DNA from: an uncultured Alphaproteobacteria bacterium
GTDB taxonomy: Bacteria > Pseudomonadota > Alphaproteobacteria > HIMB59 > GCA-002718135
DNA: 64,000 bases
Reading direction: 5' to 3'
Assembly (NCBI GenBank): GCA_902577905.1
Contig: CACHAQ010000002.1
Location: 19,728-83,727, forward strand
Part shown: positions 1 through 64,000 of the stretch, one piece after another
Position numbering within the stretch: the stretch's first letter is position 1
How the letters are laid out: the number at the start of each line of letters is the position of its first letter
Program-made: the position numbers and the translations under genes
The notes under the pieces: generated by a model
What the model was told of the DNA's origin: nothing
Seen by the model: only the letters and a program-made list of their open reading frames with translations
Databases searched by the model: none

Positions 1-311
1 ATTTCATTAAATCCTTTTAACGCTGAAATTGTATTTTCTAAGGTATTAGTCCAAGTAGTTGGCATTATGGAAGTTGTTCCATGTCTTAAATGATATTTTG
101 ACATGTCAATAATTGATTGCGAGCCCTCCATTACATCAAAACCATTACCACCATGACAATGGAGATCAACAAAACCAGGAATTATAATATTATCATAATC
201 TTCAGAGTCTTTTATTTTCAAGTCAATAATTTTTTCGTTGAAATATACATCTCCAATATAAGAAGAGTTATAATTTATAATTTTCCCACTAACTTTATTT
301 TGATCAATCAT
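1..311 (-). CDS. nagA: N-acetylglucosamine-6-phosphate deacetylase, N-terminal part (the gene runs off the window start)
   Basis: Manual reverse translation from the ATG at 309-311 gives MIDQNKVSGKIINYNSSYIGDVYFNEKIIDLKIKDSEDYDNIIIPGFVDLHCHGGNGFDVMEGSQSIIDMSKYHLRHGTTSIMPTT. PGFVDLHxHGG is the NagA/amidohydrolase metal-binding motif. It is absent from the ORF track because it is truncated. Confidence 0.8.
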   Translation of the reverse strand, partial: MIDQNKVSGKIINYNSSYIGDVYFNEKIIDLKIKDSEDYDNIIIPGFVDLHCHGGNGFDVMEGSQSIIDMSKYHLRHGTTSIMPTTWTNTLENTISALKGFNE

Positions 312-366
312 CTAAGTTCAATATCTTATATAGCAATTTCGTGATTTTTAAAAAAATTTAAAAAAC

Positions 367-1095
367 TTACAAATGAGGATTAATCTTACTAAATTTTTTC
401 TCTAATATATCATTATTTTTTTTAGCATTTGGCATATTTACACTGATGTAGAATGGGAATAATTTTTCATTTTTTAGGATATTTGCAACTTCAATTAAAA
501 TTGAATTTAAAATAAAAGATCCAGTAATTGTTGAAGCTGGCCCAACCATATTATCTTTTACATTTATAATCGCATCGCCAGGTGGAATCTTATTATCAAT
601 GAATATATCCGTTATTTCAAATAATCTTTTATTTAATTTAGATAGAGGAGCTTGTTTAGAAAATTTAACAGATGTTAGTGAAATAGTTTTTATTTTTTTT
701 TTCTTTGCAATTAAAGCTGCTTCAACTGGTGCATGATTAACGCCAGAATTAGATACAATCATTAATACATCTTTGCTGGTAATCTTATATTTAGCGAGAG
801 CTTTTTTTGCAATATTAGGAGTTCTTTCAAGAGCAGTAGCTTTTCTTGCTCCTTTTTTAAAACTGAGATCATCATCTCTTATTGGACATGCGGCAGCAAA
901 ACCACCTGCTCTGTGAAATGATTCTTCTCCTAGTAATCTAGAATGTCCAGTTCCAAAAATATATAACTGCCCACCTTTTTTATATGATTTGCTAATTAAT
1001 TTAGCACACTGTAAGAATTTTTTTTCTTCTTCTTTTAAAATCTTCTTTAATATTGAATTAATTTTTGAGGAATAAGACCTTGTTAATTTACTCAT
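367..1095 (-). CDS. Single-SIS-domain sugar-phosphate isomerase/binding protein (UPF0309-like)
   Basis: 242 aa with the SIS-type motifs GTGHSRLL and SNSGVN. It sits between the sugar-binding protein gene and nagA on the same strand. Confidence 0.65.
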   Translation of the reverse strand: MSKLTRSYSSKINSILKKILKEEEKKFLQCAKLISKSYKKGGQLYIFGTGHSRLLGEESFHRAGGFAAACPIRDDDLSFKKGARKATALERTPNIAKKALAKYKITSKDVLMIVSNSGVNHAPVEAALIAKKKKIKTISLTSVKFSKQAPLSKLNKRLFEITDIFIDNKIPPGDAIINVKDNMVGPASTITGSFILNSILIEVANILKNEKLFPFYISVNMPNAKKNNDILEKKFSKINPHL

Positions 1096-1113
1096 TTGAA
1101 TTTTACATTAGAT

Positions 1114-1136
1114 GCTAGGGCAAGTTATGCCCTAGC
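1114..1136 (-). terminator. GC-rich hairpin after the sugar-binding protein gene (intra-operon attenuator or mRNA stabiliser)
   Basis: gctagggca (1114-1122), loop agtta, tgccctagc (1128-1136): a perfect 9-bp stem. It lies 16 nt after the stop of the 1152-2363 gene. No clear T-tract follows on the minus strand. Confidence 0.45.
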
Positions 1137-1151
1137 AATATATTAAAATGA

Positions 1152-2363
1152 TTATTTATATTCTTCTAACTCTTCAGCAGCTTCAGCTACTAAATCAGCA
1201 GGATCACCTTCACCAAGAATTGCTCCTTGGATCATATTATTCATAACTGATTGAAAAGCTTTATAATCAACAAATAGAGGTTCTGGCCCACCATCACCAA
1301 TTGCATCTATAAACATCATCCAATAATCATCATTATATGGATCGGCAGTAGTAATTGAAGGATACTGCATAATTGGAGTTAAGCCCCACTCAGTATCTAA
1401 TTTATATTGCCATTTTGGAGAAGTAACCATTGCTGCAAATTTATTAGCAAGATCTTCATTACCTGTATTATTAAAAACAGCAATACTGTCAGTGATTAAT
1501 AATGTTCCTTGCTCACCTTGTGGTCCAGCTGGAATTCTTACAGTTTTCATATTAAGGTCTTCATTGTGAGTACCACGTCCCCAAGGACCATCAATGTACA
1601 TAGCAATCTTTTTATCATTAAGAAGATCTCTTAATTGAGATCTTTCATATGCTAAAGGACCTTCTTGAGCTACGTTTGCTAATTTTCCATAAAAAGCAAG
1701 AGCTTCAACTGTATTTGAACTATTTAAAGTAATTGTATTAGTATCAGGATCAATAACTTGACCACCATTACTGTATAAATAATTCAGGAACTGATGCATG
1801 GTATTATCAAAATCCTTACCAGTTAATCCAATTCCCGCAACACCTGGTACATTATTTGTAACAGCTTCAGCCATTGTATATAATTCATCCCATGTTTGAG
1901 GTCCTTCACATGCAACACCAGCCTGCTCTAGTAAATCACAATTCATAAATAAAGCTTTTGTAGAAAAAGCTCTTGGATATCCCCAAACCTTACCCATGTG
2001 AGATACAGTATTTAAAATGCCTGGTTGATACATGTCAATTTGTGACTGAGGTATGTCAACATTAATGATATGACCATTTTCAGCAAGTCCTTTTAATGTT
2101 CTAGAACCAACATAGGCTAAATCTACAGGATCTCCCGCAATAGCTAGGTTTATTACTTTGTCCTGACAAGTTCCCCAGGGAACAGCTTCCCATTTAATGG
2201 TAACTCCAGGATTGGCACTTTCAAATTCTGCTGCAACATCCATATCCGCTTGTCTAATTTCACCACCACATAGAATTCCATGTAATTCCTGTGAATTTGC
2301 ATTGAAACCAAAAAACAAAAAAAATATGAAAGAAGCGATTGAAGTAGTTTTTAAAAATTTCAT
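1152..2363 (-). CDS. Carbohydrate ABC transporter periplasmic substrate-binding protein (family 1)
   Basis: 403 aa with N-terminal signal peptide MKFLKTTSIASFIFFLFFGFNANS. Acidic, low-Lys composition. A GGAGGA Shine-Dalgarno lies upstream (revcomp of 2367-2375). It is adjacent to two MalF/MalG-type permeases. Confidence 0.85.
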   Translation of the reverse strand: MKFLKTTSIASFIFFLFFGFNANSQELHGILCGGEIRQADMDVAAEFESANPGVTIKWEAVPWGTCQDKVINLAIAGDPVDLAYVGSRTLKGLAENGHIINVDIPQSQIDMYQPGILNTVSHMGKVWGYPRAFSTKALFMNCDLLEQAGVACEGPQTWDELYTMAEAVTNNVPGVAGIGLTGKDFDNTMHQFLNYLYSNGGQVIDPDTNTITLNSSNTVEALAFYGKLANVAQEGPLAYERSQLRDLLNDKKIAMYIDGPWGRGTHNEDLNMKTVRIPAGPQGEQGTLLITDSIAVFNNTGNEDLANKFAAMVTSPKWQYKLDTEWGLTPIMQYPSITTADPYNDDYWMMFIDAIGDGGPEPLFVDYKAFQSVMNNMIQGAILGEGDPADLVAEAAEELEEYK

Positions 2364-2432
2364 GTTTCCTCCAAATTATTTACTACCGTATCACTATAAT
2401 ATGAATACAATCAAGCGAATTTATTTAATATA

Positions 2433-3272
2433 TTAGTTTTTTACAGCCCCAGCTGTTAAACCTTCTACAATATACTTTTGTAAAAATATAAAGACTATTA
2501 AAACTGGGAATACTCCAACAATAGAAGCTGCCATCATTTCATTCCATTTCACAGATTGGTAGCCAATGAACTCAGTTAAACCAGATACTATTGGCATATA
2601 TTCTCTAATTGAATTAAATGTTATAGCAAAGAGGAATTGTTGAGCGTAAGCTTGAATAAAAGCATATATAGCAGTTACAGCAATGCCTGGAGTGCTCAAT
2701 GGTGCAATAATTCTGAAAAGAATATCCATTCTCGAAGCTCCATCACAATATGCTGCCTCCTCTAGCTCAACTGGAATTTTTTCAAAATATGCTTTCAATA
2801 GCCATATTGAAGTTGGAATACAAAATGCTATTCCTGGTACAATCATTGCAAAATATGTATTTAAAAGGTCAAAATATCTTAATAGTTTAAATAGAGGTAT
2901 TAATAATACCGCACCAGAAAACATATTTACTGCCAAAAGAACCCATAAACTACCTTGTTTGAATGGGAAATTAAATCTTGCGTATGAGTACGCAGCAGGA
3001 ATTACAAATAAAAGTGTAAAAAAAGTTACTGTAATAGCCATAAAAAAACTATTAAAAATATATCTTCCTAAAAGAGGAACTGTGTTCCACATTTCTCTGT
3101 ATGCCCAAAAGGATAAGTCATCAGAATAAAATTGATAAGGAGATCTAAATATGTGCTTTAAAGGTCGTAAAGACGCGTAAAACATTTCAACAAAGGGTAA
3201 TAAGATAAATATAAAAAAAACAGTTATGCTCAGATATAAAAATATTTTTAAAGGTAAGCTATATTTATCCAT
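2433..3272 (-). CDS. Carbohydrate ABC transporter permease (MalG-like)
   Basis: 279 aa polytopic protein with an EAA-type loop (EEAAYCDGASRMDILFRIIAPL). Confidence 0.85.
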   Translation of the reverse strand: MDKYSLPLKIFLYLSITVFFIFILLPFVEMFYASLRPLKHIFRSPYQFYSDDLSFWAYREMWNTVPLLGRYIFNSFFMAITVTFFTLLFVIPAAYSYARFNFPFKQGSLWVLLAVNMFSGAVLLIPLFKLLRYFDLLNTYFAMIVPGIAFCIPTSIWLLKAYFEKIPVELEEAAYCDGASRMDILFRIIAPLSTPGIAVTAIYAFIQAYAQQFLFAITFNSIREYMPIVSGLTEFIGYQSVKWNEMMAASIVGVFPVLIVFIFLQKYIVEGLTAGAVKN

Positions 3273-4167
3273 GAGATACCTTTTTGTTTATTCTTGAAAG
3301 TAAATAAAAATATGCAATCGCAAACGTTGATATCATAATTACGATCATTACTGCTCTAGCAGATCCCTTACCAAACTTATAATTACCCAGTGCCATTTTG
3401 TAAGTATCTATAATCAAAGTTGTTGTTGCTCCTCTTGGACCGCCTTCTGTTAAAATGTAAATTATATCAAAAGAGACAAAAGTAGATACAGCAGAAATTA
3501 GAGACATAGTTATAATTACCGGTGTTAATTGAGGTAGTGTTATGTGATACCATCTACTAAATCTACCAGCCCCATCACAATAAGCTGCTTCATATAAATC
3601 TCTTGGAATTGCTTGCATACCAGCCAAGAAAAACAGTGTAACAAATGGTACGCCAACCCAGATGTCGGTTACCATTGTTGCAATAAAAGCACTATTTTTA
3701 TAAGCCAAAAAACTAAATGGTCCATCTAGAATTCCTAATCGAATTCCAATACCGGATAGTATTCCAAAATGACCATTGTAAACCCACATCCAGCCAAGTG
3801 CACCAATTGCAATCGGCACAACCCAAGGAGGTAAAACTAAAATTCTAAAGAATGATCTACCTCTCAAACTTGCATTGAGCAAAACAGCCCCTATCATTCC
3901 TATTATTAACTTTAGTAAAACTGAGAAAAAGGTCCATACAAATGTTCGTATAGCTATTTTACTAAATTTAGAACTAGATAGAAGTTTTTCATAATTTTCA
4001 AAACCAACGTAGTCTTCACCGGCTATACTAGAATTAGTAAATGATAATCTAAATGTTTCTATTAAAGGCCATCCCACTATACACAAAAGGTATATAACTG
4101 CTGGAGCTATTAGAATGTAAGCTAAAAAATATTGTGAGTTATATGAATTTAATTTATTTTTTTTCAT
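3265..4167 (-). CDS. Carbohydrate ABC transporter permease (MalF-like)
   Basis: 300 aa polytopic protein with EAA loop YEAAYCDGAGRFSRWYHITLPQL. It overlaps the next permease by 8 nt. Confidence 0.85.
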   Translation of the reverse strand: MKKNKLNSYNSQYFLAYILIAPAVIYLLCIVGWPLIETFRLSFTNSSIAGEDYVGFENYEKLLSSSKFSKIAIRTFVWTFFSVLLKLIIGMIGAVLLNASLRGRSFFRILVLPPWVVPIAIGALGWMWVYNGHFGILSGIGIRLGILDGPFSFLAYKNSAFIATMVTDIWVGVPFVTLFFLAGMQAIPRDLYEAAYCDGAGRFSRWYHITLPQLTPVIITMSLISAVSTFVSFDIIYILTEGGPRGATTTLIIDTYKMALGNYKFGKGSARAVMIVIMISTFAIAYFYLLSRINKKVSHG

Positions 4168-5313
4168 TTAATTAATTATACTATCTAACCTTTCCCAAGT
4201 TTCACTGAGATCAATAACTTTTTTATTAATTCTTGCTTCGTCAATTTTCATTGCAATAATGCCAGCTTCCATACATTCAACTATTCCTACAGGTAACTTG
4301 TTATCATTATTAAGTAAATAATTATTTATTTCTTTTGCCATCAGACTATCTGCACCATAATGACCTTTAACCTCTTTCCCAAATGCAGCTCCATAATTCT
4401 CATCAATTAAAATATTATTATTCTCATCATGAGCTTTCATATAGCCTCTCACAAAATCTCCTTCAATCATTCCTGATGATCCAATAACTGCAAATCTTCT
4501 ATATTCATCTGGGACTTTCATATTAGTATGAAATGATAGCACTGCATTATTTTCATATTCAATTATTGCTACTTGATGATCAACAATATCAGCATCACTA
4601 TCGAAAACATTTGATTTCGACTCCCAACCTTTAAGCCTGTCTTTAGTATATTGTTGATGAGAGCCTGATGGTAGATTATCAGGAATAAAAGATCTTCTTG
4701 ATCCAAAACTAGCAACTTTCATAGGTCTGCTTGCTGTTATCATCGAATAGAAATCAATATCATGGCAACATTTTTCAAGCATAAAGCCTCCTGAATATTT
4801 TTGTTTTCTTCTCCAATTTCTCATGAAAAAAGCACCATGGGATGGCACAATGTGCTCTGAAGCTTCAATCGATATTATATTTCCAATAGCATTTTGATCT
4901 AATAATTTTCTTACAGATCTAGCTTGCTGCGAATATCTTAAAACTAAACCAACTATTATTCTATCCTTACCGTATTCTTTAATCAGTTTTGCTAACTCGA
5001 AAGTTTGCTTTTCATTTATTACTATAGGTTTTTCAGCAAATATTTTTAGTCCAGCTCTTAATCCACACTTAATATGATCTAAATGTAAATGGTTAGGAGA
5101 CCCAATCATTAACATATCTAGTTTCTCTTGATCTAACATTTTATTTAAATTTGAATAAGTTTTTTTTGGGAAAAAATTATGTTTCTCAGCAAATTCTTTA
5201 CCTATTGGTTGAGGATCTACATAAGCAACCATTTCAAAATTAGGATTAATTTTTGAAAATTCATTATAAACACTTACCGTTCTATTCCCAAAACCAACTG
5301 CACCTATTTTCAT
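4168..5313 (-). CDS. Gfo/Idh/MocA-family NAD(P)-dependent oxidoreductase
   Basis: 381 aa with an N-terminal Rossmann segment (MKIGAVGFGNR) and the EKP motif (FAEKPIV). There is no gap to the downstream permease gene. Confidence 0.75.
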   Translation of the reverse strand: MKIGAVGFGNRTVSVYNEFSKINPNFEMVAYVDPQPIGKEFAEKHNFFPKKTYSNLNKMLDQEKLDMLMIGSPNHLHLDHIKCGLRAGLKIFAEKPIVINEKQTFELAKLIKEYGKDRIIVGLVLRYSQQARSVRKLLDQNAIGNIISIEASEHIVPSHGAFFMRNWRRKQKYSGGFMLEKCCHDIDFYSMITASRPMKVASFGSRRSFIPDNLPSGSHQQYTKDRLKGWESKSNVFDSDADIVDHQVAIIEYENNAVLSFHTNMKVPDEYRRFAVIGSSGMIEGDFVRGYMKAHDENNNILIDENYGAAFGKEVKGHYGADSLMAKEINNYLLNNDNKLPVGIVECMEAGIIAMKIDEARINKKVIDLSETWERLDSIIN

Positions 5314-5332
5314 ATTTATTTTTAGTTTAACA

Positions 5333-7195
5333 TTAAAAATTATGATATCGCCAGCCTAATTTTTTTAAGAAATTCATAGAATTTAACAAAGCTGAACGAA
5401 ATTCAGTCCAAGTTCTAGAAATTTTTCCTTTCCATGCAAGTTCTGATAAAGTTGCTAATCGTGGATTAATCATTTGATCAAAAAATTTTTTATCTGTAAT
5501 TGTCTCTGACCAGAGTTGGCCTTGTAACCCTTTTATCAATTCTGATTTATTTATATCCTTTATTGGGTTCCATTCAAAAATATCTTTTACTTCTATAGTT
5601 GCAGCCCAACATATTCCTCTTTCTTCAGTTGAATTATTATAAGCCATATCAAAATATGTTTTTTGACCAGGGCAAAGTATTGTTTCAAATCCCTTATTTG
5701 TAGTTTCTTTTGCAACATCTGAATGCTCCCATGAAAAGATCAAGCATGATTTATCAATTTTTCCAGCACTTCCACCCACACCATGATCGATATGAGGAGA
5801 CACTGCCGCCTCATTCCATGCAGCTGTTCTTTTATTTTTTGATTTTAGAAAATCTATTAAAAAATTCATATAGTAATCTTGATATTCTTCTTGTGATTTA
5901 ATATTATTTTTTTTCATAAACTCGATAATTGCTGGAGAACCTTCCCACGCATTACTTGGTCTTTCATCAACACCAACATGAATTACATCATATGAGAAAA
6001 TATCACTTACTTCATTCAACATATCTTTTAAAAAAGTTACAGTTTTTTCTAAGGAAGGATTTATAGTATTATTCTTATACGAACCAACATCTTCACTAAC
6101 TATATTTGAAGACTGTTCTCTAAGTTCTGGCATAATTTCTAGTAATGCCCAAGAATGTGCTGGTAAATCAATTTCAGGCATAATCTCGATATTGAATTTT
6201 TTTGCATATATAATTAAATTTTTGATATCTTCCTGTGTGTAATATCCGCCGTATTTATCATAACCGCTTCCGTACAATGGTGGTATTTTAAAATTATATC
6301 CTCTGTATCCTCCATTTAATGCTAGAGCTGGATATTTTTTAATTTCAATTCTCCACGCTTCGTTATCTGTTAAATGCCAGTGAAATCTATTAAGCTTAAA
6401 TAATGCCATGTAATTAAATAAACGTTTGATTTCATCAATAGTATAGAATTGTCTTGCACAATCGAGATGCATTCCTCTCCATTGATATTTTGGATTATCG
6501 TGTATTGTGCAAACTGGAAGCTTTATTTGATAGAAATCAATTAAATGAACTAAAGATATAAGACCATATAGTTTTCCGCCATAATTATTATATTTAATCT
6601 CAATATTATCTTTTGTTATCTGCATAAAATATTGATCGTTTAAAAACTGATCATCTTTTTTAAAGAAAATTGGAAATCCTTTTTCAGAAGTAAAATTAAT
6701 ATCCAATTTGGAAATAATATTTTGCAAATTAGATATAATTTTAATTTCTGTATTTAGATTAAATGTTTTATTTTCAATATTTATAAATTCATTTTGTAAA
6801 TGAATTTTTTCTGGCTCAGGAATAATAGGTATAAAATTTTTTGTTTTTAAATCTTCATAAGTTTTCTTTTTAATTGGTTTTTCAAATATCAAATCTGAAA
6901 CATTTATATTTAATTTAATATTTTTTAATGTATCAATAATGAAAATACCTTCCGGACCACACGAGAGGTTGAAGTTGCCAATTCTAGGAATTTGTAGATC
7001 TAATAAGATTAAATTTTTTTCTATAGATAACTCATAATAGCGTCCAATTTGCTTAATTATATGAGCTCCGGTTATAGATTTTATTGAATAAACTAATGAG
7101 AAACACAATTTAAAATTTGAATCTAGTAATTTATCATCAAGAATAATTTTTAATTTATTTTCTTTTGTAAAAGATATATTAATTTGATGAATCAT
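5333..7195 (-). CDS. GH20 beta-N-acetylhexosaminidase, apparently cytoplasmic
   Basis: 620 aa with GH20 motifs HWHLTDNEAWR and IMPEIDLPAHS and the catalytic D-E pair in HVGVDE. No N-terminal signal peptide is visible. Confidence 0.85.
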   Translation of the reverse strand: MIHQINISFTKENKLKIILDDKLLDSNFKLCFSLVYSIKSITGAHIIKQIGRYYELSIEKNLILLDLQIPRIGNFNLSCGPEGIFIIDTLKNIKLNINVSDLIFEKPIKKKTYEDLKTKNFIPIIPEPEKIHLQNEFINIENKTFNLNTEIKIISNLQNIISKLDINFTSEKGFPIFFKKDDQFLNDQYFMQITKDNIEIKYNNYGGKLYGLISLVHLIDFYQIKLPVCTIHDNPKYQWRGMHLDCARQFYTIDEIKRLFNYMALFKLNRFHWHLTDNEAWRIEIKKYPALALNGGYRGYNFKIPPLYGSGYDKYGGYYTQEDIKNLIIYAKKFNIEIMPEIDLPAHSWALLEIMPELREQSSNIVSEDVGSYKNNTINPSLEKTVTFLKDMLNEVSDIFSYDVIHVGVDERPSNAWEGSPAIIEFMKKNNIKSQEEYQDYYMNFLIDFLKSKNKRTAAWNEAAVSPHIDHGVGGSAGKIDKSCLIFSWEHSDVAKETTNKGFETILCPGQKTYFDMAYNNSTEERGICWAATIEVKDIFEWNPIKDINKSELIKGLQGQLWSETITDKKFFDQMINPRLATLSELAWKGKISRTWTEFRSALLNSMNFLKKLGWRYHNF

Positions 7196-7208
7196 AACGA
7201 ACCATTAT

Positions 7209-8276
7209 ATGAGTTTTAAAGATATATTTAATATAGACGGAGAAGTAAAGGAAAGTGCTCATGCAAGAGTAAATTTAATTGGTGAACATACCGATTATAC
7301 TGGTGGATATGTCATGCCTACACTTTTATCTTTTAAAAATACCATTGAGATATCTCAAAATAATTCTAATGAATTCACAGTTTATTCTCAACATTTTAAA
7401 GAAAAAAAAACATTTAATGATTTGAAAAAATCAACCAAAAATGAGTGGGTTGATTATATAAAAGGTTGTTTGTATATTTTTTTTGATGAAAATAAGATTT
7501 CATCTAGATTTTTAAACATTTTTATTTCATCTGATATACCTTTAGAAAGAGGTATTTCATCATCTTCAGCATTGTGTGTTGCTACACTAAAAGCACTTAA
7601 TACTTTTTTTGAAACAAAAATCAAAGATCCAGAAATTGCAAAATTAGCAAAGAAAGTAGAATTCAACTATATAGGTGTTTCTGGTGGAATAATGGATCAA
7701 ATGGTTTCTTCTATTGGGATTCATGGCAAAGCATTTTTTATGAATTGTAAGAATTTAGAATACGAACTTATTAATTTTCCAGAAAATTGGAAATTTTGTT
7801 TGATTGACTCTGAAGTACAACGAAATTTAAGAGATAGCTCTTATAATGAAAGATTTACTGAACTCCAAGAGGCTGAAAAAAAACTTGGTGTAGAATATTT
7901 AGGTGAAGTTAAAAAAGAAAATTTTCAAACAAATAAATTTGACAATAATACTATAGCAAAAAGAGCAAAGCATGTAGTTTTTGAAAATGATAGAGTAATT
8001 AATGCGAAAAAAAATTTAATAGAAAATAATATTCAGGAGTTTGGAAAATTAATGAATGAAAGTCACGTATCATATTCTAAAGATTTTGAAGCATCTACTT
8101 TAGATGTTGATTTAATTGTTCAGAGATCGGTTGAATGTGGCGCTCTAGGCGCCAGATTGACTGGTGGTGGATTTGGTGGTTTTACAGTTTCATTAATTGA
8201 AAGAAATAATTTTAGTAATTGGTATAGTAAAATTTTAAATTTTTATAATGCTGAAAAGATCTTCGAAGTCAATTAG
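7209..8276 (+). CDS. galK: Galactokinase-family GHMP kinase (Gal or N-acetylhexosamine substrate not resolved)
   Basis: 355 aa with the galactokinase signature RVNLIGEHTDYTGG, GHMP motif GISSSSAL, and C-terminal RLTGGGFGG. Confidence 0.75.
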   Translation: MSFKDIFNIDGEVKESAHARVNLIGEHTDYTGGYVMPTLLSFKNTIEISQNNSNEFTVYSQHFKEKKTFNDLKKSTKNEWVDYIKGCLYIFFDENKISSRFLNIFISSDIPLERGISSSSALCVATLKALNTFFETKIKDPEIAKLAKKVEFNYIGVSGGIMDQMVSSIGIHGKAFFMNCKNLEYELINFPENWKFCLIDSEVQRNLRDSSYNERFTELQEAEKKLGVEYLGEVKKENFQTNKFDNNTIAKRAKHVVFENDRVINAKKNLIENNIQEFGKLMNESHVSYSKDFEASTLDVDLIVQRSVECGALGARLTGGGFGGFTVSLIERNNFSNWYSKILNFYNAEKIFEVN

Positions 8277-9349
8277 GGTTTTAATAATCTTCTAAGCTTA
8301 CCCTCAGTGACATCATGATCAATATAACATCCTTGTAGATGTCTAAAACCAGTATTTGGATCAAATTTAGTTCTTCCATGTAATAATCTCAGGTTATCAA
8401 ACATTGCAATCATTCCTTTAGATAATCTAAATTTAATTTTGAAATCATCAGAATTACAAAGTTTGAACATATATTTTCTAGCCTTATAAAAGAGATCAAG
8501 ATTATTTTCCTCTAATAATGGAACATAATCAAGTCTTCCACTAAATCGTATTTGTCTAAAGTTATTATTATGATCTAGTTCAATTAATTTTGCTTCATCA
8601 ACTAAAATAGTATCAATATCTGTAAATTTAAAAGTAACATTAGTTTCAGTTAATACTTTATAAAATTCAGGTTGGTTATGTTTTAAAAAAATTGCAACAC
8701 TAAAACCATCAACTAAACTTGAATCTCCTCCTGTAGATTCATTAGCAATACAATGAAGTAATTGAATTCCAGGAACAGGCTTTCTATATGGGTTATCTGA
8801 ATGCGATGTTAACTCTAATGCAGTATAAGCAAGATCATTTGGATTTGGTTTTGAGACAACGTTAAATAATTTTCCAAAATTTGTTGCTCGTACTGGGCCT
8901 AATTTTTCAGCAAAATTTATAACTTCATTTTCTTCTGCTTTTGTATTTTCGATTATTACATAACCATATTGATAAAATACTTTAAGCATATTGATAAGTT
9001 CTTTTTTATTCTCAAAGATTTTATTATTATCAAAAATTTCTAAATTTTGTTCACTGACATTCCATATTTTTTTTTCAGGTATTACATCAATATTTTTGAT
9101 TTCATTATAAAGATCATCGATATTAAAAGATCCTTTTGCTCCATCACTAAATTCAACATTTAATATATTTTCGTTAATATTATGAGAATTTATAAATAGA
9201 TTATCATCTAAGAGGCTTGGTTCATATAAACGTTGTAGATTATTTTGGTCTACAAATTTACTCCCATTTAATCTTTCACGAAGCCAAATACTATGAAGTT
9301 TAAACTCTGATAATTTTCCTTCATTAATAGAAATTATTTTTTTTCCCAT
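8273..9349 (-). CDS. Fe(II)/2-oxoglutarate dioxygenase, gamma-butyrobetaine hydroxylase/TauD-like
   Basis: 358 aa with an HxD facial-triad segment (SHSDNPY) and a distal His in LRLLHGR. It has an N-terminal DUF971-like domain. Confidence 0.7.
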   Translation of the reverse strand: MGKKIISINEGKLSEFKLHSIWLRERLNGSKFVDQNNLQRLYEPSLLDDNLFINSHNINENILNVEFSDGAKGSFNIDDLYNEIKNIDVIPEKKIWNVSEQNLEIFDNNKIFENKKELINMLKVFYQYGYVIIENTKAEENEVINFAEKLGPVRATNFGKLFNVVSKPNPNDLAYTALELTSHSDNPYRKPVPGIQLLHCIANESTGGDSSLVDGFSVAIFLKHNQPEFYKVLTETNVTFKFTDIDTILVDEAKLIELDHNNNFRQIRFSGRLDYVPLLEENNLDLFYKARKYMFKLCNSDDFKIKFRLSKGMIAMFDNLRLLHGRTKFDPNTGFRHLQGCYIDHDVTEGKLRRLLKP

Positions 9350-9435
9350 TTTTAGTTTATTAATTAATATTTAAATTTGTGTAAATTATAAATTATAGTT
9401 AAAAATTAAAAAATGGTTGAGAAATAAATGATTAA

Positions 9436-10266
9436 TTATTCTCCTAGTAGAGAATTATCCAAAACTCTAGTTTCATATGCTGAATAAGAATGCCAGCCAT
9501 GTACTGTTTGATCAAAATCAATTACACTACCTGTCATTAATCCAGATTCTTCTGAGCACATAAAAGCTAAAGCCTTTGCTACATCGATAGGCTTAATTAA
9601 TCTGTTAAAAGGAACTTTTTTTTCTTCATCTTGCAACCAATTAGGATTTTTTTTATGAACTCTTGTTTGAATATCATGTTCAGCAGGAGTATCTGTCCAT
9701 CCAATATTTAAGGCATTTACTCTTATTTGATAACTAGCGACAGAATTTGCAATATTTTTTGTCATTGTAGCTAAAGCAGCTTTTGAACCACTATAAGCAA
9801 CAATAAATGGCATACCACTATACATTGCCATAGATAATACATTTGCAATTGTTCCTTTGTTCTTATCTCTAATCATTATTTTAATTGTCTCTTGCATTAA
9901 TATGAAAGGTGCACGGGTATTAATATTATAATTATTTTCATAATTTTCTAGAGTTGCACTTAGAATTGTTCCTCTTTCTGTATATCCTGCAACATTAATT
10001 AAAGAATTTATTGTTCCAAATTTATTATCAGTCTCCAAAACAATTTTTTTGCAATCATCAACATTTTTAAGGTCTGCTTTTATATACAAACACTCAGTGC
10101 CTAATTTTTCAATCTGATTTTTAACTTCAAGACCTTTATTTTCTTGCCTCCCACAAATTGTAATTGCTTTCGCACCTCTGCTAGCTAATAATCTTGCTGT
10201 TTCTGCACCACTACCTTGTGTACTACCTGTAACTATAATGACCTTATCTTTAAATTGCTCATTCAT
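9436..10266 (-). CDS. Short-chain dehydrogenase/reductase (SDR)
   Basis: 276 aa with TGSTQGSG cofactor motif and YSGSK catalytic motif. Confidence 0.8.
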   Translation of the reverse strand: MNEQFKDKVIIVTGSTQGSGAETARLLASRGAKAITICGRQENKGLEVKNQIEKLGTECLYIKADLKNVDDCKKIVLETDNKFGTINSLINVAGYTERGTILSATLENYENNYNINTRAPFILMQETIKIMIRDKNKGTIANVLSMAMYSGMPFIVAYSGSKAALATMTKNIANSVASYQIRVNALNIGWTDTPAEHDIQTRVHKKNPNWLQDEEKKVPFNRLIKPIDVAKALAFMCSEESGLMTGSVIDFDQTVHGWHSYSAYETRVLDNSLLGE

Positions 10267-10281
10267 AGAATTTATCTATAA

Positions 10282-11283
10282 CTAAAATTTTGGTTTTACA
10301 ACTTTATTTAATTTGACTGATTTAGTAGCTGAATTAGCAAGAATTAAAGCATTCTTTCCATCCTGAAAAGTGACTGGTGTATTTTTTTTATTTTTTATTG
10401 ATTTAATGAATTGATCTAATTGTATTTGATAAGCATCCTCGTATCTTTCAATAAAAAAATTTTTAATAGGTTTTTTTGCAAATGATAAATTTTGATTATA
10501 ATAATTAATATCATTATTCGGAACATTATCAGAAATTAACATACCGTTACTTCCAAAAACTTCGAGTCTTTGATCATACCCATAAACAGCTCTTCTAGAA
10601 TTATTTATATGAACTAAAACCCCTTTTTTTGATTTCATAAAACACATAGTTGTGTCATAATCTTTCGTAATCTTAAAATCATTTGATACATTTACAGAAC
10701 CTTGTGCAAAAACTTCAACAATAGGATCATTGTTGAGTATAAATCTTGCTAAATCAAAATCATGTATTGAACAATCTCTAAAAATTCCACCCGATTGTTT
10801 TAAATAATCAATACCAGGTGGAGAAGGGTCCCTACTTGTGATTACAATCATTTCAATTTTCCCAATCTTTCCTGATAGAACCTCACTTTGTACTTTATTA
10901 TGATTAGGATCAAATCTACGATTAAAACCAATTTGAATAGTTGGTTTATATTTTTTAATTTTTTGCCAACATTTATTTACTTTATTTATATCTAAATCAA
11001 TTGGCTTTTCGCATAATATAGCTTTATTAAATTCTGCTCCTAGAGAAATATAATCTGTATGAGTCGGGGTGGCTGATGCAATTAAAATAGCATTTATTTG
11101 ATCTGAAGAAATTGCTTCCTTTGCAGTCTTTGCAACTTCACAACTATATTTTTTTGCAATTTTTTTAGAAGAGCTTGTATTAATGTCATAAACATATTTA
11201 AGGCTCGCTTCTGGATTATCATTTATGATTGACGCATGTAATTTCCCAATTCTTCCCGTTCCTAATAAGGCAAAATTAATCAT
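10282..11283 (-). CDS. Gfo/Idh/MocA oxidoreductase, inositol 2-dehydrogenase-like
   Basis: 333 aa with N-terminal GTGRIG Rossmann motif and CEKPI motif. Confidence 0.7.
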   Translation of the reverse strand: MINFALLGTGRIGKLHASIINDNPEASLKYVYDINTSSSKKIAKKYSCEVAKTAKEAISSDQINAILIASATPTHTDYISLGAEFNKAILCEKPIDLDINKVNKCWQKIKKYKPTIQIGFNRRFDPNHNKVQSEVLSGKIGKIEMIVITSRDPSPPGIDYLKQSGGIFRDCSIHDFDLARFILNNDPIVEVFAQGSVNVSNDFKITKDYDTTMCFMKSKKGVLVHINNSRRAVYGYDQRLEVFGSNGMLISDNVPNNDINYYNQNLSFAKKPIKNFFIERYEDAYQIQLDQFIKSIKNKKNTPVTFQDGKNALILANSATKSVKLNKVVKPKF

Positions 11284-11284
11284 T

Positions 11285-12472
11285 TTAGAGTTTTACCCAC
11301 CGAGAATTCAAATTAGAAGATTTTTTTGCAGCATAAATAAATTTAATACCAGCAACACCATCGTCAATTGTTGGAAATGAATATTTTTTATTTTTATTGT
11401 GAATCTGATCAGCAAATTCTGAATAAATATTTGCAAAAGCTTCAAAAAAACCTTCTGGGTGACCAGCAGCAATTCTTGAAGAGGAAAGTGAAAATTTTGA
11501 TACTAATTTACTTGCTCTTGTTATAACTTTCATTGGTTTATCTAGTTCTGTAAACTTTAGATTATTTGGATCGTCCTGTAACCACTCTATTGAACCTTTT
11601 GTTCCATACACTCTAATTTTTAGACCATTTTCTCCACCCGTAGCAGCAGATGATACCCAGATTATACCTCTTGCCTTATTTCGCATTCTTAATAATACAA
11701 AAGCATTATCATCTACTGAAATTTCTGAAGATAATGAATTTACTTCTGCTGATATTTCGTTTGCTTCTAATCCAGTCACATATCTCAACAAATGATACGC
11801 GTGAGTTCCAATTTCAGATAATATCATTGAGGGTCCAGATTGTTTTTTATCTAGTCTCCATTTTAATGTTCTTTTTTCGTCTTTCTTTTTTACTCCGACT
11901 GTATAACCTTGGGGGTACTCAACATTTATTAAATTGATTTTTCCTAATTTATGATTTGAAATTATATTCTTTGCCTCTCGTAGCATTGGATAGCTTGAGT
12001 AATTGTGTGTTAATGCAAATACAATTTTATTTTTTAAAATTACTTTTTTTAATTTAACAGCATCCTCAACCGTTGCGGTTAAAGGCTTGTCACAAATAAT
12101 ATGTATTCCTTTTTCAATAAATGCTTTTGCTATCTTATAATGATCACCAGATGGAGTCATTATTCCAAGCGCTTGAATACCATCATTTCTTTTTGACTCA
12201 GCGGATGCCATAGACTTATAATCACTGTAACAACGATCATCAGCTAATCCTAATGAAGAACCAAAAGATTTAGATTTTTTTTTATCTTTTGAAAATATTC
12301 CAGCAACAAATTCAAATTTATTATCAAATCTTGCTGATAACCTATGTGTGTATCCAATAAATGAATTAGGACCTCCACCAATAAAACCAATTCGGATTTT
12401 GCTTTTATTATTTAAAGTATCATTTCTGAGTAAGTCTAATCTACCAAAAGCAATTTTGGATTTTTTTTTCAT
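11285..12472 (-). CDS. Gfo/Idh/MocA-family oxidoreductase
   Basis: 395 aa with GFIGGGPNSFIG and CDKPL motifs. There is a 1-nt gap to the downstream gene and a TAATG overlap with the upstream SDR. Confidence 0.7.
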   Translation of the reverse strand: MKKKSKIAFGRLDLLRNDTLNNKSKIRIGFIGGGPNSFIGYTHRLSARFDNKFEFVAGIFSKDKKKSKSFGSSLGLADDRCYSDYKSMASAESKRNDGIQALGIMTPSGDHYKIAKAFIEKGIHIICDKPLTATVEDAVKLKKVILKNKIVFALTHNYSSYPMLREAKNIISNHKLGKINLINVEYPQGYTVGVKKKDEKRTLKWRLDKKQSGPSMILSEIGTHAYHLLRYVTGLEANEISAEVNSLSSEISVDDNAFVLLRMRNKARGIIWVSSAATGGENGLKIRVYGTKGSIEWLQDDPNNLKFTELDKPMKVITRASKLVSKFSLSSSRIAAGHPEGFFEAFANIYSEFADQIHNKNKKYSFPTIDDGVAGIKFIYAAKKSSNLNSRWVKL

Positions 12473-13242
12473 TAATTAACTATGCCACCATCAATTACAT
12501 AATTCTGTGCAGTACAACCAGAGCTTTGATCAGATGCAAAAAACAAAACTGGTTTTGATATATCTTCAGGCATAAGCATTCTCTTAATACATTGTCTCTC
12601 AAGTTGGGTTTTTTCAATTTCTGGAGTAAGCCATAATTTTTTTTGCCTCTCCGTAATGATCCAGCCTGGAACAATACAATTTACTCTAATATTATAGATT
12701 CCTAAATCTCTTGCTAAAGTTCTTGTTAAACCCATAATGGCGGATTTTGCAGTGGTATATCCAGCCATACCGCCTTGGGAAATCATCCAAGAAAAACTAC
12801 CTATATTTACAATGGAACCTTTACCTAAATCTTTCATATCTTTGTAGACAGCTTGAGTTGCAAAAAAATAATGTCTCAAATTAATATTCATTCTATCATC
12901 CCAATATTCAGGAGTGACACTATCTAGATCATGCCTCTCATCATTTGCTGCATTGTTTACTAGAATTGAAATTGGCCCAATTTCTTTTTTTACTTTTTCT
13001 AATGAACTTTTAAGTTGTTCTATATTTTTTAAATCACACTTTACAAATAAACTATCAATATCATATTTGTTTTTAATTTTTTTTGATAAGTCATTACCTA
13101 GATCATCATTTATATCTAAAAATGCAACTTTTGATTTTTGAGAAGCAAATTGTTCAACAATACTTTCCCCAATTCCTGATGCACCCCCTGTAATAAGCAC
13201 TACTCTATCTTTTAGTGATGGATAAGTTGCGATTTCGTTCAT
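12472..13242 (-). CDS. Short-chain dehydrogenase/reductase (SDR)
   Basis: 256 aa with TGGASGIG, NNAA and YTTAK motifs. Confidence 0.8.
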   Translation of the reverse strand: MNEIATYPSLKDRVVLITGGASGIGESIVEQFASQKSKVAFLDINDDLGNDLSKKIKNKYDIDSLFVKCDLKNIEQLKSSLEKVKKEIGPISILVNNAANDERHDLDSVTPEYWDDRMNINLRHYFFATQAVYKDMKDLGKGSIVNIGSFSWMISQGGMAGYTTAKSAIMGLTRTLARDLGIYNIRVNCIVPGWIITERQKKLWLTPEIEKTQLERQCIKRMLMPEDISKPVLFFASDQSSGCTAQNYVIDGGIVN

Positions 13243-13272
13243 GATTATTTATGATATATATTAATCTAAACT

Positions 13273-14775
13273 ATGTTTAACATAATCAAATTAAATGAAA
13301 AAGATAATATTGGAATTGCTCCAATGGATATTCCTGAGAATATTAATATAAATTATGGAATTAAATCTATAAATAATATTCCTTACGGCCATAAAATTTC
13401 TCTAAAAAAAATTAAAAGTGGTGATTTTATTTTTAAGTATGGTCAGATAATTGGAATCTCTAATAAAAATATAGAACCTGGTGAACATGTCCATTCCCAT
13501 AATATGGGATATAGTGAATTCAAAAGAGAATATATCCGTAAAGATATTAGAAATGATATTAATAAAAGTGAAAAAACAGAATACTTTAAAGGCTTTAAAA
13601 GAAATAATGGATCATCAGGAACTAGGAATTATATAGGTTTAATTAGTACAGTTAATTGTTCAGCAACAGTTGTAAAAAAAATATCAGATAAAATAAATAA
13701 TTATTTAAAAGATAATAATTTTGAAAATATTGATGGAGCGGTTTGTTTAAAACATTCATCAGGTTGTGGCATGAATACTTCTGGATACGCTATGAGTGTG
13801 TTTAACAGAACTATTGAAGGTTTTAAAATTCATCCAAACTTTGGAAAAGTTTTTGTTATCGGACTAGGATGCGAATGTGCCCAAATAAGTTTGTATAATA
13901 ATGATCAGGAAAAAAGAAATATTGAATATTTGAATATTCAAGACGAAGGTGGAACAAATGAAATAATAACAAAAGTAACTTCAAGAATTATTAATCAACT
14001 AAATGAAATTAATAGTATTTCTAGGACAAATATTCCTGTCTCAGAATTAACAGTTGCTTTACAATGTGGAGGTTCAGATTCGTATTCTGGGATAACTGCA
14101 AATCCTGCACTAGGCTTTGCTTCAGATTTGATTATTGATCATGGAGGAACAACATTACTATCAGAGACTCCAGAAATATATGGAGCGGAACATTTATTAT
14201 TTGAAAAATCATCAAATGAAAAAAATATAGAAAAACTAAACAAACAAATTGAATGGTGGAAAGAATATGTAGCTAGCAACGATAGCACATTAGATAATAA
14301 TCCAAGTCCTGGTAATAAAAAAGGAGGTTTAACTACAATTCTGGAAAAATCATTAGGTGCAGTATCAAAAGCTGGTAATAGAAATATGGTTGATGTCCTC
14401 GATTATGCTGAACAGGTAAAAAACAAAGGTTTTAACTTTATGAATTCTCCAGGTTACGATCCTGTATCTGTAACTGGTCAAGTTGCTTCTGGCGCTAATG
14501 TTATTTGTTTTACTACTGGTCGAGGTTCTTGCTTTGGATTTAAACCCACTCCAAGTATTAAAATAGCAACAAATACAAATATGTATAATAAACTTAGTGA
14601 AGATATGGATATCAATGCTGGTACTATTATGGATAATGTTGCAAGCATTAATGAGGTTGGCAAAGAAATATTTGATAAAATAATTTCAGTTGCATCAGGT
14701 GAAAAATCAAAGAGTGAAATAAATGATTATGGGGATGATGAATTTAATCCCTGGATAATTGGTGCAACGCTATAA
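13273..14775 (+). CDS. UxaA/GarD-family sugar-acid dehydratase (SAF domain plus UxaA C-terminal domain)
   Basis: 500 aa. The N-terminal SAF-like segment is GHKISLKKIKSGDFIFKYGQIIGISNKNIEPGEHVHSHN. The size is typical of altronate/galactarate dehydratases. Confidence 0.75.
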   Translation: MFNIIKLNEKDNIGIAPMDIPENININYGIKSINNIPYGHKISLKKIKSGDFIFKYGQIIGISNKNIEPGEHVHSHNMGYSEFKREYIRKDIRNDINKSEKTEYFKGFKRNNGSSGTRNYIGLISTVNCSATVVKKISDKINNYLKDNNFENIDGAVCLKHSSGCGMNTSGYAMSVFNRTIEGFKIHPNFGKVFVIGLGCECAQISLYNNDQEKRNIEYLNIQDEGGTNEIITKVTSRIINQLNEINSISRTNIPVSELTVALQCGGSDSYSGITANPALGFASDLIIDHGGTTLLSETPEIYGAEHLLFEKSSNEKNIEKLNKQIEWWKEYVASNDSTLDNNPSPGNKKGGLTTILEKSLGAVSKAGNRNMVDVLDYAEQVKNKGFNFMNSPGYDPVSVTGQVASGANVICFTTGRGSCFGFKPTPSIKIATNTNMYNKLSEDMDINAGTIMDNVASINEVGKEIFDKIISVASGEKSKSEINDYGDDEFNPWIIGATL

Positions 14776-14777
14776 AT

Positions 14778-15926
14778 TTATAAATCACCTTTAAAAGCAT
14801 TAACATACATTTTTAAAAAATCTTCTGCATTAACAGGTATAGGATTTGTACTTGTGGAAGGATCATTAAAAGCCATTAAACTCATTTTTTCTAAATTTTT
14901 GTCATCATCAATTATTTCACTTAAAGTATGAGGAATATTTAAATTAGATCTAAGCTCTAAAATCCAATCCATAAAATTATTAAATGTTGCTGATTTTAAA
15001 TTTATATATCTTGAAATATCAATAATTTTTTCTTCAATGCCTTTTTTATTATATTGTAAAACATATGGCATAAAAACTGCATTAGTTAATCCATGATGTG
15101 TATTATAAATTGCACCAACAGGATGACTTAAAGAATGAATAGCACCTAAACCTTTTTGGAAAGCTATTGAGCCCATAGATGAAGATGCTAGCATATGCGA
15201 TCTAGCTTCTAGATTTGATCCATCTTTAAAAGCAAGAACAAGATTATTTTTTACTAATCTAATTCCTTCTATTGCAATACCTTGCGAATAAGGATGAAAA
15301 ATATTCGACAAATATGCTTCTAAGCAATGAGCTAGTGCATCCATTCCTGTAAAGGCTGTTAGATTTGCGGGAAGTGGAATAGTCAAATTTGGATCAAGGA
15401 TAACAATTGATGGAAGCATTTTTGGATGAAAAATTATTTTTTTTTCTTGTGTTTGTTCGTTAGTAAAGACTGATGCTCTCCCAGTTTCAGAGCCAGTACC
15501 AGCTGTAGTTGGTAAAGCAATTATTGGAAAAATTGAATCTGCATTAGCTCTAGTCCACCAGTCACCAATATCTTCAAAATCCCAGATTGGTCTTTCTTGC
15601 TTGGCCATGAATGCAATTGCCTTCCCCGTATCCATACCCGAGCCTCCACCAACAGCTATTACTCCATCATGTTTATTTTCATTAAATACTTTAACACCAT
15701 CTTCAACATTCTTACCTGTAGGATTTGATTTAACATCACTATAAACAATTGCCTGTTTATCTAAACAATCATTTAACTTATTAATAATGTTTGTTTTTAA
15801 AATTCCATTATCAGTAACAATTAATGGTTTTTGAATATTTAATTCTTCACAGGCTTTTTGTATTTCTTTTATTCTATCAACACCAAACCAGATTGTAGTA
15901 GGGTAATTCCAATTAATATTTTCCAT
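14778..15926 (-). CDS. Iron-containing (group III) alcohol dehydrogenase
   Basis: 382 aa with the GGGSGMDTGKA motif and His-rich metal site (HCLEAY, HSLSHPVG). Confidence 0.8.
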   Translation of the reverse strand: MENINWNYPTTIWFGVDRIKEIQKACEELNIQKPLIVTDNGILKTNIINKLNDCLDKQAIVYSDVKSNPTGKNVEDGVKVFNENKHDGVIAVGGGSGMDTGKAIAFMAKQERPIWDFEDIGDWWTRANADSIFPIIALPTTAGTGSETGRASVFTNEQTQEKKIIFHPKMLPSIVILDPNLTIPLPANLTAFTGMDALAHCLEAYLSNIFHPYSQGIAIEGIRLVKNNLVLAFKDGSNLEARSHMLASSSMGSIAFQKGLGAIHSLSHPVGAIYNTHHGLTNAVFMPYVLQYNKKGIEEKIIDISRYINLKSATFNNFMDWILELRSNLNIPHTLSEIIDDDKNLEKMSLMAFNDPSTSTNPIPVNAEDFLKMYVNAFKGDL

Positions 15927-15930
15927 AATC

Positions 15931-17307
15931 TTAAATATTTCTTATATGATAGCTTTTTACTCTTGTTAAATGATCAAATCCTAGAACAGATAAAGTAACG
16001 CCAATTCCTGTATCTTTTACACCGGTCCATGCTAAGCCGGGATCTAAGTAATCACATCTATTCATAAAAAAAGTTCCTGTCTCAACATTTTTTCCAAAAT
16101 TTTCTGCAAAAGACTTATCATTTGTCCAAATACTTGCTGTTAACCCATAAGAACTATCATTCATTAGAGATAAAGCTTCATTTTCATTTTCTACTTTCAT
16201 TATTCCAACTGAAGGACCAAATATTTCTTCCATCATATATTTCATCGAATGATCGACATTAATGAGTGCACTTGGGCTTACATAACAATTATTACCATCA
16301 TCTAAATTAAATTTTTTGTTATCTATAATATTCTTTCCACCTTGACTAATTGCGTTGTTAACTTCAGATCTAATATAATTTGCAGCAGATTGCTTCACTA
16401 CTGGACCTAAATTTGTCTCCATCTCTAGTGGATTTCCTAAAACATATTTCTCAGTTACATCTTTAAATTTTTCTACAAATGTATTGTATATTTTTTTATC
16501 AACATAAATTCTTTCGATACCACAACAAGATTGACCAGAATTGAAGTATGATCCATCAACTAAATTTTCAACAGCATGATCTAAGTCACAATCAGCTCTA
16601 ACATAAGCAGGATCTTTTCCACCTAACTCAAGACCCGCTCCAATAAATCTAGTGCCTATAGATTTTTTTATTTGTTTTCCGCCACTTACAGAACCTGTAA
16701 ATAAAACATGATTAATTCTTGAATCTGAAATTATTCTTGATGTTTGATCATGATCTAAATGTAAATACTGAAAAATATTTTTTGGTAATGAAGATTGTTT
16801 AGCTGCCTCATATAATTCTTCAGCACAGAGTGGAGTTTGAGAAGAATGTTTTAATATAACTGCATTACCTGCAAGTAAACTTGGTACAATTGAATTAACA
16901 GAAGTGTTGAAAGGGTAGTTCCATGGTGCAATTACAAATATAGTCCCTAGTGGTTCTTTGTTTATATAATTATCAAATTCATCATTTTTAATTGATACAA
17001 CTCTTGAAAGTGCTCTATCAGCATTTTCAATCATATAACGAGCTCTTTCTTCAAAACCTCGCATCTCTCCTGGGCACTGTGCTATAGGTCTTCCTATTTG
17101 CTTACATAAATTACTAGAAACATCCTTATTTTTTAAAAATATTTCTACAAAATTTAAAACTGACTTTTTTCTTTCATCTAGAGATATATTCTTCCAATGC
17201 TCTCTTACAGCATAGGAATTGCTAAGACTTTTTTCAATATCTTCTTCTGTTGCATATTCTCTTTTAACTAAGACGGAGTTGTCTATTGGAGTAATAGTCT
17301 CAAACAT
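15931..17307 (-). CDS. Aldehyde dehydrogenase family protein
   Basis: 458 aa with ALDH motifs LELGGKDP and FNSGQSCCG (catalytic Cys). Confidence 0.8.
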   Translation of the reverse strand: MFETITPIDNSVLVKREYATEEDIEKSLSNSYAVREHWKNISLDERKKSVLNFVEIFLKNKDVSSNLCKQIGRPIAQCPGEMRGFEERARYMIENADRALSRVVSIKNDEFDNYINKEPLGTIFVIAPWNYPFNTSVNSIVPSLLAGNAVILKHSSQTPLCAEELYEAAKQSSLPKNIFQYLHLDHDQTSRIISDSRINHVLFTGSVSGGKQIKKSIGTRFIGAGLELGGKDPAYVRADCDLDHAVENLVDGSYFNSGQSCCGIERIYVDKKIYNTFVEKFKDVTEKYVLGNPLEMETNLGPVVKQSAANYIRSEVNNAISQGGKNIIDNKKFNLDDGNNCYVSPSALINVDHSMKYMMEEIFGPSVGIMKVENENEALSLMNDSSYGLTASIWTNDKSFAENFGKNVETGTFFMNRCDYLDPGLAWTGVKDTGIGVTLSVLGFDHLTRVKSYHIRNI

Positions 17308-17316
17308 TTAGTAAAA

Positions 17317-18675
17317 TTAGCCTCGTTCGAAATATCTTCGTAATTGCCAATCATTAACTGAACCATCATAATCTTTTTGCTCCCATTCAGCAGCATGGAT
17401 ATAATGATCAAGTACATCTTGTGGAAATATCTCTTTTAAAAATTTAGATTTTTTAGCAAGTTGGATTGCTTCGTTAAGTGTTTTAGGAACTTCATTTACT
17501 ATTTTCTCATAAATATTCCCTGAATAAGGTTTATCTAATTTAAGTTTATTTTTAATACCGTATAAACCAGCACCAACTAAAGCTGCAAAAGAAAGATAAG
17601 GATTCACATCCGCTCCTGGGACTCGACATTCAATTCTTATGGATGATCCATAACCAGCTAGTCTAAACCCAGCAGTACGATTATCAATACCCCAAACAGA
17701 TTTTGTAGGAGCAAATGATCCATCTTGAAATCTTTTATAAGAATTAATATTTGGTGCTAAAAAAATTGATATATCTGGCAATAATTTAATTTGTCCCGCA
17801 AGATAACTTTTAAAAATATCAGACATGCCATATTTATCCTTAGGGTTATAAAAAATATTTTTCTTTGTTTTCTTATCGAATAAAGAGTTATGAATATGAC
17901 ATGAACTTCCACAAACTTCTTTGTTATATTTAGCCATAAAGGTTACGGCTTTGTTATGTTTATAAGCAATTTCTTTTGTCGCATTTTTAATTAAAATATG
18001 ATTGTCAGCCATGTTTAATGCATCGGAAAAAACAACATTAATTTCTTCTTGTCCTGGAGCTGCTTCACCCTTTGAACATTCTACATAAATTCCACTATCT
18101 AAAAGAGAATTTCTTAATTCCTGCATCACATCCTCTTCTTTCGTAGTTTGGAAAATCATGTAATCTTCAATATACCAAGAAGACTCTTTAAGTTTAGTAT
18201 AGTTATTATTATGAATTTCTTCATAAGTTTGATTAAAAAGAAAAAACTCTAATTCTGAACCAACCATAGATTGAAATCCCATTTTGTCTGCCTTAGCTAA
18301 AACATCTTTTAATATCTGTCTTGTTGAATGAATAAGTGGTTTTTTTCCTGAATGGTCTAAACAATCACATATTACTATAGCTGTTTTATTTAACCAATTT
18401 GCTATCTTTATTGTTTTGAGATCTGGAATTACAGTCATATCTCCATAACCCGTCTCCCATGAAGAAGATTTATATCCGGGTACAGTAAACATATCCATAT
18501 CAACGGTATAGAGATAATCACACATATGCGTTTCTTTATAGACATAATCAATAAAAGCTTTTCCAGTAACTCTTTTACCATTTAGTCTACCTTGCATATC
18601 TGATACGCAAACTAAAACTGTATCTATTTCTTTTTTTGTTATTAGTTTTTTTAACTGATTAAATGTAATACTCAT
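17317..18675 (-). CDS. Glutamine synthetase-family gamma-glutamyl-amine synthetase (PuuA/GlnA3-like)
   Basis: GS beta-grasp plus catalytic domain (GSELEFFLF, SSCHIHNSL, NRTAGFRL). I place the start at the internal ATG at 18673-18675 (MSITFNQLKK). The 30-codon upstream extension in the track is hydrophobic junk and would run over the divergent gene start. Confidence 0.75.
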   Translation of the reverse strand: MSITFNQLKKLITKKEIDTVLVCVSDMQGRLNGKRVTGKAFIDYVYKETHMCDYLYTVDMDMFTVPGYKSSSWETGYGDMTVIPDLKTIKIANWLNKTAIVICDCLDHSGKKPLIHSTRQILKDVLAKADKMGFQSMVGSELEFFLFNQTYEEIHNNNYTKLKESSWYIEDYMIFQTTKEEDVMQELRNSLLDSGIYVECSKGEAAPGQEEINVVFSDALNMADNHILIKNATKEIAYKHNKAVTFMAKYNKEVCGSSCHIHNSLFDKKTKKNIFYNPKDKYGMSDIFKSYLAGQIKLLPDISIFLAPNINSYKRFQDGSFAPTKSVWGIDNRTAGFRLAGYGSSIRIECRVPGADVNPYLSFAALVGAGLYGIKNKLKLDKPYSGNIYEKIVNEVPKTLNEAIQLAKKSKFLKEIFPQDVLDHYIHAAEWEQKDYDGSVNDWQLRRYFERG

Positions 18676-18759
18676 GTTTCTTAAAATTAAATTTGTATCA
18701 TTTTCATATCCTAAATGATAAAGAATGAAACAAAAATAATTGATTAAAAAACACAGAAA

Positions 18760-20193
18760 ATGCAAAAATATAAGAATTTTATAAATAATAAATGGATTGA
18801 AAGTGAGTCCAAAGAAACAATAAAGGTTGATGATCCTTCAAATGGTAAAATCATTGGCGAAATTTCATGTGCAAAAAAAAATGAAGTTGATCTTGCGGTT
18901 GAGGCAGCTAAAAATTCTTATAACAGCAGAGTACTTGTAGATATGCCTTTACTTTCAAGAGCAAAACTAATGAGAAAAATTGCAGAAGAAACAAGAAAGG
19001 TTTCAAAAGAAGGTGGTGAGCTTCTTTGTTATGAAAATGGAAAAAATATCGCTTCAGCAATTAAAGAATTCAATGATGTAGCAGATATGTTTGATTATTA
19101 TGCAGGCTTAACAGATAAACTTGAGGGTAAAACAATACCTGTTGCAAAAAATGTTTTTGATTACACAGTTTTAGAACCATTTGGTGTATCAGCACATGTT
19201 GTGCCATGGAATTTTCCATTATCAATGATAGGAAGATCACTGTCATGTTCTTTTGCTACAGGAAATTCAACAATTATAAAAACTGCAGAATTAACCCCCT
19301 TGTCAGCAACAGTTTTTGCTAAAGCAATACAAAATGCTGGAGTACCTGAAGGATTGATAAACATAATTTGTGGATATGGAAATGAGGCAGGATCTTATCT
19401 TGTATCTCATGAAGATGTAAATCATGTAGTATTTACAGGCTCAGTCGCAACTGGGAAAAAGATTCTTCATGCTTGTGCTGACAAAGCTATACCTGCTGTA
19501 GTTGAATTAGGTGGTAAATCAGCTGGCATAGTGTACCCTGACGCAGATCTAAATGAAGTTTTAGAAAGTGCACGTTCAGGAATATTTAGCGTTGCAGGAC
19601 AAATTTGTACAGCGATGTCTAGATTGGTAGTTCATAAATCAATCAAAGATGAATTAGTAGATAAACTTGTTGATATGAGTAAATCTTTAAAAATTGGACC
19701 TGGTATAGAAAAAGATACAGACTTAACTCCAGTTATATCAGAAAATCAACTTCAAAAAGTTGAAGGTTATGCAAGATCAGGAATCCAAGAAGGCGCAGAA
19801 GCAGCATATGGTGGGAAAAGATTAGAACGTGAGGGATATTTTATGGAGCCAACAGTTTTAAACAATGTAAAACAAAGTATGACTGTAGCCAGAGAAGAAA
19901 TTTTTGGTCCAGTACTCTCAGTTCTTGAATATGAAGATCAAGAAGAAGCAATTGATATCGCTAATGACACTGAGTATGGACTAGGTGCTGGTGTTTTTAC
20001 AAAAGATCTTAAAAAAGCATCTTGGACTGCAAGTAAACTAGAAGCTGGTCAAGTATATGTAAATAAATGGTTCACGGGTAATCATGCAACACCCTTTGGA
20101 GGTTATAAACAATCAGGATATAGTCGCGAAAAAGGAGTAGATGGACTTAAATCATACCTTCAAGTCAAAAACGTTGGGATTAGTTTAGTCTAA
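18760..20193 (+). CDS. NAD(P)-dependent aldehyde dehydrogenase (PuuC/betaine-aldehyde-DH-like)
   Basis: 477 aa with ALDH motifs VELGGKSA and VAGQICTA (catalytic Cys) and EEIFGPV. Confidence 0.8.
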   Translation: MQKYKNFINNKWIESESKETIKVDDPSNGKIIGEISCAKKNEVDLAVEAAKNSYNSRVLVDMPLLSRAKLMRKIAEETRKVSKEGGELLCYENGKNIASAIKEFNDVADMFDYYAGLTDKLEGKTIPVAKNVFDYTVLEPFGVSAHVVPWNFPLSMIGRSLSCSFATGNSTIIKTAELTPLSATVFAKAIQNAGVPEGLINIICGYGNEAGSYLVSHEDVNHVVFTGSVATGKKILHACADKAIPAVVELGGKSAGIVYPDADLNEVLESARSGIFSVAGQICTAMSRLVVHKSIKDELVDKLVDMSKSLKIGPGIEKDTDLTPVISENQLQKVEGYARSGIQEGAEAAYGGKRLEREGYFMEPTVLNNVKQSMTVAREEIFGPVLSVLEYEDQEEAIDIANDTEYGLGAGVFTKDLKKASWTASKLEAGQVYVNKWFTGNHATPFGGYKQSGYSREKGVDGLKSYLQVKNVGISLV

Positions 20194-21476
20194 AATCGAT
20201 CTGGTGCATAAGCGCTAATATCAATATTTGGCACTTGATCTTTTGATAAACTATCAATAATTTTTCCAGTTACAGCTCCTAATGTCCAACCAACATGTTG
20301 ATGTCCAAATGCATAAATGACATTATTGTTGTTTTGAGACTTTCCAATAACAGGTAATGAATCTGGTAAAGTTGGCCTTCTACCCATCCATGTTGATTTA
20401 ACTTCTCGTAATTGAGGCAAAACCTTTCTTGATTGTCTTTCAATCATTGCAAGCCGTTTTTTATTTGGAGGTTTTTTTAATCCAGCAATTTCAACAGTAC
20501 CGGCAGCTCTTATACCATCATGAATTTGGATCAAATAAAATCCAGATTCAGACCATGCCACTGGACGATTAATAAGTTTTTCATTTGTATCAAATAAAAT
20601 GTGATACCCTCTTTCGGTATCGAGTGGGAACTTATCTCCAAATTTATTTGCAATTTGATTTGACCAAGCTCCAGTGCTAACAATTATTTTATCAAAATAA
20701 AAATTTTTGTCTTCTAAACGTAATTCTATTTTGTTTTCTTTCTGTATAATATTTTTTACATTTTGATTGATATAAATACCACCTAACTCTAAAAACTTAT
20801 CAAAAATTTTATTACTTATAGCTAATGGATTTGTTGTATGTCTAGATCCTGTAAAAATTTGACCTGCATAATAAACATCAGCAATATTGGGTTCTAATTC
20901 TTTAACTTCATTTTTATTTAAATTTCTTACTTTAACATTATTATTTTTCCTTATAACATTTGCATACTCATTATCTTCAAATGATTTTTTAGAATCAAAT
21001 AGATAAAGGTTTTCTTCATGGCTTATATATTCACTAACATCTACATCTTGAAAAATTTCATCATAAGATATTTGAGAATGTTTTAATAAATTGGTGAGTG
21101 AACTTGCAATTTCATTAACCTTTTCTTTGTTACAATTTTTTAAAAAACTTATTGCCCAAGGTAAATTCTTTAAAATATAAAATAAATCTATTGCTAATGG
21201 TCCATCTTTTCTAAGCAACATAGAAGGTATATCCCAAATTAATCCTGGATAATTCACAGGGACATTTGCATAATCAGCAAAACTACAGGCATGACCAAAA
21301 CTCGTCATTGTACCTGGTTTTTCTTTATCAATTAAAGTTACATTAAATCCAGATTTTTTTAAAAAATATGCGCTACATATACCAACTATACCAGCACCAA
21401 TAACAGCAATGTTCTTCACTGTTCTATCGAGCTTTAATACCTCTGAGTTTTTCAGATCTTCTTCTAAGTACTTCAA
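20190..21476 (-). CDS. FAD-dependent oxidoreductase (DadA/PuuB-like amine or D-amino-acid oxidoreductase)
   Basis: The N-terminal dinucleotide fold is NIAVIGAGIVGICSAYFL. The ATG at 21476 overlaps the upstream permease by 53 nt. A GTG at 21417-21419 (VKNIAVIGAG) would start 4 nt after that stop and is a plausible true start. Confidence 0.75.
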   Translation of the reverse strand: MKYLEEDLKNSEVLKLDRTVKNIAVIGAGIVGICSAYFLKKSGFNVTLIDKEKPGTMTSFGHACSFADYANVPVNYPGLIWDIPSMLLRKDGPLAIDLFYILKNLPWAISFLKNCNKEKVNEIASSLTNLLKHSQISYDEIFQDVDVSEYISHEENLYLFDSKKSFEDNEYANVIRKNNNVKVRNLNKNEVKELEPNIADVYYAGQIFTGSRHTTNPLAISNKIFDKFLELGGIYINQNVKNIIQKENKIELRLEDKNFYFDKIIVSTGAWSNQIANKFGDKFPLDTERGYHILFDTNEKLINRPVAWSESGFYLIQIHDGIRAAGTVEIAGLKKPPNKKRLAMIERQSRKVLPQLREVKSTWMGRRPTLPDSLPVIGKSQNNNNVIYAFGHQHVGWTLGAVTGKIIDSLSKDQVPNIDISAYAPDRF

Positions 21477-22320
21477 CTGTAGTTAATAAGAATATAGAGA
21501 GAAGTACTAAACATGTTGCCATACATAAAATAACAGGGCTAATTTCTTGTCGTATTCCGGCCCACATTTGTTTTGGAATAGTTAACTGATCAATACTTGC
21601 CATAAACATAACTATAACAACTTCATCAAAGGATGTAATAAAAGCAAATAAAGCTCCTGATATAATACCTGGTAAAATCAACGGCATAATGACTTTAAAA
21701 AATGTTCTCATTGGTTTAGCACCTAAACTTTGTGCAGCTTTTACCATATTCATATCAAAACCAACTAATGTTGCCGTTACAGTAATTACTACGAAGGGTG
21801 TAGCAAGAGCAACGTGTGCAAGAATTACACCTGTGAAAGTATAAACAAGATTTATTCTTGCATAGAAGAAGAACATTCCTGCAGCTGTTATAATTAGTGG
21901 AACGATCATTGGTGAAATTAAGATTGCCATTATCAAACCTTTATATGGCATGTGTGGCCTACTTAATCCTAATGCGGCTAATGTGCCTAAGGCTGTAGCA
22001 ATAACAGTTGCTATGATACCAATATAAAAACTATTTACTGTACCTTTCATCCATTTTGTTGAACAGGGAACAGTGGAGGAAACAACATCAGCACTACAAT
22101 CACCAATCATATTTCTATACCATCTAATTGACCATGCTTCTGGATCAGGAGGCCAAGCAAGCATTCCTTCAGTAAAAACCATAAAAGGAGAAACACTAAA
22201 AGATATTGGAATAATTGCAAATAGTGGAGCTATTAAAAAAAAGAAAACTACCGTACAAAAAAATAAGTAAAAATAATAGTAGGTTCTTTGAACTGGTGAT
22301 GCGTAACTTGGGAGAGCCAT
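21424..22320 (-). CDS. ABC transporter permease (PotC-like)
   Basis: 298 aa polytopic protein with EAA-type loop (VKAAQSLGAKPMRTFFKVIMPL). Confidence 0.8.
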   Translation of the reverse strand: MALPSYASPVQRTYYYFYLFFCTVVFFFLIAPLFAIIPISFSVSPFMVFTEGMLAWPPDPEAWSIRWYRNMIGDCSADVVSSTVPCSTKWMKGTVNSFYIGIIATVIATALGTLAALGLSRPHMPYKGLIMAILISPMIVPLIITAAGMFFFYARINLVYTFTGVILAHVALATPFVVITVTATLVGFDMNMVKAAQSLGAKPMRTFFKVIMPLILPGIISGALFAFITSFDEVVIVMFMASIDQLTIPKQMWAGIRQEISPVILCMATCLVLLSIFLLTTVEVLRRRSEKLRGIKAR

Positions 22321-22324
22321 ACTG

Positions 22325-23602
22325 TTATCCTAACTTTATGTTGTCTATTCCGACAATTTTATTGTAAAGCCAATAGAAGATCAGCATTATACCAAGAAGT
22401 ATAGCGCCAAGAGCAGCACACAATCCCCAGTTAAGTGTTGTTTTTAAATGATAAGCAATCCAACTCCCAATCAATTTACCATCTTTTCCGCCAACTAATT
22501 CAGGTGTTATAAAATACCCAATGGCAAGTACAAAAACCAATAAACCACCAGCACTTATACCTGGAATAGTCTGAGGTAAGTAAACTCGCAAAAATGCAGT
22601 TACAGGTTTTGCTCCTAAATTTTGAGCAGCTCTCATGTGGCTTTTTGGAATAACCCTCATAACACTGTACAAAGGTAAAATCATAAATGGTAATAAAATT
22701 TGAGTCATTGCTATTAATGTTCCAACTTCATTATAAACCATTTGTATTCGACCATCGTCGCTTATAACGCCTAACCAAACTAAAATTCCATTTATAACTC
22801 CATTTTGTTGAAGCATTACAATCCATGCTGTTGTTCTCACAAGTAAAGAGGTCCAAAATGGAAGTAATACAAAAATCATCAGAAGATTGCTGTATCTTAG
22901 AGGTAAATTAGCTAAGAGATGAGCAACCGGGAAACCTAGAATTAGGCAAAAAATTGTTACATATATACTTACCTTAAAAGTTCTAAGCCATGTTTTAATA
23001 TACATTCTTCTTTTTTCATCTTGTAAAACGACATCTCCATCTTCATCAAATGTTCTATCGAGAGCATTCCAATAATAAATTGAAGATCTATCTTTTACCA
23101 TTTGATTAAATGAGTACCAATAAGTTGGATCCGCCCACAGCTTATTTATATTAATAAATGTATCCTTATAAGAAACTGGTTCTTCGCCTTTTTTTACAAT
23201 TTTTTTTATTTCTCTAGTTGTTTTTTTTATTAAACTTTTCCAACCAGATTTTGCATAATTCATTCTTGTTAAAGCTTTACCTATTTGTCTCTTGTCTCCA
23301 TTAGCTAATTCAAAAAAAAGACTTTTATATACTTCTTCAGGTGGTAGTTCGTCAGCTCCTTTATCCCAATTTTTGTATTCATCAAAAGTATTAGGAAAAA
23401 CTGAATTGATTTGACTATCATCAACGCTCCTAAGAAGCATATCTCCAATAGGCATTACAAAAGTTACAAAAATGAAAAGGAGTAAAGGAAAAACAAGAAG
23501 AAATGCACGAAGTTTATTTCTTCTTTCAGCCTTACGAAGACTTTGTTTGAGTGGAATTCCGTCTGTTGTTAATAATTCCGCTGTAGAAATAGGAACCTCC
23601 AA
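22325..23602 (-). CDS. ABC transporter permease (PotB-like) with a ~150-aa loop between TM1 and TM2
   Basis: 425 aa with EAA loop MRAAQNLGAKPVTAFLRVYLPQ. There is no in-frame ATG before residue ~50 (inside TM1). The track start is a TTG at 23602 directly after the terminator T-tract, and a GGAGG lies at 23595-23599. Confidence 0.75.
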   Translation of the reverse strand: MEVPISTAELLTTDGIPLKQSLRKAERRNKLRAFLLVFPLLLFIFVTFVMPIGDMLLRSVDDSQINSVFPNTFDEYKNWDKGADELPPEEVYKSLFFELANGDKRQIGKALTRMNYAKSGWKSLIKKTTREIKKIVKKGEEPVSYKDTFININKLWADPTYWYSFNQMVKDRSSIYYWNALDRTFDEDGDVVLQDEKRRMYIKTWLRTFKVSIYVTIFCLILGFPVAHLLANLPLRYSNLLMIFVLLPFWTSLLVRTTAWIVMLQQNGVINGILVWLGVISDDGRIQMVYNEVGTLIAMTQILLPFMILPLYSVMRVIPKSHMRAAQNLGAKPVTAFLRVYLPQTIPGISAGGLLVFVLAIGYFITPELVGGKDGKLIGSWIAYHLKTTLNWGLCAALGAILLGIMLIFYWLYNKIVGIDNIKLG

Positions 23603-23630
23603 ATAAAAAGGCGAGATAATTCTCGCCTTT
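23601..23630 (-). terminator. Rho-independent terminator/attenuator between the binding-protein and permease genes
   Basis: Perfect 10-bp stem aaaggcgaga (23607-23616), loop taat, tctcgccttt (23621-23630). On the minus strand the hairpin is followed by TTTTTATTT. It lies 31 nt after the binding-protein stop codon. Confidence 0.7.
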
Positions 23631-23661
23631 AGATTAAATTACAAATTTTATTTTTTCAAGC

Positions 23662-24765
23662 TTAGTTACCCATCCAAGCAGCATAACGCTCATTAATTTC
23701 TGCACCGTAATCTGACCACCATTGAGGATCACTTACGATTGAAACTTTTAAACGTTCTGGTGTGTTAGGCATGTGAGGCATAATATCAACACCTCCTGGT
23801 CCCCAAGGCTCATTATTTTGAATGATTGGGATACCAGATGCTCTCATTGGTCCATATGTAATATATTTAGCTTGTTCAGCTTGAGCTTCAGGAGTTGAAG
23901 CATGCATCATAAAGTCAATAGCAGCATCTCTATTAGGAGCTCCAGCAGTTAGACAAAGATACTCTTGATCTAAAACCTGACCTTCCCAAATATACTCAAA
24001 GTTTTCACCTTCAGCTAAATTTGCTGCACCTACACGACCGTTATATGCAACAGCCATAATAACTTCACCACTTTTTACTAACTCAAGTGGTTGTGAACCA
24101 GCAGACCAGAAAACAACATCGTCCTTAATTCTGTCCATAACTTCAAATGCTCTATCAATAGCACCTGTTTGGTTAGCTAAAACAGTTGGTACTGCATTTG
24201 GACTTACTCCATCTGCTACCATTGCTTTTTCGATTATACCTGTTGCCCAAGTATGAATACCTCTTTTGCCAGGAAATTTTTCTGTATCAAAAAAATCTGC
24301 CATACTGTCTGGTTTTTCACCTGGGAATGCATCTGGATCGTAAAATACTACGTATGTCCAAAAGATTTGTGGTACACAACAGTCCCAACCAGAGTGGTAT
24401 TCAAGACCATTATTTTCCATATCTTCTGCAATTGACTCACCGTCAGGACCAGGAACACCTAAAGTAGCAATTTCACTTGAAATATCTTCAAATAATCCTT
24501 CATCACATCCAGTTATTGCATCAGATGGTAAAACATCTACTAAATCCCAAGTAACGCTTCCACTTTCTACTTGAGCTCTTACTTCACCTAAACCTCCGTT
24601 GTAGTTTTCAAATACAATTGAGCTAGGATCAGAGTATGTATCAGCATAAGCTTTTTGTTGACTTTCTGTATAAGCACCACCCCATGATGCAACCGTTACA
24701 GCGCTAGCTGCAAAAGGAGCAAATACAAGTGACACAAATAAGAAGGCTTTTAAAAATTTAGACAT
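23662..24765 (-). CDS. Periplasmic substrate-binding protein, PotD/PotF (polyamine/amine) family
   Basis: 367 aa with signal peptide MSKFLKAFLFVSLVFAPFAASA. Strongly acidic, with about 11 Lys by my count. An AGGAGGA Shine-Dalgarno lies upstream. The gene looks richer in G+C than its neighbours by eye. Confidence 0.8.
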   Translation of the reverse strand: MSKFLKAFLFVSLVFAPFAASAVTVASWGGAYTESQQKAYADTYSDPSSIVFENYNGGLGEVRAQVESGSVTWDLVDVLPSDAITGCDEGLFEDISSEIATLGVPGPDGESIAEDMENNGLEYHSGWDCCVPQIFWTYVVFYDPDAFPGEKPDSMADFFDTEKFPGKRGIHTWATGIIEKAMVADGVSPNAVPTVLANQTGAIDRAFEVMDRIKDDVVFWSAGSQPLELVKSGEVIMAVAYNGRVGAANLAEGENFEYIWEGQVLDQEYLCLTAGAPNRDAAIDFMMHASTPEAQAEQAKYITYGPMRASGIPIIQNNEPWGPGGVDIMPHMPNTPERLKVSIVSDPQWWSDYGAEINERYAAWMGN

Positions 24766-24896
24766 ATATATCCTCCTATTTTTAATTATTTAATCTTAAG
24801 ATTATGTCCGTAATGCGAGTGTAATAACATGTCGTTAAATGAAAAAAAAGGGGTAAAAGTAAAAAATTTTGGCTAAATATAAAGAAAAAAGTATAA

Positions 24897-25985
24897 TTAC
24901 AGATCTAATGCTCGAACATCCTCAGAATTCCAGCTTAATTTAAGTTCGTCACCTTCTTTATGATTAAAACTTCCTTCATTTGGAACCTTGACTATGAATT
25001 CATTATTTCCACAAACATCAAGCCTAGCCCTAATATGATCACCTAAGTAAATTAATTCTTCAATTTTTCCTGAAAAATTGTTGGAACCAGATGCTGAATT
25101 ATCTATTGAAACACGTTCTGGTCTAATAGATAGTTGAGTTTTCTCTCCAACTTCATTCACATTAATTTTTAACGCTTTAACCATTCCAAATCCACCATCT
25201 AACTCAACAGTACATGAGGATCCATTCACTTCCCTAACAACACCATTAAGTGTATTATTTTCACCTATAAATTTTGCAACAAAAGAATTTTCAGGTTTTT
25301 CATACAAGATATCAGGTGTGGATAATTGTTGTACAATCCCATCATTGAATACAGCAATTCTATTAGACATTGTTAATGCTTCACTTTGATCATGAGTAAC
25401 ATAGACAACTGTTATGCCAATCCTATCATGAATATGTTTTATTTCGTATTGCATCTGTTCGCGTAAATTCTTATCGAGTGCACCTAAAGGCTCATCCATT
25501 AATACTAGACGTGGTTCAAATACCAGTGCTCTGGCCAAAGCGACTCTTTGCTGTTGTCCACCAGATAATTGAGCTGGAAATCTTGTACCAAAATTACCTA
25601 ACTCAACCATATCAAGTGCTTTCTGCACTTTTTCTTTAATGTCTGGTTTTGAAATTTTTCTCACTTCTAGCGGAAATGACAAATTTTCCGCAACAGTCAT
25701 ATGAGGAAATAAAGCATAGTTTTGAAAAACCATTCCAATTTCTCTCTCATAGGGTGGTATTTTACTTATTGGTTTAGTATCTAAAAATATTTCACCGTTT
25801 GTAGGTGTTTCAAAACCAGCTAACATCATCAAGGTTGTTGTTTTACCTGATCCTGATGGACCCAACATTGTTACAAACTCACCCTTAGCAATATCCAAGT
25901 TTAAGTTTTTTACTACTAGTACTTCTCCATCATAACTTTTATCGATCTTTTCAAATTTAACGAAACTTTGAGATGTGTCATTCAT
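24897..25985 (-). CDS. ABC transporter ATP-binding protein (PotA-like, with C-terminal TOBE-like domain)
   Basis: Walker A GPSGSGKTT, signature LSGGQQQRVALARAL, Walker B LVLMDEPL. The start is placed at the ATG at 25983-25985 (MNDTSQSF); the 14-codon extension in the track is unlikely. Confidence 0.85.
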   Translation of the reverse strand: MNDTSQSFVKFEKIDKSYDGEVLVVKNLNLDIAKGEFVTMLGPSGSGKTTTLMMLAGFETPTNGEIFLDTKPISKIPPYEREIGMVFQNYALFPHMTVAENLSFPLEVRKISKPDIKEKVQKALDMVELGNFGTRFPAQLSGGQQQRVALARALVFEPRLVLMDEPLGALDKNLREQMQYEIKHIHDRIGITVVYVTHDQSEALTMSNRIAVFNDGIVQQLSTPDILYEKPENSFVAKFIGENNTLNGVVREVNGSSCTVELDGGFGMVKALKINVNEVGEKTQLSIRPERVSIDNSASGSNNFSGKIEELIYLGDHIRARLDVCGNNEFIVKVPNEGSFNHKEGDELKLSWNSEDVRALDL

Positions 25986-26050
25986 AATATATATTGTAAT
26001 GAAGCTTGAATAACTGCATGAAAACAAATAGTCAAAAGTTAATTTAAAAA

Positions 26051-26914
26051 ATGTTCATATTTGGAGTGATTTTTGCTTTAGTTGCTGGAATTTTGTTTGG
26101 CTTAATTGGTCCTACTACAAAAATAGCATATAATTCTGGTGCTTCTGTGGCATTGACTATTTTTTTACGTTACGCAGTTGCCTCGATAATTATATTACCT
26201 TTTATCCCTTATCAAAATAATCTATTAGAAATTTTTAAAAAGAACCTAAAATATTTTTTATCTATATCAGCGGGTTCAATATTTTTAACGCTTGGATTAT
26301 TAACTTCAGTTATATTTATTGAAGTTAGTTTAACAATTCTTATTTTTTGCCTCTATCCAATATATGTTCTTTTATTTTCTATTATTGTCGATAAAGAAAA
26401 AATTTCATTAACTGTAAAGATTCTCTTTTTTGTTACATTTTTAGGAATTATTTTAGTTATAGGGCCATCTTTTAAAGTCATAAATATAGTAGGTATTCTT
26501 TTAGCTTTTCTTGCCTCACTGGGATCAACTGGTATGATTATAGTAAATCAAAAAATGTCTATTAAAGGTATTTCACCAATTCCAATTAATATCTTTATAA
26601 ATTTTTTTAATACTTTTTTCTTCTTTGTAATATTAAAAATATTTTTTTCTTTAAATTTTAATTTTGATATCAATATTTATCTTTTAATTTTAATTCCTTC
26701 GGTATGTTATAGCTTTGCACTTTTATCACAATTAATTGCTATCCCAAAGATTGGACAATCATATACTGCTTTATTTTTGTATTTAGAACCAGTGGTAGGT
26801 GTTCTTGGGGCTGTTTTTTTATTAAAAGAAAATTTAGAAACTTATCAAATGATTGGTGCTTCGATTGTAATAATAAGTTTGCTATCAGCTTCTTTTATTA
26901 GTCGTAGAAACTAA
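26051..26914 (+). CDS. EamA/DMT-family transporter
   Basis: 287 aa with about 10 predicted hydrophobic helices arranged as two EamA-like halves. Confidence 0.7.
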   Translation: MFIFGVIFALVAGILFGLIGPTTKIAYNSGASVALTIFLRYAVASIIILPFIPYQNNLLEIFKKNLKYFLSISAGSIFLTLGLLTSVIFIEVSLTILIFCLYPIYVLLFSIIVDKEKISLTVKILFFVTFLGIILVIGPSFKVINIVGILLAFLASLGSTGMIIVNQKMSIKGISPIPINIFINFFNTFFFFVILKIFFSLNFNFDINIYLLILIPSVCYSFALLSQLIAIPKIGQSYTALFLYLEPVVGVLGAVFLLKENLETYQMIGASIVIISLLSASFISRRN

Positions 26915-27897
26915 AATTGATTTTTCATAAAGTTAAACCAATTCTGACCTATTATTTTTGTAGAAACTTTTTCTGGAATATTATTTTCACACATTAAATA
27001 AAATAAATTATTTAAGTCACTTGGTTGCTTATACCAACTTGGTAACTTAGGCCAATTTGGATTTTTATCTTTAGATTCTCCATAGTCGATATTTTTGGTC
27101 CACTTTCCATTTCTCATCCACATAACTACATCATCAGGCCAATTTAAACAAAGATCAGAACCTATTCCAATATTGTCTTCACCAATTAGGTTTACTAGCT
27201 CCTTAATCATTTCACAAAAATCTTCTATAGTACAATCACCTAAATTTTTAAGATGGTAAGGATATAAACTTAACCCAATAAAACCATTTTTTTTAACAAG
27301 TTTTTGTAAAATATCAGTATCAATGTTTCTTTTAGATTTATGAAAGAAATTTGGATTAGCATGAGAAATTGCCACAGGTTTATTTGAGAATTCAATAGCA
27401 TCAAGACAAGTTTGCTTTCCTGCATGACTTAAATCTACAATCATGCCAAATCTATTCATTTCTTCAATAACAGCTTTTCCAAATCGTGAAACACCTGAGT
27501 CTTTAGGTTCAAAACATCCTCCAGCAAGTGGGGTTTGATTATTATAGGTGAGTTGCATAAATCTCACACCTGCTTCAAAAAATTTTTCAATTAAAAATAT
27601 ATCATTCGCAATAGGAGCAGAATTTTGAAAACCAAAAATAATTGCAACTTTATTATTTTTTTTAGCATCCAAAATATCTTCGGTAGTTTTTGCGTGGGCA
27701 ATAATATCATGATGCTCTTTAAAAAGACGGTGCCAATAATTTATTTTTTCAAAAGACTCTTCAGTATTTTCCCAATACACTAATGTCGCATGAATTGCAT
27801 TTAATCCAGCTTGGTGGGCATTTTCAAATAATTCCCTATTCCAGTTACAATATTCCAATCCATCAATTAGAAGTATATCTTCACTTATTTTTGACAT
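26911..27897 (-). CDS. Renal/membrane dipeptidase (M19, COG2355) homologue with substituted metal ligands
   Basis: 328 aa aligning by eye to human renal dipeptidase blocks: LIDGLEYCN (vs VIDGHNDLP), IIFGFQNS (vs LIGVEGGH), VDLSHAG, AISHANP, IGIGSDL. Confidence 0.7.
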   Translation of the reverse strand: MSKISEDILLIDGLEYCNWNRELFENAHQAGLNAIHATLVYWENTEESFEKINYWHRLFKEHHDIIAHAKTTEDILDAKKNNKVAIIFGFQNSAPIANDIFLIEKFFEAGVRFMQLTYNNQTPLAGGCFEPKDSGVSRFGKAVIEEMNRFGMIVDLSHAGKQTCLDAIEFSNKPVAISHANPNFFHKSKRNIDTDILQKLVKKNGFIGLSLYPYHLKNLGDCTIEDFCEMIKELVNLIGEDNIGIGSDLCLNWPDDVVMWMRNGKWTKNIDYGESKDKNPNWPKLPSWYKQPSDLNNLFYLMCENNIPEKVSTKIIGQNWFNFMKNQF

Positions 27898-27951
27898 AGA
27901 TTAATACTTCTATTAATGAAAAAACCAAAATTAACTATAGATATTTTATAA

Positions 27952-29616
27952 ATGCTACAAAAAGTAAGAGAAAACGATAACTACATGAAACTATCAAGAA
28001 TGGGTTCACGCTATCCTTCTCGGCTTAGTTTTTCTAGAAGTATGTTAAGAAGATTGATCAACGACAACTGGGAAATACATAAGTCGAAATTTGATTTAGA
28101 TAAACATGGTTTCGGCACGGTTGTTTATGAAATAATTATTAATAAGCAAACTTATTCACTTGTATGTTTCTCTGCTTTTCTAGATGATAAGGATAGAAGT
28201 GATAGAGTTATCGCTAGTAAATGGGATACAGCCTATACGTTACATGTAGGTAAATTATCTGATCAAGATCTAAATAGATTAAAAAAAACAATTCCTCTTC
28301 AAGAATCAGGTCGTAATTCTCCAGATGAGTTAATTCTTAGCAGAGCAAATAAAAGTGTAAGATTGTTTCAGTATGTTGTCGATTGTCTTTCAAATGGTAA
28401 TCAGCCAGATATTTACGAAATAAATAAAGTTGGCTATTTGTTAAGAACTACTGCTGTTTATGGTAGTGGTAAATTTGGATTATCAGATTTTACTAATACA
28501 AAAAATACAACTGTTTTCAATCAGCCCTTTAGAGCAGAAATGTTATCAGTTTATTTAATTAGAGAATTCAGTATTGAATTAGTTGAACATGTTGCAAGGC
28601 AAATAAACCCAAAAAAAGCAGTAAAGTTAGATAGAAAAATTAAACAACATTTAGGTATTGGTAATTCAACAGGTTTAGGTATGGCGCCTTTTATCATTAA
28701 ACATCCAAAGTTGATTAATAAGTGGATGAAACAGTACACAAAGACATTAGAAGAAATTTCTCAAATTGAGTTAGATAATATAGTTTTCGAAAAATATAAA
28801 AACCTTTTGAATAAAGCTCTAAATTATCTTGAAGAAGTTAACACAAGTGATGAATTCCAAATTAATAAAAATAAATTAACTACTGAAGATTTAAAAAAAT
28901 ATATTTCCTACATTAATGACCTAGATCTTTCTCAAAAATTTAAATGGTTAGATATTTTAGATTATTGTGATTCGAATTTTAATAATGATACTAAGGAAAT
29001 TGCAAGAGTACAACTAATTGAATTATATCCTCAAATATCAGAAGAGTTAGCAGAAGATATGGCAGATGAGGAGATAATGGATATTGATGGAAATCAATCT
29101 ATTGGAGATTTGAAAAAAATAATCAATGATAAATATTCTTGGATAAAAAATATTGATTTTAATAATAAAGATAGCAATTATTTATTTTGGTATGTTTCAG
29201 CAGCTAAGTTAGAACCTAGATTAGGTGAAAGATATAATGAACAAGGAAGTGAATTGGAGCAAAATCTAGGAATTGCAAAAATGGTTAATGATTTATTTAA
29301 GCAAATTAAAAATGTAGATGAAAATCAATTAATTTGTGAATTTTTGTTAATGCATCCAGAATACAGAGGAATTGTTAAGAGAATTCAATCTTTAAAAAAT
29401 TATCCTTTTTCAGAAGTTCAAGATAATGTTCTTGATAAAAAAACAATGCCAATTGATATGTTAAGATTTAAGTTATCTTTTTTTGGAGCAAATCGTTATG
29501 ATCCTAAGTCAGATAGATGGTTAAGAGTAAGTTTTTTTTCTGGAGCCCCTTATTTATCAGATCTGAATAATAAAAATGTTGATGAATGGGGTTTTGCAAC
29601 AATGAGTACATATTAA
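27952..29616 (+). CDS. Hypothetical protein, soluble, no recognised domain
   Basis: 554-aa uninterrupted ORF in an AT-rich genome. I see no TM segments, signal peptide or catalytic motif. It is translationally linked to the next ORF. Confidence 0.6.
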   Translation: MLQKVRENDNYMKLSRMGSRYPSRLSFSRSMLRRLINDNWEIHKSKFDLDKHGFGTVVYEIIINKQTYSLVCFSAFLDDKDRSDRVIASKWDTAYTLHVGKLSDQDLNRLKKTIPLQESGRNSPDELILSRANKSVRLFQYVVDCLSNGNQPDIYEINKVGYLLRTTAVYGSGKFGLSDFTNTKNTTVFNQPFRAEMLSVYLIREFSIELVEHVARQINPKKAVKLDRKIKQHLGIGNSTGLGMAPFIIKHPKLINKWMKQYTKTLEEISQIELDNIVFEKYKNLLNKALNYLEEVNTSDEFQINKNKLTTEDLKKYISYINDLDLSQKFKWLDILDYCDSNFNNDTKEIARVQLIELYPQISEELAEDMADEEIMDIDGNQSIGDLKKIINDKYSWIKNIDFNNKDSNYLFWYVSAAKLEPRLGERYNEQGSELEQNLGIAKMVNDLFKQIKNVDENQLICEFLLMHPEYRGIVKRIQSLKNYPFSEVQDNVLDKKTMPIDMLRFKLSFFGANRYDPKSDRWLRVSFFSGAPYLSDLNNKNVDEWGFATMSTY

Positions 29617-30302
29617 TATCTGTGAGTTATTCTTACTATGAAGTCTACACTAATACACAACGAGCTTTTTCAGGATTAGGATTCACTTATGGATCAGATG
29701 AAGATGCTGCATTTATTACAACATGGCTTGAAGTATTTGGTTTGGATGGGATCAAATTATTAAAATTAAAAATTGAAGAATTAGATAACACTTTCAATGC
29801 CAGTATAGATCCATCAAAAATAAATGATGAGTTTGATTGTGAAAATAAATCTTTTTTGGTGATAGGCCCGGGATTGATTGATTATTTAGTATCAAAAATA
29901 GATAAAAGGGATGATTTTAAATTAACTTTTAAAAATTGTAGTGACCCCATATTCCTAATACCTTTGCTTTATAAGTATGCCAAAAAAAATATCTATTCAC
30001 AGTTTTTGTTAGATCAAAAAATTGATGTACAAATAACAAATGAAAATATTAGGGTTAATAGAGAAATTATCTCTACAAATTATCAAAGAAATTTTGATCT
30101 TTTACTCACAAAGAAAATTTTTAATGAACAAAAATTAGATATTAATATTTCATCATCAAATATAAATAATATGCTCTCTAAGGGTATTAATCCTGATAAA
30201 AAATCTTGGGATCAAATATCTAAAATAGCTTTTAGAACTTTTGTTCCTGAGTCAGAGGAATCTAGGGCAAAAGGTGCCGGAGGTGGTGATGCAAATGATT
30301 AA
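29586..30302 (+). CDS. Hypothetical protein, no recognised domain
   Basis: 238-aa ORF. The ATG at 29586 overlaps the upstream ORF by 31 nt. An alternative GTG at 29622, 5 nt after the upstream stop, is equally plausible. The C-terminus is Gly/acidic (RAKGAGGGDAND). Confidence 0.55.
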   Translation: MGFCNNEYILISVSYSYYEVYTNTQRAFSGLGFTYGSDEDAAFITTWLEVFGLDGIKLLKLKIEELDNTFNASIDPSKINDEFDCENKSFLVIGPGLIDYLVSKIDKRDDFKLTFKNCSDPIFLIPLLYKYAKKNIYSQFLLDQKIDVQITNENIRVNREIISTNYQRNFDLLLTKKIFNEQKLDINISSSNINNMLSKGINPDKKSWDQISKIAFRTFVPESEESRAKGAGGGDAND

Positions 30303-30320
30303 TTTACTATATGCAAATCG

Positions 30321-30340
30321 CTAATTACATTAGTAATTAG
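30321..30340 (+). terminator. Weak AT-rich hairpin in the only roomy convergent spacer
   Basis: ctaattac (30321-30328), loop atta, gtaattag (30333-30340), followed by tttat on the plus strand. The stem is entirely weak pairs apart from two G:C. Confidence 0.3.
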
Positions 30341-30376
30341 TTTATAAACAGTTTCCGTTACTCTAAGATAATCTAT

Positions 30377-30964
30377 CTATCTCTCTAATACTTCGTATCC
30401 AAACTGATCCGCTGTTTCAAGAAGGATCTCCCAAATTGATAAAGCAAAACCTCTTGGTATATATAGACAGTAGCTATTGGAAGTTATTTTAAATAGCTTA
30501 ACACTTACATGATGAATAGCTGTGCTAGCAGAAGATAAATCTGGAAAATTCCTAGCTCTTAAATCAATTGGAAGATGTCTATTTAAAAATAATGATGAAT
30601 TATCTCCTGTAATTTCAATACCTGTGAAAGCATGAGACATGTCTAAAATTGTTGCAATTTGCTCACTTATTTCAATTTCTTTATTAAATAGCCACCATTT
30701 CAAAGGTTCCATTCTCCATAATGATTTATTTTCAAAAATTATCCCTTTATTAAAACTAGGAATATTTTTAATTTTTAGTTCTTTTGATAGTAAATTATTC
30801 ATTTCATCAATTTTGTCAGGCCAACAAGCAATTTGCAAAATTTCTAAACTTTTTAATTCTTTAAATGTTAGGGATTGTTTCTCACTTGATGAATATTTTC
30901 CAACCTTATAAATTGTTTCTAGTGCAGAATGTCTATGCATACATTCGTTCTCCTTTAGGATCAA
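30377..30964 (-). CDS. soxG: Sarcosine oxidase gamma subunit
   Basis: 195 aa, last gene of the soxB-D-A-G order, with size and position typical. The real start may be the ATG at 30940 (MHRHSALE), giving an 8-nt overlap with soxA. Confidence 0.7.
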   Translation of the reverse strand: MILKENECMHRHSALETIYKVGKYSSSEKQSLTFKELKSLEILQIACWPDKIDEMNNLLSKELKIKNIPSFNKGIIFENKSLWRMEPLKWWLFNKEIEISEQIATILDMSHAFTGIEITGDNSSLFLNRHLPIDLRARNFPDLSSASTAIHHVSVKLFKITSNSYCLYIPRGFALSIWEILLETADQFGYEVLER

Positions 30965-33890
30965 TCATATGTGGTGAAACAACTTTTAAATCCATTTGTT
31001 TATTTCTCACAGGATCTGCCCCAACTAAATTGGTATCTTTCCATTTATCTAAACCACCCTTGACAAAACCTAATCCAATCCAATGTCCAAGTTCAGGAGA
31101 ATAAGTAACTGAAGTAATTCTTCCAATACCCTGTCCTTTAATATTATTTTTTTCACAGACAATAGTTCCAGCATTAAAAGTTTCCTTTAAGTTTGTAGGA
31201 AAGAAACCAACTAGAATTTCTCGATCATTATTTTTTAATACTCCTCGTTTTCTCATTGCACTTCCAATATATGATTTTTTTGTAGAAGCCATTTTGGTTA
31301 AACCTGCATCATCAATTGTTACCCTTCCATCAAGCTCAGCGGCTGTTACATGACCTTTTTCAACTCTAAGTGCGCCTAAAGCTTCTAATCCATATAAACA
31401 TCCATCATATTTTTTTGCATTTGCCCAAAGTAGGTCCATCATTGTATTAGCAAAATCTGATTTGACATAAACTTCAAAAGCTAATTCACCTGAAAAACTA
31501 ATTCTTGCAATTCTACAAGGAATATTACCTTTAAGAAATGTTGAAGTAACACCCATAAAAGGTAAGTTATTATTAGTTATAACTAAAGAATCATCGACAC
31601 AATTATTGAGAACTTCTCTAGATTTAGGTCCTGCAACTGAAACGCCTGCCCATTGTTCAGAAACACTAGTCACATTAACATTAAGATCTGTCCATCTAGT
31701 TTGAAGTAATTCTTCTAACCATGACATCACTTTTGCAGCTTCACCTGTAGACGTCGTCATAAAATATTCATTTTCTGCTAATCTCCAAGATGTGCCATCA
31801 TCCATTACAATACCGTCATCACGCAACATAATACCGTATCTAGCTTTTCCAACTTGTAGTTTTGAAAAACCATTCGAATAAATTCTATTTAAAAATTCGG
31901 TAGAGTCTGGTCCTTGAATAGCAATTTTGCCTAATGATGTTACATCACAAATTCCAACTGTTTTTCTTACTGTTGATGCTTCTCTTATATAAGAGTCACT
32001 TAAAGTTTCATTTTCTTTGGGATAATACCAAGGTCTTTGATACAATCCAACTTCAATCATTTTTGCACCATGATCAATATTCCATTGATGCATTGGCGTT
32101 ACTCTTAACGGCCTAAAATGTTTTCCAACATTTCTTCCGCTTAAGGCGCCTATAGATATAGGAGTATAAGGAGGTCTAAAAACAGTAGTTCCAACTTCTG
32201 GAATTTCTTTATTTAAAAGTTCAGCCATTAAAGATAATCCAATGATATTTCCCATTTTTCCTTGATCGTTTGCCATACCTAAAGTTGTGTATCTTTTAAG
32301 ATGCTCTACCGAAATGAAACCTTCTCGATGTGCGAGTCTTACGTCATCTGTTGTTACATCATGTTGATAATCTACAAAACTTTTTGATCTAGATTTTTTA
32401 TATTTTACTTCATAAAGTGGTTGTATGGGATTTTTCCATCCACCAGGTTTTGGGAAAAAATAATTTGTTTTAGAAATACCTAAACGGTTCAATGCATCAG
32501 TAGTTCCTGCTATTCCAGAAGCAATACAATCATTTTTATTCCATAAACCTCTAGAAGAACCTACCATTGTAATATTTTCATTTGTGTCACTTGGTAAAAA
32601 ACAAGCATTGTTATAATCCCATTTAGGCTTTACGCCTCTGTGAGATAACAAATGTACAGCAGGTGACCAGCCACCTGATAATAGAACCTGATCACAATTT
32701 ATAGTTTCAGATTTATTAATAGTTTCACTTTTTGATATATCTAAACTATCAATTTTTTTTGAACCATTAATATTATAAGGCACATACCCTTTTCTAATTT
32801 CAAAACTTTTATTTGTCTCAATTTCAAAATTAGTTCGTGAATCAAGAACAGTTACATTGGCCCCAGCTTCTGATAATTGATGCGCTGTTTCATAAACAGA
32901 GTCATTATTTGTAGCTATCACAATTCTTTTTCCGGTGAGTACACCATATCTATTCAAATAATGCTTTGATGCATTTACGGTCATTACACCAGGAATATCA
33001 TTATTATTAAATGCAATGTGTCTTTCAATTGCTCCAGCACCAACAATTATATGCTTTGCTCTAATGGTCCAAAATCTTTGGCGTGGAATGTTTACATTTG
33101 GTGCTGATATATGGTCTGTTACTCTCTCTAATAAACCAACAACGCAATTATCATATAATCCGAATGCAGTAGTTCTAGTCATTATTTTTATGCCTAGATT
33201 TTCAAGTTGATTTTTAATTTGTGAGTTATCAAAATCATTTTCTGCAAGTTGATTTCCTCCAATAAGACTATCTTGCTCAACTAAAATAACATCTAATTTT
33301 TTTTCTGCTGCCTCTACTGCAGCTGCAACACCAGCAGGTCCTGATCCTACAACAATTAAATCACAAAAATCATGAGCATGCTCATAAGTATCTGGATCAG
33401 GTAACCCAGAAGCACTTCCCATTCCCGCAGCTTTTCTTATAAACTTTTCAAAAAACATCCATATGGCTGTTCCTTTACCCCATTCAAGTGGAGGTATTCC
33501 CATAAAAGTTTTATAATAAAAACCAGCTGCAAAAAACCTGCCTAAGTAATTATTTATTCCAGCTAGATCGAAATTTACATTTGGAAATGCATTTTGACCA
33601 CTTGCTTCCAAACCATTATATAATTCTTGTGTTGTTGCTCTTACATTTGGATCTCTTCTATCTTTTGAACCAATAGTAACTAAAGCACCGGATTCCTCGA
33701 CTCCACTAGAAAATATTCCCCTTGGTCTATGATATTTAAAACTTCTACCAACTATACCAATATTATTTGCAAGTAATGCTGATGCTAGAGTATCTCCTTC
33801 AAAACCTTTGTAATTTTTTTTATCCCACCTAAAGGATAAAATTTTATCTCTATTAATTTTTCCATAGTTATCTATTCTTCTTGTCTTCAT
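30933..33890 (-). CDS. soxA: Sarcosine oxidase alpha subunit
   Basis: 985 aa with an N-terminal 2Fe-2S-like/FAD-NAD region (VVGSGPAGVAAA) and a C-terminal GcvT-like folate-binding domain. It is flanked by delta and gamma subunit genes. Confidence 0.9.
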   Translation of the reverse strand: MKTRRIDNYGKINRDKILSFRWDKKNYKGFEGDTLASALLANNIGIVGRSFKYHRPRGIFSSGVEESGALVTIGSKDRRDPNVRATTQELYNGLEASGQNAFPNVNFDLAGINNYLGRFFAAGFYYKTFMGIPPLEWGKGTAIWMFFEKFIRKAAGMGSASGLPDPDTYEHAHDFCDLIVVGSGPAGVAAAVEAAEKKLDVILVEQDSLIGGNQLAENDFDNSQIKNQLENLGIKIMTRTTAFGLYDNCVVGLLERVTDHISAPNVNIPRQRFWTIRAKHIIVGAGAIERHIAFNNNDIPGVMTVNASKHYLNRYGVLTGKRIVIATNNDSVYETAHQLSEAGANVTVLDSRTNFEIETNKSFEIRKGYVPYNINGSKKIDSLDISKSETINKSETINCDQVLLSGGWSPAVHLLSHRGVKPKWDYNNACFLPSDTNENITMVGSSRGLWNKNDCIASGIAGTTDALNRLGISKTNYFFPKPGGWKNPIQPLYEVKYKKSRSKSFVDYQHDVTTDDVRLAHREGFISVEHLKRYTTLGMANDQGKMGNIIGLSLMAELLNKEIPEVGTTVFRPPYTPISIGALSGRNVGKHFRPLRVTPMHQWNIDHGAKMIEVGLYQRPWYYPKENETLSDSYIREASTVRKTVGICDVTSLGKIAIQGPDSTEFLNRIYSNGFSKLQVGKARYGIMLRDDGIVMDDGTSWRLAENEYFMTTSTGEAAKVMSWLEELLQTRWTDLNVNVTSVSEQWAGVSVAGPKSREVLNNCVDDSLVITNNNLPFMGVTSTFLKGNIPCRIARISFSGELAFEVYVKSDFANTMMDLLWANAKKYDGCLYGLEALGALRVEKGHVTAAELDGRVTIDDAGLTKMASTKKSYIGSAMRKRGVLKNNDREILVGFFPTNLKETFNAGTIVCEKNNIKGQGIGRITSVTYSPELGHWIGLGFVKGGLDKWKDTNLVGADPVRNKQMDLKVVSPHMIDPKGERMYA

Positions 33891-34171
33891 TTATTATTTT
33901 CTACAACCCTCTGTAAATCCGGATGGCATGGTTTGACACTTTTTATTTCATGAGTGACAGTAGAACGTTCAACTACCAACCACATTCTACATCCATTAGA
34001 ATGATGCCATGTTTCAAATTGAAAACCTTTTATATTTTTTCTGAAAAATATAGCTTCAGTCCATTCTTTCTCTGATGCATCTAACGAAGGATAATTGATT
34101 GTTGCATCTCCTCCATAACTAAATTCACTATGATCTCTTTCACCACAATAAGGACAATTGATTCTAATCAT
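33887..34171 (-). CDS. soxD: Sarcosine oxidase delta subunit
   Basis: 94 aa starting MIRINCPYCGERDHSEFSYGGDA, the typical SoxD Zn-ribbon start. It overlaps soxA by 4 nt. Confidence 0.9.
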   Translation of the reverse strand: MIRINCPYCGERDHSEFSYGGDATINYPSLDASEKEWTEAIFFRKNIKGFQFETWHHSNGCRMWLVVERSTVTHEIKSVKPCHPDLQRVVENNK

Positions 34172-35437
34172 TTAACCGTGCAATTTTGGATCAGGTCCTG
34201 CGCCACGTTCATCAATATTAATACCTTTTTCAAATCTTTCTAAATTATGATTTTGCACGTAGTTATGCGGGCTTTCATTTGCAATTAAGTCGGCAAAATA
34301 CCAACCTGATGCAGGACTAGCTTTGAAACCACCATAGTTCCAACCAGCATTTAAATAGAGATTAGATATTGGCGTTTTACAAATAAAAAATGATCCGTCC
34401 ATTGTCATGTCCATAACACCTGCCCAATGACGAAGTAATCTTATTCTTCCAAGTGAAGGAAATATTGCCATGGCCGCTTCGGCAACATCTTGAACCATAG
34501 GAAGGTTTCCTCTTTGAGCATATGATTTATACCAGTCAAGATCACCACCAAAAACCATGCTTCCTTTATCTGACTGCGATATATAGAAATGCGCACCACC
34601 TACACCATAAACAACAACTTGGTCTAGAAGTGGTTTAACAGCCTCAGATACAAATGCTTGTAGTTTATGGGATTCAATTGGCAGGTTGCCTAATTCTGCC
34701 ATTTGCCATAATACTGAAGTATTGCCTGCAACAGCAAATCCTATTTTCTTTCCTTTTATAATTCCTCTTGAAGTTTCAATACTTTCAATATTTCCATTCT
34801 TTCTTGTAAAACCTGTAACTTCACAATTTTGAAGAATGTCTACACCTAATGTATCTGCAGCCCTTGCATAACCCCATGCGACTGCATCGTGTCTTGCATT
34901 GCCTGCTCTTTTTTGAACTGCAGCTCCAAGTATTGGAAATCTTGAATTATGATAATTTAAATGCGGAATATTTTTCTTTAAAGTTTTTAAATCCCAAAGT
35001 TCTGCATCAGTTCCGTGGAGTCGCATAATATTATAAATCCGTGAAACTGAATCTTTAGCACCAGGACTATGAAATAACGAAACATGAGCTCGTTGGCTAA
35101 ACATTACATTATAATTTAATTCGTGACTTAAATTTTCCCATAACTTTAAAGAATGTTCATAAAATTCGTGGTTGCCTGGCATCATATAATTTGATCTTAC
35201 AATAGTTGTATTACGTCCAGCGTTTCCTCCACCAATCCAGCCTTTTTCTAAGACAGCTACATTTTTTATATTATGATTCTTTGCTAAATAATATGCCGTG
35301 GCAAGACCGTGTAAACCACCCCCAATTATTACAACATCATAACTACTTTTTGGTTCTGGATCACGCCATTGTCTAGTCCAATAAGACTGACCATTTAAAC
35401 CGTTTTTAATTACATTCCAGGCATTAAATTTTGTCAT
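34172..35437 (-). CDS. soxB: Sarcosine oxidase beta subunit
   Basis: 421 aa with FAD fold VVIIGGGLHGLATAYYLA. It directly abuts soxD. Confidence 0.9.
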   Translation of the reverse strand: MTKFNAWNVIKNGLNGQSYWTRQWRDPEPKSSYDVVIIGGGLHGLATAYYLAKNHNIKNVAVLEKGWIGGGNAGRNTTIVRSNYMMPGNHEFYEHSLKLWENLSHELNYNVMFSQRAHVSLFHSPGAKDSVSRIYNIMRLHGTDAELWDLKTLKKNIPHLNYHNSRFPILGAAVQKRAGNARHDAVAWGYARAADTLGVDILQNCEVTGFTRKNGNIESIETSRGIIKGKKIGFAVAGNTSVLWQMAELGNLPIESHKLQAFVSEAVKPLLDQVVVYGVGGAHFYISQSDKGSMVFGGDLDWYKSYAQRGNLPMVQDVAEAAMAIFPSLGRIRLLRHWAGVMDMTMDGSFFICKTPISNLYLNAGWNYGGFKASPASGWYFADLIANESPHNYVQNHNLERFEKGINIDERGAGPDPKLHG

Positions 35438-35513
35438 TTGTTTTATTAATTATTAGAATAGTTGATGAAAGTAAAATGAATTAACTTGCCATGCTAGTGT
35501 TATTTAATCACAG

Positions 35514-36539
35514 TTAACTTGATGAATCTGGCCATGTGTCATTTAATCTATAACCTTCTGGAAAAGGATCATCCTTATCGATATATAAACTTTGTTTTCC
35601 AGTAATAAATGCACTACCTGTTATTTTTGGAATAATACAATTTTTGTTATTAATTTTAATTTCCTTTTCAATACTTGCTTTAAATGAAGATCCTATAATA
35701 GACTTTGATATAAATTCTTCATTTATTTGTATTTCATCTTTTTCTTTCATTACTGCTAATCTTGCTGAAGTGCCTGTACCACAGGGTGAACGATCAAGTT
35801 TCCCAGGTCGTATAACAACTGTATTTAAACCTGTAAGTAATGATTGATTATTTTTTTTTAAGGGTTCAATAAATTGACAAAAGGAAAGATAGTCTAATCC
35901 TTTAATAGTAGGATGTTCAAATCCTATAGATGCGTTTGCTTCTTTCAATAATTCTTTAGCAACATTTACAAATTTGTTTGCATTCTTTGGTTCAATTTTA
36001 AGATTAAAATCACTAGCATTACAAATTAAAAAACTGTCACCTCCAAAAGCAGTACTTACTTTAATTGTACCATAATTTTTAGTCTTTAAATCTACATCTA
36101 TTTTATCTGCAAAGCAGGCAAGATTAGTTAAAGTGACACTTTTAACTTTCTTATTTTCACAATCAGCAACAACTTTTATTAAACCACCGGGAGCTTCGAG
36201 TGTAAGCATGGTTTTAGGATATTTCATTTGAACAATATTTTTTTCTAATAAGACTGTCGTTACACAAATTGCATTTGATCCACTCATTGGAGGATTATCT
36301 TCTGGTTCCATGATTACAAATCCAGCATCTGCATTTTTATTTGAAGGTTCTAAAATAATATTAAAATGTTTAAAGACCCCTCCCCGAGGTTCATTTAAAA
36401 AAAAATTTCTCCATTTTTTATCTAAAAAAAGTTTTTTAGAAGCTTCCTCAGGTGAATTAAACTTCAAGCCTTTAATTCCAGTTACGACATCCCCAATTTC
36501 ACCACAGCAATGTGTGTTAAATAATGTGATTTCATCCAT
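35514..36539 (-). CDS. Proline racemase/4-hydroxyproline epimerase superfamily protein with a Ser/Cys catalytic pair
   Basis: 341 aa with EPRGG and DRSPCGTGTSA motifs. The first catalytic-Cys position (MCGH block) reads MSGSN, with Ser86 encoded by AGT at 36282-36284. Confidence 0.8.
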   Translation of the reverse strand: MDEITLFNTHCCGEIGDVVTGIKGLKFNSPEEASKKLFLDKKWRNFFLNEPRGGVFKHFNIILEPSNKNADAGFVIMEPEDNPPMSGSNAICVTTVLLEKNIVQMKYPKTMLTLEAPGGLIKVVADCENKKVKSVTLTNLACFADKIDVDLKTKNYGTIKVSTAFGGDSFLICNASDFNLKIEPKNANKFVNVAKELLKEANASIGFEHPTIKGLDYLSFCQFIEPLKKNNQSLLTGLNTVVIRPGKLDRSPCGTGTSARLAVMKEKDEIQINEEFISKSIIGSSFKASIEKEIKINNKNCIIPKITGSAFITGKQSLYIDKDDPFPEGYRLNDTWPDSSS

Positions 36540-37689
36540 GTGGAATTATTAGGTCATCAATATTTTTAGAATGATGTGTAATTTGTTCGTATCCATCTTT
36601 TGTTATAATAAAACTATCACCAACTTGTGATCTAAAATTATTTGCACTTGCCCCGCCATCAACGGCAAATACCATTCCAGGCTCCAGTACTGTTTTATTA
36701 CCAACTACTAATTGTGGTTCCTCTAAAAAGCTAAAGCCTGTACCTCTTCCACATCGAAATGTAGGATAAGGGTATCCCTCAGACTGTATAGTATCTGCAT
36801 AAGCAGCATGAACTTCTTCAGCTGTTACTCCAGGGCCAAGAATTTCAAGAGCAGCTTTTTGAGATTTAACCGCAGTCTCAAAAGCTTTTATTTGTTCATC
36901 GGATTGAATTTCTTCAACCCAAAATATTCTGTCAAAACCTAATTTAAACCTATGGAAATTTGTAGAACCACAATAACATACGAATACGGGATCACCTTTT
37001 TTTATAATTTTGGTTGAAGCGCGATGGTGAGTTTTAGGTAAATCATGACCCGATGTCATAACAGGTAAAAAGTGAATATTTGGAGACATATTGATATTAT
37101 CAGGATAAAATTCTTTTAATAGATCTGCAGCTTTTCTTGTTCCAGCTTGTGATTGTGCAAGTGCAACCTCATACTCAGGAACATTATGGCCAATTGTTTT
37201 TTTTGCCGCCTCCATCATAGCCATACCAACTTCGCCAGCATGACGAGCTATATTCAATTCATGATTAGATTTAATCATTCTTATATTATCTATTAATTTG
37301 GTTAAATCCCCAGGATGGTCTTGAAGTAATTCGTCTAAATAACTCTTAACCATTGGGTTAATTTTAAATTTTTCAATAAAAATATTTTTATGTTGATTGG
37401 TGATTTGAGGTAATAATTCTCTCCATTCATTTCCAATACCATCATTCCATGTTTCAACCATATCTACAGGACAAGATTCTGGTACTAATAAAACATCAAG
37501 AAGAGGTGTAATTAAATAAGTTTTATGATCATTTGAAACAACTAATAATGTTGGACGATAAAAATCCATATGAAGGAAGTCATGATATCCTGTGAAATAA
37601 TATATCGAGTCATCATCAGTTATAATTGAGAGATCAATATTGTTCTCAGACATTTTTTTCTTTAGTTTATTTAAGTTTTCAGAAAACAT
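36532..37689 (-). CDS. M24-fold hydrolase with creatinase/prolidase N-terminal domain (creatinase- or ectoine-hydrolase-like)
   Basis: 385 aa with creatinase_N plus pita-bread fold. By eye, several canonical M24 metal ligands are substituted (VCYCG, CGRGTG, AVDGG). Confidence 0.7.
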   Translation of the reverse strand: MFSENLNKLKKKMSENNIDLSIITDDDSIYYFTGYHDFLHMDFYRPTLLVVSNDHKTYLITPLLDVLLVPESCPVDMVETWNDGIGNEWRELLPQITNQHKNIFIEKFKINPMVKSYLDELLQDHPGDLTKLIDNIRMIKSNHELNIARHAGEVGMAMMEAAKKTIGHNVPEYEVALAQSQAGTRKAADLLKEFYPDNINMSPNIHFLPVMTSGHDLPKTHHRASTKIIKKGDPVFVCYCGSTNFHRFKLGFDRIFWVEEIQSDEQIKAFETAVKSQKAALEILGPGVTAEEVHAAYADTIQSEGYPYPTFRCGRGTGFSFLEEPQLVVGNKTVLEPGMVFAVDGGASANNFRSQVGDSFIITKDGYEQITHHSKNIDDLIIPHG

Positions 37690-38844
37690 TTATTTTAATT
37701 GTTGTTCTACCAATTCAGTCCAATATGAAGAACCTATGACTAATAATTCGTCATTAAAATCATAATTATCAGCATGTAAAGGTCTGGAATGCTGCTCTGA
37801 TGTTCCGTTACCCATTAAAACAAAGCAGCCAGGTTTTTCATTTGCCATAACAGAAAAATCTTCTGAGAATAAACGTGGTTCTATATTACCATTACATTTA
37901 TCACTACCAAGTAAAGAAACTGCAGCTTTTGTTGCAGACTCAGTTTGATTTTTTGAATTAAAAGTTACAGGACAGGCTGTTTCATATTTAACACTACCAT
38001 TAACACCATGTGCATTGCAAATCCCTTCGACAATTTGTAACATTTTTGAAGCAATTTTTTCATTTGTTTCTTTCGATAAAGCTCTCGCGTCACCAGTCAT
38101 TTTTACCATACCTGGCAGAACATTTTTTTTACCATCGGTTATAAATTCGGTAATAGACACTATACCATTGTCTGCTGGATTTAATTTCCTAGACACTATC
38201 GATTGAAGTGCAACAGCTATTTGAGAACCAACAGTTATTGCATCTACCCCCATATGAGGTAACGCAGCATGCCCACCTTTAGTTTTTATTTCAATTTCAA
38301 ATAAATTTTCGCTGGCTGTAATAGCTCCATTTCTTGTACCAAATGTTCCAATTTCCATGTTAGGAATATTGTGCATAGCGTAAACTTCATCAATGTTAAA
38401 TTTATCAAACAATCCTTCATCTATCATTGTTCTTGCACCGAATGTATTCTCTTCATCAGGTTGAAAAATAAAATATACCGTACCGTTAAAGTTACCTTTT
38501 TCTGATAAATATTTTGCTGCACCTAATAACATTGTTGTGTGACCGTCATGTCCACATGCATGCATTCTGTTATCAAACTTGGACTTATAACTAAACTTAT
38601 TAGTTTCATGTATAGGAAGAGCATCCATGTCAGCTCTTATACCAATTGATTTTGAACTATTTCCTTTTTTTAAAATTCCAACTACTCCAGTTCTGGCAAT
38701 ACCAGAATGAACTTCTATTCCAAACTCTTTTAGAAGTGTTGATACTTTTTCTGCAGCATACTCTTCTTCAAAACTTAATTGTGGGTGCATATGAAGATCA
38801 TGACGCCATTCTACTAATTGGTTATGTAATGACTGAGTTTTCAT
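37690..38844 (-). CDS. M20-family N-acyl-L-amino-acid amidohydrolase (HipO/Ama-like)
   Basis: 384 aa with MHACGHDGH and FQPDEE motifs of the M20D subfamily. Confidence 0.8.
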   Translation of the reverse strand: MKTQSLHNQLVEWRHDLHMHPQLSFEEEYAAEKVSTLLKEFGIEVHSGIARTGVVGILKKGNSSKSIGIRADMDALPIHETNKFSYKSKFDNRMHACGHDGHTTMLLGAAKYLSEKGNFNGTVYFIFQPDEENTFGARTMIDEGLFDKFNIDEVYAMHNIPNMEIGTFGTRNGAITASENLFEIEIKTKGGHAALPHMGVDAITVGSQIAVALQSIVSRKLNPADNGIVSITEFITDGKKNVLPGMVKMTGDARALSKETNEKIASKMLQIVEGICNAHGVNGSVKYETACPVTFNSKNQTESATKAAVSLLGSDKCNGNIEPRLFSEDFSVMANEKPGCFVLMGNGTSEQHSRPLHADNYDFNDELLVIGSSYWTELVEQQLK

Positions 38845-38847
38845 AAC

Positions 38848-40290
38848 CTACATATTATTAAATTCTTTAATCTTATTGTCTAGAGAAAGCATATATTCAT
38901 AATGTGAATTCCAAAATTTTTGATCTTTTCTTTTTTCAAATTCTTCAAGACTTACACCTTGTTGCTCTACCCAAGTAAAGTACCCTAAATTAAATATTCT
39001 TTTCTTATCCATGTAAGAAAGTTCTAGCATATTATCAGTAGATATTCCTGATAAGTGTTTTCCAAATAGTTCAGCACAAACTATTTCATCATAATTATTT
39101 TTAAAATCAGCAATGGTCTTGTTCAACTCTGACATGTATAAATCTGCACCATCTGTAGCGACCGTTATAATTGCGTCATCACTAGTTAAATCCATATATT
39201 TAGCTAGTTTTATTGATGCCAATATATTTGCTATTGCTGAAAAGCCAAATTCAGGAAGTCGTGAAACAAAATCAGGTTCAAAATTTTTTTTCTCAATTAA
39301 AAACTTTTTTCCTATTTCAGTATTAAAAATCATATTTAGATTATTGGTAGCTTCATCAGAAACATCTACGACAAAATCGGTATTCATTACATTATGAATA
39401 AGTGGAACATGTTTGTCACCAATTCCTTGTATATTATGTTCACCATAACCTCCATGAAGCAAAGTTGGGCACTCCAAAGCTTCAACAACTGCAATCTTCG
39501 TCTGTAATTTATCTTTAAGATAATCTCCTGCTGCTAGAGTACCACTTGATCCTGAAGCACTTACGTAAAACCTAGGAGTTAAATTACTGTTACCTTTAAC
39601 TTTAAGAAATGATTTTTCAAAAGATGGACCCGTTATAGAACGATGAATACTGTAATTATAATACTCATCAAATTGATTTATGATATCATTTTGATTATCT
39701 TTTTTTAATTCATTACAAGCATCGTAAATTTCTTTAACATTACTTTCTGTGCCTTTTGTCTTTATGATATTTTTTTTATCTTTAACCCAATCATTCAACC
39801 ATTCAAATCTCTCATTACTCATTCCTTCAGGAAGTATTGCAATACTATTAAGGCCCATTATCCGAGATATTGCTACTCCGCCCCTACAATAATTTCCTGT
39901 AGAAGGCCAAACTGCTTTATGTTTTTCATAATCAAAAGTGCCATTTAATATTCTTGGAAGCAAACAACCATAAGCTGCTAAAACTTTATGAGCTGTTATT
40001 AAGGGAAAATATCGTCCCATATTTACAATTATCTTTGCCTTAACACCTGTGAATTCTGTTGGTAGCACAATATATTCAGGTTCATTTCCAAAACCTGATT
40101 GATCTCTTTTATTAAACCAATGAACTCTAAAGAGGTTAAGAGGATTGATATCATTATTATTTATTTTTTTTAGAGAATTTTTAATATCATCATTAATAAT
40201 TTGAGGGTCTTGAAGTTCACTTATACTTGGTAAAACAACTCCTTTTGATTTGAAGTAATCAGACGTTTTTTTTATTATTGCTTGACTCAT
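38848..40290 (-). CDS. Fold-type-II (Trp-synthase-beta-like) PLP-dependent enzyme with a ~90-aa N-terminal extension
   Basis: 480 aa with a candidate PLP-Lys segment ITAHKVLAAY and a STGNYCRGGV block. It is much longer than cysteine synthase or threonine dehydratase paralogues. Confidence 0.6.
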   Translation of the reverse strand: MSQAIIKKTSDYFKSKGVVLPSISELQDPQIINDDIKNSLKKINNNDINPLNLFRVHWFNKRDQSGFGNEPEYIVLPTEFTGVKAKIIVNMGRYFPLITAHKVLAAYGCLLPRILNGTFDYEKHKAVWPSTGNYCRGGVAISRIMGLNSIAILPEGMSNERFEWLNDWVKDKKNIIKTKGTESNVKEIYDACNELKKDNQNDIINQFDEYYNYSIHRSITGPSFEKSFLKVKGNSNLTPRFYVSASGSSGTLAAGDYLKDKLQTKIAVVEALECPTLLHGGYGEHNIQGIGDKHVPLIHNVMNTDFVVDVSDEATNNLNMIFNTEIGKKFLIEKKNFEPDFVSRLPEFGFSAIANILASIKLAKYMDLTSDDAIITVATDGADLYMSELNKTIADFKNNYDEIVCAELFGKHLSGISTDNMLELSYMDKKRIFNLGYFTWVEQQGVSLEEFEKRKDQKFWNSHYEYMLSLDNKIKEFNNM

Positions 40291-40293
40291 AAA

Positions 40294-41268
40294 TTAAATA
40301 TTGATGCCTAAATTATTTGTTTTACAAAGATTATAAGCAAATCTTGCTATTGCAGTATCTTGTACGCCAGTTCCTGTCAAATCACATATTGTTATATCTT
40401 CTTTATTTTTTCTTCCTAAGCTTGGATCGTTAATAATATCGCCAAGTTCATTAAATTTTTCTTTAGAAGAAATTATATTTTGTTTTAAAGCATGATGTAA
40501 TTCACCCAAAACACTTGTTTGTAATTGAATGTCAGGTACATATTGATCGCAATGTTTTAACATCTTAGGATCTAATTCGTTTTTTTGTTCTGCATCTGAC
40601 CCCATTGCTGTTATGTGAGTTCCTTTAATTATCCAATCAAATTCCAAAAGCGGTTTTTTACTAGGAGTCGTTGTAACGATTATTTCTGATAAGCTTGCCA
40701 ACTCCTTGCAAGAAGAAGCTACATGCAAATCTAAATCTAAATCTTTAAAACCTTCGATAAATTGGTTTGCTTTTGTCTCATTTCTTGTCCAGACTATTAT
40801 TTTTTTTATTTTTCTAACTAACATTATTGCTTGAAGTTGTAATTTGGCTTGAATTCCAGCTCCAATAATACCAACAGAATTAGCATTTTGATTTGATAAA
40901 TATTTTGTAGCTATTGCACCTGCTATAGCTGTTCTAGTATCTGTAAGATAACCTTCATCCAACAGAACAGATTTTACAACACCAGTCTTTGAATCTAATA
41001 AAACCATCAGTCCATTACTAGATGGCAGACCAAGTTTTGGATTATCGAAAAAACCTGAAGCGATTTTTATTGCAAAACTATCAAGACCCTCAACGTATGC
41101 AGCTTTAACATCAGATTCACCATGATATTTTTCAATATCAATTCTCATTATAGGTGGCATCATTACCAATCCTTTTGATAAACTTGTAAAAGCCTCCTCT
41201 ATTATTGGTATGAGATTTTTATTCAAATCTACATGTTGAATAATATCATTTTTATTAAGGATGAGCAT
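40294..41268 (-). CDS. Ornithine cyclodeaminase/mu-crystallin family protein (EutC-like)
   Basis: 324 aa with NAD fold GIIGAGIQA. It overlaps the upstream gene by 14 nt. Confidence 0.8.
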   Translation of the reverse strand: MLILNKNDIIQHVDLNKNLIPIIEEAFTSLSKGLVMMPPIMRIDIEKYHGESDVKAAYVEGLDSFAIKIASGFFDNPKLGLPSSNGLMVLLDSKTGVVKSVLLDEGYLTDTRTAIAGAIATKYLSNQNANSVGIIGAGIQAKLQLQAIMLVRKIKKIIVWTRNETKANQFIEGFKDLDLDLHVASSCKELASLSEIIVTTTPSKKPLLEFDWIIKGTHITAMGSDAEQKNELDPKMLKHCDQYVPDIQLQTSVLGELHHALKQNIISSKEKFNELGDIINDPSLGRKNKEDITICDLTGTGVQDTAIARFAYNLCKTNNLGINI

Positions 41269-42217
41269 GGCTTAAAACTTTGTTAAACAATTCCGAGTCA
41301 ATATTTCCACCACAAATTAAACAGATTATATTTTTTCCTAAGTGCGATGTTAGTTTTTCTTTAACAACCATTACACTTGTTGCTGCAGCACCTTCAGATA
41401 CAATTTTGTGTTCTAAAAAATTTATTCTAATTCCTTCAGCTATTTTTTCTTCACTTACTAAAACAAAGTCATCAACGTATTGTTGTACAATATTAAATGT
41501 AAATTTATTATCTAAGCCAATACTACCACCTAGACAATCAGCTAAAGTTTCAGTTTCCTCTACATCAACAGGTCTGCCTTTTTTTAGACTTTCAAACATT
41601 GAAGGACCTCTTTCCATAGATACAGCAATAATTTTTGTGTCAGGTTTTTGAAGTTTAATAGCTTGTGCTATTCCAGATATAAGACCGCCACCAGATGTTG
41701 GTATAATTACAGTATCAACTTCAGGAAATTCAGTAAGCATTTCAAGCCCAACTGTACCTTGGCCTATAATAATGTCTTCATCATCAAAGGGGTGAATTAA
41801 TGGGATATTTTTTTCTTTCGCAATTTGTTTAGCATGTAAATCAGCTTCATCACTATTCTTTCCAATAATTTCTACTTTTGCTCCTAATTTTTCAATAGCC
41901 TCTTTTCTATATTCTGGAACCATTGAAGACATGTATATTGTTGATTGAATGCCCAATACCTTTGATGCATAAGCAACGCCTTTGCCATGATTGCCTGTAG
42001 AAACTGCGATGACTCCTTTGTTCTTGTCATCTTCACTTAAAGAAAGTAGCTTATTAACAGCGCCTCTTAACTTAAATGAACCAGTGATTTGAAAATTTTC
42101 TAACTTTAGTTTTACTGTATTACTTTTTGATAAGAAATTAGAATTAATTAATGGTGTATAATTAACATAAGGTAAAATTTTCTTATGTGCTTCTTGTATT
42201 TGTTGAAGTGTAATCAA
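41255..42217 (-). CDS. Threonine/serine dehydratase-like PLP enzyme (EutB-like)
   Basis: 320 aa with PLP-Lys motif GSFKLRGA and STGNHGKG. Confidence 0.8.
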   Translation of the reverse strand: MITLQQIQEAHKKILPYVNYTPLINSNFLSKSNTVKLKLENFQITGSFKLRGAVNKLLSLSEDDKNKGVIAVSTGNHGKGVAYASKVLGIQSTIYMSSMVPEYRKEAIEKLGAKVEIIGKNSDEADLHAKQIAKEKNIPLIHPFDDEDIIIGQGTVGLEMLTEFPEVDTVIIPTSGGGLISGIAQAIKLQKPDTKIIAVSMERGPSMFESLKKGRPVDVEETETLADCLGGSIGLDNKFTFNIVQQYVDDFVLVSEEKIAEGIRINFLEHKIVSEGAAATSVMVVKEKLTSHLGKNIICLICGGNIDSELFNKVLSHAHP

Positions 42218-42229
42218 TTTAATCCCTAT

Positions 42230-42985
42230 TTAATGTAATTTAAATAGGTTACCATAACCATCAATTTTTTGATTAATATTAGATAATCTTAATGAATCCC
42301 AAATAATAGCTTGATTACTTGAAATGATATCTATGCTTAATTTTGACTCTAATTCTTCGATAATATCAATTACTTTTAATGCAGTACAAGAAACAAAAAT
42401 ACTATCAACATCTGTTAAATCAATTGAGGAAATTGTTCGCATTAAACTATCATGAGTAACTTTGGCAATTTCGGAGTCATAATTTAAATTAAACGAACTA
42501 AATGATTTAATTTCAAATCCACTATCAATTAAATATTCATAAACTTTAACATTAACGTCTTTTGGATAAGGGGTAAGAACAGCAATTTTTTTATGATTTA
42601 ATAATTTAAGTGCTTTTACCGCTGCTGTAATAGGTGTCGTAATTAAAGCATCAGGTTTAGCTTTAAAAATTTCAGATCTTATTTTTTTTTCACCAATTTC
42701 AATAGTACCCGAAGTACATCCATACGCTACAACTTGTATTTTTTCATTAGGTAATATTTGGTTTGCTGTTTCTGAAAGATTATCAGCCATCCTCATATAA
42801 TTTTCATGAGTTAGAGGATTTAAAAAAGGTATCCTATTAAAAAATAGATCAACTGGTAAATTATGACAAATTTTTCTAAAATCCTGCTCTATTGTAAAAT
42901 CAGTTGATAATGTGATTATACCAATTCTAGAAAAGTTTGTATTATGTAAATTGGCTTTAACATTATTTTGATTAAAACTATCCAT
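42230..42985 (-). CDS. Asp/Glu/hydantoin racemase superfamily protein (maleate-isomerase/EutA-like)
   Basis: 251 aa with two conserved Cys blocks, YGCTSGT and FVSCTAL. Confidence 0.75.
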   Translation of the reverse strand: MDSFNQNNVKANLHNTNFSRIGIITLSTDFTIEQDFRKICHNLPVDLFFNRIPFLNPLTHENYMRMADNLSETANQILPNEKIQVVAYGCTSGTIEIGEKKIRSEIFKAKPDALITTPITAAVKALKLLNHKKIAVLTPYPKDVNVKVYEYLIDSGFEIKSFSSFNLNYDSEIAKVTHDSLMRTISSIDLTDVDSIFVSCTALKVIDIIEELESKLSIDIISSNQAIIWDSLRLSNINQKIDGYGNLFKLH

Positions 42986-44088
42986 TACTGATTTGGAAAA
43001 TAATCCTCACACTCACCTTCTCTATGAACATCAGTAGTGGCACAATGTAAACTACCACCAAACGCATAAACGTCTCTAAAAGGAACTGGAATAACTTCCA
43101 ATCCAAAACTTTCCATTTGTTTAATCATTTTTTCTTCCGTTGCCTCGACGCATATAGTTTTAGGATCAATTATCAAAACGTTCATAGATAACCAGATTGA
43201 TGAATAACACATAGGTGGTGGACTATTATGAATGGAGGGTGCTGCCTCATGAATTTCCCATTTATTATCATCAAAAATTTTTCTTTGCTCTGATGATATT
43301 TTTCTATTCGGATTAATGATTATTACTCCTGGTTTAATAGGAGTAAAACATGCATCAATGTGAGTTGGAATTAAATCACCTGGTAAATTGATTTGATGAA
43401 CGCGATGATTTGGATAATGTCTTCTTAACCAATCTAAACCGCTTAAATTTGATGTGAAATTATTATGATAAAAAAGATCTTTTCCAAAGCGTAAAATTTC
43501 TGCTGCATCAAAAAGTGGTTCTTTTTCTGTCAATATCATGTCTCTATTTTCGATTTTTTTGTATCGTTCTTCTTCCGTTAAGCCTTCAGGAAGATAATTG
43601 GACTTATAAGATTGATTTGTTAATCTTGGTTTAGGTGCCGACTCCCATCTCATATTTTTATCTTCTGAATAATATTTTTCAAGTAGTGGTCTATAAGCAA
43701 GGTACTCAAACCATCTACATCTGTAAGACATGGGCGCCTCTAGCATTTCATTTCCTACAGTAAGAATAACATCTCTGGGAGGCATACAACCAAACATACC
43801 ATCATTAGACCAATCGGGTGTCTCAATACTCTGAGAAAAGTCAATAGGTGTTGGTCTATCAACTTTTATATTTAAGGAATTTAAAATTTTAACAAAGTTT
43901 TCTAATTGTATGTTTGCTTTATCAATTGACTCTTTTGAACGTGGTCCGTGAGATCCTGCCATACCACTATCTTTACTAATTTTTGGTTCAAGTGCTGGTT
44001 CCATAGGAGGTATGTTGGCATTTTCAACTGCTCCAACTATAACATGCTTTAATGGATCCCATTCATTCCAAGAATTAACTATTGTCAT
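42985..44088 (-). CDS. Amidinotransferase (AGAT/StrB1-like, guanidino-group-modifying enzyme superfamily)
   Basis: 367 aa. The N-terminus NSWNEWDPLKHVIVG matches the AGAT SYNEWDPLEEVIVG block. The C-terminal catalytic Cys block is GGSLHCATTDVHR (AGAT: GGGFHCWTCDVRR). Confidence 0.75.
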   Translation of the reverse strand: MTIVNSWNEWDPLKHVIVGAVENANIPPMEPALEPKISKDSGMAGSHGPRSKESIDKANIQLENFVKILNSLNIKVDRPTPIDFSQSIETPDWSNDGMFGCMPPRDVILTVGNEMLEAPMSYRCRWFEYLAYRPLLEKYYSEDKNMRWESAPKPRLTNQSYKSNYLPEGLTEEERYKKIENRDMILTEKEPLFDAAEILRFGKDLFYHNNFTSNLSGLDWLRRHYPNHRVHQINLPGDLIPTHIDACFTPIKPGVIIINPNRKISSEQRKIFDDNKWEIHEAAPSIHNSPPPMCYSSIWLSMNVLIIDPKTICVEATEEKMIKQMESFGLEVIPVPFRDVYAFGGSLHCATTDVHREGECEDYFPNQ

Positions 44089-44131
44089 TATATTTTCCTT
44101 AATTTAAAACTATGCATTATAATTAAAACTT

Positions 44132-45583
44132 ATGGAATTAAATAACAAATCACTCTTTAAACAAAAATGTTTTATAAATGGGGAATGGGTTGGCAGTTCT
44201 TCAGGTGAAACTCTTGAGGTAAATAATCCAGCATCTCTTGAAATTATTGGCAACGTCCCAAAATGCTCAGTTTCAGAAACCAAAAAAGCTGTAGATGATG
44301 CAAATACTGCTTTCCAAAGTTGGAAAGAAACTACTGCTAAAGAAAGATCAATTATTCTTAAAAAATGGGGTGAACTCATCACAGAAAATGCAGATGATTT
44401 AGCTAAAATAATGACTATTGAGCAAGGTAAACCTCTGGCTGAAGCAAAGGGCGAAATTCTAATGGGTGCTTCATATATTGAGTTCTATGCTGAAGAAGCA
44501 AAAAGAGTGTATGGTGATATAGTTCCTGATCCAAGACCTGGAAAAAGAATTGTAATAATTAAACAACCTGTTGGTGTTGTTGGAGCAATAACTCCATGGA
44601 ATTTTCCAAATTCAATGATAACAAGAAAATGTGCAGCCGCTTTAGCAGTTGGTTGTACTACTGTTGTTAAACCAGCAAGCCAAACACCCTATTCAGCATT
44701 AGCTGTAGCAGTGCTCGCTAAAGAAGCTGGTTTTCCAGATGGTGTATTTAATGTAATAACTGGATCGGCAAGTGAAATTGGTAAAGAACTAACAAGTAAC
44801 CCTATTGTTAGAAAAATTTCTTTTACTGGATCTACGGAGGTTGGAAAAATACTTTTAGAGCAAAGTGCCTCAACAGTAAAAAAAGTTTCTATGGAACTTG
44901 GTGGTCACGCACCATTTATAGTTTTTGATGATGCAGATATGGATGAAGCTGTTGCAGGCGCACTGCAAAGTAAATTTAGAAATAGTGGCCAAACATGTAT
45001 TTGTTCAAATAGAATATTTGTGCATGAAAATATTTATGATGAATTCCTGGAAAAATTTACAAATGAAGTCAATAAAATCACAGTAGGCAATGGACTTGAA
45101 GATGGAATTACATCTGGTCCTTTAATTGATCAATCCTCTCTAGAAAAAGTAATTGATCATGTACAAGACGCAGTTAATACAGGAGCTAAGATAGCGATTG
45201 GTGGAGATGTGCATTCGCTTGGTGGGAATTTCTATCAACCAACTGTTCTCTCTAATGTATCTACAAAAGCAAAAATAACTTTTGAAGAAACATTTGGACC
45301 TGTTGCTCCTCTGTATAAATTTTCCAGTGATGATGAAGTGATTAAAATGGCTAATGATACTCCTTATGGATTAGCTTCATATTTCTATTCAAGAGACATA
45401 GGAAGAATTTGGAGAGTTGCCGAAGCACTTGAATATGGAATTGTATCTATTAACAATGGACTACCTACAATTGCAGAAGTTCCTTTTGGAGGTGTAAAAG
45501 AATCAGGAATGGGGAGAGAAGGTTCTCGATATGGCCTTGATGACTATTTAACTATAAAATATATTTCAATGGGTGGCATTTAA
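44132..45583 (+). CDS. gabD: Succinate-semialdehyde dehydrogenase
   Basis: 483 aa, collinear with E. coli GabD as I recall it (INGEW, EQGKPLAEAKGE, ITPWNFP, LELGG, GQTCIC, EETFGP, LEYGIV). Confidence 0.88.
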   Translation: MELNNKSLFKQKCFINGEWVGSSSGETLEVNNPASLEIIGNVPKCSVSETKKAVDDANTAFQSWKETTAKERSIILKKWGELITENADDLAKIMTIEQGKPLAEAKGEILMGASYIEFYAEEAKRVYGDIVPDPRPGKRIVIIKQPVGVVGAITPWNFPNSMITRKCAAALAVGCTTVVKPASQTPYSALAVAVLAKEAGFPDGVFNVITGSASEIGKELTSNPIVRKISFTGSTEVGKILLEQSASTVKKVSMELGGHAPFIVFDDADMDEAVAGALQSKFRNSGQTCICSNRIFVHENIYDEFLEKFTNEVNKITVGNGLEDGITSGPLIDQSSLEKVIDHVQDAVNTGAKIAIGGDVHSLGGNFYQPTVLSNVSTKAKITFEETFGPVAPLYKFSSDDEVIKMANDTPYGLASYFYSRDIGRIWRVAEALEYGIVSINNGLPTIAEVPFGGVKESGMGREGSRYGLDDYLTIKYISMGGI

Positions 45584-46470
45584 GAAAGCCAAGCAGCTCC
45601 TCTTACACCACTTGAATCCCCATAAACATTTTTAACAACTTTAGTTTCTAGCGTATCAGTAAAAACATATTTTTTTAGAGTATCATTTATATTTTCATAA
45701 ATAAAATCTATATTTGACATTCCACCACCTAAAACTATTACATCTGGATCTAGGATATTGCATACAACAGATAAGCCTCTAGCTAAATGATCAATGTATT
45801 GATTTAGTGCAAAAATACTATTTTCTTCATTACTAATAAAACCCTCTAATATTTGATGTGAATTATAATTTTTATTATAACGCAAGTTATAAGCAGATGA
45901 AAATCCTGGACCAGATATGTAAGTTTCTAAACAACCATTTTTCCCACAATAACATTTTTTTACATATTTTTTTTCTTCTTCAGTTCTACCTGGCAGTAAT
46001 ATATGACCCCATTCCCCACTTATACTATTTCGCCCTCTTATAACTTTTTGATTGATGCTAATACCACCACCAACACCTGTTCCAATGATTACTCCAAAAA
46101 CAACTTGATAACCTTTACCTGCTCCATCTACCGCTTCAGACAGTGTGAAACAATTAGCATCATTTTCTAAATTAATATTTCTATTAAGAATTTTATCCAA
46201 ATCTTGCTTAAATGGTTTACCATTTAACCATATAGAATTAGCATTTTTAATTAAAGCTGTATCATTTGATATGGCTCCTGGCATTCCCATGCCAACAGAC
46301 TCTGCTTTGCCATGCTTATCTTCAAAATGATTTATAATGGAGAGTATTCCATTAATTGTTCCATCATAAGTTTTTTCAGTATTAATTCTTTTTCTATCTA
46401 TCTCTGTTCCATTTGGATCTAGAAGAATACCCTCAGTTTTGGTACCGCCTACATCAATACCTATTTTCAT
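45580..46470 (-). CDS. ROK-family sugar kinase (N-acetylglucosamine kinase-like; no HTH domain)
   Basis: 296 aa starting MKIGIDVGGTK, with ROK Zn motif CYCGKNGCLETYISG. Confidence 0.75.
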   Translation of the reverse strand: MKIGIDVGGTKTEGILLDPNGTEIDRKRINTEKTYDGTINGILSIINHFEDKHGKAESVGMGMPGAISNDTALIKNANSIWLNGKPFKQDLDKILNRNINLENDANCFTLSEAVDGAGKGYQVVFGVIIGTGVGGGISINQKVIRGRNSISGEWGHILLPGRTEEEKKYVKKCYCGKNGCLETYISGPGFSSAYNLRYNKNYNSHQILEGFISNEENSIFALNQYIDHLARGLSVVCNILDPDVIVLGGGMSNIDFIYENINDTLKKYVFTDTLETKVVKNVYGDSSGVRGAAWLS

Positions 46471-46476
46471 TAATTA

Positions 46477-47043
46477 TTATTTTGTAATAATTTTGTGTAA
46501 AGTTGGTATCAAAGCAACTGCTAATGCAATTTTAAATAATTCACTTGGAATAAATGGTAAAAAACCAGCGGCTACTGCTTTTTCGAAACCAATAATATAA
46601 CCAAGATAGATGATACCAAATGTAAATATAATAGCAGAACCAATTAATAGAGATACTGTAGCTTTAAAATATGTTTTACTAAAACCTAAATTTGCTAAAT
46701 AACTTATAACGATAGATGCAAATAACATACCGTAAAGGTATCCTGCCGTTGGTCCAACTAAATAAGCAACTCCACCACCGGCTGCAAAAACAGGAAGTCC
46801 TATAGCTCCTTGAAAAAGGTAAAATGCAACTGTGGCAAAAGATAATCTTACACTGTATGTCATTCCTATTAAGAATATGACAAACGTCTGCATTGTCATT
46901 GGTACTGGCCAAAATGGTACTTGAACTTTAGCCGAAATCGCTAGTAAAATTGAGCCAAATAACATCAATGTTATTATAAGAAAATTTGAATTTATATTTT
47001 CAAAATTTTTTAGTTTGTGTATTAAAATTCTATTTTCGTGCAT
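46477..47043 (-). CDS. bioY: Biotin transporter BioY
   Basis: 188 aa with 5-6 TM helices and the BioY-type block VQVPFWPVPMTMQTFVIFLIG. No bioMN genes are nearby. Confidence 0.8.
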   Translation of the reverse strand: MHENRILIHKLKNFENINSNFLIITLMLFGSILLAISAKVQVPFWPVPMTMQTFVIFLIGMTYSVRLSFATVAFYLFQGAIGLPVFAAGGGVAYLVGPTAGYLYGMLFASIVISYLANLGFSKTYFKATVSLLIGSAIIFTFGIIYLGYIIGFEKAVAAGFLPFIPSELFKIALAVALIPTLHKIITK

Positions 47044-47066
47044 ATGTTTTCCTTTAAATAGTATAA

Positions 47067-48005
47067 TTAAACTAATTTATATTTCGCTTCAAGCTTATCC
47101 CAAAAATCTTTCTCTAATTTTACATTGTTTAATGCATTAATTTGCTTTAATCCTGTAGGTGAAGTTACGTTTATTTCTGTTAGATAATTTCCAATTATAT
47201 CAATTCCAACAAAAAACAGATTGTGCTCTTTTAATTTCGGTCCCAAGTTTTCGATAATTTCTTGATCTCTATAAACTAGGTCAGTTTTACTTGCCTTACC
47301 GCCAGCATGAAAATTTGCCTTTAAATTACCTTCTTGGGGTATTCTTGATACTGAACCAAAATATTCACCATCAAAAAAAATAATTCTCCTGTCACCATAC
47401 TCTATCTCATTGAGAAATTTTTGCACCATTATAGGCAAGTGTAAATATTCCTCTAATATTTTAGAATTGAAATTACTTTTATCAAATCTATGTATCCCCT
47501 CTCCTCCATTGCCATAAAGTGGTTTAGTTACAATATCTTCCTCTTTATCTAAAAATTCTTCAATAATGTTTAAATCTTTTGTTACCAAAGTAGGTGGCAT
47601 AAATTCTTTAAAATTAAATGTAAATAATTTTTCAGTAGAATTTCTAACTGCTGTTGGATCATTCACAACAATTGTTGAAGATGGAAGTAAGTCCAAAATA
47701 TAAGTTGATGTGATATAATTCATATCAAAAGGAGGGTCCTGTCTTAAAAAGACAAATTGAAAATCTTGTAATTTGGCAATTATTTTGTGAGTTTTAAAAT
47801 TAAAATAATTTTTTTCATCTAACAATAACTCTAAATAATATCCAGATGCTTGAATAGTATTTTCTTTTATGAATAAATCTTTTGGATTGTAATAAAAAAT
47901 ATCATAACCTCTTTCTTGCGCCTCATAACCTATCAAAAAAGATGTATCGAATTCATAATCAATTTTTTCAATATTATCCATTTGAATTGCTATACTTTTT
48001 TTCAT
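47067..48005 (-). CDS. gshB: Glutathione synthetase (ATP-grasp)
   Basis: 312 aa with RQDPPFDMNYITSTYILD (E. coli GshB: KDPPFDTEFIYATYILE). It has a TAATG overlap with gshA. Confidence 0.88.
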   Translation of the reverse strand: MKKSIAIQMDNIEKIDYEFDTSFLIGYEAQERGYDIFYYNPKDLFIKENTIQASGYYLELLLDEKNYFNFKTHKIIAKLQDFQFVFLRQDPPFDMNYITSTYILDLLPSSTIVVNDPTAVRNSTEKLFTFNFKEFMPPTLVTKDLNIIEEFLDKEEDIVTKPLYGNGGEGIHRFDKSNFNSKILEEYLHLPIMVQKFLNEIEYGDRRIIFFDGEYFGSVSRIPQEGNLKANFHAGGKASKTDLVYRDQEIIENLGPKLKEHNLFFVGIDIIGNYLTEINVTSPTGLKQINALNNVKLEKDFWDKLEAKYKLV

Positions 48006-49345
48006 TAGAAAATTTCTTCCTCATATATTTTTTTAATATTTTTTTTCCATTCACCATTATATTTTTTGATTAATAAATCAGCTGGTGAATGACCGTGTGA
48101 TAGATTTTGTTCTAAATCTTTTAGATAAAATGTTTCGTTATATTTTTCATTTTTTACTAGAATATTTCTTTTATCTAAACCTGATTTTGAAATTTCAAAC
48201 AATTTTTGTGCAATATCTAATAGATCACTATTTTTGAATTTTGTTTGTAAACCTTCTAGTGGAGCTAAATTATTTATTAAATTTCTGTCATTTTGAGTCC
48301 AACCCTCAACAATTTCGTTTGTTTTATTAATAGCTTCATCGTTATATAAAATACCAATCCAAAAGGCAGGTTGAGAACATATTAAATCCCATGAACATGC
48401 GTCCATAGAACGAATTTCTAAGAATTGCTTTAATCTAACTTGAGGAAATAAAGTTGATAAATGGTTTATCCAATCTTCTATAGTAGGTTCAATGTTTAAA
48501 TCTTTTGCAATATTATTTTCAATAAAATCTCTAAAAGTATAATTGGTCATGTTAATATATTTATGATTTTTAATTACAAAATACATTGGTACATCAAGAG
48601 CATACTCCACATATTTTTCAAAATTAAAATCTTTATCAAAAACAAATGGTAATAAACCTGTTCTATCTTTGTCTGTGTGATGCCAAAAATGAGATCTTAA
48701 ACTTTTATATTTAGAAACTTCTTTTTGATCAAAAGGTGAGTTAGCAAATATTGCAGTTGCTATTCCTTCAAGATTTAACATTAATCGATATTTAGCAATC
48801 ATATCTTCTTCGGAATGATAATCTAAATTTACTTGGTTTGTACATGTGCGTTTCATCATGTGATGTCCTAGAGTACCAACTTTAGGCATATATTTTTTCA
48901 TTATTGAATATCTTTGTTTTGGCATCCAAGAAAAATCATCAAGAGATAAACTTGGCTCAACACCTAATCCTAATAATATAAAATTAAATTCTTCACCAAT
49001 ATCTTTTAATTCCTTTAAATGTCTATTAGTTTCAGTGCAGGTTTGATGGATATTTTTTAATTGTGCTCCAGATAATTCGATCTGACCTCCTGGTTCTAAA
49101 GTTATACTTTCTCCAAATCTTTCTAGGGCAATTATTGTAGTATTTTTATCATCATACTTTGGTTTCCATCCCTTGTTTACAAATTTTAAAAGAATTTCTT
49201 TTATACCCTTAGGCTCTTCGTAAGATAAGTGATGTAAGCTGTTTTTTTTTAAAACAAATTTCTCGTGCTCTACTCCTATGCGTAAATCATTCTTATTTTT
49301 GATTCCTTTATAAAAGTAATCGATTAGATCATTTTTTTTTAGCAT
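48005..49345 (-). CDS. gshA: Glutamate-cysteine ligase, plant/alphaproteobacterial GCS2 type
   Basis: 446 aa with the RIGVEHEKF block, of the size and type seen in alphaproteobacteria and plants. Confidence 0.85.
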   Translation of the reverse strand: MLKKNDLIDYFYKGIKNKNDLRIGVEHEKFVLKKNSLHHLSYEEPKGIKEILLKFVNKGWKPKYDDKNTTIIALERFGESITLEPGGQIELSGAQLKNIHQTCTETNRHLKELKDIGEEFNFILLGLGVEPSLSLDDFSWMPKQRYSIMKKYMPKVGTLGHHMMKRTCTNQVNLDYHSEEDMIAKYRLMLNLEGIATAIFANSPFDQKEVSKYKSLRSHFWHHTDKDRTGLLPFVFDKDFNFEKYVEYALDVPMYFVIKNHKYINMTNYTFRDFIENNIAKDLNIEPTIEDWINHLSTLFPQVRLKQFLEIRSMDACSWDLICSQPAFWIGILYNDEAINKTNEIVEGWTQNDRNLINNLAPLEGLQTKFKNSDLLDIAQKLFEISKSGLDKRNILVKNEKYNETFYLKDLEQNLSHGHSPADLLIKKYNGEWKKNIKKIYEEEIF

Positions 49346-49368
49346 TATTTTAACTTAAATAGGTCAGA

Positions 49369-50736
49369 TCATATTAAAAATAAAGTAGCTAATCCAAGAA
49401 AAGAAAGGAAGCCAAATACATCTGTGATTGTAGTCAAAATTACTGCAGATGCTAAAGCAGGATCAATTTTAAGTTTATCTAAAACTAGTGGTATTACAAT
49501 TCCTGAAAAACCTGCGATTAGTAGGTTTAGTATCATAGCAAGACCTATTATTAAACCCAACAGCAAATTATCAAACCAATAAATAGAAATTAAAGATATT
49601 ATAATAGCGAATATGATACCATTTATACCGCCAATGAGAGTTTCTTTAGTTATTATTTTTATCGCATTGCTAGTTGTTAGTTCTTTCACAGCAATAGCTC
49701 TTACTGCTACTGTTAAAGTTTGAGTACCAGCATTAGCGCCCATAGAGGATACTATTGGCATTAAAATTGCTAAGGCTACTACTTTTTCTATAGCAGCTTC
49801 AAAAAAACCTATAACTATTGAAGCTGCCACTGCTGTCATTAAATTTACAATTAACCATGAAATTCTTGATTTTGTTGTAGAAATAACAGACTCATATAAA
49901 TCTGTATGATCAACACCTCCTAGTTTTAAAATATCTTCCTCTCTTTCTTCTTCTATAACCTCAACAACATCATCAACTGTAATTGATCCAATAATTTTTT
50001 TTTGATTATTGATAACAGGAGCACTGACCAATCCGTATTTGTTAAATAATAAGGCTACATCTTCCTGATCTGTATTTACATCAATTAATCTTAATTCTTT
50101 ATTTGTTATTGAATTTAATTCTACTTCTCTTTTTGAACCCATTAACTTTCCTAATGGAACAACACCTTTTGCTTCTTGGTTTTTATTAATTAAATAAATA
50201 TCATAGAAATCTTCAGGTAGTTTCACTTTATTATTTCTCAAATAATCAATTGCTTGACCAACATTCCATGATTGATTAACAGCAACAAATTGTCTTTGCA
50301 TTAATCTTCCGGCAGAGTCTTCAGGATAGTTTAATCCTTCTTCAACCAATGTGCGTTCTTCTTTATCTAAATTTTCTAAGAATATAGTCTGATCTTTTTC
50401 TTCTAAATCTTCTGCTAAGTCGACTACATCATCGGTATCTAAACTTTTAGCATTATTAGCTAATTGTTTTATATCCAAAGTTTCTATTATTTCTTCTCTA
50501 ACACTATCATTTAAATAAGTTAATATTTCAGGATCAAAATCTCTATCAATTATATTCAAAAGACTTAGTCTTAAAACTGGATCTAAATTTTGAAGAATTT
50601 CTGCAATATCAGCATTATGAATATCTTTTAAATAAGATAAAACATTATCATATTTATAATTTTCTAAATAATCAGATACTACTTCAACAGATTTGGATGA
50701 AGAATCCTGATCTTTTTTTATAATAATTTCTTCCAT
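49369..50736 (-). CDS. mgtE: Magnesium transporter MgtE
   Basis: MgtE N-domain, tandem CBS domains and a C-terminal 5-TM domain. The start is placed at the ATG at 50734-50736 (MEEIIIKK), because the 12 upstream codons in the track are the 3' half of tRNA-Leu. Confidence 0.85.
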   Translation of the reverse strand: MEEIIIKKDQDSSSKSVEVVSDYLENYKYDNVLSYLKDIHNADIAEILQNLDPVLRLSLLNIIDRDFDPEILTYLNDSVREEIIETLDIKQLANNAKSLDTDDVVDLAEDLEEKDQTIFLENLDKEERTLVEEGLNYPEDSAGRLMQRQFVAVNQSWNVGQAIDYLRNNKVKLPEDFYDIYLINKNQEAKGVVPLGKLMGSKREVELNSITNKELRLIDVNTDQEDVALLFNKYGLVSAPVINNQKKIIGSITVDDVVEVIEEEREEDILKLGGVDHTDLYESVISTTKSRISWLIVNLMTAVAASIVIGFFEAAIEKVVALAILMPIVSSMGANAGTQTLTVAVRAIAVKELTTSNAIKIITKETLIGGINGIIFAIIISLISIYWFDNLLLGLIIGLAMILNLLIAGFSGIVIPLVLDKLKIDPALASAVILTTITDVFGFLSFLGLATLFLI

Positions 50737-50742
50737 ATAAAT

Positions 50743-50829
50743 TGGTGCGGCTGAGAAGACTTGAACTTCCACAGGATAAATCCCACAGCGACCTCAACGC
50801 TGCGCGTATACCAATTCCGCCACAGCCGC
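50743..50829 (-). tRNA. tRNA-Leu (anticodon GAG), class II with long variable arm and encoded CCA
   Basis: Hand-folded from the sequence GCGGCTGTGGCGGAATTGGTATACGCGCAGCGTTGAGGTCGCTGTGGGATTTATCCTGTGGAAGTTCAAGTCTTCTCAGCCGCACCA. The 7-bp acceptor stem is GCGGCTG/CAGCCGC. The anticodon stem is CAGCG/CGCTG with loop TTGAGGT. The variable arm is 15 nt. The T arm is GGAAG-TTCAAGT-CTTCT. Confidence 0.9.
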
Positions 50830-50843
50830 ATATATAGTAGATT

Positions 50844-50872
50844 TAAATATCAGATAGGATATTAACTATCAA
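50844..50872 (-). promoter_or_regulatory. Candidate sigma70-type promoter for tRNA-Leu (and possibly the downstream genes)
   Basis: On the minus strand: TTGATA (50867-50872), a 17-nt spacer, then TATTTA (50844-50849), ending 14 nt before the mature tRNA 5' end. Confidence 0.35.
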
Positions 50873-50887
50873 TAAAGTTAAATACAG

Positions 50888-51535
50888 ATGAAACAATTTG
50901 AAATTAAAATATCTAATAGTGAAGTACATTATGAAGAAGCGGTAATGTATATGGAGTCTAGAGTTGATCAAATAATCAATAATAATTCTAAAGAATTATT
51001 ATGGTTTCTAAATCATAATCATGTTTTTACTCAAGGAACTAGTGCCTCAAAAGAAGAGATATTAAAATCAGATCTTATAGATATTATAAAATCCAATCGT
51101 GGAGGAAAAACAACTTATCACGGTCCTGGTCAAAGAATTGTATATTTTATGTTAAATTTAAATAATAAAAATAAAGATATTAGAAAATTTATTACCATAA
51201 TTGAAAATTCTCTTATTTCCTTCTTAGCAAACTATAATATTGAAGCTAAGGCTTTCAAAGACAGGGTAGGTATTTGGGTAACTAAAAATAATAATATTTC
51301 ATTTGATAAAGAAAAAAAAATTGGCGCAATTGGATTAAGAATTAAAAAATGGATTACATACCATGGATTAAGTTTTAATATTAACCCTGATCTTAGATAT
51401 TACAGTTATATTCATTCTTGTGGTTTAAAAGAGTATCAAAATACTTCAATGGAAGAATTAGGTATTAAACTAGAACAATCTGAATTTGATATTAAATTTA
51501 AAAAAATTTTTTTAGAAAAATTAAAAACTATTTAA
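50888..51535 (+). CDS. lipB: Octanoyl/lipoyl transferase
   Basis: 215 aa with RGGKTTYHGPGQRIVY (LipB signature RGGxxTYHGPGQ) and a KIGAIG catalytic Lys block. Confidence 0.88.
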   Translation: MKQFEIKISNSEVHYEEAVMYMESRVDQIINNNSKELLWFLNHNHVFTQGTSASKEEILKSDLIDIIKSNRGGKTTYHGPGQRIVYFMLNLNNKNKDIRKFITIIENSLISFLANYNIEAKAFKDRVGIWVTKNNNISFDKEKKIGAIGLRIKKWITYHGLSFNINPDLRYYSYIHSCGLKEYQNTSMEELGIKLEQSEFDIKFKKIFLEKLKTI

Positions 51536-52435
51536 ATATTCTTTTAAATCTTTACTAATTTTTAAGTTATTTTTTTTAATGAAGCTTAGAAAGTGATCTG
51601 GTAATTTTGAAAAAAATTCAAACTTCTTTGTATTTATTTCAAATTTTAATCCAATTGCATGTAACATTAAATTTTCTTTTGAATGCTTAGAATGAATATT
51701 ATATTTTTGATCCCCAACTATTGGACATCCAAGATTTTTAGATACTATTCTAAGTTGATGAGTTTTTCCAGTTTGAGGATTGAATAAAATTGAAGATATC
51801 CCTTTATTTTTATTTAATAATTTATAATTTGTTAAAGTATTTTCAATTTTAAGTTTTTTATTTTTAATTTCTAATTTAACTTGAGAATAATTATTTTTTG
51901 GATTTCCTTCACATAAAGCAATATAGTATTTAGTAATTTCTCTTAGTTTGAAAAGATGAGATAGTTTTTTAGCATAATTAAGATTTTTAGCTATTAAAAG
52001 TAGTCCTGATGTTTCTTTATCTAGTCTATGTACTAACCTATATTGTGAATTAATATTTTTGATTATATGATCTATTGAAATATTAATTTTACTTCCTCCT
52101 TGAGTAGCAATTTGTGGCCATTTATCTAAAACAATAAAATCGTTATTTTCAAATTTTATTGATCTTTTGAATTCATTTAAAATTTCTTTAGATATTTTAA
52201 TATTTTTTTTAAAAATTATCTTATTTTTATATAGTGTCTCATGAAAATTCAATATTTTAAGTTCATCATTAAGTTTAACTAGATAGTTTGCTTTAGTTAT
52301 AGAACTATTAATTAAAATATTTTTTTTTCTTATATTTTTTTCAATAAATCCTTGTGTCAAAGTAGTGTATTTATTTTTAAGATATTTATCTAGTCTTTGA
52401 TTCAAATTATTCAAAATTTTAATTTTTTTAATCAA
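51521..52435 (-). CDS. RluA-family 23S rRNA pseudouridine synthase (RluC/RluD-like)
   Basis: 304 aa with an N-terminal S4-like domain (RLDKYL) and catalytic motif HRLDKETSGLLL. Confidence 0.8.
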   Translation of the reverse strand: MIKKIKILNNLNQRLDKYLKNKYTTLTQGFIEKNIRKKNILINSSITKANYLVKLNDELKILNFHETLYKNKIIFKKNIKISKEILNEFKRSIKFENNDFIVLDKWPQIATQGGSKINISIDHIIKNINSQYRLVHRLDKETSGLLLIAKNLNYAKKLSHLFKLREITKYYIALCEGNPKNNYSQVKLEIKNKKLKIENTLTNYKLLNKNKGISSILFNPQTGKTHQLRIVSKNLGCPIVGDQKYNIHSKHSKENLMLHAIGLKFEINTKKFEFFSKLPDHFLSFIKKNNLKISKDLKEYLNSF

Positions 52436-52436
52436 A

Positions 52437-52805
52437 TCAAAACTTATTTAACAAGGTTCCTAAATATGCAAACATTAAACATATAAAAATTGAAATAAAA
52501 ATATAAGTAAAAGATGAAAAATATTTTTTTGAATTTATTAATTCTACAACCTCATAAGAAAACGCAGAAAAAGTTGTGAAAGATCCTAAAAGACCAATAA
52601 TTAAAAAAAATTTAATAAAATTCTCAGATAAATTGTTTCCAGCATTAGATGTTATAAAATATCCTATTAAAAAAGAACCTAAAATATTCACAGAAATGGT
52701 TCCATAAATACTTGATGCAAACATTGATTTGCTAATATTTGTTAAAAGATATCTTAGAATTGCGCCTAATGCGCCACCAGCGGCGACTAACATTAAGTTA
52801 AACAA
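52437..52805 (-). CDS. crcB: Fluoride ion channel CrcB/FluC
   Basis: 122 aa with 4 TM helices and a CrcB-type block (GGALGAILRY; GLLGSFTTFSAF). Confidence 0.85.
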   Translation of the reverse strand: MFNLMLVAAGGALGAILRYLLTNISKSMFASSIYGTISVNILGSFLIGYFITSNAGNNLSENFIKFFLIIGLLGSFTTFSAFSYEVVELINSKKYFSSFTYIFISIFICLMFAYLGTLLNKF

Positions 52806-52810
52806 TGTAT

Positions 52811-53248
52811 TTAAGCTTGAGGTTGTTCCTCTACTTCTTCAGTAGATTTTTTTTCTAAGATAGGTCCACTATCAAGACCTTTGGCATTTTCATCTCGATC
52901 TACAAATTCAATAACTGCTGTAGGTGCATTATCACCAAATCTATTACCCAATTTAATAATTCGTGTGTACCCCCCAGATCTATTTTTGTATCTATCAGCT
53001 AATATATCAAAAACTTTTTGTGTCATTTTAATATCTTGAAGTATTGAAATAGTTTTTCTTCTGGAGATTAAATCACCCTTTTTTCCTAAAGTAACAATTT
53101 TCTCTATAAATCGTCTTAGTTCTTTAGCTTTTGCTTGTGTAGTAGTGATTTGTTCATGCTTTATGAGAGCATTAGACATGTTCATAAACATAGCTTTTCT
53201 ATGTGAGGATGTTTTATTAAGTTTTTTATTTCTAATGTTGTGTTTCAT
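52811..53248 (-). CDS. rplQ: 50S ribosomal protein L17
   Basis: [16 protein letters not shown]...[16 protein letters not shown], the canonical L17. Confidence 0.95.
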
Positions 53249-53250
53249 TA

Positions 53251-54273
53251 TTATTTATTAAAAGGATCTTCATATTTTTTTGCTAATTCTTCAATATTTT
53301 CAGGAGGCCAATCAGGAACAGACATTCCCAAATTAAGTTCCATTTGTTGAAGAACTTCTTTAATTTCATTAAGAGATTTTCTACCAAAATTAGGAGTTCT
53401 TAACATCTCAGATTCTGATTTTTGAACAAGATCGCCAATATAAATTATATTGTCATTTTTTAAACAATTTGCAGACCTAACTGATAATTCTAACTCTTCC
53501 ACTTTTTTAAGTAAGTTTGAATTAAAAGATAAACTTTCAACTTTAGATTGATCAGGTATTACTTCAGGTTCATCAAAATTTATAAATGGCTGTAATTGAT
53601 CCTGGAGAATTCTAGCTGCTAAGGCTATAGCATCATCAGGAGTGATAGCTCCATTAGTTTCAACTTCAAAAACTAACTTATCGAAATCTGTAACTTGACC
53701 AACTCTACTATTTTCAATTTTATAAGATGCTTTAACTACTGGACTGAACATAGCATCCAGCTTAATCTCACCAATAATTTTATTCTCATCTTCAGCAACT
53801 TCTGCGGTAACATAACCTTTACCTGTTTCAACATTAGCCTCAATCTCAACATCAGCATTTGAGTCAAGAGTCATAATTAATTGATCTGGATTCATAATTT
53901 CAGTTTCAGAGTCTGTTTCAAAATTACCAGCTCTTAGTTCCCCTGATCCTGAAGATTTTAAATACATTTTTTTTAATCCGGGAGAGTGAACTTTTACAGC
54001 TATTGATTTCAAGTTTAAAAGTATGTCTGTTAAATCTTCTTTGACACCAGTAATTGTAGAAAATTCATGAACAACTCCCTTAATTTTAACGGAAGTAATT
54101 GCGGCTCCCTGTAAAGAAGATAATAAAATTCTTCTAATAGAATTTCCAAGCGTTAACCCAAATCCTCTTTCCAATGGCTCAGCAATTAACTTGCCAATCC
54201 TACCATTATTTTCATCTACATTAACTTCCATTTTTGTGGGCTTAATTAATTCACTCCAGTTTTTTTGTAACAC
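53251..54273 (-). CDS. rpoA: DNA-directed RNA polymerase alpha subunit
   Basis: 340 aa with N-terminal assembly domain and C-terminal domain ([12 protein letters not shown]), in the conserved operon position. Confidence 0.95.
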
Positions 54274-54288
54274 TTAAATGCTCCTTTT

Positions 54289-54669
54289 TTAAACTCTTCT
54301 TCTTTTTCTAGGTCTACAACCATTATGGGGTATAGGAGTTACATCTTTTATTGAAGTAATCACATAACCTATAGATTGTAATGATCTTAGAGCAGACTCT
54401 CTTCCAGAGCCTGGGCCAGAAACTTCTACTTTAAGATTTTTTAATCCAAATTCTTTGGCTTTATTACCTACATCTTCAGCAGCAATCTGAGCTGCGTAAG
54501 GTGTTGATTTTCTAGATCCTTTAAAACCTTTATGACCAGATGATGACCATGCCAATGCATTTCCTTTTTCATCTGATATAGTAATGATTGTATTATTAAA
54601 TGAGGAAACGATGTGGGCTATTCCAGATGATATTTTTTTCTTAAATTTAGATTTTTTCTTTTCTACCAT
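54289..54669 (-). CDS. rpsK: 30S ribosomal protein S11
   Basis: [18 protein letters not shown]...[13 protein letters not shown]. Confidence 0.95.
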
Positions 54670-54671
54670 TT

Positions 54672-55052
54672 TTAACCTTTTGTAACCTTTTTCTTACCTG
54701 CAATTGCAACTGCCTTGCCTTTTCTAGTTCTAGCATTAGTATGCGTTCTTTGCCCTCTAACTGGTAATTTTTTTCTATGACGCAGTCCTCTATAACATCC
54801 CAGGTCATTTAATCTTTTAATATCTAAAGATATTTTACGTCTTAAATCACCCTCCACTGAATACTCTTTATCAATTAGATCTCTTATTTTATTAACTTCT
54901 TCTTCATTAAGTTCACTAACACGCTTTGTTACATCTATAGATGCATTATTACAAATATCTAAAGCAATCTTTTTTCCTATCCCAAAAATATACGTAAGCG
55001 CTATATTTACTTTTTTGTTTGTGGGGATGTTGACGCCTGAAATTCTAGCCAT
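54672..55052 (-). CDS. rpsM: 30S ribosomal protein S13
   Basis: Canonical N-terminus [10 protein letters not shown] from the ATG at 55050-55052. The track ORF begins 4 codons earlier at a TTG. Confidence 0.93.
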
Positions 55053-55142
55053 AATGAAATCCAAAAAAAATGAATGAGGGTGAATACATGATATTTATGC
55101 AATTAGTCAAGAAAAGATATGTTAAAATTTGGCGGTTTTTCA

Positions 55143-55712
55143 TTATTTTTTTATAATTTCTTTGATTTTTTCTGTTATTTCTTGAATTTGTTGAGATCCA
55201 TCTATTTCATGAAATATGGATGATTTATTTTCCCTGTAGAAGTTAGAAACTTTTTCGGTGGAATTTAAATATTCGTTATATCTAGTTTCTATAACATCAA
55301 TTTTATCATCATCTCTGCTCTCTTCTGAAGATCTTTTTAATATTCTCTCTTTTAAAGTTTTAAAATTTAATTCAATATTAAAAATAAAGTTTATTGAAAT
55401 AGAGCTTTGTATGAGAAAGTTATTTAAAAATTCAGATTGTGCTAATGTTCTTGGATAACCGTCTAAAATAAAACCATTATTTGTTTCATTTTTAAGCCTT
55501 AAAGAAACAATGGAATTTAGTATTTCATCTGAAACTAAATTACCTGAGGACATAATTGATTTTAATTCTTTGGCTAGATCATCTTTATCTAAAAGCTTTT
55601 TTCTCAATATATCTCCTGTTGAAAGATGAGAAATGTTTAGATATTCAGATATTTTTTTAGCTTGAGTTCCTTTTCCTGCTCCAGGGGGGCCAAAAAAAAT
55701 TATGTTTTTCAA
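55143..55712 (-). CDS. adk: Adenylate kinase (short-lid form)
   Basis: 189 aa with P-loop GPPGAGKGTQA. It lacks the Cys4 lid. Confidence 0.93.
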   Translation of the reverse strand: MKNIIFFGPPGAGKGTQAKKISEYLNISHLSTGDILRKKLLDKDDLAKELKSIMSSGNLVSDEILNSIVSLRLKNETNNGFILDGYPRTLAQSEFLNNFLIQSSISINFIFNIELNFKTLKERILKRSSEESRDDDKIDVIETRYNEYLNSTEKVSNFYRENKSSIFHEIDGSQQIQEITEKIKEIIKK

Positions 55713-55713
55713 T

Positions 55714-57054
55714 TTATCTTCTGCCTTTTAACTTAGTTTTTTTGAGTAAACCTTCATACTGATGTTGAAATAAATGAGATTGTACTTGAGTAATAAAATC
55801 AATCATAACAACTACAACAATTAATAAAGCTGTACCCCCAAGATAAAAAGGTATTGATGTTCTTGATAGTAGAAATTCTGGTAGTAATGCAACAAATGTC
55901 AAATAAATAGTACCAATTGTAGTAAGTCTAATCAACACGAACTCAATATATTTCGCAGTATTTTCTCCTGGTCTTATGCCAGGTATAAATCCACCATATT
56001 TTCGTAAATTTTCTGCTTGTTCATCTGGATTAAAAACAATAGACGTATAAAAGAATCCAAAAAACACTATCATAGCGGCATAAAAAGCTAAATAGAGAGG
56101 TTGTCCTCTTCCTAAATAGCTAGATATTAGTATAAAAATATCACTTGATGAACCAGCACCAAATCCTGACATGGTGTTTGGTAAAAGAAGTATAGATGAA
56201 GCAAAAATAACTGGAATAACACCAGCAGTATTTATTTTTAGAGGTAAGTGTGAACTTTGTCCTCCATAAATTTTGTTTCCAACTTGTCTTTTAGGATACT
56301 GAACAGGTAAACGTCTTTGAGCTTTTTCAACAAAAACTATAAAAATAATTAACAAAAGTATAAGGATTAAAATACCTAAAATAAAGGCAATGCTTAATTC
56401 ACCTGTCCTACCTAGTTGTAAAGTACTTACAAAGGCACTAGGTAAGTTGGCAATTATGCCTGCAGTAATAATTAATGAAATTCCATTTCCAACACCTCTT
56501 GATGAAATTTGCTCTCCTAACCACATTAAAAACACTGTACCGCCAACAAGAGTTATAACTGTTGTTAATCTAAAAAAAATACCCGGCTCAAAAACTATAT
56601 TTCCATATGTTGTCTGCATAGATTCTAAACCTATTGAAACTCCATATCCTTGTACTGCTGCAATGATGACAGTTACATACCTGGTAAATTGTAAGAGTTG
56701 TCTTCTTCCTTTTGATCCTTGTTCTTTTAAGGATTTAAGATACGGAACTGCAGATTGCATCAAAGTCATAATAATAGATGAAGATATGTATGGCATGACT
56801 CCTAATGCAAAAATACCCATTCTTCCCAAAGCTCCACCTGAAAATGTGTCAAAAATACCTAATATGCCAGATGATTGTTGTTCAAAAAATTGTTGTAATG
56901 CTAAGGGATTAATACCTGGTATTGGTAAAAAAGTACCTAAACGAAAAACAATTAATGCACCCAATGTAAATAAAAGTCGCTGCCTAAGTTCTGTTGCCTT
57001 GCCTAAGGCTCCAAAATTAAGATTGTTAGCGATTTTGTCTGCAGCCGTTGCCAT
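55714..57054 (-). CDS. secY: Preprotein translocase subunit SecY
   Basis: 446 aa with 10 TM helices, located between rplO and adk. Confidence 0.95.
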   Translation of the reverse strand: MATAADKIANNLNFGALGKATELRQRLLFTLGALIVFRLGTFLPIPGINPLALQQFFEQQSSGILGIFDTFSGGALGRMGIFALGVMPYISSSIIMTLMQSAVPYLKSLKEQGSKGRRQLLQFTRYVTVIIAAVQGYGVSIGLESMQTTYGNIVFEPGIFFRLTTVITLVGGTVFLMWLGEQISSRGVGNGISLIITAGIIANLPSAFVSTLQLGRTGELSIAFILGILILILLLIIFIVFVEKAQRRLPVQYPKRQVGNKIYGGQSSHLPLKINTAGVIPVIFASSILLLPNTMSGFGAGSSSDIFILISSYLGRGQPLYLAFYAAMIVFFGFFYTSIVFNPDEQAENLRKYGGFIPGIRPGENTAKYIEFVLIRLTTIGTIYLTFVALLPEFLLSRTSIPFYLGGTALLIVVVVMIDFITQVQSHLFQHQYEGLLKKTKLKGRR

Positions 57055-57513
57055 TTATTTCTTTGTTAATTTTATTTTACCACCTAATTTTTCTAGAGCT
57101 TCAATTGCTTTTTTTGAAGCATAAGAAATTTCAATATTAGTTGTTTTATCTAGTTGTCCAATATTCAAAAGTTTTAAGTTGCCCTTAGATCTTTTAAATA
57201 TCTTTTTATTAAAAAGTTCATCTTCTTTGATTTCGGTTGAATCAATATTATGTTTTTTTACTATATTATTAATCATCTTAAAACTGATACTTTGAATCTT
57301 TTTTTTGAAATAATTGTTAAAACCTCTTTTTGGTAAACGTCTGTAAATTGGCATTTGCCCACCTTCAAAACCATTAATAGAAACACCAGATCTAGATTTC
57401 TGTCCTTTTACACCTCTACCAGATGTTTTACCAAGACCTGAACCAGAGCCCCTACCTCTCCTCTTATTTTTTTTATTAGAAGTTAGTGTCGATTTCAATT
57501 CATTGATTTTCAT
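57055..57513 (-). CDS. rplO: 50S ribosomal protein L15
   Basis: [26 protein letters not shown]. Confidence 0.95.
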
Positions 57514-57515
57514 AT

Positions 57516-58025
57516 TTAATTACTCTTAGAATTGGTTATTTCATTTAGTTTTTTTGATCTTTTTGCTGCAACAGACTTAGGAGATTCTGATATTTTGAAT
57601 GCATTTAAAGTTGCTTTTAGCATATTGTGAGGATTTGATGTCCCGGTGGATTTAGCTACAATATCCTTAATACCTAATGACTCAAATAATGCCCTCATTG
57701 GCCCACCTGCAATAATACCAGTACCTGGTGCTGCAGCTCTTAAAATTACTTTGCCAGCTCCAAAGCGTCCGACAATATCGTGATGAAGAGTTCTATTTTC
57801 TTTTAAATGAACTCTAATCATTTTTGTTTTTGCATTTTCGGTAGCTTTTCTAACAGCCTCCGGGACTTCTTTAGCTTTTCCTGTGCCTATTCCAACTCTA
57901 CCTTTATTATCACCAACTATCATTATTGCAGCAAACCCAAATCTTCTTCCACCCTTAACTACTTTAGCAACTCTATTAATTGTTACAAGATGTTCGCTAT
58001 ATTCATTTTTGTCGTTTTCAAACAT
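57516..58025 (-). CDS. rpsE: 30S ribosomal protein S5
   Basis: [26 protein letters not shown]. The start is placed at the ATG at 58023-58025, preceded by GGTAGAGG. The track start at 58073 would overlap rplR. Confidence 0.93.
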
Positions 58026-58035
58026 ACCTCTACCC

Positions 58036-58368
58036 CTAAAAATTAAGACCTTCTGATCTTGCTGCATCAGCAATTATTTTGATTAAACCATGATATTTGT
58101 AACTACCTCTGTCAAAGGAAACTTTATCAATTCCTTTTGAAATTATTTTTTTTGCTATATTTTTTCCTATAAGTTCTGCTATTTCTTTTCTTTGCAATTT
58201 TTTGTCTTTTATTGATTTTTCTAAAGATGAAGAACTAGCAAGTGTTATTCCTTTTATATCATCTATAAGTTGAGCATATAAATGATTATTTGATCTAAAA
58301 ACACTTAACCTGTTTCTAGTTGAAACTTTTTTAGCTTTATATCGAACTCTTTCTTTTCTATCTTTCAT
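58036..58368 (-). CDS. rplR: 50S ribosomal protein L18
   Basis: [18 protein letters not shown]...[26 protein letters not shown]. Confidence 0.95.
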
Positions 58369-58371
58369 AAA

Positions 58372-58902
58372 TTATTTCTTTTTTCCTTCTTTTCTAAAAA
58401 TATACTCATCGCTATATTTAATACCTTTGCCTTTAAATGGTTCTGGTTTTCTAAATGATCTTATTTTAGCTGCTGCTGCACCTAATTTTTCTTTATTTAT
58501 ACTAGTCAGCTTAATTACATTTTGTTTTGGACACTCGATTTTAACATCTGCTGGAATATCAAAGTTAATATCATGGCTATAACCAAGTTCTAACTTTAAT
58601 TTGGTGCCTGAAACACTCGCTCTATATCCTGTACCATTTAATTCAAGGGTCTTAGTAAAACCATTTGTTACACCATTAATTATATTAGCTATAATAGCTC
58701 TAGTAGTTCCCCAATTAGGATCTTGATCTTTGTCATTGATGGGAAAAACTTTAATTTCATCATCGTTAATATTGACACTATAATTTGAGTTCACATGGAT
58801 TTGCATCTCACCTAGTTTACCCCTCGCAGAAAAAATACCATTATCAAAAGAACATTGTATTTCTTTTGAAATTTTTATCGGATTTTTTGCAATTCTCGAC
58901 AT
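58372..58902 (-). CDS. rplF: 50S ribosomal protein L6
   Basis: MSRIAKNPIKI...RKPEPFKGKGIKY. Confidence 0.95.
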   Translation of the reverse strand: MSRIAKNPIKISKEIQCSFDNGIFSARGKLGEMQIHVNSNYSVNINDDEIKVFPINDKDQDPNWGTTRAIIANIINGVTNGFTKTLELNGTGYRASVSGTKLKLELGYSHDINFDIPADVKIECPKQNVIKLTSINKEKLGAAAAKIRSFRKPEPFKGKGIKYSDEYIFRKEGKKK

Positions 58903-59300
58903 TAAAAAACCTCACACAATATTTCACCACCAACATTATTTTTTTTAGCTTGATGATCTGACATAACACCTTTTGGAGTTGAAAGAATTGAAATACCTAA
59001 ACCTCCAAATGGTTTAGTTAAGTCATTAATTTTAGAATATCTTCTAATCCCAGGCTTTGAAATTCTTTTAATTTTCTTAATTACTGGACTGCCATTGTAA
59101 TATTTTAAATCAATTTGGATAGAGTTTATTCCTTTTCTCTCTTCAATATTTTTAAAATCTCTTATGTATCCTTCATCCTTAAGAACACTTAAAACATTAA
59201 TATTTAATTTAGATTTGAGACACAACGTAGATACCTTATTTGCTTGATGAGCATTTTTAATTCTTGCTAACATGTCAGAAAGTGAATCATTAAAAGCCAT
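58902..59300 (-). CDS. rpsH: 30S ribosomal protein S8
   Basis: DSLSDMLARIKNA...GGEILCEVF. Confidence 0.95.
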   Translation of the reverse strand: MAFNDSLSDMLARIKNAHQANKVSTLCLKSKLNINVLSVLKDEGYIRDFKNIEERKGINSIQIDLKYYNGSPVIKKIKRISKPGIRRYSKINDLTKPFGGLGISILSTPKGVMSDHQAKKNNVGGEILCEVF

Positions 59301-59312
59301 AAAAACCCTCCC

Positions 59313-59618
59313 CTACCAACTTGACTTTACAACTCCTGGTAAATCACCAGTCATTGATAGTTCTCTTAGTTTAATTCTGGACAAACCAAATTTTCTATAA
59401 TTACCTCTAGGTCTTCCTGTGATCTCACATCTATTTCTATATCTAATGGATGATCCATTCCTAGGAAGATTATTAAGTTTATTTTGATAAGAAATTCTCT
59501 CTTCTAATGAAATATTCTTATCTTTTATTTTAGCTTTAAGATTATCTCTCTTTGATTTATATTTTTTAATTAACTTCTGTCTAAAAAGATTTTTTTGAAC
59601 TGAGCTTAGTTTAGCCAT
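59313..59618 (-). CDS. rpsN: 30S ribosomal protein S14 (long, non-zinc form)
   Basis: 101 aa ending [21 protein letters not shown]. Confidence 0.95.
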
Positions 59619-59626
59619 TTTACTCC

Positions 59627-60178
59627 TTAATTAACCTGATTATTTATAAAAGGCATATTAAAACTTTTAAGTAATTCTAAAGCCTCATTATTATTTTTTG
59701 CAGATGTGCAAATCGTTATATCCATACCTCTAATTTTATCTACTTTATCAAAATTTATCTCTGGGAAAATTACATGCTCTTTAATTCCCATTGAAAAATT
59801 ACCTTTGCCATCAAAACTTTTTATATTCAAACCTCTAAAATCTCTTATTCTAGGAATTGCTATATTTACTAATCTATCAAGAAACTCATACATTATTTTA
59901 TTACGCAATGTTACTTTAACACCTAAAGGCATCCCAGCTCTAATTTTAAATCCTGAGATTGCTTTTTTTGATTTAGTTTTAACAGCTTTTTGGCCTGAAA
60001 TAAGAGATAAATCTTCTAGTGCTTTATCAATTAATTTTGAGTCTTCTTTACCCTCACCAACTCCCATATTTAAAATAATTTTTCTTAACTTAGGTACCTC
60101 AAATATATTTTTAAGGCCTAGTTTAGACTGTAAGTCTTTTTTAATTTGGTTATTATACACTTCTAGAAGTCTACTCAT
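59627..60178 (-). CDS. rplE: 50S ribosomal protein L5
   Basis: [15 protein letters not shown]...[10 protein letters not shown]. Confidence 0.95.
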
Positions 60179-60492
60179 TATATTTCCTTGCCTGATGATT
60201 TATTTATTCTTATTTTTTTATTATTTTCTAATTTATAACCAATTTTTATAGCTTTTTTTATCGATGGATCGTAAAAAGATAAATTAGAGATGTGCATGGG
60301 CATTTCTTTGTCGATTATTCCACCAGGTTGATTATTGTCAGGTTTTTGATTTTTTTTAACACGATTAATTTCTGAAACTATAGCTTTCATTTGTTTAGGT
60401 ATCATCTTAACTATTTTGCCAGTTTTACCTTTATCTTTGCCGGTTAGAACTATTACTTCGTCTCCTTTTTTTAATTTAGATTTATAATTCAT
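60178..60492 (-). CDS. rplX: 50S ribosomal protein L24
   Basis: KLKKGDEVIVLTGKDKGKTGKIVK (KOW motif). Confidence 0.95.
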   Translation of the reverse strand: MNYKSKLKKGDEVIVLTGKDKGKTGKIVKMIPKQMKAIVSEINRVKKNQKPDNNQPGGIIDKEMPMHISNLSFYDPSIKKAIKIGYKLENNKKIRINKSSGKEI

Positions 60493-60860
60493 TAAATTAC
60501 CTCTGGGGCTAAACTGATTATTTTCATAAATTTTTTACTTCTAAGCTCTCTAGTTACTGGACCAAATATTCTCGTAGCTATTGGCTCTTCTTGCTTATCT
60601 AATAAAACTGCAGCATTTTTATCAAACCTTATTGCGGTTCCGTCAGATCTTTTATAATCCTTTGATGTTCTAACTATTACTGCCTTGTAAACATCACCTT
60701 TTTTTACTTTGGCTCTTGGCAATGCATCTTTAATTGAGACAACAATTATATCACCAATTGAAGCTGATCTCCGTTTAGAGCCTCCAAGAACTTTGATACA
60801 TTGTATGCTTCTTGCACCTGAATTGTCTGCAACAAATAATTTTGATTGCATTTGTATCAT
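60492..60860 (-). CDS. rplN: 50S ribosomal protein L14
   Basis: [27 protein letters not shown] from the ATG at 60858-60860. ATGA overlap with the rpsQ stop. Confidence 0.95.
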
Positions 60861-61102
60861 GATTTCTCTCCTGTAGTTGGAATTACAATCCATTTTTTTA
60901 ATTTAGATATTGGCTTTGACTCAATAATTGATACTGAATCTCCAACATTATAATTATTATTTTCATCATGGGCATGATATTTTTTTGTTTTTCTAATAAT
61001 TTTTTTATAAAGTTTATGTTTAATTCTTCTAGTCACGTTTACAGTAATAGTTTTATCTGAATTTGAAGATACAACTACACCTGATAAAATTCTTTTAGGC
61101 AT
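60857..61102 (-). CDS. rpsQ: 30S ribosomal protein S17
   Basis: [21 protein letters not shown] from the ATG at 61100-61102. Confidence 0.93.
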
Positions 61103-61289
61103 TTTTATCTCCATTCTTTTTTGACAATCTTATAATTAGTCTAGCAATTTGTTTTTTTGTATCTTTAATTTTAGAAGTTTTTTCTAATTGACCTGAAGAC
61201 TTTTGAAAATTCAAATTCATTAGTAATTTCTTTAAGTTCACTATTTCATCCTTAATTTTTTTATCATCAATATTTGCTCTATTATTCAT
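61095..61289 (-). CDS. rpmC: 50S ribosomal protein L29
   Basis: 64 aa located between rplP and rpsQ, with an L29-like helical sequence. Confidence 0.9.
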
Positions 61290-61705
61290 TAGATGTTTCT
61301 TTCGACAAATTTACATTTAATTGGAAGTTTTGCAGCAGCCAAGGTCATTGCTTTTTTAGCATCATTTATATTTACTCCATCGACCTCAAACATAATCCTT
61401 CCTGGCTTAACCCTACAAGCCCAGTATTCAATTGAGCCTTTTCCTTTACCCATTCTCACTTCTGCTGGTTTTTTTGATACTGGAACATCTGGAAAAATCC
61501 TGATCCACATTCTTCCCGCTCTTTTCAAGTATCTAGTTATTGCTTTTCTTGCGGCTTCAATTTGCCTGGAAGTTACTCTTTCCGGTTCCATAGCTTTTAG
61601 ACCAAAACTTCCATAATTAAGTGCATAATTACCTTTAGAATTACCATGAATCCTGCCTTTAAATTGTTTTCTATATTTTGTTTTTTTAGGAGATAACATG
61701 TTCAT
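61289..61705 (-). CDS. rplP: 50S ribosomal protein L16
   Basis: [16 protein letters not shown]. The start is either the ATG at 61705 (TAATG-coupled to rpsC) or the ATG at 61699. Confidence 0.95.
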
Positions 61706-62382
61706 TATCTAACACTCCCTTGGTCGATCTGTTTTTTTTCACTTGCATATGGATCTTTTAATAAAATCTCTCCTTTATTAATCCAAACTTTAATACCACA
61801 TATTCCGTAGGTTGTTTCAGCTTCTGCGGTCGCATAATCGATATCACCTCTTAATGTGTGCAAGGGGACACTACCCTCATGATATTTTTCAGTTCTTGCA
61901 ATTTCTGCGCCACCTAGCCTTCCACTACAAACAACTTTAACACCTTTTGCACCTAATCTCATTGCTGATTGAACAGCTTTCTTCATTGCCCTTCTAAATG
62001 ATATCCTTTTTTCAAGTTGTGAGGCTATGTTTTCTGCAACTAACCTTGCTTCTACTTCAGGCTTTCTTACCTCTTTAATATCCAGGAAAACTTCAAGCTG
62101 TGACATTTTTGATAGATCGTTTTTAAGAGTTTCAATATCTGCTCCCTTTTTTCCAATAATTATACCAGGTCTAGAGCTATAAATAGAAAGTCTTAGTTTT
62201 TTTGCAGCTCTTTCAATATTTATTTTAGAAATACTTGCATTTTTTAATTTATTTTCTACGTATTTTTTAATCTTTAAATCCTGATGTAATAATTTTGTAT
62301 ATTCGTTCTTTGAAAACCATCTCGATGACCAAGTCTTATTGATTCCAAGTCTGATTCCATAAGGATTAACTTTTTGACCCAT
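61705..62382 (-). CDS. rpsC: 30S ribosomal protein S3
   Basis: [14 protein letters not shown] with a KH domain. Confidence 0.95.
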
Positions 62383-62750
62383 TATTTATTTTCCTTTTTT
62401 GATTGTGTTCTTTCTTCAACAACTATTGTCACTTTACTAAAAGGTTTAATTATAGAAGCAGCTCTTCCTTTTGCACGAGGTCTCCATCTTTTCATTCTTA
62501 AACTTTTCCCAACAAAAGCCTCTTTTACAAAAAGTTTATCAATATCTAGCTGCTTATTATTTTCTGCATTTGCAACTGCAGCATTTAGAACTTTTAATAT
62601 AATTCTAGATATTCTTTTTGAGGAAAATTGTAGTTGATTTATTGCCGAACTGACTTTCATATTAACAATGCTATTAACCAATAAAGATAATTTGGTAGGG
62701 CTGATTCTGACCATATTATCTTTTGCTACAGCTATTAAATTTTCATTCAT
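62382..62750 (-). CDS. rplV: 50S ribosomal protein L22
   Basis: 122 aa in the conserved S10-operon position, with an L22-like sequence. Confidence 0.93.
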
Positions 62751-63028
62751 TTTTGTTCCGCTTTCTTATCTGCAGCTGTATGCCCTTTAAATGATCTTGT
62801 TGGAGAAAATTCTCCAAGTTTATGACCTACCATTTGCTCATTTACTGTGACAGGAACAAATTTTTGCCCATTGTAAACACCAAAAGTAATACCTACAAAT
62901 TGCGGAAGTATAGTAGATCTTCTTGACCATGTCTTTAAAACTTCTTTTCGTCCAGATTGAGATAACTTTTCAGCTTTCTTTATTAAAGTTATATCTACAA
63001 ATGGGCCTTTCCAAACTGATCTAGTCAT
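62747..63028 (-). CDS. rpsS: 30S ribosomal protein S19
   Basis: [12 protein letters not shown]...[16 protein letters not shown]. Confidence 0.95.
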
Positions 63029-63849
63029 TATTTTTTCTTCCTTCTTATTATAAACATATCTGTTTTTTTATTATTTCTTGTTTTTTTACCTTTTGTTGAT
63101 ACACCCCAGGGAGTAACGGGATCTCTTCCTCCTGAAGTTCTACCCTCTCCACCACCATGAGGATGGTCAACAGGGTTCATAACTACACCTCTTACTTTTG
63201 GTCTGAATCCCAAATATCTTTTTCTACCAGCTTTACCTAATTTTATATTTTTTTGATCTGAATTTGATACCTCACCTATTGTAGCCCTACAGTTTTTATT
63301 AATGTGTCTTATTTCACCAGAAATCAATTTTATTTGAACGTATGGTTGTTCCTTGGATACAATTTGCGCAGAAGATCCAGCAGATCTAATAAGTTGCCCT
63401 CCAGCACCTGGTTTTAATTCTATATTATGAATGTTTGTTCCAACAGGAATGTTGTTTATGGGTAAACAATTTCCATTTTTGATTGCCACATTTTCTCCTG
63501 ATATAATTTTCTCACCAATTTTAATATTTTTTGGTGAAATAATATAACAATGCTCACCATCCTCATATTTTATTAAGGATATAAAAGCAGATCTATTAGG
63601 ATCATACTCGTTTCTTATTACTTCAGCAATAATATCAGTTTTAGATCTTTTAAAATCAATAATTCTATATTTTCTTTTGACACCTCCACCCATTCTTCTG
63701 GAAGTAATTCTACCTTGATTATTTCTACCACCAGAAGATTTAAATTTTTTTGTTAAAGATTTGTGAGGTTTTTCATTAGAAAGATCTTTTTTTGAAATAA
63801 GAACTGTGCCTCTCAATCCTGGTGTTGTTGGTTTAAATTTAAGTAGCAT
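63028..63849 (-). CDS. rplB: 50S ribosomal protein L2
   Basis: [23 protein letters not shown]. Confidence 0.95.
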
Positions 63850-64000
63850 TATTTAATCTCCAGTGAAGAGTCAATAGTATTACCTTCGTTCAATGTTACT
63901 ATTGCTCTTTTAGTATCTTTTCTAAAACCGTATCGACCTTTAAAGGTTTTGCCTTTACCTCTTAAAATTGATGTATTCACTTTATTTACTTTAACTTTAA
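63849..64000 (-). CDS. rplW: 50S ribosomal protein L23, C-terminal part (the gene continues beyond the window end)
   Basis: Manual reverse translation gives ...[47 protein letters not shown]. The stop TAA (63849-63851) overlaps the rplB ATG by 1 nt. Confidence 0.85.

Follow-up and report, generated by a model that had tools for sequence, protein, structure and literature searches.

The roles of EutABC, DoeA and EutE have been described (PMC5924519, PMC13188858), and M20 "abgB" genes as well as second eutD homologues have been reported in Gram-positive clusters (PMC13188858). Ectoine is a leading exometabolite of phytoplankton (PMC13012070). The locus considered here lies in a window (i.e., the whole stretch of 64,000 nucleotides that was analysed) from an uncultured alphaproteobacterium. 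In this locus of SAR11, an abundant ocean bacterium, genes for ectoine-type breakdown stand together with those of a sarcosine-oxidase-type demethylase. No publication describing this gene set was found, in agreement with an earlier reading of the same DNA made without database searches (the sequence-only reading), which knew of no described pathway of this kind.

Organization and conservation of the array

According to the ORF layout of the window, the array consists of 12 minus-strand ORFs from 44088 down to 30377 (Table 1). In gene order, the junctions measure -1, +12, -14, +3, +3, 0, -8, +76, 0, -4 and -32 nt. The 12 co-directional genes and their spacings had been proposed in the sequence-only reading and are confirmed exactly. 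The SAR11 intergenic spacers are tiny throughout the window. Promoter, terminator and Rfam scans gave nothing above background, thus the transcription units are deduced from the spacing only.

Table 1. Positions of the array genes and of the adjoining features, counted from the first letter of the window
Feature	Position	Strand	Remark
AGAT-family amidinotransferase, 367 aa	42985..44088	-	array gene 1
EutA-like protein, 251 aa	42230..42985	-	Asp/Glu-racemase/arylmalonate-decarboxylase family
EutB-like dehydratase, 320 aa	41255..42217	-	fold-type-II PLP enzyme
EutC-like protein, 324 aa	40294..41268	-	ornithine-cyclodeaminase/mu-crystallin family
PLP480, CysK/CBS-like PLP enzyme, 480 aa	38848..40290	-	unnamed family
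M20 N-acyl-amino-acid amidohydrolase, 384 aa	37690..38844	-	candidate ADABA deacetylase
M24 "pita-bread" hydrolase, 385 aa	36532..37689	-	without metal ligands
Proline-racemase-superfamily protein (ProR-like), 341 aa	35514..36539	-	Ser/Cys pair
76-nt spacer upstream of soxB	35438..35513		
soxB	34172..35437	-	sarcosine-oxidase-family demethylase, heterotetrameric
soxD	33887..34171	-	sarcosine-oxidase-family demethylase, heterotetrameric
soxA	30933..33890	-	sarcosine-oxidase-family demethylase, heterotetrameric
soxG	30377..30964	-	sarcosine-oxidase-family demethylase, heterotetrameric
SSADH-type aldehyde dehydrogenase (ALDH), 483 aa	44132..45583	+	divergent, candidate Ssd/DoeC
doeA/eutD ectoine hydrolase gene	30299..30366	-	decayed 3' remnant

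No Rfam family and no terminator were found in the spacer upstream of soxB, the sequence of which was read directly. This spacer measures 25-47 nt in loci L001 and L003; in L007/L094 it carries two unrelated genes, coding for a DUF4396 protein and a DsbA-like protein.

An identical gene order and orientation is found in more than 15 independent loci (SAR11/Pelagibacterales-like), with proteins 60-99% identical. The sequence-only reading had made its case depend on such conservation, which is indeed observed, and an order repeated that often is far more than chance would give. In every full-length SAR11 locus the AGAT gene comes first, L091 with its other flanks being no exception. In L091 the array is kept from the AGAT gene through soxB-soxD (the locus stops inside soxA), without the ProR-like gene; since it is intact despite unrelated upstream genes, the array moves as a unit. 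The ALDH gene adjoins the array divergently in every SAR11 locus but L091. In relatives, a DmdA-like demethylase gene and homarine-type genes stand beside the array, which fits an osmolyte-catabolism neighbourhood. Two doeA-less strains were compared: dN/dS is 0.03-0.23 in 11 of the 12 array genes, i.e., the genes left after the loss of doeA remain under purifying selection.

Ectoine-type genes

The gene-family assignments of the sequence-only reading hold on profile and structure matches (AGAT triad, Creatinase_N domain in the M24 protein, SoxB/SoxA, SSADH-type ALDH). The top NCBIfam match of the EutA-like protein is TIGR02990 (ectoine_eutA), with 212 bits vs. a cut-off of 318; the Pfam Amdase domain gives 81 bits, and the closest PDB structures are maleate isomerase and AMDase. 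For the EutB-like protein the top match is NF005680 (EutB), 379 bits vs. 413, and its best plasmid matches (about 46% identity) are all labelled "hydroxyectoine utilization dehydratase EutB". The EutABC/ectoine signature noticed beforehand is thus supported. The EutC-like protein has its top NCBIfam match, 450 bits, with NF006141 (PRK08291, cyclodeaminase), over the cut-off of 408, and 409 bits with TIGR02992 (eutC), under that of 472. These values compare with 69 bits for the LhpI-type reductase model. The ALDH is over the cut-off of TIGR01780 (SSADH), i.e., 729 vs. 646 bits.

The M20 enzyme is over the cut-off of the amidohydrolase model TIGR01891 (321 vs. 154 bits). It matches NF038260 (DoeB2) over its full length with 316 bits vs. 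a cut-off of 550, and the generic amidohydrolase and CpsA models match as well as DoeB2, the alternative ADABA deacetylase of the NCBI models. Its best PDB match is YxeP. Orthologues with 48-50% identity adjoin a DAP ammonia-lyase gene in Ehu-type clusters of Roseovarius, Aminobacter, L016 and L027.

The Pfam scan of the window covered the ORFs at 5.3-51.5 kb; beyond 51.5 kb lies a stretch of ribosomal-protein genes. None of the ORFs scanned codes for an aminotransferase (the DABA enzyme Atf/DoeD included), for an Ehu/Ueh/Tea transporter or for an EnuR/AsnC regulator. No aspartoacylase-family gene (EutE/DoeB type) was found either, the M20 enzyme standing in its place. The list of absent components drawn up in the sequence-only reading thus stands for the scanned window as regards aspartoacylase-type DoeB, DoeD, Ehu/Ueh and EnuR/AsnC; it may have to be qualified for the deacetylase, an M20 that matches DoeB2 under the cut-off being present. 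The sole ABC system in the scanned part is of PotABCD type (21424-26027).

M24 hydrolase and sarcosine-oxidase-family subunits

The M24 protein has Creatinase_N and Peptidase_M24 domains. All its matches are weak: prolidase 70 bits, creatinase 60 bits, DoeA 37-57 bits and the DoeA2 model 55 bits (cut-off 575). Against structures, it gives 60 bits with 1CHM (P. putida creatinase) and 34 bits with 7YTO, no better than prolidases. C238, G251, R315, D344 and G357 stand where the five canonical metal ligands would be, and this loss is conserved across the M24 subfamily. An RCG motif is common to the M24 protein and DoeA. Two close kinships were considered and rejected: (i) with creatinase, only the Creatinase_N domain and the metal-ligand loss being in common; (ii) with DoeA, on the scores just given. 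The sequence-only reading had seen here a DoeA/EutD-like creatinase fold; the fold is retained through the Creatinase_N domain, the closeness to DoeA is not. Orthologues with 54-58% identity lie directly upstream of an EutA-like gene and soxBDAG in L092, L016, L099 and L100.

The four TSOX subunits follow the order beta, delta, alpha, gamma, with an alpha subunit of folate-binding type. SoxB (606 bits with TIGR01373, cut-off 529; 409 bits with the S. maltophilia TSOX beta subunit) and SoxA (1169 bits with TIGR01372, cut-off 1164; GCV_T and SO_alpha_A3 domains) are over their cut-offs. SoxD has the Pfam SoxD domain and 104 bits vs. 116, and the match of SoxG is weak (51 bits vs. 144). The SoxB proteins of Roseovarius and Aminobacter that go with M24 and EutA-like genes are 75-76% identical to the SoxB of the window, vs. 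56-60% for most plasmid SoxB, whether near hom-like genes or elsewhere. By these identities, SoxB is placed in a distinct clade linked to M24 and EutA-like genes.

The module made of M24, EutA-like and SoxBDAG (and Rieske) genes is found in L092, in L016 and on one plasmid each of Roseovarius pelagicus and Aminobacter. Everywhere but in L092 it adjoins genes for AsnC, LysR, EhuB-like/EhuC/EhuD/EhuA, M20 and DAP ammonia-lyase.

Deletion of the ectoine hydrolase gene

A DoeA/EutD orthologue lies directly behind soxG in L001, L085-L090 and L094-L098. It reaches 391 bits with the H. elongata DoeA structure 6TWK and 470-475 bits with TIGR02993, and one source calls it "Ectoine hydrolase". The window aligns to L097 with 97% DNA identity on either side of a gap of 1,116 bp, which corresponds to L097 9993-11108, i.e., most of doeA. 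What is left of doeA/eutD in the window is a remnant of 22 codons (68 nt), 58 of the 68 nt being identical to L097; its translation is LRVTETVYKLITNVISDLHIVN* in the window vs. VRVTETGYELLTNVPRDLHIVN* in L097. The M24 protein of the array gives 57 bits with TIGR02993. The window strain has lost doeA through a clean 1,116-bp deletion, and close relatives keep the gene at the array end. The ectoine hydrolase is lost in the window strain but not from the system at large, the true enzyme being the one that follows soxG in the sister strains.

Without DoeA, ectoine use by the window strain is doubtful. Since doeA is lost and the rest is under purifying selection, the array must serve a purpose other than DoeA-dependent ectoine ring opening.

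AGAT, PLP480 and ProR-like proteins

The AGAT protein has no Pfam or NCBIfam match at E<=0.001; it aligns over its full length with human L-arginine:glycine amidinotransferase 1JDW (263 bits). Compared with 1JDW/1JDX, the triad C407, H303, D254 and the equivalents of the arginine-binding residues D170, D305, R322 and S354/355 are kept, while the lid residues are changed (N300 to I, M302 to T).

PLP480 is weakly matched by CysK models (74 bits). Its AlphaFold model (pLDDT 77) best matches cysteine synthases (TM 0.75, 20-25% identity), with additional N- and C-terminal helices, and the lysine of the "AHK" motif is conserved. The family is found in at least 595 genome loci of many phyla, with mostly different neighbours.

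The ProR-like protein clearly belongs to its superfamily (Pfam Pro_racemase, 328 bits). Its best NCBIfam match is NF047722 (T3LHyp dehydratase), with 417 bits vs. a cut-off of 550. The catalytic pair is Ser/Cys, not Cys/Cys (motifs MSGSN and DRSPCGTG). The closest structures (4K8L, 1TM0 and 4K7G_B) carry Ser/Thr and belong to the 3-Hyp dehydratase group. A Ser93/Cys255 enzyme is a 4-Hyp epimerase (PMC4113996).

Interpretation

The array is a real, vertically conserved operon-like unit of Pelagibacterales. On balance, it would catabolise N-rich compatible solutes, and 2-3 joined modules are somewhat favoured over a single linear pathway. The fallback offered in the sequence-only reading, a number of N-rich osmolyte routes brought together in a single compact unit, is supported. 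The adjacency of the genes holds as a conserved block in SAR11, and gives way outside SAR11 to separable modules.

Module 1 would be a variant (hydroxy)ectoine route with EutA/EutB/EutC, the M20 deacylase replacing EutE/DoeB, and the divergent Ssd/DoeC-type ALDH; in sister strains, it would also include the true DoeA/EutD encoded directly after soxG. Its chemistry may be as follows: (i) DoeA would open the ring of ectoine or hydroxyectoine, giving (hydroxy)-N-alpha-acetyl-DABA; (ii) the M20 enzyme would take off acetate; (iii) EutB, as a beta-hydroxy-amino-acid dehydratase, and EutC, as an imine reductase, would strip the hydroxyl; (iv) the aldehyde formed after deamination would lead to aspartate via the ALDH. 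DABA deamination would be a step to which no array enzyme is assigned.

Module 2 would be the metal-ligand-less M24 protein feeding the distinct SoxBDAG clade, the EutA-like gene standing between both in other bacteria. The M24 protein may cleave the C-N bond of an amidine, guanidine or amide and so give an N-methyl amino acid, possibly sarcosine, that Sox would demethylate, the carbon passing to methylene-tetrahydrofolate. Candidate substrates for the window strain would be ADABA-type intermediates, hydroxylated derivatives or the substrate of Module 2. AGAT, PLP480 and the Ser/Cys ProR-family enzyme would be accessory members of the array.

A bolder and rather unlikely proposal is that the M24/EutA-like/SoxBDAG module, extended in SAR11 by the AGAT-type enzyme and PLP480, might encode an undescribed route for an N-methylated solute, amidine or guanidine, that is abundant in seawater. 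If so, the distinct Sox clade would not be an ordinary sarcosine oxidase, and the amidinotransferase might be the missing sarcosine-creatine enzyme of the ocean; alternatively, it might transfer amidino groups to ornithine for salvage, which would spare cells without urease the loss of urea.

Several points count against the favoured reading. EutA, EutB and M20 as DoeB2 are all under the equivalog cut-offs, and AGAT, PLP480 and the ProR-like protein are left unexplained. Moreover, Rhodobacterales and Hyphomicrobiales also have Eut-like, M20, M24 and Sox genes close together; along with the tight co-linearity, this could point to one pathway that serves one solute. All 12 enzymes would then form one undescribed linear pathway for an abundant marine solute, ectoine-like or guanidino and N-methyl-bearing: M24 and M20 would open and deacylate it, EutA/B/C, PLP480 and the ProR-like enzyme would handle the carbon skeleton, AGAT would move the amidino group onto ornithine and Sox would take off the N-methyl. 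The block is conserved even with different flanks (L091), the SoxB clade is distinct across orders, and counterparts of 5 of the 8 non-sox genes (EutA-like, beta-eliminating PLP lyase, PLP480, M20 and M24) re-cluster elsewhere with SoxBDAG and an Ehu-type transporter (L016, L027, Roseovarius, Aminobacter). On the contrary, L092 holds M24, EutA-like and Sox genes only, the neighbours of PLP480 are usually quite different, the ProR-like gene is absent from L091, near-identical strains may or may not have doeA, the ProR-like gene of L007/L094 is separated from soxB by unrelated genes, and no candidate compound explains all the chemistries. A single pathway is thus considered unlikely.

In a creatine/guanidinoacetate route, the M24 protein, as an amidinohydrolase of creatinase type, would split creatine into sarcosine and urea, and glycine would arise from sarcosine through oxidation by Sox. 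AGAT would couple the pair arginine/ornithine reversibly to the pair glycine/guanidinoacetate or sarcosine/creatine, and the OCD-like EutC would convert ornithine to proline. This agrees with the intact triad and arginine-binding residues of AGAT, and with an M24 protein that has the creatinase N-domain, lacks metal ligands as creatinase does and always adjoins Sox. Moreover, field isotope data indicate creatine formation from sarcosine via an unknown enzyme (PMC9321204), and SAR11 "creatinase" genes are core in subgroup Ia (PMC3686209), although this older annotation may really designate the DoeA orthologue. However, the score with P. putida creatinase is no better than that of prolidases, a racemase/decarboxylase-like partner (EutA-like) makes no sense for achiral creatine, and the minimal M24-Sox modules are without AGAT. 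As the M24 protein is close to neither creatinase nor DoeA, the creatine route is improbable.

Genome streamlining, i.e., unrelated housekeeping genes packed head-to-tail without metabolic link, would account for the tiny SAR11 spacers all over the window, for the lack of any promoter or terminator signal splitting or joining the genes, and for the tolerated insertions of L007/L094. It is quite improbable: the block is intact at a different genomic location (L091), the same families partly co-localise in GC-rich, non-streamlined Rhodobacterales and Hyphomicrobiales, and they are catabolic rather than housekeeping.

Least probable of all is a hydroxyproline/peptide salvage, with M24 as prolidase and M20 as dipeptidase freeing (hydroxy)proline, the ProR-like enzyme dehydrating trans-3-hydroxy-L-proline or epimerising 4-hydroxyproline, the OCD-like enzyme reducing pyrroline-2-carboxylate to proline and EutB deaminating threonine or serine: the best match and nearest structures of the ProR-like protein point that way, dehydratases of this sort are known to be paired with OCD-family Pyr2C reductases (PMC3958920, PMC4113996) and genes for hydroxyproline, proline, ornithine and threonine deamination are coastal-genus traits in the SAR11 pangenome (PMC12636525), but the M24 protein has kept none of the five metal ligands that prolidases require, the OCD-like protein is far closer to EutC/PRK08291 than to the LhpI-type reductase, the ProR-like gene is dispensable (L091), and DoeA, AGAT and Sox are left unexplained.

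Comparison with known systems

The reading as 2-3 joined modules can be set against the described clusters. Like the alphaproteobacterial eut/doe cluster, the array has EutA-, EutB- and EutC-like genes in A-B-C order and an SSADH-type ALDH, and sister strains hold a DoeA/EutD orthologue in it; as in the R. pomeroyi operon, its genes form a long unit that runs in one direction over some 13.5 kb. It differs by (i) an M20 enzyme instead of the aspartoacylase-type EutE/DoeB; (ii) the absence from the array of Atf/DoeD, of a linked Ehu/Ueh/Tea transporter and of EnuR/AsnC; (iii) embedded soxBDAG, AGAT-type, CysK-like PLP, second metal-less M24 and ProR-family genes; (iv) in the window strain, the deletion of doeA.

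The putative ectoine clusters of Gram-positive bacteria and Thermodesulfobacteriota (Boas Lichty et al. 2026, PMC13188858), variable in gene content, likewise have an abgB/DoeB2-type M20 in place of EutE and two M24 (eutD-like) paralogues. In contrast with the array, they retain atf and a dedicated transporter and are without sox and AGAT. With the NCBIfam models DoeB2 and DoeA2, the M20 (316 vs. 550 bits) and M24 (55 vs. 575 bits) proteins of the window are far under the cut-offs.

The clusters of the Roseovarius pelagicus plasmid NZ_CP106737 and of Aminobacter sp. SR38 pSR3 contain, in one neighbourhood, the same M24 subfamily (54-56% identity), EutA-like, SoxBDAG (SoxB 75-76%) and M20 (49-50%) genes. 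Unlike the array, they also code for regulators (AsnC, LysR and GntR), for a transporter (EhuB-like/EhuC/EhuD/EhuA) and for a DAP ammonia-lyase, a Rieske oxygenase and a DMGDH-like oxidoreductase; they are without AGAT, EutC, ProR-like genes and DoeA. These Ehu-type clusters are uncharacterised.

As in BhcB/BhcD of the beta-hydroxyaspartate cycle, an OCD-family imine reductase comes after a threonine-dehydratase-like PLP dehydratase, with the common two-step logic of taking the beta-hydroxyl off an amino acid. The model scores are weak, however (211 and 183 bits vs. cut-offs of 550 and 500), and neither an aldolase nor an aminotransferase goes with the pair.

N-methylglutamate dehydrogenase MgdABCD is a look-alike of heterotetrameric sarcosine oxidase. 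The Sox genes of the array resemble SoxBDAG of Corynebacterium and Stenotrophomonas by the four subunits in B-D-A-G order and by an alpha subunit with a folate-binding GcvT domain. They differ from typical SoxBDAG in belonging to a separate clade, which is accompanied by M24 and EutA-like genes and within which SoxB identity is 75-76%, vs. 56-60% to typical plasmid SoxB.

Organization and conservation of the array

The gene order, strand and spacings described by the sequence-only reading for the 12 minus-strand genes are reproduced to the base by the ORF map, the successive junction distances being -1, +12, -14, +3, +3, 0, -8, +76, 0, -4 and -32 nt. The G+C content of the window (~30%) and its minimal spacers are typical of SAR11/Pelagibacterales. 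In the array and its 76-nt spacer, a consensus scan gave 64 promoter-like sites vs. 85 expected from shuffled sequence; terminator-like sites numbered 6 vs. 6.4 expected, i.e., no excess. The Rfam scan returned a single tRNA in the entire window and nothing for the array or the spacer. Since these scans are uninformative, the operon structure is argued from spacing and conservation only.

Conservation of synteny, a check proposed earlier, was then assessed: the array order recurs across SAR11-like loci at 60-99% protein identity, and the full order is found with the divergent aldehyde dehydrogenase (ALDH) and the MgtE/BioY/ROK flank in single-cell genomes, MAGs and metagenome contigs. In one locus (L091), the block from AGAT to SoxB and SoxD (contig end) lies behind an unrelated Fe-ADH, a lactamase-fold protein and ParA, without the ALDH and without the proline-racemase-like (ProR-like) gene. 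The different flanks indicate that the block moves as a unit; the absence of the ProR-like gene indicates that it is dispensable. In MarineAlpha5_Bin9 (L007 and L094), unrelated inserts (genes of a DUF4396 membrane protein and a DsbA-like thioredoxin) separate the ProR-like gene from soxB, so the 76-nt spacer is a site where the array can be interrupted. In the metagenome contigs L088, L090 and L097, the OCD-like, M24, ProR-like, soxA, soxG and DUF3726 genes are among those split or truncated; these may reflect frameshifts of the assembly or genuine pseudogenes.

Coordinates of the array, its neighbours and the compared loci
Feature	Locus	Position	Strand	Remark
12-gene array	window	44088 down to 30377	-	ORF map
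Aldehyde dehydrogenase	window	44132-45583	divergent to array	43 nt from gene 1
Decayed doeA/eutD remnant, last 22 codons	window	30299-30366	-	alignment to L097
M19 membrane dipeptidase	window	26911-27897	-	
554-aa protein	window	27952-29616	+	no Pfam hit
238-aa DUF3726 protein	window	29586-30302	+	
Sugar/sugar-acid block	window	5333-15926		
Amine block with PotABCD-type transporter	window	17317-26027		
Glutathione synthesis genes	window	47067-49345		upstream of array
tRNA	window	50746-50829		
Ribosomal-protein-sized genes	window	51521-64000		3' part of window
DUF4396/DsbA-like insert	L007	14808-15897		= L094 1788-2877
DmdA-like aminomethyltransferase	L094; L085; L003	9179-10303; 16298-17410; 20038-21159		
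M24-EutA-like-soxBDAG	L092, AT-rich metagenome contig			nothing else from array
M24-EutA-like-soxBDAG	L016, GC-rich alphaproteobacterial MAG			
M24-EutA-like-soxBDAG	Roseovarius pelagicus plasmid			
M24-EutA-like-soxBDAG	Aminobacter plasmid			
PLP480 with second fold-II PLP enzyme	L009-L084	e.g., L041 7071-9938; L021 8656-9963; L063 8844-10064; L079 4100-5236		
PLP480-BisC	L011; L027; L024	11433-13766; 11400-13736; 11567-13858		Hoeflea, Actibacterium, Rhodobacteraceae

Proteins encoded by the array

Gene 1 encodes a full-length AGAT-family amidinotransferase (263 bits to human AGAT), which keeps the Cys-His-Asp triad and the arginine-binding Asp, Asp, Arg and Ser; two lid residues differ. Its nearest plasmid-borne homologue (Photobacterium, 49% identity) has no array genes nearby. 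EutA, EutB and EutC are the best NCBIfam models for genes 2-4, and the proposed EutABC signature stands to that extent. The EutC-like protein passes PRK08291 (450 vs. 408 bits); the EutA-like (212 vs. 318 bits) and EutB-like (379 vs. 413 bits) proteins both fall short of the equivalog cut-off, and the nearest plasmid-borne relatives of the latter (~46% identity) are uniformly annotated EutB. Gene 5 (PLP480, a 480-aa PLP enzyme) matches cysteine synthases weakly. Its AlphaFold model (pLDDT 77) predicts a CysK/CBS fold with additional terminal helices, and a PDB fold search with this model gave generic cysteine-synthase/CBS neighbours alone, i.e., no functional lead. Gene 6 encodes an M20 N-acyl-amino-acid amidohydrolase which aligns end to end with the NCBIfam model of DoeB2 (alternative ADABA deacetylase) at 316 bits for a cut-off of 550, generic models matching it equally well.

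The M24 protein (gene 7) has the creatinase-type N-domain proposed for it. Its supposed likeness to DoeA/EutD is weak (37-57 bits), as are its matches to prolidases (70 bits) and creatinase (60 bits). The five canonical metal ligands are all replaced (C238, G251, R315, D344 and G357), a pattern kept in the orthologues; an R-C-G motif is common to this protein and DoeA. A prolidase role was rejected because all five ligands are replaced. Gene 8 encodes a member of the proline-racemase superfamily and is indeed atypical, its catalytic pair being Ser/Cys vs. Ser/Thr in the closest structures; a 4-hydroxyproline epimerase of this superfamily also has Ser/Cys (PMC4113996). Genes 9-12 encode SoxB, SoxD, SoxA and SoxG. 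The earlier soxBDAG call is upheld by SoxB and SoxA, both above subfamily cut-offs (SoxB: 409 bits to the solved TSOX beta subunit), and that of a GabD-type ALDH by a score above the succinate-semialdehyde dehydrogenase subfamily cut-off. As the same reading had stated for the array locus, no DABA aminotransferase, ectoine transporter or EnuR/AsnC regulator is found among the window ORFs scanned (5.3-51.5 kb).

An ectoine hydrolase gene deleted from the window strain

In L001, L085-L090 and L094-L098, a 390-391-aa M24 gene lies directly behind soxG. Against the Halomonas elongata DoeA structure its product reaches 391 bits, and against TIGR02993 470-475 bits, i.e., far above other models yet under the cut-off of 613; in one public source it carries the name «Ectoine hydrolase». 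Many SAR11 lineages carry a DoeA orthologue within the Eut/Sox array. The in-array M24 as the ectoine hydrolase itself is ranked low: it shares no more than 23% identity with the DoeA orthologue, and both coexist in sister strains.

The DNA of L097 is 97% identical to the window on either side of doeA, and 1,116 bp, nearly all of doeA, are missing from the window. The remnant (58/68 nt identical to L097, i.e., 85% vs. 97% in the flanks) reads LRVTETVYKLITNVISDLHIVN* in the window vs. VRVTETGYELLTNVPRDLHIVN* in L097. A single-cell genome near-identical to the window (L008) is also without doeA, with a gap of similar size (~80 nt) at this site. Between these two doeA-less strains, dN/dS is 0.03-0.23 in 11 of the 12 array genes and there are no frameshifts; the array is therefore maintained without DoeA. 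The presence or absence of a ring-opening gene between 97%-identical strains is a ready-made natural experiment.

M24-EutA-like-Sox module and PLP480 outside SAR11

In four places, an orthologue of the in-array M24 (54-58% identity) comes directly before an EutA-like gene, which is followed by soxBDAG. The sequence reaches past soxG in L016 and on the Roseovarius plasmid, and in both of them a Rieske oxygenase gene comes after soxG. In L016 and on both plasmids, LysR precedes the module, and the neighbours are AsnC, EhuB-like/EhuC/EhuD/EhuA and M20 (49-50% identity); a DAP ammonia-lyase gene is also near the module on both plasmids. SoxB of this M24-linked clade is 75-83% identical to that of the window, vs. 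56-60% for most plasmid-borne SoxB. Distant M24 relatives (~40% identity) of Paraburkholderia and Sinorhizobium are again beside Asp/Glu-racemase-family genes. The module being common to cultivable Roseovarius and Aminobacter, its genetic dissection is possible there.

The in-array M24 subfamily is more tightly associated with array partners than the PLP480 family, for which a genome scan built from a six-sequence alignment gave at least 595 loci; outside SAR11, other array genes are almost never near PLP480. Its usual neighbour there is a second fold-II PLP enzyme, as in Acidimicrobiia, Chloroflexia, Thermoanaerobaculia and others; SsnA, the knotted carbamoyltransferase YgeW and a xanthine-dehydrogenase-type enzyme dependent on selenium are often close by, which suggests a purine- or diaminopropionate-related role in those phyla. 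In Hoeflea, Actibacterium and Rhodobacteraceae, genes of an AsnC regulator and of an Ehu-like ABC transporter precede PLP480, and a cytoplasmic BisC-family S/N-oxide reductase comes next, a hint that the transported solute may bear an N-oxide or sulfoxide group; in Hoeflea, these are joined further on by a DAP ammonia-lyase and a metal-containing M24. ORF calls in GC-rich loci are error-prone (antisense ORF «families») and were used only where confirmed by tblastn or profiles.

Neighbourhood of the array

The M19, 554-aa and DUF3726 genes (26911-30302) converge on soxG; homologues of the dipeptidase and the 554-aa protein are together on a Shinella plasmid, with ALDH and LysR genes. Sizes and functions of the trio fit homC, homB and homA, respectively, of the recently described homarine operon, whose product N-methylglutamate requires a Sox-like dehydrogenase (PMC13236597). 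These neighbours raise the possibility of N-methylglutamate as Sox substrate. In sister lineages, a DmdA-like GcvT-type aminomethyltransferase, absent from the window, is often 3' of doeA or, in loci without doeA, of soxG; its score (410 bits) equals the cut-off of the model for the DMSP demethylase DmdA. Homarine-type and DmdA-like neighbours fit an osmolyte-catabolism neighbourhood.

The amine block comprises a glutamine-synthetase-like protein (weak gamma-glutamylputrescine-synthetase match), an ALDH, a DAO-type FAD oxidoreductase and a PotABCD-type ABC transporter with a TOBE domain, and looks like a Puu-type polyamine/amine utilisation block; in L094, L097 and L098, the array is followed by the same transporter and DAO gene. 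The glutathione genes are a glutathione synthetase and a GCS2-type glutamate-cysteine ligase, and the ribosomal-protein-sized genes form a long string. The sugar/sugar-acid block contains a GH20 hexosaminidase, a galactokinase-like GHMP kinase, a TauD-family dioxygenase, Gfo/Idh/MocA oxidoreductases, short-chain dehydrogenases, an altronate/galactarate-dehydratase-family protein and an Fe-ADH, a content unusual for SAR11 which fits the description of «coastal genera» (PMC12636525).

Pathway reading and comparison with known systems

SAR11 is the most abundant surface-ocean heterotroph. Of the single exometabolites of phytoplankton, ectoine is one of the largest (PMC13012070). The literature search found no paper on SAR11 ectoine catabolism or on the array gene set as a pathway, the latter in line with the sequence-only reading, and nothing relevant on SAR11 locus tags and DoeA2/DoeB2. 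In HTCC1062, SAR11_1068 is an orphan binding protein. Sun et al. 2011 described two soxBDAG operons in SAR11, paralogous to each other and of unresolved function (PMC3160333); a 2025 pangenome gives hydroxyproline, proline, ornithine and threonine deamination genes as coastal SAR11 genus traits, not linked together (PMC12636525). The SAR11 «creatinase» and «X-Pro dipeptidase» clusters listed in Red Sea metagenomics (PMC3686209) are probably the two M24 genes described here. The locus has an uncharacterised module and a natural presence/absence polymorphism of the ring-opening enzyme.

The results support a real functional unit, but one assembled from modules. That the array is a modular osmolyte operon is the reading we hold to be somewhat probable: (i) Module 1 would be a variant (hydroxy)ectoine route; (ii) Module 2, the metal-less M24 with Sox (and, elsewhere, an EutA-like gene between them), is by sequence comparison conserved across orders. 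By the simplest chemistry, this M24 would hydrolyse an amidine, guanidine or amide, and Sox would demethylate the N-methyl amino acid so released. AGAT, PLP480 and the ProR-like enzyme are given no step in either module. Speculatively, 5-hydroxyectoine, which like 3-hydroxyproline is a cyclic beta-hydroxy imino acid, might be a substrate of the ProR-like enzyme. AGAT might pair with the OCD-like EutC (arginine to ornithine to proline), or it might amidinate sarcosine, which would explain the field observation of creatine with label from glycine betaine (PMC9321204).

One single novel pathway through all the array enzymes is unlikely: conservation of the array as a block speaks for it, but the ProR-like gene is dispensable, and Module 2 occurs apart from the other genes. 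A creatine-type route is quite improbable; it has on its side the intact AGAT triad, the creatinase-type N-domain and the replaced M24 ligands (creatinase lacks them too), and against it the weak M24 match to creatinase, no better than that to prolidases. Mere packing of genes, with no metabolic link, deserves even less credit: the minimal spacers speak for it, the block that moves as a unit against it. The hydroxyproline/peptide route, in which the M24 would act as the prolidase rejected above, is the least credible.

The locus offers candidate enzymes for the actual role of EutABC, for the replacement of EutE and Atf, and for creatine formation from sarcosine in marine communities (PMC9321204). 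Module 1 resembles the known (hydroxy)ectoine route (PMC5924519, PMC13188858) in EutABC, the Ssd-type ALDH and the DoeA of sister strains, and differs from it by an M20 enzyme in the place of EutE/DoeB. Such an M20 is also seen in putative Gram-positive clusters (PMC13188858), and NCBI models this type of replacement as DoeB2. EutB and EutC, which would strip the hydroxyl from hydroxy-DABA-type intermediates, have in common with BhcB/BhcD the logic of a dehydratase plus an imine reductase.

Follow-up and report, generated by a model that had tools for sequence, protein, structure and literature searches.

The characterized members of the family of L-arginine:glycine amidinotransferase (AGAT) and StrB1 are all biosynthetic (PMC4887976, PMC12623156), in agreement with what a first-pass annotation of the locus described here had said of the known relatives. 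The reactions of AmtA and human AGAT (hAGAT) can run in both directions, and guanidinoacetate serves as a natural donor (PMC4887976). AmtA, in which the flap has the sequence D-M-H-P-M, rejects both glycine and guanidinoacetate (PMC4887976).

Here we describe a predicted amidinotransferase of this family from an uncultured alphaproteobacterium, a small marine organism of the SAR11 type, encoded within a stretch of 64,000 nucleotides of DNA that was analysed as a whole and that we term the window. Bacteria of the SAR11 type rank with the ocean's most abundant cells; they rely on external glycine-type compounds, and nitrogen is scarce for them. Literature searches that linked SAR11 or Pelagibacter to guanidinoacetate, guanidino-binding proteins, creatinase or amidinotransferase turned up no account of the enzyme.

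The gene and its junctions

The amidinotransferase gene is divergent from gabD, with the following coordinates.

42985 to 44088, minus strand: AGAT-family amidinotransferase (P0001), an open reading frame of 367 amino acids with an ATG start
44089 to 44131, no strand: divergent intergenic region of 43 nt between the start codons of the amidinotransferase and gabD
44132 to 45583, plus strand: divergent succinate-semialdehyde dehydrogenase GabD (TIGR01780 SSADH, 728.6 bits, above the cut-off of 646)

The sequence AGGA lies 9 nt upstream of the amidinotransferase ATG. At the other end of the gene the stop codon shares one base with the ATG of the EutA-like gene, giving TAATG on the minus strand (i.e. 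...atccattact... on the plus strand). The coordinates of the open reading frames thus confirm the earlier description of the gene as a first cistron with a 1-nt overlap and with gabD 43 nt away. The two sequence blocks that had been reported as intact, NEWDPL and GGSLHCATTD, are both present in the translation, the first within NSWNEWDPL at residues 5-13 and the second at residues 344-353.

Rfam, applied to the window together with four loci of relatives, matched nothing but a tRNA; glycine and guanidine riboswitches were absent, and the region 44089-44131 contained no Rfam element. A promoter scan of this AT-rich DNA gave fewer hits than shuffled sequence, and terminator hits were not above those in shuffles. 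Neither Pfam nor NCBIfam has a usable model match for the protein, and the NCBI annotation, "serine/threonine protein kinase", is a mislabel.

Family membership and active-site residues

In a phmmer search of the PDB the protein matched human AGAT (1JDW/1JDX) over residues 4-364 of 367, with E 3.4e-77 and 263 bits. Further matches were SxtG (E 5e-66), HsvA (E 5e-61, 210 bits) and StrB1 (E 2e-55). These E-values place the protein in the family far beyond chance. The catalytic triad is kept as Cys349, His243 and Asp194 (i.e. C407, H303 and D254 of hAGAT); in an alignment of 30 diverse family members the His and Cys are invariant and the Asp is at least 90% conserved. Asp106 and Asp245 (hAGAT D170 and D305), together with Arg262 (R322) and Ser296/Ser297 (S354/S355), are conserved in the window protein as well as across the whole marine clade defined below. 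We take D170 and D305 to be guanidino-binding, and R322, S354 and S355 to be carboxylate-binding, in hAGAT. With full-length matches in the PDB and every catalytic and substrate-anchoring residue kept, the family identity given in the first-pass annotation is upheld, and the alignment shows the Cys-His-Asp triad to be retained. The Pfam models for arginine deiminase (PF02274 ADI; E 0.11, 11.9 bits against a threshold of 22.8) and PAD_porph (PF04371; E 0.001, 18.8 bits against 25) both score below threshold, giving no support for a hydrolase of the ADI or DDAH type.

The gene therefore encodes a predicted active L-arginine:glycine-amidinotransferase-type enzyme of the guanidino-group-modifying enzyme superfamily (EC 2.1.4.x), which would be expected to adopt the pentein fold (i.e. 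a five-fold beta/alpha propeller). An AlphaFold2 model calculated from an 11-sequence alignment had a mean pLDDT of 52, too poor for inspection of the pocket.

The 300-flap of the window protein is D238-L-I-P-T242; in flap-less representatives such as P0161 the alignment shows a gap of four residues here. Across 77 sequences (the window protein and 76 from the loci) 114 of the 367 positions are invariant. The window genus has 38 lineage-specific replacements, three of them within the flap, and may differ from its relatives in specificity. A change of flap tied to the Eut-like gene context was considered and rejected; one operon type is found with D-M-Y-P-I, D-P-F-P-T and D-L-I-P-T flaps.

The window protein falls into a marine clade with 99% aLRT in a quick tree whose tips lack reference names, with bit scores against the PDB and flap motifs from the literature serving as proxies. 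The clade lies within the flap-bearing half of the family, separate from the CyrA-flap clade and from the flap-less StrB1-like half. Identity between the window protein and a representative of the CyrA-flap clade (P0150) is 37%. Assignment of P0128 as an animal AGAT was rejected; it has many mismatches to human AGAT, with 296 bits. An amidinotransferase is present in 39 of the 45 genomes of the window family, many Pelagibacteraceae keep a relative, and there are at least 563 relatives among GTDB species genomes; cultured strains that carry the gene include Ca. Pelagibacter sp. HIMB123 and HIMB1838. Judged from its sequences, this is a distinct and widespread marine bacterial clade of AGAT-type enzymes.

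The downstream array

The minus-strand gene content downstream of the amidinotransferase agrees with the Eut-like/Sox array noted previously. It comprises the following features.

42230 to 42985, minus strand: EutA-like protein of the Asp/Glu-racemase/arylmalonate-decarboxylase family (212 bits, below the EutA cut-off of 318)
41255 to 42217, minus strand: EutB-like PLP dehydratase (379 bits, below the cut-off of 413)
40294 to 41268, minus strand: EutC-like member of the ornithine-cyclodeaminase/mu-crystallin family (450 bits against PRK08291, which has a cut-off of 408)
38848 to 40290, minus strand: fold-type-II PLP protein of 480 amino acids (PALP), distantly CysK-like
37690 to 38844, minus strand: M20 amidohydrolase, DoeB2/CpsA-like, below both equivalog cut-offs
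36532 to 37689, minus strand: M24 protein with the creatinase/prolidase fold, neither a true creatinase nor a true ectoine hydrolase
35514 to 36539, minus strand: proline-racemase-family protein (ProRac), trans-3-hydroxy-L-proline dehydratase-like (417 bits against a cut-off of 550)
30377 to 35437, minus strand: sarcosine-oxidase-type block as a whole
34172 to 35437, minus strand: SoxB
33887 to 34171, minus strand: open reading frame of 94 amino acids in the SoxD position (PF04267 is found in that place at the orthologous locus L027)
30933 to 33890, minus strand: SoxA
30377 to 30964, minus strand: open reading frame of 195 amino acids that occupies the SoxG position and lacks a Pfam match

The order EutA-EutB-EutC is kept, with EutA and EutB below their cut-offs and EutC above that of PRK08291 only; against TIGR02992 it fails, with 409 bits against 472. 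The M24 protein matches 1CHM with E 1.9e-15 and DoeA structures with E 1.3e-8. By comparison, the genuine proteins give 2e-161 (creatinase against 1CHM) and 3e-109 (DoeA). The M24 protein has 56.7 bits against TIGR02993 (cut-off 613) and the M20 protein 316 bits against the DoeB2 model (cut-off 550), so that the two fall short of the EutD/DoeA and EutE/DoeB equivalogs.

Searching the window genome (87% complete) by tblastn with a Pelagibacter-type creatinase gave only a 28% match, i.e. no true creatinase. Canonical argG and argH are present, so the supply of arginine does not depend on the amidinotransferase; the enzyme as the only route to arginine was rejected on these grounds. The sole ureohydrolase of the genome is agmatinase-type and not an arginase, and an arginase-closed carrier cycle of ornithine and arginine was consequently rejected for this genome. 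The serC equivalog model, which bears on the question of serine/glycine auxotrophy, passes in only four of 14 control genomes.

Gene neighbourhoods in relatives

The divergent pairing with gabD is found at all 18 loci of close relatives and in five of six genus representatives, and is absent outside the family. The gene order amidinotransferase-EutA-EutB-EutC occurs at 16 of the 18 close loci, and the 1-nt overlap of the amidinotransferase with EutA is retained from genus to genus, at 63-86% identity. Contigs from the seawater RNA libraries of four studies cover the amidinotransferase and two bridge its junction with EutA; such contigs may include DNA and are no proof of one continuous transcript, their depth cannot rank genes, and the depth at gabD includes other organisms. 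In another lineage (L062) an Asp/Glu-racemase-family gene directly follows the amidinotransferase. The conserved order and overlap, the contigs spanning the junction and the L062 arrangement would all fit the scheme put forward in the first-pass annotation, where the amidinotransferase is step one of a Eut-like operon, its ornithine-type product passing to the EutC-like cyclodeaminase and glycine or sarcosine to the M24 protein and Sox.

However, the gene is separable from these supposed partners. In L012 and L013, and throughout the Pelagibacteraceae loci, the amidinotransferase persists in the absence of EutBC, PALP, M20, M24, ProRac and Sox. A true DoeA (E 3e-109) comes after it in L012, L013 and L056, and in sister genera both a true ectoine hydrolase and DmdA adjoin it. 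DmdA acts on a sulfur osmolyte, so the slot after the gene can be occupied by enzymes with unrelated substrates. Because this slot holds DmdA in the sister genera, the array is a patchwork of osmolyte genes rather than a single pathway. Moreover the M24 protein of the window is neither creatinase nor DoeA, and the type of flap does not track operon context. The proposed wiring is thus not supported, and an integrated pathway is unlikely. Instead, the amidinotransferase is a separable module heading a mosaic osmolyte-catabolism array, and not a proven step of a Eut-like pathway.

The surroundings of the gene in other genomes are varied. Among 59 loci of Pelagibacteraceae, those of Pelagibacter being close kin and not independent observations, an EamA transporter gene is directly upstream of the amidinotransferase in 42, a threonine-aldolase-family gene is downstream in 18 and a creatinase is present in nine. 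One Pelagibacter-type genome carries a true creatinase (E 2.4e-161 against 1CHM) whose gene shares 1 nt with the start of the amidinotransferase gene. At L061, L071, L103 and L021 the gene is flanked by a PotD-type ABC importer and a ureohydrolase of the agmatinase type, in some cases together with a DoeA-like M24. We note that contexts of this last type belong to other alphaproteobacteria. Sox genes and a GbdR/SouR-type regulator are near the amidinotransferase at L108. Elsewhere (L054, L060, L065, L067 and L084) the orthologue is alone among unrelated genes.

A proposed role in guanidino-acid salvage

The function that we favor, and to which we would give an even chance, is a reversible amidino transfer from imported donors of the guanidinoacetate/creatine type to ornithine, giving arginine and glycine-type products. 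The chemistry is established for the family and inferred for the window protein. It would follow a ping-pong course in which Cys349 attacks the guanidino carbon of the donor, aided by His243 and Asp194, with the guanidinium group held by Asp106 and Asp245. An S-amidino-enzyme would form and the de-amidinated product would be released, after which the acceptor amine would take the amidino group. Arg262 and Ser296/Ser297 would anchor the substrate carboxylate, and the substrates are therefore likely to be amino- or guanidino-acids. In CyrA, a strict Arg:Gly enzyme, the lid reads D-I-F-P-S, to which the D-L-I-P-T of the window protein is similar.

Gene context, which is heterogeneous and the sole evidence on direction, makes salvage the most likely direction. 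The donor would be an imported guanidino acid, guanidinoacetate first and possibly creatine, taurocyamine or 4-guanidinobutyrate. Transfer of the amidino group to ornithine would yield arginine and, with it, glycine or alternatively sarcosine, taurine or GABA, and a streamlined cell would in this way capture the nitrogen-rich amidino group as well as the glycine-type product. A catabolic or salvage role had been suggested in the first-pass annotation. The role itself is supported by orthologues that lie beside a true creatinase, a true ectoine hydrolase, or an ABC importer with an agmatinase-type ureohydrolase; its integration into one pathway is not.

A more far-reaching form of the proposal, which we regard as doubtful, is that the clade is a catabolic guanidino-acid:ornithine amidinotransferase with which SAR11-type plankton turn dissolved guanidinoacetate and/or creatine into arginine and glycine/sarcosine, the amidino nitrogen not being lost as urea. 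Running in reverse, this could be the 'unidentified enzyme' linking sarcosine and creatine in seawater (PMC9321204).

Alternative functions

If the enzyme were biosynthetic, arginine and glycine (or another amine) would be converted to guanidinoacetate or another guanidino compound, for use as an osmolyte, a phosphagen precursor or an exported metabolite. This is the direction of all the characterized family members, and the CyrA-like flap fits Arg:Gly chemistry. The carriers of the EamA/DMT type encoded directly upstream in so many of the Pelagibacteraceae loci are often exporters; export would fit a biosynthetic product and speaks against salvage. By contrast, no NRPS/PKS or other biosynthetic partner was found among the surveyed loci, and no methyltransferase adjoins the gene in the window or the SAR11-type loci, a divergent CMAS-family methyltransferase being present at L021 only. 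Recurring beside the gene are hydrolases and oxidases that break down guanidino or amidine osmolytes, and a compound with three nitrogen atoms would presumably be costly for streamlined plankton poor in nitrogen. Biosynthesis is therefore improbable in our view.

The activity might instead be specific to creatine and sarcosine (creatine + ornithine <-> sarcosine + arginine), with sarcosine passing to Sox, or the reverse reaction making creatine from sarcosine. The array ends in soxBDAG and Sox is also near the gene at L108, while the sequence in and around the flap departs from that of hAGAT. In a seawater tracer experiment creatine became labelled as if from sarcosine (PMC9321204). Such an activity would, however, be redundant where a true creatinase adjoins the gene. 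Furthermore, we know of no family member that takes N-methylated donors or acceptors, and we consider this specificity quite improbable.

Finally, a role as a superfamily hydrolase akin to arginine deiminase/DDAH, or as an HsvA-like polyamine amidinotransferase, is very improbable, since the sub-threshold PAD_porph and ADI matches reflect the shared superfamily, and the fairly close relationship to HsvA and the PotD-type importers beside some orthologues are set against a much stronger match to AGAT (263 against 210 bits), equivalents of Arg322 and Ser354/355 that are invariant in the clade and indicate acid substrates, and grouping with flap-bearing AGAT-like sequences.

Implications

Returning to salvage, the recurring neighbours of the gene (a transporter with creatinase, ectoine hydrolase or ureohydrolase), and its retention in most genomes of the window family, suggest an unrecognised use of guanidino compounds. 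Animals and phytoplankton release compounds of this class, among them guanidinoacetate, creatine and taurocyamine. If the direction is that of salvage, the enzyme would be a new sink in the marine cycle of dissolved organic nitrogen and would give a catabolic role to an enzyme family known only from biosynthesis. It would also correct a systematic misannotation (a supposed kinase for which the model libraries have no entry). A direct route from guanidinoacetate or creatine to arginine, if true, would be undescribed and nitrogen-conserving.

Comparison with known systems

In the pathway of creatinase and sarcosine oxidase, classical creatine degradation needs no amidinotransferase, and tblastn detects no true creatinase in the window genome. 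The resemblance is that Sox ends the window array and that some Pelagibacteraceae orthologues are translationally coupled to a genuine creatinase. The EutA-, EutB- and EutC-like genes followed by M20 and M24 recall the eutABCDE/doeAB clusters with which Sinorhizobium, Ruegeria and Halomonas use ectoine and hydroxyectoine (PMC13188858). Those clusters have no amidinotransferase, however, and the EutA, EutB, M24 and M20 proteins of the window are all under the equivalog cut-offs.

AmtA (homoarginine synthesis for phaseolotoxin) and StrB1 (streptomycin) share the superfamily and the covalent Cys mechanism with the window protein. StrB1-like sequences apparently lack the flap and lie in the other half of the family tree, and the PDB match to StrB1 has E 2e-55. 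CyrA/AoaA (cylindrospermopsin) and SxtG (saxitoxin; E 5e-66) come from cyanobacteria and are prokaryotic AGAT-type enzymes like the window protein. As in the window protein, position 300 of the CyrA flap is hydrophobic and position 302 is occupied by a small residue with a hydroxyl group (PMC4887976, PMC3684758). These enzymes belong to toxin biosynthetic clusters, whereas the window gene has no PKS or NRPS nearby and its clade is separate from that of P0150.

The best solved match is vertebrate AGAT/GATM (EC 2.1.4.1; 1JDW/1JDX), which has the triad, D170/D305, R322/S354/S355 and the 300-flap in common with the window protein. The flap sequences differ, being D-L-I-P-T in the window protein and D-P-N-P-M in AGAT (PMC4887976). 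There is no mitochondrial presequence and no creatine-synthesis partner was seen; unlike its vertebrate counterpart, the window gene is bacterial, operonic and set in a catabolic context.

Gene and array in the window

The first-pass annotation placed an AGAT/StrB1-type amidinotransferase gene at the head of an array of Eut-like and Sox genes, divergent from gabD 43 nt away. That description of the locus was borne out in all details.

Genes of the locus
44132..45583, divergent: gabD, succinate-semialdehyde dehydrogenase, 43 nt from the amidinotransferase gene
42985..44088, minus strand: amidinotransferase, 367 aa by ORF call and translation
42230..42985, minus strand: EutA-like gene, next after the amidinotransferase
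minus strand, array in 5′ to 3′ order: EutA-like, EutB-like, EutC-like, 480-aa PALP, M20 amidohydrolase, M24, proline-racemase-family, Sox block
36532-37689, minus strand: M24 protein of the creatinase/prolidase fold
minus strand, distal end of the array: Sox block, comprising SoxB, a 94-aa ORF (SoxD position), SoxA and a 195-aa ORF (SoxG position, 30377-30964)

An AGGA sequence lies 9 nt 5′ of the amidinotransferase ATG, and on the minus strand the TAA of this gene shares one base with the ATG of the EutA-like gene (TAATG). Translation of 42985..44088 gives both motif blocks intact, NSWNEWDPL in the N-terminal region and, close to the C-terminus, GGSLHCATTD. The divergent GabD scores 728.6 bits with TIGR01780 against a cut-off of 646. 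The M24 protein matches the structures of prolidases (E 1e-18), creatinase (E about 2e-15) and ectoine hydrolase (E 1e-8), is roughly equidistant from them, and by sequence falls outside each of these characterised subfamilies. The 195-aa ORF has no Pfam match.

Two further features were observed in the window. Positions 27952-30302 hold a 554-aa ORF with no Pfam match and a 238-aa ORF matching DUF3726 alone; this pair is conserved in sister genera, where it adjoins an M19 dipeptidase homologue. The sole Rfam match in the window is a tRNA (50746-50829) directly upstream of mgtE, within a long ORF called as mgtE.

Enzyme identity and active site

No Pfam or NCBIfam model recognised the amidinotransferase, and structural relatives were sought by phmmer against PDB sequences. 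Human AGAT (hAGAT) was matched over residues 4-364 with E 3.4e-77 (263 bits), followed by the saxitoxin enzyme SxtG (E 5e-66), HsvA (E 5e-61) and the streptomycin enzyme StrB1 (E 2e-55). In alignments with hAGAT and the family the catalytic triad is complete, comprising Asp194, His243 and Cys349 (human D254, H303 and C407). Asp106 and Asp245 (D170 and D305), guanidino-binding in hAGAT, are also kept, as are Arg262 and Ser296/Ser297 (R322 and S354/S355), which bind the carboxylate there. The assignment of the triad is confirmed in PMC3684758. A search with family models gave no sign of a hydrolase of the ADI/DDAH type. Neither of the two sequence-level objections raised in the first-pass annotation, a broken triad or a hydrolase identity, is borne out. 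The earlier view that the enzyme looks active is upheld by the full-length AGAT match and the retention of both triad and anchoring residues, and the protein is very probably an active AGAT-type transferase, judged on its sequence.

Neither Pfam-A nor NCBIfam has a model for the family, a probable reason for its having been overlooked. NCBI records label the family, with the homologues P0004, P0006, P0016, P0079 and P0109, "serine/threonine protein kinase"; the JGI label is "glycine amidinotransferase".

Place in the family and the substrate lid

Among 1.84 billion cluster representatives searched, 226 clusters matched at E <1e-30. A quick maximum-likelihood tree was made of 95 full-length sequences, with groups labelled from PDB scores and the published flap motifs of hAGAT, AmtA and CyrA. 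The tree has two halves, one StrB1-like and lacking the flap, the other AGAT-like and bearing it. The second half includes the window protein, in a clade with aLRT 99; nested in this clade are 23 rows that form a "marine" group (aLRT 91).

The 300-flap, the lid over the substrate, reads D-L-I-P-T in the window protein. Published flaps are D-P-N-P-M in hAGAT, D-M-H-P-M in AmtA (phaseolotoxin) and D-I-F-P-S in CyrA (cylindrospermopsin) (PMC4887976). By this comparison the window protein is like CyrA, a strict Arg:Gly enzyme, at both specificity positions; P0150, the representative carrying the CyrA flap, falls in another clade. Most members of the marine clade have D-P-Y-P-I, and D-L-I-P-T is found in two sister genera besides the genus of the window. 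A comparison with 59 other sequences of the marine clade shows 38 replacements peculiar to the window genus, all at sites where conservation in the remainder of the clade is at least 93%. Among them are P239L, Y240I and I242T in the flap, T247C beside the catalytic His-Ile-Asp motif, and the block 207-213. They do not follow operon context, and may mark a shift in specificity.

Distribution and expression

The window genome is a SAR11-like single-cell-type assembly of 1.45 Mb with ~30% G+C, from a family to which the MarineAlpha5 bins also belong. The amidinotransferase occurs in 39 of the 45 genomes in this family, in none of the 34 genomes searched of the sister family, and in 11 of 401 genomes sampled evenly over the class. 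GTDB species genomes contain at least 563 relatives; among the matches listed, many are from true Pelagibacteraceae (61-63% identity) and a few from Desulfobacterales, Thermoleophilia, Rhodospirillaceae, Filomicrobium and others.

Seawater metatranscriptome contigs from four studies cover the gene at 90-99% identity, and contigs of two studies bridge its junction with the EutA-like gene (X1, 42576-43017; X9, 42876-43089). These contigs lend weak support to expression of the gene and to its co-transcription with the EutA-like gene: RNA libraries may hold some DNA, and contigs cannot be equated with transcripts.

The window genome has argG, argH and the urease alpha subunit. Its single ureohydrolase is of the agmatinase type (TIGR01230, 187 bits against a cut-off of 174; the arginase model gives 88 against 228). 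Neither a true creatinase nor the ectoine hydrolase DoeA was found by tblastn in this assembly, which is 87% complete. No match above the cut-off of the SerC equivalog model, a poor test, was found in the genome.

Genomic neighbourhoods

Within the family of the window genome the syntenic order is LipB-MgtE-(GCS2-GshB)-BioY-ROK-GabD, divergent to amidinotransferase-EutA-EutB-EutC-PALP-M20-M24-ProRac-Sox. GabD is present in all 18 close loci and EutABC in 16 of them; in L016 GabD is not next to the amidinotransferase. In loci of two sister genera (L012/L057 and L013) the order is amidinotransferase-(EutA)-DoeA-DmdA (L012:6419-8788, L013:7131-9442), where DoeA is genuine (6TWJ, E 3e-109) and the DMSP demethylase DmdA scores 536 bits in NCBIfam against a cut-off of 410. 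EutBC, PALP, M20, M24, ProRac and Sox are all absent from the amidinotransferase site in these loci, and in L049 and L050 other genes substitute for everything past EutC. The amidinotransferase thus persists where the genes after it change, and the position that follows it is a swap-in site for catabolic genes of chemically unrelated osmolytes (ectoine-type, DMSP, sarcosine).

Other partners are found in true Pelagibacteraceae. An EamA/DMT transporter gene precedes the amidinotransferase in 42 of 59 loci. Nine loci have, between this pair, a true creatinase gene (1CHM, E 2.4e-161), which in L020 overlaps the amidinotransferase start by 1 nt. In 18 of the 59 the next gene after the amidinotransferase is a Beta_elim_lyase (threonine-aldolase family); its NCBIfam matches are weak, 76 bits to the GntG-type (guanitoxin) aldolase against a cut-off of 230, and 52 bits to LtaE. 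The variable cassette EamA-(creatinase)-amidinotransferase-(threonine-aldolase-family PLP enzyme) is seen at L020:6946-12663 and in ~50 Pelagibacteraceae loci (L063-L115), with mobA and moeA just upstream.

Elsewhere in the alphaproteobacteria PotD-type ABC importers adjoin the amidinotransferase in L061 and L071, the latter also having an agmatinase-family ureohydrolase. An agmatinase-family gene, a DoeA-like M24 and a PotD-type importer lie a few genes away in L021/L103. In L108, a Rhodobacteraceae single-cell genome, Sox genes and a GbdR/SouR-type AraC regulator are within 3 kb. Orthologues in L054, L060, L065, L067 and L084 stand alone among unrelated genes, and the neighbourhood of P0075 is unrelated, with TauD-family and Amdase-family genes close by. 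In L062 the longest ORF (7468-8913, minus strand) joins a MobA-like half (residues 8-194) to an agmatinase-family half (213-474), and adjoins the amidinotransferase as well as a gene of the Asp/Glu-racemase family; either the fusion is real or two genes were merged in ORF calling.

Taken together, these contexts repeatedly pair the amidinotransferase with transporters and with enzymes for the breakdown of guanidino or amidine osmolytes. No operonic methyltransferase, NRPS or PKS was found as a biosynthetic partner at the surveyed loci.

Proposed mechanism and role

As shown for the family, amidino transfer would be ping-pong through S-amidino-Cys349, with His243 and Asp194 as the acid/base pair. 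Asp106 and Asp245 would hold the guanidinium and Arg262 and Ser296/297 the substrate carboxylate, while the flap would shut over the larger substrate. Such transfer is freely reversible (PMC4887976), so that supply would set its direction.

The first-pass annotation had tentatively proposed that an ornithine-type product passes to the cyclodeaminase homologue (EutC-like), and a glycine/sarcosine branch to M24 and Sox. This wiring is unsupported, as the amidinotransferase is kept without EutBC, M24 and Sox in L012/L057 and L013, and it is improbable that the enzyme provides a chemical step of the Eut-like pathway. Given its catabolic and transport partners we read it instead as a salvage amidinotransferase, and put the chance of a salvage or catabolic role at about even. 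The donor would be an imported guanidino acid, most simply guanidinoacetate, with creatine, taurocyamine or 4-guanidinobutyrate as possibilities. With ornithine as acceptor, arginine would be formed together with glycine (or with sarcosine, taurine or GABA, depending on the donor). Products of the glycine type would agree with the terminal Sox block, and with the partners seen in Pelagibacteraceae, creatinase and aldolase. The divergent gabD would suit GABA, but this pairing is lineage-restricted.

To our knowledge all characterised members of the family are biosynthetic, acting in the formation of creatine, streptomycin, cylindrospermopsin, saxitoxin and phaseolotoxin. Amidinotransferases appear solely in that capacity in a 2025 review of guanidine metabolism (PMC12623156). 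A full-text literature search found no account of an AGAT from SAR11 or from marine bacteria generally, the lone mention being a KEGG-based remark on taurine-to-taurocyamine conversion. A seawater tracer study reported that creatine became labelled as if from sarcosine, via an "unidentified enzyme" (PMC9321204); an amidinotransferase taking sarcosine or creatine would explain this labelling, the most unconventional of the readings and one of low probability. The finding gains interest from the abundance of the organism. The window enzyme is ordinary-looking in an unusual physiological setting: it belongs to a new clade of a known kind of enzyme, which it would probably put to a new use in salvage.
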